24,000 nucleotides of DNA from Mucilaginibacter sp. (GCF_031292485.1 NZ_JARLHA010000038.1); one strand, 5' to 3'. Shown: positions 1 to 24,000, counted from the first letter of the stretch. Program-made: numbers and translations. Notes: generated by a model from the sequence alone, not told the origin.

Positions 1-132
1 TTCTGATCTGCACATGAAAGTTAATAAAACATGGCTGCGCTTTGATAAATCATTTTTAAAATATAACTTTATGTAACCTATTGTATCTCTTTCAAGAACG
101 TTTACCCGCTAAACGGCTATATTTTCATCATA

Positions 133-156
133 GGAGACGCGATACTTCGCGTCTCC
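133..156. repeat. perfect 9-bp-stem hairpin GGAGACGCG-ATACTT-CGCGTCTCC
   Basis: Read directly. It shares the GAGAC/GTCTC stem core with the REP-like family but lacks the AACTACGGA core. Confidence 0.4.
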
Positions 157-332
157 CGGCGGAAAGGTAAAAGCCGTGGCCCGGACGATTATAACTGTTA
201 TAATTTGTTCTTTAAACGCATCCATGAACTCCTTCGTCGGTTCGTTCATTGGGGAAGGGAAGTGTTTAGCGAACTATTTAATTTACTACTTTTATCCGGC
301 ATTAAAATCCTGTGTCTTTTTAATTATAGATC

Positions 333-839
333 ATGAGCGTAACTTTCGATGTGTTTATTAAACGGACAAGACTATTTTATACAGGCTTAGCAATAACTAT
401 TGTAAGCGCTATAGTTCTTGGCTTATGCGGTGTATATAACGTTCAGTATAAAACGCCTTTGGAACCTCTTTTTGATGCACTGATCATTATTGCCTGTTTT
501 ACCTCCATGGGCTTTGTATTGCTAATGAGTACGGGCATCGTCAGGACCTATTATAAAGTTGGTGAATTGGTGCTGGCGGACGATCATTTGGTAATTAATG
601 GCGTTAAAATTGCGTTAAATGAAGCAAAGGAGATAGACCTGCAAGTCGCCACTGCCAGCATAAAGACCTTAGGCAATATGTTAGGCAACAAGATATCTGT
701 AACAGGAAGCAATGATGAAACTTATCAAAATCGCTTCGTGGTCAGGGGATACAACAGATATATCGAATTGGAAAATATTTTAAATAAATGGCGCACGAAC
801 GGCGTGGCTTTTAACATACGTTATAATAATTTTTGTTAA
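333..839 (+). CDS. hypothetical membrane protein (two predicted TM helices, soluble C-terminal domain)
   Basis: 168-aa ORF. Hydrophobic segments LFYTGLAITIVSAIVLGLCGV and LIIIACFTSMGFVLLMSTGIV. No family recognised by eye. Confidence 0.5.
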   Translation: MSVTFDVFIKRTRLFYTGLAITIVSAIVLGLCGVYNVQYKTPLEPLFDALIIIACFTSMGFVLLMSTGIVRTYYKVGELVLADDHLVINGVKIALNEAKEIDLQVATASIKTLGNMLGNKISVTGSNDETYQNRFVVRGYNRYIELENILNKWRTNGVAFNIRYNNFC

Positions 840-1032
840 TTTCCTGGTGGCGAACCTATCAGTGGAGCACGAGAAGCCGGGCGCTTTCGGCCTTTACGCG
901 GATTCTCGCGCGAGGAGGAGGATGATTTAGTTACTAAATGTGCTTTCTAAGTTACTGAAATACAAATAATCAAAACTAATAATCTGTAAATCTGCCCGAT
1001 AGTCCCTCTGATGTCACGAGACATGAGGTCCT

Positions 1033-1060
1033 GTCTTAAAAAGCAGGTGTTTTTTAAGAC
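1033..1060. terminator. hairpin between convergent genes (candidate bidirectional terminator)
   Basis: GTCTTAAAAA-GCAGGTGT-TTTTTAAGAC has a perfect 10-bp stem. The stem is A/T-rich, so strength is uncertain. Confidence 0.4.
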
Positions 1061-1103
1061 ACTATATAGCGTTAGGTCGGGCATTTTTTTGTTATAAAAT
1101 GAA

Positions 1104-2024
1104 TTATTTCCAGATAGTAGGTATATCGCGAAAACCTATTATACCTGAAGTTGGCTCCGCATTATCGCCATATACTGTCCATTCTATTTGACTGTTTTCA
1201 TCCCGATAATAATGATTAAGTATTATTTCTTTGGTATCAAGCTTAGTTCGCAGGCGCGGTAACAACGGATCGAATCTTGACGGTCCATATTTATAAATAG
1301 GAGGCTGCCCTGGCATTGTCATTTTTACATCAACAATGTCCCTAACTGTATTATCACCAAAGAACTCACTCATTTGTGTAGATGATGGAATATGTTCACT
1401 TTTTAAGCGTTTGGTTTGAAACATAATATAACAATTTATATAATTGCATAACACAACCCCTGCGTTTTTTGCAAAAGTTAACAAACGATATTCTCTCGTT
1501 CCATTAAATTCATTATACCATATCTCAAATTCTATTAGAAGCTTTGGATGCTTGGGTCTATTAAATACGTCTCGTACCTCATAATCATTCATAGGCACCG
1601 AAATGAAATTATATCTACGGTAATATTTATGGTCGTTGGCTTGATGAGCGGTTGAACTTTTACCTACGTTAATTAAATAGACGACTTTTTCGACATCACC
1701 GTCAATTTCAATGGGATAAATCTGAATGTCCTCAATTCTTGGTTGAATATTGCTCTGTATGATTTGCTCGAGCCATTCCTTTGAGATCAATTTTCGTTCT
1801 ATTGGCTCAATTGACGATGCAAGATGCTTGTTAATATTGTCTTCCTTTAGCCCATAAATGATTATCCCGCCAGCGGAATTTGCAAATGCAGATATGTCTT
1901 TTGATATCTCTTTAACCTTATTATCTTGTCGTTCTAACGCGCCAGCGCCTTTAAATTCAAGGTTAATACTTTCTTCAATTCGATCTTGGATGATCGATAT
2001 TAAATATTCTTGGTTATAGGTCAT
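1104..2024 (-). CDS. AlbA_2 / Schlafen-like putative DNA-binding (divergent AAA) domain protein with unrecognised C-terminal half
   Basis: 306-aa ORF. The N-terminal ~150 aa fit the AlbA_2 pattern (INLEFKGAG...ISKDISAFANSAGGIIIYGLKED...VVYLINVGKS...YYRRYN). The C-terminal ~150 aa are not recognisable. The gene is visibly AT-rich: hand counts of four 60-nt lines gave 32-40% GC. Confidence 0.7.
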   Translation of the reverse strand: MTYNQEYLISIIQDRIEESINLEFKGAGALERQDNKVKEISKDISAFANSAGGIIIYGLKEDNINKHLASSIEPIERKLISKEWLEQIIQSNIQPRIEDIQIYPIEIDGDVEKVVYLINVGKSSTAHQANDHKYYRRYNFISVPMNDYEVRDVFNRPKHPKLLIEFEIWYNEFNGTREYRLLTFAKNAGVVLCNYINCYIMFQTKRLKSEHIPSSTQMSEFFGDNTVRDIVDVKMTMPGQPPIYKYGPSRFDPLLPRLRTKLDTKEIILNHYYRDENSQIEWTVYGDNAEPTSGIIGFRDIPTIWK

Positions 2025-2110
2025 ATTCTTTATTATTCATCCAAATATACTATTCTAATATCAGGCTTGATGGATAATTTTCTTTATTAAATAACTTATC
2101 CCCGGTGCCC

Positions 2111-2160
2111 ACTGTTCGTTGTTTCGCAACTACGGACGACTATGCTTTGAGATTTCGTAA
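2111..2160 (+). repeat. REP-like element copy A (short form)
   Basis: GTTCGTTGTTTCGCAACTACGGACGACTATGCTTTGAGATTTCG. An imperfect hairpin around AACTACGGAC followed by a degraded GAGAC hairpin. Confidence 0.6.
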
Positions 2161-2185
2161 TTAACAAAACGAGTTTTTACCAGCC

Positions 2186-2725
2186 CTAAAACTTTTTATC
2201 CCAGTTAAAAAGGTTTTGGGGGCGTTTGGCTTCTATCAATATCCCATATTTTTTTCCGGTAATGTTATATTTAGTTTTAAGCTGCTCTTCGGTAAGTACG
2301 TCAAGCGATATAAACAGCCAATCATCCAATGTGGCCAAGTCCCCTTCAAAATCGTGGGTTTTCACCTTGTCGTTAATAATATACTGAAAGGTGGTATCGC
2401 TTTTAGTGATGGTATAGAGGCTGTCGTATGCAGCGGATTTTTTACGGAGGAAGGCTATATAGTGATTTCGGGCAAAAGCCTTTGTTTGAATCAGCACGAC
2501 ACCGTCTTTGGCCGAAGTTCCGTAGTAGTTGGTCGCATCCGTATCGGTTAAAACAGTTAGGCGTGCAACAGTATTGGGGTCGAAGGCCATAAATTGATCA
2601 TGTGTTAATTTTACGCTATCGACAATAAAAATCGGATGGGGCCCTAATTTTGGCGCTGCGGGGGCATTCTGTTGCGCGAAAGGAAAAAGTGGCGCTATCA
2701 GCAATAAAAAAAGGATTTTTTTCAT
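2186..2725 (-). CDS. hypothetical secreted protein (N-terminal signal peptide)
   Basis: 179-aa ORF starting MKKILFLLLIAPLFPFAQQ. The internal DGVVLIQTK resembles the plug/carboxypeptidase-regulatory-type motif, but no family is assigned. Confidence 0.6.
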   Translation of the reverse strand: MKKILFLLLIAPLFPFAQQNAPAAPKLGPHPIFIVDSVKLTHDQFMAFDPNTVARLTVLTDTDATNYYGTSAKDGVVLIQTKAFARNHYIAFLRKKSAAYDSLYTITKSDTTFQYIINDKVKTHDFEGDLATLDDWLFISLDVLTEEQLKTKYNITGKKYGILIEAKRPQNLFNWDKKF

Positions 2726-2813
2726 TTATAAGTGTTCAGGAAATATTTTATAAATATAAGAATCTGATTGCTAATATAAAATATGATATGCAGTAGGCTA
2801 TTTGGCTGCCTGC

Positions 2814-2935
2814 TGTGCGTGGTTTCCAAACTACGGACGACTATGCCTGGAGACTTCGTCTCAACACCACCTTGCCGTTTTAGCAAAACCGATGTTCCTA
2901 ATTTCAAGTTGAATTGATAATCTGACCATAACCCG
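2814..2935 (+). repeat. REP-like element copy B (long form, ~105 nt)
   Basis: TTCCAAACTACGGACGACTATGCCTGGAGACTTCGTCTCAACACCACCTTGCCGTTTTAGCAAAACCGATGTTCCTAATTTCAAGTTGAATTGATAATCTGA. About nine differences from copy D by eye. Confidence 0.7.
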
Positions 2936-2979
2936 CTATCTTCGTTCATCCGTAATAAAAAAACCTAAATACTTTAGTT

Positions 2980-3459
2980 ATGCCAGATTCAACAAACACA
3001 CTTCCCGAACAAATTATTGAAACGAGCCGGGCATTTACCCAAACGCTCGAAATGGAAAATGCGGTTTTCAGCGGCCAGCTCAATGGCGCTATTGAAATGA
3101 CCGTGCACGCCTTTAGTGAGCTGATCGCACTTTGCAAAGCGGCGATAGCTGTTGCAAACGTTGACACTGCCAGGGGAAAGCAAAAGCTTGCAGACACCGC
3201 GCAGCAGGCGCTTTCCGACGTTCAGAACGCAGCAGGTCAGCCAAATAGTTCCCCAACGAAGATTACGCCTACCGAGGCTATGCTTGACTCTGCCGTTTTA
3301 CAGGCCGTCGGACAGTCGTACCAAAACGCAGTAACCGCGCAGCAGCAAATGTATATCACGCAGCAGGCGGCCGCCACCCAAATAATAGCCACCATTTTAA
3401 GTGTTGCTACAGCAACACTGGGAGTAGCAGTTAAAGAGGCCGAAAGCGGCGGGCATTAA
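2980..3459 (+). CDS. RebB-like (R-body / killing-trait family) protein
   Basis: 159-aa Ala/Gln-rich ORF. PEQIIETSRAFTQT near the N-terminus and AVGQSYQNAVTAQQQMYITQQAAATQIIATILSV near the C-terminus resemble the RebB family pattern (QITD.VTQ ... NAV.AQQQ ... AAT). Recognised by eye only. Confidence 0.55.
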   Translation: MPDSTNTLPEQIIETSRAFTQTLEMENAVFSGQLNGAIEMTVHAFSELIALCKAAIAVANVDTARGKQKLADTAQQALSDVQNAAGQPNSSPTKITPTEAMLDSAVLQAVGQSYQNAVTAQQQMYITQQAAATQIIATILSVATATLGVAVKEAESGGH

Positions 3460-3490
3460 ATTCGTTAGTTCTGTTTTTTTATCAGTCCTA

Positions 3491-3540
3491 TGTCCGCACT
3501 TTCCAAACTACGGACGAATATGCCTGGGGACTGCGTCTCC
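3491..3540 (+). repeat. REP-like element copy C (short form)
   Basis: GTCCGCACTTTCCAAACTACGGACGAATATGCCTGGGGACTGCGTCTCC. Confidence 0.6.
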
Positions 3541-3614
3541 ATTGGAATTGGTTATGAATTTAAGCGCTGTATTAATTAAAATCAAGCGCATTTGCACACC
3601 TAAAAACTTAAAAG

Positions 3615-3622
3615 TAAATTTG
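3615..3622 (+). promoter_or_regulatory. candidate Bacteroidota -7 box (TAnnTTTG) for the ParE/RelE module
   Basis: TAAATTTG, 33 nt upstream of the ATG at 3655. Confidence 0.35.
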
Positions 3623-3654
3623 TATAAACAGCCGAACTAACAAACCGGATTTTT

Positions 3655-3837
3655 ATGGAGATTACTAAAGGTGAATTACAGCATATTTTGGATACGATGC
3701 CCGATAAGGTAGATGTGGAGGAAGTATTTGACAAAATATTGATCTCTGCCAAAATTGAACAAGCCTTACAAGAGTCGGAACAAGGGCTTGGTGAAGATTG
3801 GGAAGATTTTAAAACAGCATGGCTAAAAGAAAATTAG
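3655..3837 (+). CDS. putative antitoxin of the ParE/RelE module
   Basis: 60-aa acidic ORF overlapping the downstream toxin ORF by 19 nt. An exact TAnnTTTG box lies 33 nt upstream. Confidence 0.55.
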   Translation: MEITKGELQHILDTMPDKVDVEEVFDKILISAKIEQALQESEQGLGEDWEDFKTAWLKEN

Positions 3838-4142
3838 TCGCTATACAAATTTTACCGGTCGCGAAGCAGGATCTGCAGGAAATTGTGGATTTTATAGCAC
3901 AGGGTTCAATTAAATATGCGAACCTGGAAAAGCGGCTGATTATAGAAGCGATAAATCGCCTTTATTATTTCCCGGAATTGGGAACGCCATTCAGTTATAA
4001 ATCGGTAGAAGCACGACAACTGGTGTTCAGAAATTATTTGATCATATATCGTTTTAAAACTGAACAACTGATCGAAATCCTTACCGTTCATCATCATTCC
4101 CGCCTGATAGCGAATAACCCCGCTTTTAAAGATAAAGATTAA
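3819..4142 (+). CDS. type II toxin, RelE/ParE family
   Basis: 107-aa ORF. AKQDLQEIVDFI...FPELG...RQLVFRNYLIIYRF...IEILTVHHHSR is the typical ParE/plasmid-stabilisation pattern. Overlapping upstream small ORF. Confidence 0.75.
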   Translation: MAKRKLVAIQILPVAKQDLQEIVDFIAQGSIKYANLEKRLIIEAINRLYYFPELGTPFSYKSVEARQLVFRNYLIIYRFKTEQLIEILTVHHHSRLIANNPAFKDKD

Positions 4143-4147
4143 TTGCC

Positions 4148-4272
4148 CCGATGTTCGTATTTTCCAAACTACGGACGAAATGCCTTGAAACTTCGTCTCA
4201 ACACCGCCTTGCCGTTTAAGCAATACCGATGTTCCTAATTTCCAATTGAATTGATAATCTGAAAATAACCCT
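4148..4272 (+). repeat. REP-like element copy D (long form)
   Basis: CCGATGTTCGTATTTTCCAAACTACGGACGAAATGCCTTGAAACTTCGTCTCAACACCGCCTTGCCGTTTAAGCAATACCGATGTTCCTAATTTCCAATTGAATTGATAATCTGA. CCGATGTTC..TTTCCAA occurs twice within it. Confidence 0.7.
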
Positions 4273-4275
4273 TCT

Positions 4276-4330
4276 GATGTCCGTAGTTTCCGAACTACGG
4301 ACGACTATGCCTTGAGACTTCGTCTCAACT
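4276..4330 (+). repeat. REP-like element copy E (short form, best-preserved hairpins)
   Basis: GTCCGTAGTT-TCCG-AACTACGGAC is a perfect 10-bp stem. It is followed by GACTATGCCTT and GAGAC-TTC-GTCTC. Directly abuts copy D. Confidence 0.7.
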
Positions 4331-4417
4331 ATCAAACTGGCCGCTAATAAACAAGCTGGCCTGGTTGTTTTTTGACCGGAAAACCCGCGGATTGGCAAAA
4401 GGGATATATTGATCTGG

Positions 4418-4918
4418 CTATAAACCCAACTGCGCAATATCAGCCATCGGCAGGAACATCTTTCCGCTGTCCGGTAGCAGGATAAATCCAAATTTTTCGT
4501 AAAATGCGGTTGCCTCGTCGTCTAAAGGGTCAACAACAACGCCAATGGATCCTAAACTTTCACCCGCGACGGTAAAACTTCTTTTCAGTGCATCTAACAA
4601 AAGTAGGCCACCTAATCCTTGTCCTTTATATTTTATATCGACTGCTAATCTTCCGGGTAGTGTAACGGGAAGTGCGGTATAAGATCCCGGCATCTTCTTT
4701 TTAATGGCTTCAGGCATCAGTTCAGCGGGGACAGATGCGTTTGAGAGCGTATAATAACCTTTTATGGTAGTGTTCTCAAATAGGGCGAAAACTACGCATA
4801 GCTTGCGTTTAACATCCTGGCTTGCCTGTGTATGCAGATATTTATCCAGCAGATCTTTGCCGCAGCTGAAATCCTTTTTATTTAATGTCGGATTCAGCAG
4901 GTCTAATTTAACGCTCAT
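4418..4918 (-). CDS. GNAT family N-acetyltransferase (TacT-like toxin of a DUF1778/GNAT module)
   Basis: 166-aa ORF. RLAVDIKYKGQGLGGLLLLDAL acetyl-CoA-binding motif. Its start overlaps the stop of the upstream DUF1778 ORF by 4 nt. Confidence 0.8.
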   Translation of the reverse strand: MSVKLDLLNPTLNKKDFSCGKDLLDKYLHTQASQDVKRKLCVVFALFENTTIKGYYTLSNASVPAELMPEAIKKKMPGSYTALPVTLPGRLAVDIKYKGQGLGGLLLLDALKRSFTVAGESLGSIGVVVDPLDDEATAFYEKFGFILLPDSGKMFLPMADIAQLGL

Positions 4919-5211
4919 TTATTCTCCTGTATGAATAATTTATAACGTTCGGCAGCATCCCGCAATTTTCGATTCGGGCCTTGCGGGTTCATCAGCGCAT
5001 TAAAAAATATCTCCTGGTCTTTTTCAGAGGCTAAAATGGTGTTGTGTTCACGGATAATGGTATTGGCTTTTTCCTGTACCGCGTTAATGATAAAATCGGT
5101 CAGCGTTCTAAACCCGCCCAAACTGGCCGCATACTCAAAAAGTTCTTTCTGTACTTTTGGTATTTTGGCATCAAACCTGGCTTTTTCTGAAAGTGTTAAT
5201 TGCTTTTCCAT
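4915..5211 (-). CDS. DUF1778 domain antitoxin (TacA-like)
   Basis: 98-aa ORF with the RHH-like pattern RFDAKIPKVQKELFEYAASLGGFRTLTDFIINAVQEKA. Translationally coupled to the GNAT gene. Confidence 0.8.
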   Translation of the reverse strand: MEKQLTLSEKARFDAKIPKVQKELFEYAASLGGFRTLTDFIINAVQEKANTIIREHNTILASEKDQEIFFNALMNPQGPNRKLRDAAERYKLFIQENK

Positions 5212-5287
5212 GATCCGCTATTTTCTTAAGACAAAGATACGGAAATAATACGTACAGGGTAAAAGGAAAATAATTTATCCGCTATCC

Positions 5288-5326
5288 GGGACTTTCGAAA
5301 CTACGGATCATTATGCCCTGATCCTA
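5288..5326 (+). repeat. REP-like element copy F (degenerate)
   Basis: GGGACTTTCGAAACTACGGATCATTATGCCCTGATCCTA. Overlaps the stop codon of the PAP2-like gene. Confidence 0.45.
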
Positions 5327-6001
5327 TACGTTTACCTTCTCGCCTGATAAAGCCAAAGAATCTGGTTGAATCCTGCCATTAAAAAAAAGATAACGGGTTA
5401 AACGGTAACAGGCATAAACCACAACCGGCGCTGCCAAAACATCGATGGTATAATGCACGTGCTGTAAAAGCAATAAACAGGCAACAGCAATAGCGGCGAT
5501 CAGCGCTATTATTTTATCTGTTCGTTTTTCAAGGCATAAAAAAATTGTAACCATTGTAGCGGTGTGCCCCGAAAAAAACAGGTCTTTGGTAATCACGGCG
5601 TTGTGGTAAAAAGCGCTGTTGACCGGGTCTGTCAAAAGGATTATGCCTTGAGGCGGGTTAAGCGCGACCAGGCTGAGGGTGACGAAACGCACGATATAAA
5701 TGAATATATACGTCCAGCAAAAGGTGATATAAATGGAAGGGTTTTTGATGGTACTGGTGATGGTCAATAAAGCCATCCCCCAGATCAGCGTAAAAATTAA
5801 AACCGATACATTATGCGGCGGGACGCGTGCCAGCAGCCAGTCGTTTAACACTACTCCCTGCCTTTTTTGAAGGTAGCCAAAAAAGAAAGGTAAGGCATAA
5901 ATTATGGCAAGCATGATTGCGGTGCCGGTAATCAGCTGATAGCGTTTGTAACGTAAATTCCAGGTAACGGTCCAGTTATCTGTTAGGGCAGGGGAAGACA
6001 T
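5324..6001 (-). CDS. PAP2_C / sphingomyelin-synthase-like integral membrane phosphotransferase
   Basis: 225-aa polytopic ORF. FFSGHTATMV and HVHYTIDVLAAPVVVYACY match the S-G-H-T (D3) and H-Y-T-x-D-V (D4) motifs of the SMS family. Confidence 0.65.
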   Translation of the reverse strand: MSSPALTDNWTVTWNLRYKRYQLITGTAIMLAIIYALPFFFGYLQKRQGVVLNDWLLARVPPHNVSVLIFTLIWGMALLTITSTIKNPSIYITFCWTYIFIYIVRFVTLSLVALNPPQGIILLTDPVNSAFYHNAVITKDLFFSGHTATMVTIFLCLEKRTDKIIALIAAIAVACLLLLQHVHYTIDVLAAPVVVYACYRLTRYLFFNGRIQPDSLALSGEKVNV

Positions 6002-6039
6002 ATTTGGGCGCTGTATTAATGGGGTATCGGCAAAATGGA

Positions 6040-6102
6040 AACTTTAAAAACTACTGCCCAAAACTACTAACTAATGGGGACAATGCCTCGAACCAATGTC
6101 TC
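6040..6102 (+). repeat. REP-like element copy G (highly degenerate, uncertain)
   Basis: AAAACTACTGCCCAAAACTACTAACTAATGGGGACAATGCCTCGAACCAATGTCTCC keeps AAACTAC..ATGCCT..GTCTC spacing only. Confidence 0.3.
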
Positions 6103-6140
6103 CGATTATTCGCAGGTAATAGCCTTAGCTCAATTTACCT

Positions 6141-6818
6141 TCACATCAATTTAAGTTCTTTTAGCATATCCTTGTCCGTTAGCACGGTAATTTTCATCCA
6201 CACTTCTTTATCCGGGTTGCCGTCTTTATTAACTTTTACGGCAGTTACTTTGTCAATAAAATCCATTCCTTTAACAATTTCGCCAAACACGGTATAATTC
6301 TGGTCTAAAAAAGGTGTGCCGCCGATGGTGCGGTAGGTTTCGCGCTGGGCTTCGGTGAAATGCAGGCCAAGTTTTTTTTCAATGATGTCCAGTTGTTCGT
6401 TGGAATAGGCTTTACCGTCGACAAAGTAGATCTGGGTGGTAAATGATGCTTTGTCTTTATTATCATCGCGGCCCATGGCCAGGGCGCCCCGTTTATGGAA
6501 CAAAGCCGGGTTAAATTCGGGTTGGATCCATTTTTGCTCGGGCTTTAAGGTTTTTGACTTATCGTAAAGGGAATCCGGGTCGCCGCCCTGTATAACGAAA
6601 CCCTTCAAGATCCGGTTAAAGGTAGTAGCGTCAAAATAATGCGCTTTAACCAGTTTGATAAAATTATCGCGGTGTACCGGGGTTTCATTATAAAGCTTCA
6701 CAACGCAATAGCCCTGTGCAGTTTCAATTTTTACATACTGGCTTTTTTGTTGCGCCATGGCAGGTAGCAGCAAACAGCATAATACGCCGGCAATAAGGGG
6801 TTTTAAAATTCTTATCAT
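6141..6818 (-). CDS. peptidylprolyl isomerase, cyclophilin type, secreted
   Basis: 225-aa ORF. Signal peptide MIRILKPLIAGVLCCLLLPAMAQQ. FNRILKGFVIQGGDP and YTVFGEIVKGMDFIDKV are cyclophilin signatures. Confidence 0.9.
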   Translation of the reverse strand: MIRILKPLIAGVLCCLLLPAMAQQKSQYVKIETAQGYCVVKLYNETPVHRDNFIKLVKAHYFDATTFNRILKGFVIQGGDPDSLYDKSKTLKPEQKWIQPEFNPALFHKRGALAMGRDDNKDKASFTTQIYFVDGKAYSNEQLDIIEKKLGLHFTEAQRETYRTIGGTPFLDQNYTVFGEIVKGMDFIDKVTAVKVNKDGNPDKEVWMKITVLTDKDMLKELKLM

Positions 6819-6947
6819 AAATTAAATTAAAGATACAAATAAGCTTTGATATGGCGGAATGTTGAGCGATCCACACTTTACTTTTGCATTCCGGATTTAA
6901 GTATTGTATTTTTAATTTATGATCTGCATAAAACATTCAATTAACCA

Positions 6948-7523
6948 ATGGTAAAAAAAATGGCCGCAAATACCTTTAAACTAACGGTACATATGGTTTC
7001 AAGTCTTGATGGCTATATCGCCAAAAAAGACAATAGCGTTTCGTGGTTTGAGACTACTGATCGCTACGAGAAAGGTGTTACTGTTAGTGAAAAGGAAATG
7101 GGCGATTTTCTGAAATCGATAGATTGCTATATAATGGGGTCCCGGACTTACGAACATGCCCTTGAACTTTCAAAAGCACATGGCTGGCCTTATGGCGATT
7201 TGCCAACCATTGTAGTAACGCACAGAAACCTGCCCGTTGAGCGGCCCAATATTGAAGTTTATACAGGCGACCTGGAAAAATTGGTGAATGGACAACTGAA
7301 ACCAAAGTATAAAAATGTTTGGCTGGCGGGCGGCGCAAAGCTTGCGCGGGAGTTCATCCGCTTAAAACTTGCAGACGAAATAAGGCTATCCATTGTACCC
7401 ATTATGTTAGGCGACGGAACCCCGTTTTTTGACCATGCAGGACAGGAGCAGGAATTGCACCTTCAGGATGTTACCGCTTACAAAAATGGCATGGTGGAGT
7501 TGTGTTATGAAATAAAAAAGTAA
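6948..7523 (+). CDS. dihydrofolate reductase family protein (RibD C-terminal domain)
   Basis: 191-aa ORF with VSSLDGYIAKKDNSVSWF...IMGSRTYE...VWLAGGAKLAREF pattern. The start could instead be the Met at 6960. Confidence 0.8.
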   Translation: MVKKMAANTFKLTVHMVSSLDGYIAKKDNSVSWFETTDRYEKGVTVSEKEMGDFLKSIDCYIMGSRTYEHALELSKAHGWPYGDLPTIVVTHRNLPVERPNIEVYTGDLEKLVNGQLKPKYKNVWLAGGAKLAREFIRLKLADEIRLSIVPIMLGDGTPFFDHAGQEQELHLQDVTAYKNGMVELCYEIKK

Positions 7524-7560
7524 TAACAGGTGTATGCATGCCCGGGAGCTCTGTCTTCGC

Positions 7561-8883
7561 TTATTTACTCTTTAGCATCCCCGTTTTGATCAATTTCAGC
7601 GACTTTTCCATCTCCACATCTTTAACCTCACCTTTTAAACTTACAAATGGTTCAACCGGTACATCGGGTTTAATACCGATGTTGATATAATCGGTCCCGT
7701 TGGGCAGTGCATCGCGTTTGGCACAGATCCTGACCGTAAATCCTTTGGGTATTTCAAAAAATTCAGGCTGCCCGGATGTGCCCGCCGTGGTTTGGCCCAC
7801 CCTTGTTACATTTTTGCTGCCGAGCAGGTAGATCAAAAAATCTTCGGCGGCCGAAGCTGTATTTGCCGAGGTCAGGATGAAAACAGGCATGTTTAACCGC
7901 TTTAAAGTATCGGCGATGCTGATGGTGTCGCTGGGGTGGACCTCCCAACTGTCTCGGGATAAATAGAGGGTTTTTACATCTTTCTTGTACAGCACTTTGT
8001 CGGCAGATTCCCAGGCGCGCTTGGCCGCGTTGCTGGTGCGGGCGCGCCATTGCGGCCCTAGCATAAACGGCTTGCCGGTAAGGTATTTGGCAATTTGTAT
8101 GGCATAATCGTCGTTCCCGCCGCTATTTTTGCGGATATCAAAGATAAGGGTTTTGTGCTTCCTCAGCTGCGGCAATACTTTTTTAAAGCTGTCAACCATG
8201 GTCGAATCGCCGAAGGTATTGATGGCCACATAAGCAATTTTTGGCGACAGGCTTTGGTATTTAAAATCAAAATTAGCGGATTGTGCCTGTACCGGGTACC
8301 ATTTAAGGGTATGCGCCCTGAACAGCAGATTTTGGTTTCGAAGAATAGTTACGTTCGTGGCTTTTTTTTCAGGGGTGATGATTGAAAGGGTTAGCGGCGT
8401 ATTGTTAAAATAAAACCAGCCTTCGCCCGCCGAAAAATCGTTCCAGTTTTGCCCGTTAAACTTCACAATTTCGGAACCGACGGGGATACTGTCCTTCAGC
8501 GACACTTCAACCGCGGTCACATATCGTTTGCCCTGGTATAATATCGCTTCAACCGGAGGTGAGTCGATTTCGTTCCAATAAAATTGTTGAGTCATTACCG
8601 AAGTATGTCCGTCTTTTAGCTGTTTGGTAAAGCTGCTTAATACCCTGAAGTACTCCAGTACGTTTTTGGTTTTAAGGATTTTTGGAATGTACGCCCGGTA
8701 TAGGCTATCCCAGTTTAACTGGGGCTGCCGGTCGAAAAACGCGAAGTTATAGTCAGCCTCTTTCCAGATCATCGAAAGGGCATAAAGTTTGTCCTCACTG
8801 CTAACAGTATCCTGCATCGATTGGGATTGAACCCTGGCGATACCACATATTACAAGGAAAAGGAATACGATAAGCTTTTTCAT
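7561..8883 (-). CDS. S41 family peptidase (tail-specific protease-like), secreted
   Basis: 440-aa ORF with a signal peptide. LIFDIRKNSGGNDDYA and ILTSANTASAAEDF are S41 catalytic-region motifs. Confidence 0.85.
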   Translation of the reverse strand: MKKLIVFLFLVICGIARVQSQSMQDTVSSEDKLYALSMIWKEADYNFAFFDRQPQLNWDSLYRAYIPKILKTKNVLEYFRVLSSFTKQLKDGHTSVMTQQFYWNEIDSPPVEAILYQGKRYVTAVEVSLKDSIPVGSEIVKFNGQNWNDFSAGEGWFYFNNTPLTLSIITPEKKATNVTILRNQNLLFRAHTLKWYPVQAQSANFDFKYQSLSPKIAYVAINTFGDSTMVDSFKKVLPQLRKHKTLIFDIRKNSGGNDDYAIQIAKYLTGKPFMLGPQWRARTSNAAKRAWESADKVLYKKDVKTLYLSRDSWEVHPSDTISIADTLKRLNMPVFILTSANTASAAEDFLIYLLGSKNVTRVGQTTAGTSGQPEFFEIPKGFTVRICAKRDALPNGTDYINIGIKPDVPVEPFVSLKGEVKDVEMEKSLKLIKTGMLKSK

Positions 8884-8960
8884 GACGGTTTATTTGTGGG
8901 GTTTAAGTTAATATAATCGTTGGAAAATCCGAAATTGTTTTTGGGAGGGGCACTTACAAT

Positions 8961-9010
8961 GTCGTCGGCATCAAACTACGGATTGCGATGCCCCTGGACG
9001 ATGTCTTTCT
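8961..9010 (+). repeat. REP-like element copy H (degenerate)
   Basis: GTCGTCGGCATCAAACTACGGATTGCGATGCCCCTGGACGATGTCTTTCTC. Confidence 0.45.
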
Positions 9011-9070
9011 CAAAAACTCAATATCCTCCAAGAAGCCTTTTGTCATTCCTGCCTAATTTTTTAAATAAAA

Positions 9071-9122
9071 CGGAACGTTCGTTCCAAAATACATTTATGT
9101 TTGCGGAACGATTATTCCAAAT
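9071..9122. promoter_or_regulatory. duplicated operator-like element flanking the SDR -7 box
   Basis: CGGAACGTTCGTTCCAAAA (9071-9089) and CGGAACGATTATTCCAAAT (9104-9122) match at 15 of 19 positions. The first copy contains GGAACG-TT-CGTTCC. Confidence 0.4.
9096..9103 (+). promoter_or_regulatory. candidate -7 box (TAnnTTTG) for the SDR gene
   Basis: TATGTTTG, 43 nt upstream of the ATG at 9146, bracketed by the duplicated 19-nt element. Confidence 0.4.
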
Positions 9123-9145
9123 ATTGAAAATTAATCCTATACAAC

Positions 9146-9895
9146 ATGAAAAAGTTAGCAAACAAAGTAGCAGTAATAACAGGGGCATCCAAAGGGATTG
9201 GCGCAGGTATAGCCAAAAGCCTGGCGGCCGAAGGGGCTTCCGTGGTGGTAAATTATGCGTCCGCAAAGACTGGTGCGGATAAAGTAGTGGCAGAGATCGT
9301 CGCCAACGGCGGTAAAGCTATCGCTGTACAGGGTAATGTATCCAAAGCAGAAGACGTAACCCGCCTTTTTGCCGAAACCACCAAAGCCTTTGGCGCGGTA
9401 GACATCCTGGTGAATAACGCCGGCGTTTACAAGTTTGGAGCGATTGAGCAGATCAACGAAGCAGATTTTCACCATCAATTCGATACCAATGTATTAGGAT
9501 TGTTGCTGGCCACCCAGGGTGCACTTAAAACCTTTAACCAGGATGGCGGAAGTATCATCAACATCGGTTCGGTGGCGAGCAGTATTGCCCCGGCTGGCAG
9601 TTCTGTTTATACCGCCACAAAAGGCGCAATTGATGCCATTACCCATGTATTGTCTAAAGAGCTTGGTTCAAGGAAGATCAGGGTAAACTCCATCAACCCG
9701 GGCATGGTTGAAACAGAAGGTACGCATAGTGCCGGCTTTATCGGCAGTGATTTCCAGGCAGAACAAGAGCGTATCGCACCGCTGGGCCGTATAGGCCAGC
9801 CCGAAGATATCGCGCTGGTGGCCGTATTCCTGGCGTCCGAAGAATCACGCTGGTTAACCGGCGAAACCTTGCTGGCCGGCGGCGGGGTGCGGTAA
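9146..9895 (+). CDS. SDR family oxidoreductase
   Basis: 249-aa ORF. TGASKGIGAGIA (TGxxxGxG), NNAG and YTATKGA (YxxxK) motifs. Confidence 0.9.
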   Translation: MKKLANKVAVITGASKGIGAGIAKSLAAEGASVVVNYASAKTGADKVVAEIVANGGKAIAVQGNVSKAEDVTRLFAETTKAFGAVDILVNNAGVYKFGAIEQINEADFHHQFDTNVLGLLLATQGALKTFNQDGGSIINIGSVASSIAPAGSSVYTATKGAIDAITHVLSKELGSRKIRVNSINPGMVETEGTHSAGFIGSDFQAEQERIAPLGRIGQPEDIALVAVFLASEESRWLTGETLLAGGGVR

Positions 9896-9901
9896 TTTGA
9901 G

Positions 9902-10042
9902 GAAAGAACCAGGAGTCAAGAACCAGGAGTCAAGATGAAAAAGAAAATGGCGAGGATTTAAGGTGCCGATAAATTTTAACAATCTGCACATCTGAAATCT
10001 GCACATTTGCACATCAATCCTGGCTCTTGATTCTTGACTCTT
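9902..10042. repeat. word palindrome a (heptamer words AACCAGG/AGTCAAG; nested ATCTGCAC array)
   Basis: The left arm is AGAACCAGGAGTCA x2 (9905-9932). The right arm is TCCTGGCTCTTGATTCTTGACTCTT (10018-10042). The spacer carries AATCTGCACATCTGAAATCTGCACATTTGCACATC (9981-10015). Confidence 0.75.
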
Positions 10043-10051
10043 ACTAAAATT

Positions 10052-10085
10052 GAATAGCTTTGCTTAATTACAGGCAAGGCTATTC
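10052..10085. promoter_or_regulatory. inverted repeat overlapping the TetR -7 box (candidate autoregulatory operator or 5' UTR hairpin)
   Basis: GAATAGCTTTGC-N10-GCAAGGCTATTC. 12-nt arms with one mismatch. Confidence 0.4.
10055..10062 (+). promoter_or_regulatory. candidate -7 box (TAnnTTTG) for the TetR gene
   Basis: TAGCTTTG, 30 nt upstream of the ATG at 10092. Confidence 0.4.
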
Positions 10086-10091
10086 CGCATT

Positions 10092-10673
10092 ATGGCAAGA
10101 ACAAAAGATTTTGATGAAAATGAAGTGCTGGGTAAAGCCATAGATATTTTTTGGCATAAAGGATATAACGGTACCTCGATGCAGGACCTGGTTGACGGGC
10201 TCGGCATCAGCCGTTCAAGCCTTTATGACACCTATGGCGACAAACATACGCTGTTTATGAAGGCATTGGAAAGCTATCAAAATGAAGGCTCTGGTAAAGT
10301 TGGTGCGATCATAAACAGTGGCGCATCATCAAAAGAGATCATAAAAAACCTGCTTGAATATATAATAGATGGATTGCTGGGCGACCAAAAACATAAAGGT
10401 TGTTTTATGGTAAACGCCGAGGTTGAAGTCGCCCCGCACGATAAGGAAGTTAGTCAAATTGTTTGCGCCAATGACCAGCAGGTGGAAGATGCTTTTTACC
10501 ACGTGATCAAAAAAGGGCAGGATAAAGGCGAAATTACCAACCGGCAGGATGCCAGGGCGCTGGCCCGGTTTACCTTTAACACGGTAAAAGGCATCCGGGT
10601 AACGGCAAAATCAACGACCGATAAAACAGTGTTTGACGATATTGTCAGGCTGGCTTTAGCTATCCTCGAATAA
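10092..10673 (+). CDS. TetR/AcrR family transcriptional regulator
   Basis: 193-aa ORF. N-terminal HTH pattern AIDIFWHKGYNGTSMQDLVDGLGISRSSLYDTYGDKHTLF. Confidence 0.9.
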   Translation: MARTKDFDENEVLGKAIDIFWHKGYNGTSMQDLVDGLGISRSSLYDTYGDKHTLFMKALESYQNEGSGKVGAIINSGASSKEIIKNLLEYIIDGLLGDQKHKGCFMVNAEVEVAPHDKEVSQIVCANDQQVEDAFYHVIKKGQDKGEITNRQDARALARFTFNTVKGIRVTAKSTTDKTVFDDIVRLALAILE

Positions 10674-11088
10674 ATCGTTTGTCGCCGGTTCACAACTTCC
10701 AAATACTAATGCCTCTGCCCCTTAACTATTATGACCCTATATTCTCGTTTTTTATGAAAATCACCTAATCAATGCCCTCAATAGGATACACTTTTACCGG
10801 CTGGATTGATGGGCCTGCTATATAAGGGTTATGGCACAATTTTTATCCTTATATCAGCACAACTTAAAAACCCGTATTATGAAAAACACCGCAACTAAAA
10901 CCACTATTACGCTAAAAGCTATTCAACGTGAACTAAAGGCCATTTTAGAAACTGACATCAGGAAATTTACTTCGCCCCAATATGTAAATATCAGAAATGC
11001 CGCATTCCTGCAATTAATAGCTATTTGATTATTGCCGGCACAACTGTGTTTGCAAGTCCATATCTTTATATCATCTATTAAAAACACT

Positions 11089-11589
11089 ATGGAAAATACA
11101 AAACCTGCACCAATAACCTTTAGCGCCAATGAAGGGGAAAATATTTCAGTAGTTGGCGACACCTACCGTATCCTGGCCTCGGGTAAGCAAACAGGCGGGG
11201 CATTTGCAACTATTGATATGCTGGTACCGCCGGGCGGTGGCCCCGGGCCTCATTCGCACCCGGATTTTCAGGAAACCTTTTATATAATTGAAGGCGAAAT
11301 TGAGGTGAAATCAGAAGTCTCCACCTATATCGCCACAAAAGGTTCTTATGTTGTTATTCCAAAGGGGGGCATCATTCATTGCTTTAAAAATAAATCGGAC
11401 ACCCTCGCTCATCTGCTATGTACCGTGATTCCTTCAGGACTCGAAGAAATGTTCATCGCCATCGGTACGCCGATTGAGCCGGGCACATTTTTACCGCCAC
11501 CGCCAATGGATGCCGAAAGCATCGGACAACTGGTAAAAATTGCAGAAAAATATGGCCAGAAAGTTTATCCGCCCGATTTTTTAGGATAA
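11089..11589 (+). CDS. cupin domain protein
   Basis: The ORF is open from 11032, but MENTKPAPITF at 11089 is the more plausible start. GPGPHSHPDFQETFYIIEGEIEV and IPKGGIHCF-type cupin motifs. Confidence 0.75.
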   Translation: MENTKPAPITFSANEGENISVVGDTYRILASGKQTGGAFATIDMLVPPGGGPGPHSHPDFQETFYIIEGEIEVKSEVSTYIATKGSYVVIPKGGIIHCFKNKSDTLAHLLCTVIPSGLEEMFIAIGTPIEPGTFLPPPPMDAESIGQLVKIAEKYGQKVYPPDFLG

Positions 11590-11663
11590 CAGGCGGCAAG
11601 TCTGCGCGGCTAATAATATATAAAATTTCTATTGGTTAATTGCCTTAATATCAAATAAGTAAT

Positions 11664-11671
11664 TAGATTTG
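11664..11671 (+). promoter_or_regulatory. candidate -7 box (TAnnTTTG) for lipoprotein paralog 1
   Basis: TAGATTTG, 21 nt upstream of the ATG at 11692. Confidence 0.35.
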
Positions 11672-11691
11672 ATTAGCCAATTTTATCTGTT

Positions 11692-12360
11692 ATGAAAAAG
11701 ATATCTCTGCTTGCCGTCCTGGTTATGCCTGCGTTCTTTTTTACAGGCTGCAAAAAAAGTTCAGGTAATTCTCCGGTTGCACCGTCATCAGCTGACTCTT
11801 ACCTGCCGGTTACCGCAGGTTCATCCTGGGATTATTACGCACAGGTTGCAGGCTATACTGATACCATCAGCATAAAAATGACAGGTTCAACAACCAGAAT
11901 AAACGGTGCCGATTTTTTTACGGCCACCGGTGTTTCGCATTTTAATAAAACGATAGTTGAGAATTTTTATGAAGCCAACCACCTTTATGTGGAGCGTTAT
12001 ACCATTGGAGGCGATATTTATGCAACCAATATTGATGTGGTTTTATTAAACGATTCGTTGGCTGTGGGCCATTCTTTTACCGCAGCTGTAACCACCATTG
12101 GCGGCGTTGACGTGCCGCTGATGAGGATAATCAATACCACAGTTGAAAAAAACATTACGAAAGTAGTCGGCGGACAAAGTTTTTCGGGAGTGATCCATAC
12201 CCGGGTAGACTTGCAGTACAATACAGGTAGCGGTTTTGAAACCAACTCAATTTACGACTACTTTATGGCTAAAGGCATCGGCATTATTGAAATGGATTCA
12301 AGCGTGCCCGGCGGCGCTGTTGATGAAACCCAAACAATAATGAATTATACAGTTAAATAA
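11692..12360 (+). CDS. lipoprotein, uncharacterised family (paralog 1 of 3)
   Basis: 222-aa ORF with lipobox FFFTGC. Shares YxPxTxGSxWxY, NHxY, LNDxxxxGH, PxxRxxNT, VIHxxVDLQY and GIGxIE blocks with 13214..13879 and 14008..14694. Confidence 0.7.
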   Translation: MKKISLLAVLVMPAFFFTGCKKSSGNSPVAPSSADSYLPVTAGSSWDYYAQVAGYTDTISIKMTGSTTRINGADFFTATGVSHFNKTIVENFYEANHLYVERYTIGGDIYATNIDVVLLNDSLAVGHSFTAAVTTIGGVDVPLMRIINTTVEKNITKVVGGQSFSGVIHTRVDLQYNTGSGFETNSIYDYFMAKGIGIIEMDSSVPGGAVDETQTIMNYTVK

Positions 12361-12556
12361 ACTTATAAAAGTTATTTTTTGCACAATTTTATGCCTAAAG
12401 CTACAGGAAAATAGATGGAGGTGCAATAAGAACATCGAATCCCATATCGCGTTATTATTAAAAAAATCAAACGGTTTTACCAGGTTGTTTTAAAATGCCA
12501 TTCGCTTTGCTATTTTTACAGCGCGTTTGTAATTACCCGAAACAAACAGAGACCCT

Positions 12557-13018
12557 ATGATAATTATAAAAAATTACCCCGAGTTTGAAAGCTACTTAGG
12601 TAAGGAGTTAGGTGTGTCAGGCTGGCATACCATTACGCAGGAGCAAATAGATAAGTTTGCCGATGCAACCATTGATCACCAGTGGATCCATACCGACGTT
12701 AAAAGAGCCCAAACAGAGAGCCCTTTTAAAGCGACCATTGCGCATGGTTATTTAACGGTTTCGCTGCTGCCTTATTTCTGGCACCAGATAGCAGATGTAC
12801 AAAACCTTAAAATGCAGATCAATTACAGTATTGAAAGTATCCGTTTTGCGCAACCCGTGATAGTGAACAGCCAGGTGCGGCTTAAAGCTAAACTGGTGGC
12901 TATTGTTAATTTAAGGGGTATCACCAAAGCTACCATTGGTGTTGAAATGGAAATTGACGGGCAGAAAAAACCCGCTTATACAGGCGAGGTGGTTTTTCTT
13001 TACCATTTCATCGATTGA
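12557..13018 (+). CDS. MaoC family dehydratase (hot-dog fold, enoyl-CoA hydratase 2-like)
   Basis: 153-aa ORF. ITQEQIDKFADATIDHQWIHTDVKRA...IAHGYLTVSLL is the MaoC dehydratase pattern. Confidence 0.85.
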   Translation: MIIIKNYPEFESYLGKELGVSGWHTITQEQIDKFADATIDHQWIHTDVKRAQTESPFKATIAHGYLTVSLLPYFWHQIADVQNLKMQINYSIESIRFAQPVIVNSQVRLKAKLVAIVNLRGITKATIGVEMEIDGQKKPAYTGEVVFLYHFID

Positions 13019-13026
13019 GTAATAAA

Positions 13027-13152
13027 AGCCAGGAGCCAAGAATCAAGAGTCAAGAGCCAGGAGTCACGAACAGAGAGAACCAGATTTGATTTTTTTTATA
13101 GCCAGTAGCAATTTTTATCCTGATTCTCGGCTTTTGACTCTTGATTCTTTCC
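13027..13152. repeat. word palindrome b (same AGCCAGG/AGTCAAG word family as a)
   Basis: The left arm is AGCCAGG AGCCAAG AATCAAG AGTCAAG AGCCAGG AGTCACG AACAGAG AGAACCA (13027-13083). The right arm is CCTGATT CTCGGCT TTTGACT CTTGATT CTTTCC (13119-13152). Confidence 0.8.
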
Positions 13153-13213
13153 CTCCGCGCAATATTTTCTTCATTTCAATGTTTACATTGTAACCTGTAA
13201 GTAATAAACCTTA

Positions 13214-13879
13214 ATGAAGAAAATCTTTACCCTTATTTTAGCATTTGCAGCCCTATTCATCAGCAGTTGCAAAAAAGATTCAAAACAAAATCCGGTTACC
13301 AATTCAACTGACAACGATTACTTTCCATTAACGTCTAATTCAACCTGGAAATACCTGGTAACCGGGGCAGGCGGAAGTGATACCCTTACGGTTAAACTTG
13401 GCGTTGGTGCCACCGTTATCAACGGGAAAACCTATTATAATACCAATAGCATGTACCAGAAAATGGGCGGAAATGTCGGCTATTTTTTCAGAAAAAACCA
13501 CCTGTATGGCTCCAACTCTTCTAACGCAACAGCCGGGCTAACCATTGAATTCGAGTTTTTGAATGATACCACCGCAGCCGGACATAGCTGGATAAGCTTA
13601 CCCACGGTGAATGGACTGCTGAACAGTGTGCCGGTGCGTACTGTAAATACGATAAAGGAAGTTAACATCAGCAGAACCATCGGCGGGAAAACATTTACCA
13701 ACGTTATTCATGCAGAGGTTGACCTTCAGTACGATTATGGGGGAGGATACGAAAGTTCGGCAGTTTACGAATTTTATTTTGCAAGGGGGATAGGTATGAT
13801 AGAAAATACAACCAATATATCAGGAAATATTTATGAAAAAGAAAGTATTATCAGCTATGATATTGCCCCCGCGCTTTAA
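13214..13879 (+). CDS. lipoprotein, uncharacterised family (paralog 2 of 3)
   Basis: 221-aa ORF with lipobox LFISSC. Conserved blocks shared with the other two paralogs. Confidence 0.7.
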   Translation: MKKIFTLILAFAALFISSCKKDSKQNPVTNSTDNDYFPLTSNSTWKYLVTGAGGSDTLTVKLGVGATVINGKTYYNTNSMYQKMGGNVGYFFRKNHLYGSNSSNATAGLTIEFEFLNDTTAAGHSWISLPTVNGLLNSVPVRTVNTIKEVNISRTIGGKTFTNVIHAEVDLQYDYGGGYESSAVYEFYFARGIGMIENTTNISGNIYEKESIISYDIAPAL

Positions 13880-14007
13880 TAGATAGTAACCTGATAACCG
13901 GGTTTTTACAGGGGAAATTACTTGATTGTTGATATGTTGAATGTTTTACCCCTGAATTATTTTTTTTATTATCAATATTTGAGCGATAAATTATTGATAG
14001 ATCACTG

Positions 14008-14694
14008 ATGCGCAAAAACTTATTTGTCATATTGGCTTTACTGACAATTGGTTTTTCAAGCTGTAATAAAAATCCTTATAAGGCCGCACCTCCTTTAACA
14101 GCGTATAGCTATTTTCCGCAAACCTATGGTTCCACCTGGCGGTACCGCGACTCGATTTTTGGGGAGGCTACCAATCCAATAGCTATTTATGGTATTAAAA
14201 ACGACACACTGACCTATACCCTGAACGGCGCGACTACCGATTTTAACAGCAAAATAAGTTATGACGTGCAGGTGTCTTCCCGTCTTTTTTCGCCGCATAT
14301 TGCCGATTTTTTTGCCGGTAATCATATTTACGAACTGATTGAACCCACCCTGGCCTTCGGAATGATTGATCTGCAAATTTTGAATGATACAGCACATGCA
14401 GGCTACACCTGGAACAGTACGCCTTCATTAACAACATTACTCCACAACAGCCCGGTGCGTACCATCAATACCATCGTTGAAACAGGTATCACGAAGATTG
14501 AGGCGGGAAGAATTTATACCAGCGTGACGCACACAGCGATTAATTTTCAGATCAATATTAATAACCAGGGATTTTACAATATCGCCCATTTTGATTTTTA
14601 TCTTGCCGGCGATGTTGGGATCATTGAAAAAGACGCTTATTATTACGGCTACTTAAATGAAACGGAGACGATTGTTGATTTCCACATCGATTAG
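14008..14694 (+). CDS. lipoprotein, uncharacterised family (paralog 3 of 3, most divergent)
   Basis: 228-aa ORF with lipobox IGFSSC. SYFPQTYGSTWRY, GNHIY, LNDTAHAGYTW, SPVRTINTI and VGIIEKD blocks. Confidence 0.7.
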   Translation: MRKNLFVILALLTIGFSSCNKNPYKAAPPLTAYSYFPQTYGSTWRYRDSIFGEATNPIAIYGIKNDTLTYTLNGATTDFNSKISYDVQVSSRLFSPHIADFFAGNHIYELIEPTLAFGMIDLQILNDTAHAGYTWNSTPSLTTLLHNSPVRTINTIVETGITKIEAGRIYTSVTHTAINFQININNQGFYNIAHFDFYLAGDVGIIEKDAYYYGYLNETETIVDFHID

Positions 14695-14851
14695 TGTCAA
14701 TGCATAGCTTTAGTTATAAGTCAATCGTATGCTTTTCTGAATCAGGACTTAAGACACTCTGCTAAGCATCAATTCGTAATTGTCACGATGCCCTGTCGTC
14801 AAATTATCTCTTATTCCATAAAACTTTACAATCGCTCCACAACCGCTTCCG

Positions 14852-14859
14852 TATTTTTG
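14852..14859 (+). promoter_or_regulatory. candidate -7 box (TAnnTTTG) for the LLM oxidoreductase
   Basis: TATTTTTG, 15 nt upstream of the ATG at 14874. Confidence 0.35.
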
Positions 14860-14873
14860 TGTTGTAAAATAAT

Positions 14874-15881
14874 ATGAACACAAAAAAGATCCACCTCGGC
14901 GTATTAGACCAATCCCCGGTACGTAAAGGGCTAACCGCCGCAGAAGCCGTAAATGAAACCGTTGAGCTGGCAAAATTTACTGATGCCTTGGGTTACACCC
15001 GTTTTTGGGTATCCGAACATCATAATACCGGCGCACTTGCCGGTTCAACCCCCGAAGTCCTGATGGCACACCTGGCAGGGAAAACAAAAAATATCCGCAT
15101 CGGCTCGGGCGGGGTAATGATGCCAAATCACAGCGCGTTAAAAGTAGCTGAAAACTTCAGAATGCTGGAAGCCCTGTTTCCAGGTCGCATTGACCTGGGC
15201 ATGGGCCGCGCTCCGGGTACCGACCGGCACACTGCTGCCTTGCTTAACCCATCCAACCAGTTTCGCGAGCAGGATTTTATTGAGCAATTGTATGATCTGA
15301 ATAACTTTTTTCATGACAGGGGCGACCCGGGTACGCCGATGGCAAAAATAAGGGCCATACCGCAGGTACAAACAGTGCCGGCCATGTGGTTGTTAAGCTC
15401 AAGCGGGCAAAGCGGCATATTTGCCGCGCATTTTGGTACGGGTTTTTCTTTCGCCCATTTTATCAACCCGAACGGCGGGCCGCAGGCCGTAGCTGCTTAT
15501 CGCGAACGTTTTCAACCTTCCGAAGAACTGCATCAACAACAGGCCAATATGGCCATATTTGTTTTTTGTTCGGAAGATGAAGAAAAGATTGAGCGCCACA
15601 AGGCGCTGATGGATTACCGCTTTAACCAGTTTGAAAAGGGCGCCGGCATCGTGCCAATTGGTTACGACGATATTAAGCATGTTACCTATTCGGCAGGAGA
15701 ACAGGAAAGAATATGGTATAACCGCAAAAGAGTAATTGCCGGCACTCCCGGCCAGGTGAAAACACGGCTAACCCAGCTGGCGGACGAATACGATGTGGAT
15801 GAAATTATTGCGGTAACCATTACGGAGCATTTTGAGGACAGGCTGCAATCGTACAAACTGCTGGCCGAAATGTTTTTATAA
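14874..15881 (+). CDS. LLM class flavin-dependent oxidoreductase (luciferase-like, YhbW-type)
   Basis: 335-aa ORF. LGYTRFWVSEHHN...GSGGVMMPNHSALKVAENFRMLEALFPGRIDLGMGRAPGTD. Confidence 0.9.
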   Translation: MNTKKIHLGVLDQSPVRKGLTAAEAVNETVELAKFTDALGYTRFWVSEHHNTGALAGSTPEVLMAHLAGKTKNIRIGSGGVMMPNHSALKVAENFRMLEALFPGRIDLGMGRAPGTDRHTAALLNPSNQFREQDFIEQLYDLNNFFHDRGDPGTPMAKIRAIPQVQTVPAMWLLSSSGQSGIFAAHFGTGFSFAHFINPNGGPQAVAAYRERFQPSEELHQQQANMAIFVFCSEDEEKIERHKALMDYRFNQFEKGAGIVPIGYDDIKHVTYSAGEQERIWYNRKRVIAGTPGQVKTRLTQLADEYDVDEIIAVTITEHFEDRLQSYKLLAEMFL

Positions 15882-15980
15882 GCTGAAGGCAGAAAGTCCA
15901 AAGCGGAAAGCTGCCTTGTGATTTAAACTTTACACATTGAAACGAAGCTTTCAGCTTTATGCTTTCAGCTTTGTGCTTCA
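15880..15980. repeat. word palindrome c (heptamer AAGCTGA-type words)
   Basis: The left arm is AAGCTGA AGGCAGA AAGTCCA AAGCGGA AAGCTGC (15880-15915). The right arm is GAAGCTT TCAGCTT TATGCTT TCAGCTT TGTGCTT CA (15944-15980). Confidence 0.75.
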
Positions 15981-16029
15981 AATCTGGCAGGATAGTTGTT
16001 TGATGTGCTAAACATCAAAACTATTTACT

Positions 16030-16488
16030 ATGGAAACTACAGAAAAATCAATTGAAGTTTTAAATGACTTGATAGAGATCAATAACGACCGTGTTGCGGG
16101 CTTTGCACATGCTGTACATGAATTGAAAGAAAACGATGGCGACCTGAAGGTGCTTTTTCTGCAATTAAGGGAGGAAAGCAGGGAAAATGTTCATGAATTG
16201 AGCACTGCCATCAATAAAAATGGCGGCGAAGCAGAATTGGATATGAGCGGAGATGGCGCGCTGCACCGCATGTGGCTTGATGTAAAAGAAGCCTTTACAG
16301 GCCATGATCGCATGGGAATACTGGCAGAATGTGAACGTGGCGAAGATGCAATAAAAAAAGCCTACGAAAGCGCCCTGTCGCCCGATAATGAATTGCCACC
16401 CCAAATTATCGAAATGCTATTACGCCAGCAGCAGGATATTATTGCATCGCATAACCAGATCAAGGCTTTGAGGGATAGTGAAGCGTAG
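16030..16488 (+). CDS. PA2169 family four-helix-bundle protein (DUF2383, ferritin-like)
   Basis: 152-aa ORF. IEVLNDLIEINNDRVAGF...CERGEDAIKKAYESAL pattern. Confidence 0.8.
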   Translation: METTEKSIEVLNDLIEINNDRVAGFAHAVHELKENDGDLKVLFLQLREESRENVHELSTAINKNGGEAELDMSGDGALHRMWLDVKEAFTGHDRMGILAECERGEDAIKKAYESALSPDNELPPQIIEMLLRQQQDIIASHNQIKALRDSEA

Positions 16489-16504
16489 TTTGAATCGACT
16501 AAGA

Positions 16505-16542
16505 AAAAATGGAGGGTGTTTTAACAGGCATCCTCTTTTTTA
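16505..16542. terminator. candidate bidirectional intrinsic terminator between the PA2169 gene and the PIN pseudogene
   Basis: AAAAAA-TGGAGGGTG-TTTTAACAGG-CATCCTCT-TTTTTTA. An 8-position stem (6 Watson-Crick pairs, one G-U, one terminal mismatch) flanked by an A-run and a T-run. Confidence 0.5.
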
Positions 16543-16554
16543 TACCGGATGAAA

Positions 16555-16966
16555 TCAAAAAAGCTTTAAAAAATCTGCGGGCGGCAAAATGGGAATATTG
16601 TTAAAAGGATGCAGAATCAGTAAATCCTGGTCGCCGCTTACGATACAGGATGCCCCTGCAGTAACTGCAAGTTCAAGGAATTTGTTGTCTTTAGGATCGC
16701 GGCAATCCGAAAACTTTTCTACCGGCTCAATTGAAATGGAATTGGAAATGATATTTTCAATGAAAACTGATGCGCGTAATTAACGAAACATATTTCTCAA
16801 ATTTAGGCCTTGAAAATACGTTAAAGTATTCAGACGCTATTTCTGATGATACTAATAAGGCGCCTTTTTGCCTCGCCCGTTTTAAAGCTAACCCAGGTAT
16901 TGAATGTTCATTCATCAATGCGCTCAGTAATGTATTGGTATCAAATACCCAAAACTCAAGCTTCAT
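16555..16966 (-). pseudogene. PIN domain toxin (PIN_3-like), interrupted by a 1-nt frameshift
   Basis: Frame 1 gives 69 aa (MKLEFWVFDTNTLLSAL...KYVSLITRISFH, stop at 16757-16759). A hand translation of the adjacent frame from 16779 to 16558 gives LRASVFIENIISNSISIEPVEKFSDCRDPKDNKFLELAVTAGASCIVSGDQDLLILHPFNNIPILPPADFLKLF, then TGA at 16555-16557. That is the missing PIN C-terminal half. Confidence 0.65.
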
Positions 16967-17189
16967 CTTTTAATAATTCATCCAATTTTTCCTGAGTTAA
17001 CCCATTAGCTGAAGCCTCTGCTGTAGCTTTTTTCATGATCGTAAAAAGCTGTTCATTGGCAGGTTTGCCGCTGAAAAAATCACTCAGCCAGGCATTAATG
17101 TATATTTCGGCTTTTCTTTTTACTTCTGTATCAGCATTCTCGAAAGCACGTGCAATATAGGGAGGAACAGGAATTGTTATATTTTCCAT
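16956..17189 (-). CDS. putative antitoxin of the PIN module
   Basis: 77-aa ORF immediately upstream of the PIN ORF, overlapping it by 11 nt. No family recognised. Confidence 0.55.
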   Translation of the reverse strand: MENITIPVPPYIARAFENADTEVKRKAEIYINAWLSDFFSGKPANEQLFTIMKKATAEASANGLTQEKLDELLKDEA

Positions 17190-17282
17190 GGTTCTTTATT
17201 TAAGCATTATTCAAATATACCAAACATTTAACAGATCATAAACCGCCCTGTTTTGTTTTTACTTTTCAAAATAATTTAATTG

Positions 17283-17290
17283 TATCTTTG
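17283..17290 (+). promoter_or_regulatory. candidate -7 box (TAnnTTTG) for the desaturase
   Basis: TATCTTTG, 39 nt upstream of the GTG at 17329. Confidence 0.35.
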
Positions 17291-17328
17291 GGCAGATTAT
17301 AAACATTTCTATTTTATACAATACTTCT

Positions 17329-18063
17329 GTGATTATTTTAATTTTCTTTTTGGCCCATTGGTTCCTTTCTTTATTCTTTCAGACATTTTATCTGCACCGC
17401 TACGCTTCTCATAAAATGTTTATCACCAATAAATTTAACGAACGTGTTTTTCACCTGCTGACGTTTATTTGCCAGGGATCATCATTTTTAAACCCGCGCG
17501 CTTATGCTATTATGCACCGCGAGCACCATGCTTACAGCGACACCGAGAAAGACCCGCATTCACCCTATTTTTTCAGGGATGTTTTTCAAATGATGTGGCG
17601 CACAGCGCAAAGCTATAAGCTTTATGAACAACGGTTAAAAGAACCGGAACCGCAATTTAAAGGCAATTATCCTGAATGGCGTTTACTTGACTACTGGGGC
17701 TCAACACATTTGTCGCGACTGGCTTTCGGCGCGTTTTACGTGGTTTTTTATATTGTTTTTGCTACCCATTGGTGGATGTTCTTGCTGCTGCCGATTCACT
17801 TTTTAATGGGCCCTATTCATGGCGCTATTGTTAATTGGTGCGGTCATAAATACGGTTATTCAAATTTTGATAATGGCGATAAATCAAAAAACACTACACC
17901 TTTTGATTTTTTGATGCTTGGCGAGTTGTTTCAGAACAATCACCACAAACGCCCCAATAGCCCTAACTTTGCTGCAAAATGGTTCGAGTTTGATCCGGTT
18001 TACCCGGTAATGAAAGTGATGCACTGGATCCATTTGATCAGGCTGCGGGAAGCGTATTTATAG
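17329..18063 (+). CDS. acyl-CoA (fatty acid) desaturase
   Basis: 244-aa membrane ORF with a GTG start. Histidine boxes HRYASH, HREHHAYSD and NNHHKRP. Confidence 0.85.
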   Translation: MIILIFFLAHWFLSLFFQTFYLHRYASHKMFITNKFNERVFHLLTFICQGSSFLNPRAYAIMHREHHAYSDTEKDPHSPYFFRDVFQMMWRTAQSYKLYEQRLKEPEPQFKGNYPEWRLLDYWGSTHLSRLAFGAFYVVFYIVFATHWWMFLLLPIHFLMGPIHGAIVNWCGHKYGYSNFDNGDKSKNTTPFDFLMLGELFQNNHHKRPNSPNFAAKWFEFDPVYPVMKVMHWIHLIRLREAYL

Positions 18064-18067
18064 TTGT

Positions 18068-18200
18068 GGTAAAAGGTTAAAGGCGAAAGGTTTGCCGGAC
18101 TGTAAAATATTGAGGCTTGGTTTTAAGACCGGGCCTTTTTTATGAATACTAAGTTGAAATATAACGTCATAAAGCTTTCGCCTTTTACCTTTTACCTTTC
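18068..18200. repeat. word palindrome d (heptamers GGTAAAA/GGCGAAA)
   Basis: The left arm is GGTAAAA GGTTAAA GGCGAAA GGTTT (18068-18093). The right arm is AAAGC TTTCGCC TTTTACC TTTTACC TTTC (18171-18200). The spacer contains a canonical terminator. Confidence 0.8.
18113..18142 (+). terminator. intrinsic terminator downstream of the desaturase
   Basis: AGGCTTGGT-TTTAAG-ACCGGGCCT followed by TTTTTAT. The stem includes two G-U pairs. Confidence 0.55.
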
Positions 18201-18823
18201 ATCTCTCCTTTATAATCCGTAATATTCAGCATCGCGTCGCAAAAGCTGTATTCGTGCTCCTGGTTGGAGCAGATGATGGTCAGCCTGTTTTTTGCGAACT
18301 GCTGTACCAGGCTAAGGTACCAGTCAATCCCCTGCGTATCTAAATTGGAAGTAGGCTCATCAAGCATCAGCATAGGCGTATCTGCACAAAAGGCCAGGGC
18401 CAGCTTTAGCCGCTGTTTCATCCCCGATGAAAAGTATTTGATCAATTTGTTTTTACTGCCCGGCAATGATAACAGTTCGATCAATCCATCTTTGCCTATC
18501 CCTTCTTTAAACGTCTTGAATTTAAAGTGAAAATCGATCATTTCATCAAGGCTAAATTCCTCGATCAGCTCCAGATATGGAGCTGCGATGCTTAAGTGCA
18601 GGTAAACCTTCTCAATATCGATGGGCTCTGTCTGAAAAAAGTAATCAATTTTACCGGCAGATGGCGCCAGGCTCCCGTTCAATACCTGTAATAAGGTAGA
18701 TTTACCTGAACCGTTGGAACCAAGTATCGCATAAATGCTACCGGAATTAAAGGAATAATCCACCCCTCTGAAGATCCAGTCGCGGTTAAAACGCCGGCCA
18801 ATGTTTTGAAGGGTGATGTTCAT
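18185..18823 (-). CDS. ABC transporter ATP-binding protein
   Basis: Walker A GSNGSGKST, signature FSSGMKQRL, Walker B LMLDEP. The ORF is open to 18886, but that extension lies inside a repeat. MNITLQNIG at 18823 is taken as the start. Confidence 0.85.
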   Translation of the reverse strand: MNITLQNIGRRFNRDWIFRGVDYSFNSGSIYAILGSNGSGKSTLLQVLNGSLAPSAGKIDYFFQTEPIDIEKVYLHLSIAAPYLELIEEFSLDEMIDFHFKFKTFKEGIGKDGLIELLSLPGSKNKLIKYFSSGMKQRLKLALAFCADTPMLMLDEPTSNLDTQGIDWYLSLVQQFAKNRLTIICSNQEHEYSFCDAMLNITDYKGEMKGKR

Positions 18824-18825
18824 GT

Positions 18826-18890
18826 CAGTTTGCAGTTTTTTGTTTGCAGTTGGCAGCCTTTGCAAACTGCAAATTGCCCACTGCAAACTC
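18826..18890. repeat. word palindrome e (octamer GTTTGCAG)
   Basis: CAGTTTGCAGTTTTTTGTTTGCAGTTGGCAG / CCTTTGCAAACTGCAAATTGCCCACTGCAAACTC, with almost no spacer, between the lpxA stop and the ABC start. Confidence 0.7.
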
Positions 18891-18894
18891 TTTT

Positions 18895-19680
18895 TTATGA
18901 GTTCCCAAACCCCTTCATAATGCCCCGCTGCGAGTTTTGTACAAAGTTGATAATCTCGTCGCGTTCAACGGTTGGGTTGAATTCGGCTTCAATAATGTCG
19001 AGCGCTTTGGTGATATTATATTTTTTGAGAAAGATGATGCGGTAAATTTCCTGTATCTCATTTATAGTAGTAGCAGAAAATCCCCGGCGGCGCAGGCCAA
19101 CAGAATTGATACCGACATAAGACAGAGGTTCGCGGCCGGCTTTGGTATAAGGTGGTACGTCTTTCCGCACCAAAGATCCGCCGGAGATCATGCTGTGCGC
19201 GCCGATCTCTACGAACTGGTGAACAGCTGAGGTGCCGCCGATAAAAGCATAATCATATACATTGATATGCCCGGCAAGCTGAACTGAATTGGCAATGATC
19301 ACGTTATCGCCGATAACGCAGTCATGGGCCACGTGTACATAAGCCATCAGCAGGCAATTGGCGCCGATAGTAGTGGTGTTTTTATCCAATGCTGTGCCCC
19401 GGTTTAAAGTTACGCATTCGCGGATCACGGTATTGTCACCAACAGAAACAGTGCTTTGTTCTCCGCGATATTTCAGGTCCTGCGGAGGTGCCGAAATCAC
19501 TGCTCCCGGATAGATCCGGCAATTTTTTCCGATACGGGCGCCATCCATGATGGTACTGTTTGAACCAATCCATGAACCTTCACCAATCTCAACATCTTTG
19601 TGTATGGTTACAAAGGGTTCAATTACCACATTGTCGGCTATTTTAGCCTGGGGATGAATGTATGCTAAGGGTTGGATCAT
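18895..19680 (-). CDS. lpxA: acyl-ACP--UDP-N-acetylglucosamine O-acyltransferase
   Basis: 261-aa ORF with hexapeptide repeats and the LpxA C-terminal helical domain. Its start overlaps the lpxC/fabZ stop by 4 nt. Confidence 0.95.
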   Translation of the reverse strand: MIQPLAYIHPQAKIADNVVIEPFVTIHKDVEIGEGSWIGSNSTIMDGARIGKNCRIYPGAVISAPPQDLKYRGEQSTVSVGDNTVIRECVTLNRGTALDKNTTTIGANCLLMAYVHVAHDCVIGDNVIIANSVQLAGHINVYDYAFIGGTSAVHQFVEIGAHSMISGGSLVRKDVPPYTKAGREPLSYVGINSVGLRRRGFSATTINEIQEIYRIIFLKKYNITKALDIIEAEFNPTVERDEIINFVQNSQRGIMKGFGNS

Positions 19681-21086
19681 TCTTCGTCAGTTTTTTGCTT
19701 TTTTACAATTTGTGCCATCAGTTCAGCCTCCACAACAATGCGTTCGCCAACCATGCCAATACCCTTCATTTGTGCAATTCCCCTGCGGATAGGGGCGATC
19801 AGGTTACAATGAAAGATAAGCGTATCCCCTGGCGTTACCGGTGCTTTAAACCTGGCATTTTCTATTTTAAGGAACAAGGTAATATAATTTTCGGGATCGG
19901 GTACCGTATTTAATACCAGGATGCCACCCGTTTGTGCCATTGCCTCAATCTGAAGCACCCCCGGGAACAACGGCATGCCCGGGAAATGGCCCCTGAACAT
20001 TTCTTCATTCATGGTAACATTTTTTAACCCGACTACATGGCTCTTAGTCAGCTCGAGTATCTTATCGATCATCAAAAACGGCTGCCGGTGGGGCAGGATG
20101 TTCATGATCTGGATGGTATCATACACAGGCTTTGCATTCGGGTCGTAAATTTTTACATGCTTTCGGCTTCTTTCCTTTTTGATCAGGGTTTTAATTTTTT
20201 TAGCGAAGGCCACATTGGCCGCGTGGCCGGGCCTTGCTGCCATAATATGGCCGCGTAACGGAACGCCTACCAGTGCCAGGTCGCCGATCATATCCAGTAG
20301 CTTATGTCTGGCCGGCTCATTCTGGTGACGGAGCTCGATGTTATTTAAAATGCCCTGGGGCGCTACCTTAATGTCTTTGCGGTTAAATATCCGGGCCAGG
20401 TGGGCCAGTTCTTCTTCGTCAACCTCTTTGTCAACCACCACAATGGCGTTGTTCAGGTCGCCGCCTTTTATCAGGTCGTGCTTTAAAAGCATTTCCAGTT
20501 CGTGCAAAAAGCAAAAAGTGCGGCAGGAAGCGATTTCCTTATTAAATTCGGATATGGTTGAGATACTTGCATGCTGGCTTCCCAATACCTGCGAATTATA
20601 ATCAACCATACAGGTAAAACGGTAATCGTCCAATGGCATGGCCACCATTTCAACTTTGCGGTCGGGTTCCGAATAATGAATATTATAGGGGATATGGTAA
20701 TATTCCCGGTCGGCTTCCTGTTCTACAAAGCCGGTTTCTTTTATAGCATCAACAAACTGGATGGAGCTGCCATCCATTATCGGCGTTTCGGGGCCGTCAA
20801 GGTCAATCAGCACGTTATCAATCTCCAAACCGACAAGGGCGGCCAGTACGTGTTCAATAGTACTAACGCTGGCTCCGTTTTGCGAAATAGTGGTGCCGCG
20901 CGAGGTATCAGTAACATTATCACAATCGGCGTCAATTATGGGCGAGCCGGTAATATCTATCCTTCTGAATTTATAACCGTGATTTTCCGGTGCAGGGTTA
21001 AAAGTCATGGTAACCCGTTCGCCGGTATGTAAACCAGTGCCCGAAACCGAAACCGGCGCCTTAATTGTTTTTTGTTTTACGTTCAT
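19677..21086 (-). CDS. lpxC/fabZ: bifunctional UDP-3-O-acyl-GlcNAc deacetylase / 3-hydroxyacyl-ACP dehydratase
   Basis: 469-aa ORF. The N-terminal LpxC pattern is KTIKAPVSVSGTGLHTGERV...HRQ. The C-terminal FabZ pattern is LPHRQPFLMIDKI...FRGHFPGMPLFPGVLQIEAMAQ. This fusion is typical of Bacteroidota. Confidence 0.95.
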   Translation of the reverse strand: MNVKQKTIKAPVSVSGTGLHTGERVTMTFNPAPENHGYKFRRIDITGSPIIDADCDNVTDTSRGTTISQNGASVSTIEHVLAALVGLEIDNVLIDLDGPETPIMDGSSIQFVDAIKETGFVEQEADREYYHIPYNIHYSEPDRKVEMVAMPLDDYRFTCMVDYNSQVLGSQHASISTISEFNKEIASCRTFCFLHELEMLLKHDLIKGGDLNNAIVVVDKEVDEEELAHLARIFNRKDIKVAPQGILNNIELRHQNEPARHKLLDMIGDLALVGVPLRGHIMAARPGHAANVAFAKKIKTLIKKERSRKHVKIYDPNAKPVYDTIQIMNILPHRQPFLMIDKILELTKSHVVGLKNVTMNEEMFRGHFPGMPLFPGVLQIEAMAQTGGILVLNTVPDPENYITLFLKIENARFKAPVTPGDTLIFHCNLIAPIRRGIAQMKGIGMVGERIVVEAELMAQIVKKQKTDEE

Positions 21087-21096
21087 TTTATAAGAC

Positions 21097-21195
21097 TGTT
21101 CATTGGTTCATTGGTTCAGTTGTTCATTGGTAAATAGTTCATTAATAGCCGCAAGATAGGACCAATGAACTAATGAACAAGTGAACTAGTGAACA
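21097..21195. repeat. word palindrome f (octamer GTTCATTG)
   Basis: The left arm is TGTTCATTGGTTCATTGGTTCAGTTGTTCATTGG (21097-21130). The right arm is CCAATGAACTAATGAACAAGTGAACTAGTGAACA (21162-21195). 27 of 34 arm positions are complementary by hand alignment, and 4 of the 7 others are G-T. Confidence 0.8.
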
Positions 21196-22229
21196 TCCTT
21201 TTTCAATTCTTTAATTATTTTTTCAAGTTCATCAATTCTTCTTTCAAGGGCGGGCAGGCGTTGTGTAACGATCTGTGAGCGCATGTGATCGGTATAAGGT
21301 GTTGCCGGCGAGCCCATCCACTTTTTGTTTTCTTCGGTTATGGTGCGGCTTATACCCGATTGCGCCTGGATCTGCGTTCCTTTGGCAAGGGTAATATGGC
21401 CCACAACGCCAACCTGGCCGCCAATAATACAGCTTTCACCTATTTTGGTACTGCCTGATATCCCCGTTTGTGCGGCCACAACGGTATTTGAGCCGATCTC
21501 AACGTTATGTGCTATCTGGATCAGATTATCCAGCTTTACACCCTTGCGGATAATGGTTGAACCCATAGTAGCTCTATCGACAGTAGTGTTTGAGCCGATC
21601 TCCACATCGTCTTCGATGATCACATTCCCAATCTGGCTTATTTTAGCATAAGTGCCATCCCCGGCAGGCGCAAAACCAAAACCGTCCGCACCGATGATGG
21701 TGCCCGAATGGATGATGACATTGTTGCCCAAAATACAATCAAAATATATTTTCACTCCCGGAAACAACGTTACGTTGTCACCTAATATTACATCGTCTGC
21801 AATATAGCACCCGGGATAAATTTTGCAATTATTGCCAATTTTTACATTTGGACCTACGTAGGCAAACGCGCCTACATAAGCGTTTTCGCCCACCATTGCA
21901 GTAGGGTGAATAAATGAAGGCTGTTCAACGCCAGTTTTATTGAGTTTCAGCGTGTTGTATTTTTCAAGTAATACTGTTATAGCGCTATAGGCGTTAGGGA
22001 CTCTTATCAGCGTAGATTTTACCGGTTCAGCCAAAACCTGGTCGTTATTGATGATAACGACGGATGCTTCCGTGGTATATAAATACTGCTCGTATTTAGG
22101 GTTAGCTAAAAACGATAACGACCCTGCACGGGCCTCTTCTATTTTGGCAAGTTGATTTACCGGCACCAGGGGGTCACCCTCAACAGTTCCGTTTAGCATC
22201 AAACCTAATTCATGTGCGGTAAATTGCAT
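21186..22229 (-). CDS. lpxD: UDP-3-O-(3-hydroxyacyl)glucosamine N-acyltransferase
   Basis: 347-aa ORF with the N-terminal LpxD domain, a long hexapeptide-repeat beta-helix and a C-terminal coiled segment. Confidence 0.95.
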   Translation of the reverse strand: MQFTAHELGLMLNGTVEGDPLVPVNQLAKIEEARAGSLSFLANPKYEQYLYTTEASVVIINNDQVLAEPVKSTLIRVPNAYSAITVLLEKYNTLKLNKTGVEQPSFIHPTAMVGENAYVGAFAYVGPNVKIGNNCKIYPGCYIADDVILGDNVTLFPGVKIYFDCILGNNVIIHSGTIIGADGFGFAPAGDGTYAKISQIGNVIIEDDVEIGSNTTVDRATMGSTIIRKGVKLDNLIQIAHNVEIGSNTVVAAQTGISGSTKIGESCIIGGQVGVVGHITLAKGTQIQAQSGISRTITEENKKWMGSPATPYTDHMRSQIVTQRLPALERRIDELEKIIKELKKDVH

Positions 22230-22253
22230 CGGGCAAAGTTAATTATTTATTAA

Positions 22254-22382
22254 GAAGTCCGAAAGTCCGAAAAGTCCGAAAGTCCGGAAGAATTATTTTG
22301 CTATTTTTTTTAATCGGTTTATTATTTGGCAGCCATCGGCCTTTTTGTCTTTCGGACTTTCGGTCTTCCCGACTTTCGGACT
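22254..22382. repeat. word palindrome g (octamer GTCCGAAA)
   Basis: The left arm is GAA GTCCGAAA GTCCGAAAA GTCCGAAA GTCCGGAA G (22254-22290). The right arm is GTC TTTCGGAC TTTCGGTC TTCCCGAC TTTCGGAC T (22347-22382). Confidence 0.85.
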
Positions 22383-23607
22383 AAACTAACTCCTTTCTAT
22401 AACAAAGTATGTACTTTTTAACCGTTTTTGCTAGTGCTTCCAAATTTGAGTTATCACTGGCTGCGGTTATGTCTTTTATTGTACCATCTTTCATTAAAAT
22501 ACGGATGTTGCCGTCGCCCGACCGGTAAGCATTGTTCCGGATTGTATCATCAAATACAAAATACGATGCCTCATGTGCCGAAATATCATATTTGGCCATC
22601 GCTTTAGCGGTCAGCTTTTCTATAATTTGTTTATCAGGCGGCTGGTTGGTGATATCAACCTTATAAAGGTCGCGATACACCATATCCTGGCAAAGTTTCG
22701 AGAGTACCCAATCATCGTGCGTTGCCCAAACTTTTACAGCGGCCATAATATCGGTATCATCCAGGGTGGCAAAGGCTTCGAGGTGATGGCCCTCATTCAT
22801 AAAAGCCCCGCTGCTGATAGGCTTTCTTAAAAAATGACTTAGCGCCGGCGTTGTAAAAACATTTTCGCCCATTAAAGTAAGTTCGCGGCTGCGTTTCATT
22901 ATCCGCACTAAAAGCTGCTCGGCCGCAATCACGGTTTTATGCAGGTATACCTGCCAGTACATTAACCTGCGGGCAATTAAAAATTTTTCAACTGAATAGA
23001 TCCCTTTTTCCTCCACTACGATGTGATCGTCTTTCACATTCAGCATTTTAATAATCCGGTCGGAGCTGATAACTCCTTCAGAAACGCCGGTAAAAAAGCT
23101 GTCGCGGTTCAGGTAATCCATCCGGTCCATATCCAACTGGCTCGACACCAGCTGGTGCAAAAACTCGCGGGGATAAAGGCCTTTAAATATTTCAATAGCC
23201 ATTGTTAAACGGCCGTCAAACTGCATATTGAGCTTACTCATCAGCATGGCCGAAATATCCTCATGTGAGATGCCCTCGACAATGGTTTCTTCGAGCGCGT
23301 GCGAAAACGGCCCGTGCCCGATATCGTGCAATAGTATGGCGATGATAACCGCTCCTTCTTCCTCGTGCGAAATTTCGTGACCTTTATTGCGCAGCGTTTC
23401 AATAGCCATTCCCATCAGGTACATTGCGCCAAGGGCATGATGAAACCGGGTGTGCAAAGCACCGGGATATACCAGATGCGTCATCCCCAGCTGTTTGATG
23501 TAGCGCAGCCTTTGAAAATACGGGTGTTCAATCAGGTCAAATACCAGCTCGGTAGGGATGCTGATAAAGCCGTAAACGGGGTCGTTTATTATTTTCTTTT
23601 TATTCAA
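22381..23607 (-). CDS. HD domain phosphohydrolase (SAMHD1/dNTPase-like)
   Basis: 408-aa ORF. NDPVYGFISIP, RFHHALGAMYL, LLHDIGHGPFSH and DMDRMDYLNRD motifs. Confidence 0.85.
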   Translation of the reverse strand: MNKKKIINDPVYGFISIPTELVFDLIEHPYFQRLRYIKQLGMTHLVYPGALHTRFHHALGAMYLMGMAIETLRNKGHEISHEEEGAVIIAILLHDIGHGPFSHALEETIVEGISHEDISAMLMSKLNMQFDGRLTMAIEIFKGLYPREFLHQLVSSQLDMDRMDYLNRDSFFTGVSEGVISSDRIIKMLNVKDDHIVVEEKGIYSVEKFLIARRLMYWQVYLHKTVIAAEQLLVRIMKRSRELTLMGENVFTTPALSHFLRKPISSGAFMNEGHHLEAFATLDDTDIMAAVKVWATHDDWVLSKLCQDMVYRDLYKVDITNQPPDKQIIEKLTAKAMAKYDISAHEASYFVFDDTIRNNAYRSGDGNIRILMKDGTIKDITAASDNSNLEALAKTVKKYILCYRKELV

Positions 23608-23721
23608 AATTTTTAATAGCGTGCAAAAATGTAAATAAAGGTAATAACCCTGTACTATATTTGTTAATTTTTGTTAATGATTAGTAATAGCCGTAACAAA
23701 AGCCGTGCTTTGTGGTTAATA

Positions 23722-23821
23722 GTCTGAACCCGAATTTGTAGAATTTATTGAATTAACAGAATTTTAAACGCAATAGCATAATTCCAAAAATTCTGTTAAT
23801 TCAATAAATTCGAGTTCAGAC
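23722..23821. repeat. word palindrome h (GAATTT-rich arms, 25-bp perfect core)
   Basis: GAATTTATTGAATTAACAGAATTTT (23741-23765) pairs perfectly with AAAATTCTGTTAATTCAATAAATTC (23787-23811). The outer pair is GTCTGAAC (23722-23729) / GTTCAGAC (23814-23821). Confidence 0.8.
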
Positions 23822-23838
23822 ATCTAAATAAAGATACC

Positions 23839-24000
23839 ATGCAAGATACATCCATTTTATGGGCCGACGACGAGATCGACCTTTTAAAGCCGCATATACT
23901 TTTTTTAACGGAAAAAGGCTACAAAGTTACCACCGTTACCAATGGTGCCGATGCTGTTGAAATATTCAAAAATAATTATTTCGACCTGGTTTTTTTGGAT
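23839..24000 (+). CDS. response regulator receiver domain protein (5' partial, runs off the window)
   Basis: 54 in-frame codons: [43 protein letters not shown]...DLVFLD. This is the receiver pattern with acidic DDE and the phospho-acceptor D. A PorX-like identity is only a guess from the N-terminal pattern and gene context. Confidence 0.75.

Follow-up and report, generated by a model that had tools for sequence, protein, structure and literature searches.

What are the long hairpins, built from tandem 7- to 9-nt words facing their own reverse complements, that lie between genes in the 24-kb stretch of Mucilaginibacter DNA analyzed here (the window)? A preliminary description listed eight such loci, which we call a to h. 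All eight are present (Table 1), with imperfect stems of 22 to 45 bp and spacers of 4 to 85 nt that hold no ORF. Every locus has a TRF array of 7-, 8- or 9-nt units, or of 14/16-nt double words, in one arm or more; at e, f, and g both arms do. When inverted repeats of the whole window with arms no more than 200 nt apart are ranked by length, the top nine (I1 to I9) are these loci; locus g appears at I13 to I15. Hairpins fold on both strands at all eight loci, with energies of -29 to -54 kcal/mol, and no more than 3 of 200 dinucleotide shuffles match the real fold at any of them (z from -2.3 to -11.6; weakest at c, -2.8/-2.3, and strongest at h, -10.7/-11.6). The scan against shuffled DNA that had been proposed also favored the loci: a strict detector, requiring three tandem copies and two reverse-complement words within 150 nt, found three loci in the window and none in 100 shuffles. 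As had been stated, the loci are not CRISPR-like. Their units are 7 to 9 nt, contiguous, and provided with an inverted partner, rather than 24- to 48-nt direct repeats with unique spacers of similar length. An Rfam search returned nothing at gathering score, the sole match being a plant microRNA model on locus f (28.6 bits, threshold 117, E 0.05).

Table 1. Arms of the eight word-array hairpins, and a terminator-like hairpin inside one of them
Feature	Coordinates	Strand	Sequence	Support
Locus a, left arm	9902..9935	+	(GA)ACCAGG AGTCAAG x2	TRF 14-nt unit x2.3, 100%; inverted repeat I4
Locus a, right arm	10017..10042	+	CCTGGCT CTTGATT CTTGACT CTT	TRF, inverted repeat, fold
Locus b, left arm	13027..13069	+	AGCCAGG AGCCAAG AATCAAG AGTCAAG AGCCAGG AGTCACG	TRF; I3, 84% over 32 nt
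Locus b, right arm	13118..13152	+	TCCTGATT CTCGGCT TTTGACT CTTGATT CTT	Inverted repeat, fold
Locus c, left arm	15880..15914	+	AAGCTGA AGGCAGA AAGTCCA AAGCGGA AAGCTGC	Inverted repeat I9
Locus c, right arm	15946..15980	+	AGCTTTC AGCTTTA TGCTTTC AGCTTTG TGCTTC	TRF 7-nt x3.9
Locus d, left arm	18068..18093	+	GGTAAAA GGTTAAA GGCGAAA GGTTT	I7, 92% over 26 nt
Canonical intrinsic-terminator-like hairpin plus T-run, within locus d loop	18112..18143	+		Best terminator-scan match, 11 pairs + TTTTTT
Locus d, right arm	18171..18200	+	AAAGCTTTCGCC TTTTACC TTTTACC TTT	TRF 7-nt x2.7, 100%; inverted repeat
Locus e, arm near ABC gene start (18823)	18826..18856	-	CAGTTTG words	TRF; I8
Locus e, arm about 5 nt past lpxA stop	18861..18890	-	TGCAAAC words	TRF, inverted repeat, fold
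Locus f, arm near lpxC/fabZ start	21097..21131	-	GTTCATTG x4 on +, equal to CAATGAAC on sense	TRF 8-nt x4.2; I1, I5, I12 (several registers)
Locus f, arm starting within lpxD	21160..21195	-	Sense GTT CAC TAG TTCACTTG TTCATTAG TTCATTGG	TRF, inverted repeat
Locus g, arm near lpxD	22254..22291	-	GAAGTCCGAAAGTCCGAAAAGTCCGAAAGTCCGGAAGA	TRF 8-nt x4.4, 89%; I13-I15, I22, I23 (several registers)
Locus g, arm over HD-domain gene stop codon	22342..22382	-	Sense T TAG TCCGAAAGTCGGGAAGACCGAAAGTCCGAAAG	TRF, inverted repeat
Locus h, left arm	23722..23765	.	GTCTGAACCC GAATTTGTA GAATTTATT GAATTAACA GAATTTT	I2; I6 = 25 nt at 100%
Locus h, right arm	23780..23821	.	Terminal GAGTTCAGAC	Inverted repeat, fold, family terminus

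The loci sit close against genes. Locus a starts 6 nt past the stop of an SDR gene (9146-9895; Pfam adh_short), b 8 nt past that of a MaoC-like gene, and c with its first bases within the stop codon of a luciferase-like gene. Locus d, in a convergent gap, starts 4 nt past a desaturase stop, and its right arm overlaps the final codons (KGKR*) of an ABC ATPase gene on the minus strand. The first word of f is the last two codons plus the stop of lpxD (GTT CAC TAG), and that of g shares bases with the stop codon of the HD gene; a conserved TAnnTTTG-type box follows the lpxD-side arm of g, right before the lpxD ATG. The lpxC start beside f itself reads aaATGAAC. Locus h, which has a 9-nt period, occupies the divergent gap between the HD and response-regulator genes and ends 19 nt ahead of the response-regulator ATG. 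The earlier statement that no coding sequence explains the loci is upheld, with the correction that arms are not cleanly extragenic, since those of d, f, and g reach into gene ends. They were also said to fill most gaps of a 14-kb stretch; from 9.9 to 24 kb they occupy 8 of 14 gaps, and the first 9.9 kb has none.

Individual hairpins differ in tightness. Fold energies are -49.1 kcal/mol at a (z against shuffles, -5.9), -47.7 at b (z -6.6), -52.7 at d (z -7.7), -49.7 at g (z -7.3), and, on the sense strand, -29.3 at e (z -4.2), where merely 4 to 5 nt separate the arms; c is the loosest of the eight, with a hairpin of -32.2 kcal/mol. Read from the sequence, the word variants of b run in mirror order from one arm to the other. 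The loop of a carries an additional 8-mer array, ATCTGCAC x4.4 (9982-10015), that has no inverted partner.

We surveyed 81 Mucilaginibacter sequences (1.44 Mb), scoring as a partner any reverse-complement array within 200 nt. Such a partner exists for 224 of 665 short-period arrays; among the same 665, the control orientations gave 29 (direct), 15 (reverse), and 28 (complement). Pairs of TRF arrays were inverted in 74 cases versus direct in 3. The word-hairpin construction is genus-wide in Mucilaginibacter and, together with the folds, these counts support what had been proposed, a real class in which architecture is conserved and sequence varies. Coding sequence makes up about 89% of the DNA, yet 185 of the 224 partnered arrays lie outside ORFs. 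A table of positions relative to genes had likewise been suggested: of 152 loci, many of them orthologous across species so that the counts are not independent, tandem gaps hold 124, convergent gaps 13, and divergent gaps 5 (baselines for gaps of at least 50 nt: 572, 107, and 149). Elements mostly begin at a stop codon or a few bases off, in co-oriented or convergent gaps, and the median distance from arm edge to adjacent stop codon is 1 nt. Hairpin elements favor gene 3′ ends and are rare in divergent gaps. At 124 loci, fold energies were -34.5 (sense) versus -35.9 kcal/mol (antisense), the antisense strand being more stable in 77. Since folding shows no preference for the mRNA strand, a purely RNA-level constraint is not favored. 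The reported transitions between arms are real, too, and show no favor for the mRNA strand either.

We also asked whether each word belongs to its locus. The preliminary description saw a different word at almost every one, but the words are not locus-private: those of a/b, e, f, g, and h recur in non-orthologous gaps of other Mucilaginibacter species. Copies that share a word have unrelated spacers. Locus h is a member of a dispersed family with fixed ends, CTGAAyCnGAATTT, found at no fewer than three further genomic sites in other species; for the other words, arm ends vary. The alignment of orthologous gaps that had been suggested did reveal turnover of words. The HD-to-lpxD gap holds at least seven unrelated words across species, and the lpxA-to-ABC gap carries, depending on species, a GTTCATAG-, GTTTGCAG-, or GTCATTAG-type element (the last with or without an ORF) or a GAATTT-type one. 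Copy number varies from arm to arm and from species to species, and the upstream gene's own last codons often open the array.

A link of word hairpins to a protein gene is the main new result. In locus L059, a GTCATT word palindrome encloses an ORF of PF05635/TIGR02436 (E 2.7e-22), the 23S-rRNA intervening-sequence protein, an Avd-like four-helix bundle; the resemblance to Avd, a protein of diversity-generating retroelements (DGRs), has been described (PMC10053308). Beyond L059, a PF05635 ORF is present in 47 further cassettes. Of 42 metagenomic loci checked, 41 have a PF05635 gene between arms built from the locus f word (GTTCATTG, variant GTCATTAG); these arms are inverted arrays of GT(T)CATT words that fall in several registers, the exact locus f word included (L146, L147, L152, L161, L116, and L136). 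This word family, GT(T)CATTRG, forms cassette termini in different genomic contexts: thyA to folA, after a PBP1A-like ORF (by reading of the translation), and lpxA to ABC. The same layout is seen with the heptamer AATTGAC at 3/3 loci of Bacteroides (gaps araD to araA and aminotransferase to DAHP synthase) and with GGGAATC at 2/2 loci of Xanthomonadales (accB-to-accC gaps of Xanthomonas and Dyella). Cassette arms are 20 to 61 nt long with 72 to 100% complementarity. Full cassettes have the orientation of the upstream gene and take up the whole interval between its stop codon and the start codon that follows.

The ORF can shrink or vanish while the arms stay. One orthologous gap holds a full-length ORF in L087, a truncated one in L059, and none in L062 and L054, all with the left arm TAGTCATTGGTCACTGGTCATTAGT. 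Arm words follow the PF05635 lineage, with GTCATTA/G at 70 to 93% protein identity, GTTCATT at 62 to 66%, AATTGAC in Bacteroides, and GGGAATC in Xanthomonadales; this is what one would expect of arms and an ORF that move together. The preliminary description had preferred a structure- or process-generated class to a mobile family. In that form the preference is not supported: the words fall into several families found again at unrelated gaps, and one of these, GT(T)CATTRG, stands at the ends of PF05635 cassettes.

With modest confidence, we lean toward the explanation that the eight loci and the full PF05635 cassettes belong to one class of extragenic word-array hairpins, the eight being members without an ORF. 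One of the eight window words, that of f, is tied to these cassettes directly; the other seven loci are putatively linked to them by a common architecture and position and by the exchange of elements seen at orthologous gaps, not by homology. Locus h counts against the explanation by its position in a divergent (promoter) gap. The element would be transcribed within the mRNA of the upstream gene, probably as part of a co-transcript. Its imperfect stem of 22 to 45 bp may act like that of a ribosomal intervening sequence (IVS): RNase III could cut it as double-stranded RNA, it could block 3′ exonucleases, or both. Tolerated in this form, the element could sit between cistrons harmlessly and might set the relative stability of its neighbors. 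At the DNA level, replication slippage would let the copy number of each arm drift, selection on pairing or hairpin-templated repair would uphold arm complementarity, and words would be homogenized or swapped over time.

The preliminary description could put no established name to the class; among named elements, the 23S rRNA IVSs are its nearest relatives. IVSs with an S23p/PF05635 ORF occur in Leptospira, Salmonella, and other bacteria. In Coxiella, RNase III cuts the stem that terminal inverted repeats form in the 23S IVS, which also has an S23p ORF and, in the stem region, tandem GACAGAT heptamers whose copy number varies among strains (PMC4990558). As in IVSs, terminal inverted repeats make a long stem, in window loci and cassettes alike, around an optional PF05635 ORF, which the related cassettes contain and the eight window loci lack; versions with a decaying ORF or none occur, and the element is probably embedded in a host transcript. 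IVSs differ in being defined by insertion into a 23S rRNA helix and by demonstrated RNase III excision, whereas protein-coding genes border the eight loci and every PF05635 cassette examined. Most are also ORF-less, with arms that are overtly multi-copy word arrays. By this analogy, we read the window loci as probable ORF-less relatives of IVS-like cassettes.

Could the hairpins instead be generated locally? Slippage would lengthen one arm of an ordinary short stem downstream of a gene, and copying templated by the hairpin would extend the other; longer stems would be favored as terminators, attenuators, or mRNA stabilizers, and PF05635 genes would be unrelated passengers that occasionally land in loops. 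This accommodates the different words at orthologous gaps of related species, the unequal copy numbers between arms and between species, and the arrays that open with the last codons of the upstream gene, as if seeded there. Only one ORF-bearing cassette is present among 85 Mucilaginibacter loci, versus about 152 ORF-less hairpins, so the ORF could be a passenger in pre-existing hairpins and not their source. Against local growth stand the same word families at unrelated gaps with unrelated spacers, and arm words that track the PF05635 protein lineage; we regard it as unlikely, if plausible.

Non-autonomous REP/REPIN- or MITE-like elements, of several families per genome and moved by a transposase encoded elsewhere (RAYT or IS), offer another account. 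REPs are likewise extragenic at gene 3′ ends and scarce in divergent gaps, and those close to stop codons also affect translation. Like the REP/BIME/REPIN elements of Proteobacteria, for which roles in mRNA stability have been proposed, the present hairpins are imperfect extragenic palindromes at gene 3′ ends and within operons; they form several dispersed families, of which the h type has fixed termini at several sites, and the same gaps in other species hold other REP-like hairpins. However, a REP is a single palindrome of 20 to 40 nt whose GTAG/CGTC head is conserved and which has a cognate RAYT transposase (PMC3733652), and here the arms are tandem word arrays. Reading the window arms gave no GTAG/CGTC or other common head, and neither the window nor L081 shows a RAYT (IS200/IS605-like) among its called or Pfam-annotated genes. 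In the window and the other loci examined, we identified no target-site duplication (by eye), IS, nearby transposase, or other mobility enzyme. Same-word copies with unrelated spacers and variable arm length, unlike cut-and-paste ends, also speak against this account, which we consider quite improbable.

A role as factor-independent terminators or attenuators, of a long-stem type without a U-tract, had been suggested as well. Very stable stems directly past stop codons, at a convergent end too (d), would suit it, as would the position of a to c after genes that may end transcription units. But in the terminator scan none of the 16 arms was flagged and no T-run follows any arm, while canonical stem-plus-T-run terminators were found in the same window (16511-16536, and 18112-18137 in the d loop). 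Three loci, e and f among them, lie inside the conserved lpxD-lpxC/fabZ-lpxA cluster, and full cassettes hold an ORF between their arms and abut the next start codon. Compared with intrinsic (Rho-independent) terminators, which share the position just past a stop codon, the stems are three to five times longer and AT-rich, and an ORF or a genuine terminator can lie within the loops, which span 5 to 85 nt. The suggestion is thus weakly supported, and we think it very unlikely. Periodic protein-binding arrays had been suggested too and are the least credible reading. Here an oligomeric protein, perhaps the pentameric Avd-like PF05635 protein working in cis or trans, would bind single- or double-stranded nucleic acid with each 7- to 8-nt word as one unit: Avd-family proteins bind nucleic acid, the period is strict across phyla despite unrelated words, and the word co-varies with PF05635 lineage, but there are many words per genome and few PF05635 genes in the sampled DNA, and simple binding would need no inverted partner.

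Two other repeat types resemble the loci in part. In Drosophila, Foldback (FB) transposons have long inverted terminal repeats made of short tandem repeats, arms whose length varies, and, optionally, a coding segment at the center; they are eukaryotic, kilobase-sized, and without sequence or protein relationship, and the likeness is an architectural analogy only. Cyanobacterial STRR/heptamer repeats (LSSRs) are likewise tandem heptamers in intergenic DNA, their words specific to a lineage and their copy numbers variable, but the words and the taxon are different. TAACTGA heptamer arrays of Beggiatoaceae, Cyanobacteria, and a few Bacteroidetes are described as direct and mostly upstream of start codons (PMC4679880); just 1 of 170 TAACTGA sets is inverted. 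In Mucilaginibacter, by contrast, a reverse-complement partner, which lies outside the STRR definition, defines the element, and its position is at 3′ ends. If the loci are ORF-less members of the class that includes PF05635 cassettes, this shared design ties a puzzling class of repeats to an element that is itself poorly understood and occurs in several bacterial phyla.

We located all eight intergenic word palindromes (loci a to h; an arm of tandem 7- to 8-nt words, a spacer, and an arm of the reverse-complement words) where the preliminary description had placed them. The window (Mucilaginibacter, Sphingobacteriaceae, Bacteroidota; 42.5% G+C) carries, from 9.1 to 24 kb, plus-strand genes for an SDR, a TetR regulator, a cupin, two lipoprotein-like ORFs flanking a MaoC-like gene, a third paralogue, a luciferase-like oxidoreductase, a DUF2383 protein and a fatty-acid desaturase; then minus-strand genes for an ABC ATPase, lpxA, lpxC/fabZ, lpxD and an HD-domain protein; and finally a plus-strand response regulator. 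Of the 14 gaps between 9.9 and 24 kb, 8 are occupied by these loci; no gap in the first 9.9 kb holds one. No locus lacked a TRF array (7, 8 or 9 nt, or a 14/16-nt double word) in one arm or the other, and loci e, f and g had arrays in both. When the inverted repeats of the whole window with arms within 200 nt are ranked by length, the top nine are these loci, several of them in more than one register, the signature of tandem-word arms. Folded on either strand, each locus gives one long hairpin (-29 to -54 kcal/mol), with z-scores from -2.3 for locus c, the loosest, to -11.6 for locus h; no more than 3 of 200 dinucleotide shuffles per locus folded as well. A strict detector found 3 loci in the window versus 0 in 100 shuffles. 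The GC skew of the window was too weak for assigning a replication strand.

Coordinates of the word palindromes and of other features in the window and in the compared sequences (L-numbers: Mucilaginibacter lpx regions or metagenomic loci)
Sequence	Position	Feature	Remark
Window	3491-3540, 4153-4205, 4279-4330	Distinct dispersed repeat of ~50 nt (three copies), each in a gap past a gene's downstream end	GTCCGTAGTTTCCGAACTACGGAC and, after it, GACGAnnATGCCTTGAGACTTCGTC each form a short hairpin
Window	9902-10042	Locus a	
Window	9982-10015	ATCTGCAC x4.4 tandem array, no inverted partner	Within locus a loop
Window	13027-13152	Locus b	
Window	13922-13945	TTGATATG x3.2 tandem array, no inverted partner	In 13880-14007 gap
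Window	15880-15980	Locus c	Starts inside a stop codon
Window	16511-16536	Canonical terminator	
Window	18068-18200	Locus d	Right arm encodes the ABC protein's last four residues and stop
Window	18112-18137	Canonical terminator	Within locus d loop
Window	18826-18890	Locus e	
Window	21097-21195	Locus f	First word is the lpxD end (GTT CAC TAG)
Window	21199-21248	21-nt tandem repeat x2.4	In lpxD C-terminal coding region, directly beside hairpin f
Window	22230-22253 (-)	Conserved block before lpxD	
Window	22254-22382	Locus g	First word overlapped by TAG of the HD gene
Window	23722-23821	Locus h	Divergent gap
L038	11419-13019	lpxA tandem duplication	Two 261-residue copies 30 nt apart; one Mucilaginibacter MAG
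L059	3744-3760	Right-arm words as gene start	
L081	1-30	Other hairpin repeat type	
L081	2661-3220	ParE-like toxin and antitoxin pair, between response-regulator/PglZ gene and tsaE	Same strain, past window end
L087	954-990	Right-arm words as gene start	
L093	990-1000	Right-arm words as gene start	
L164	448-561	Second complete ORF-less word palindrome	Upstream of cassette; AGTCAATGGTCACTGGTCAATGG / ..CCAGTGACCAATGACCATTGACT

To place these loci in the genus, we turned to relatives. The LpxC/FabZ fusion protein of the window is 87-95% identical to those of 80 Mucilaginibacter species, and a query with it aimed beyond the genus returned Mucilaginibacter-level relatives only. Metagenomic contigs of the same strain from one study (L081-L085) match the window at 100% identity and therefore offer no view of variation within the species. 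We then took a census of 81 Mucilaginibacter sequences around the lpx cluster (1.44 Mb), counting non-low-complexity arrays of period 6-9 and scoring as a partner at least two tandem reverse-complement words within 200 nt. Such a partner accompanied 224 of 665 arrays, against 29, 15 and 28 for direct, reversed and complemented control words, and TRF array pairs were inverted in 74 cases versus direct in 3. Although ~89% of this DNA is coding, 185 of the 224 partnered arrays lie outside ORFs; unpartnered arrays are mostly within them. Merging left 152 loci, of median length 92 nt; since many are orthologous across species, these counts are not independent. Co-oriented gaps hold 124 of the 152, convergent gaps 13 and divergent gaps 5 (baseline of gaps of at least 50 nt: 572, 107 and 149). 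The median distance between an element's edge and the neighbouring stop codon is 1 nt (10-90% range, -10 to +14), and such a position is also seen at loci c, d, f and g; locus h is the exception.

The preliminary description had listed long-stem terminators among the candidate origins. That origin is weakly supported and improbable: none of the arms of the eight loci is followed by a T-run, a terminator scan of the window called canonical terminators elsewhere, one of them in the loop of locus d, and two of the loci, e and f, fall within the conserved lpxD-lpxC/fabZ-lpxA cluster. An Rfam search of the loci returned no family. Integron attC sites are dismissed, the flanking genes being syntenic core genes and the R/L core sites absent.

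We compared orthologous gaps to see how the words behave. Between lpxD and lpxC, about three-quarters of the species have a hairpin, and its word is always related: the 8-mer GTTCATT(G/A) in some lineages and the 7-mer GTCATT(G/A) in others. Every copy, in the left arm and in the right, shows this one-base difference, and the last lpxD codons track it (VH* versus SH*), which indicates that the words were homogenised or replaced wholesale rather than altered by independent point changes. Consensus folding with covariation over 19 of these orthologous gaps predicted only 6 pairs because the tandem arms cannot be aligned in one register. Word turnover between species, which the preliminary description proposed to look for, is plain in the HD-lpxD gap, where species carry unrelated words: GGTTGATT.., AGAGATTAG, GTCCGAAA, TTGAAGAT, GTATCAAG.., GAGTAGTGAGT and ACGTATAACGTT. 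The lpxA-ABC gap holds GTTCATAG/GTCCATGG, GTTTGCAG, GTCATTAG or GAATTT-type elements, and elsewhere quite different REP-like hairpins. The same word families recur at unrelated gaps around unrelated spacers; the word of loci a and b (AGTCAAG/AGCCAGG), for example, follows a different gene in L020. The words therefore form several dispersed families, contrary to the notion of a private word for each locus.

The 892-nt lpxA-ABC gap of L038, considered as a possible cassette, is a duplicated lpxA. Other hairpin repeat types occur in L081 and in the lpxA-ABC gap of L050, L051, L041 and L056 (for example CCCTCTCCAAAGGAGAGGG, gtcattgcgaggaacgaagcaatc.. and gtcatactgagc..cctcagggtgacagc), and the ~50-nt repeat in the first part of the window looks REP-like and unrelated to the word palindromes. 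Gene 3' gaps seem to be general landing places for hairpin elements in Mucilaginibacter. A conserved block of ~35 nt (..ttgctgctttaatattaacatttaaatttgcccg) abuts the lpxD ATG at the same position in all 70+ species. It ends in TAAnTTTG, which looks like the Bacteroidetes -7 promoter box, only ~4 nt before the start, and this hints that a leaderless lpxD transcript may begin just past hairpin g.

A link to a protein gene comes from the lpxA-ABC gap of L059, where the "spacer" of a GTCATT word palindrome is an ORF of 94 residues matching Pfam PF05635 (23S rRNA-intervening sequence protein; E 2.7e-22) and TIGR02436 (four helix bundle protein). A profile of relatives matched the solved structures 2gsc and 2rld weakly. 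The family is similar to Avd of diversity-generating retroelements (PMC10053308). A metagenome scan returned 80 relatives (62-93% identity), and inverted tandem GT(T)CATT-word arms, in multiple registers, surround the gene in 41 of the 42 checked. Closer relatives have GTCATTA/G or 8-nt forms; more distant ones have GTTCATT(G/A), the word of window locus f. These cassettes, PF05635 genes between inverted word arms, occur between thyA and folA, after a PBP1A-like ORF, after an amidinotransferase-like ORF and between lpxA and the ABC gene, the first four of these gene names being read from ORF translations. All the cassettes examined have the orientation of the upstream gene, and their left arm begins at, or provides, the stop codon of that gene. 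At least two downstream genes owe their ATG to the right-arm word CAATGAC: a DHFR-like (folA) ORF takes its ATG from CAATGAC words, and a downstream ABC ATPase takes its annotated start and first residues (MTNDQ..). Here repeat words are read as protein N-termini. A degenerate DNA motif search for more PF05635 genes in 85 Mucilaginibacter loci recovered L059 only; the other matches were chance ones inside unrelated ORFs. In L164, hairpins of a single word family lie nested or in tandem.

In the lpxA-ABC gap the cassette can be followed as it decays. The ORF is full length in L087, truncated at its C-terminus in L059 and missing from L062 and L054; all four have a common left arm (TAGTCATTGGTCACTGGTCATTAGT, including an odd GTCACTG word) and the same right-arm end. 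For the GTCATT family at least, cassette and ORF-less hairpin are one and the same element. Hairpins of this build without an ORF, at ~1 per 9.5 kb in the sampled regions, are a major part of Mucilaginibacter intergenic DNA.

PF05635 genes are widespread in public sequence data, and the same layout recurs in other lineages. In Bacteroides, PF05635 protein genes of the 2rld type lie between araD and araA and between an aminotransferase gene and a DAHP synthase gene, within AATTGAC/GTCAATT arms of 31-37 nt that are 89-97% complementary. In Xanthomonas and Dyella, a 2gsc-type gene lies between accB and accC; the left arm (GGGAATC GGGAGTG GAGAATC GGGAATC) begins after the accB stop, and the right arm (CCCATTC CCCATTC CCGACTC CCTATTC) ends at the accC ATG. 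The arm word follows the protein lineage. A stereotyped cassette of stop codon, heptamer array, ORF, inverted heptamer array and start codon is thus found between co-oriented genes in Sphingobacteriia, Bacteroides and Xanthomonadales, which makes the 7- to 8-nt word-array palindrome a hallmark that PF05635 cassettes share across phyla.

The nearest precedent is the ribosomal intervening sequence (IVS) of 23S rRNA. In Coxiella, terminal inverted repeats form the IVS stem, which RNase III cuts; this IVS also has a decaying S23p (PF05635) ORF, and tandem GACAGAT heptamers whose number varies between strains, with the RNase III site at the first repeat (PMC4990558). Unlike it, the elements described here lie outside rRNA; since insertion in rRNA defines an IVS, we class them as working like IVSs and not as IVSs. 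REP/REPIN elements resemble the present elements in positional bias but differ in structure; tandem words also occur in STRR and TAACTGA arrays, but those are direct arrays, mostly upstream of starts. In the literature searched we found no account of word-array hairpins in Bacteroidota or of PF05635 genes with flanking heptamer arrays outside rRNA, though accounts of either may exist elsewhere. The preliminary description is borne out as an observation and extended here, and its interpretation holds in part; the class is best described as IVS-like, PF05635-associated hairpin elements, here mostly ORF-less, in mRNA gaps. Among the window loci, f is the one tied to the cassettes by its word, and for loci a-e, g and h the shared architecture suggests kinship.

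We then considered how such an element could be tolerated. It sits at a stop codon in the orientation of the upstream gene, is associated with PF05635, varies in copy number and can lose its ORF with the arms kept. It would be co-transcribed with the upstream gene, and the stem would form double-stranded RNA that may be cut by RNase III, as in rRNA IVSs, and/or may block 3' exonucleases. Either would make insertion harmless within operons and may tune cistron ratios. The arrays may change by slippage, arm complementarity being kept by selection or by hairpin-templated repair. Since neither 7 nor 8 is divisible by three, we infer that an array of such a period would present its word's stop or start codon in all three reading frames. 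Many left-arm words contain TAG, TGA or TAA; the Xanthomonas, GTTTGCAG and GTCCGAAA words have no stop codon, so this idea is not general. Comparing sense and antisense RNA folding of the 124 elements in tandem gaps, we saw no preference for sense, with antisense slightly better. As both strands fold equally well, a purely mRNA-level constraint is not supported. In PF05635 cassettes the antisense edge seems to come from left-arm words more often having A (TAG/TAA/TGA) opposite a right-arm C; a by-eye count of the top cassette arm pairs, suggestive only, gave 25 stop-containing words in left arms versus 11 in mirrored right arms.

A broader reading, which we hold only tentatively and consider unlikely, is that PF05635 (Avd-like, four helix bundle) genes between inverted heptamer arrays would make up a widespread, unrecognised selfish cassette. 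It would reside within operons, in two phyla or more, and be made harmless at the level of RNA. By recognising the 7- to 8-nt word arrays of its own cassette, the protein would promote spread, possibly helped by a reverse transcriptase supplied in trans, by analogy with diversity-generating retroelements, and ORF-less derivatives would multiply to the point of taking up a large part of the gene 3' gaps, as in Mucilaginibacter. In practice, knowing these elements helps to annotate operon structure, to explain assembly breaks and to flag gene starts and ends encoded by repeat words. Diversity-generating retroelements, too, take an essential subunit, Avd, from the PF05635 family. These findings bear on questions that go back to the first description of ribosomal IVSs and of the S23p/PF05635 ORF, those of their origin, mobility and purpose; if the broader reading is true, ribosomal IVSs would be merely the first-noticed insertion sites of a cassette element.
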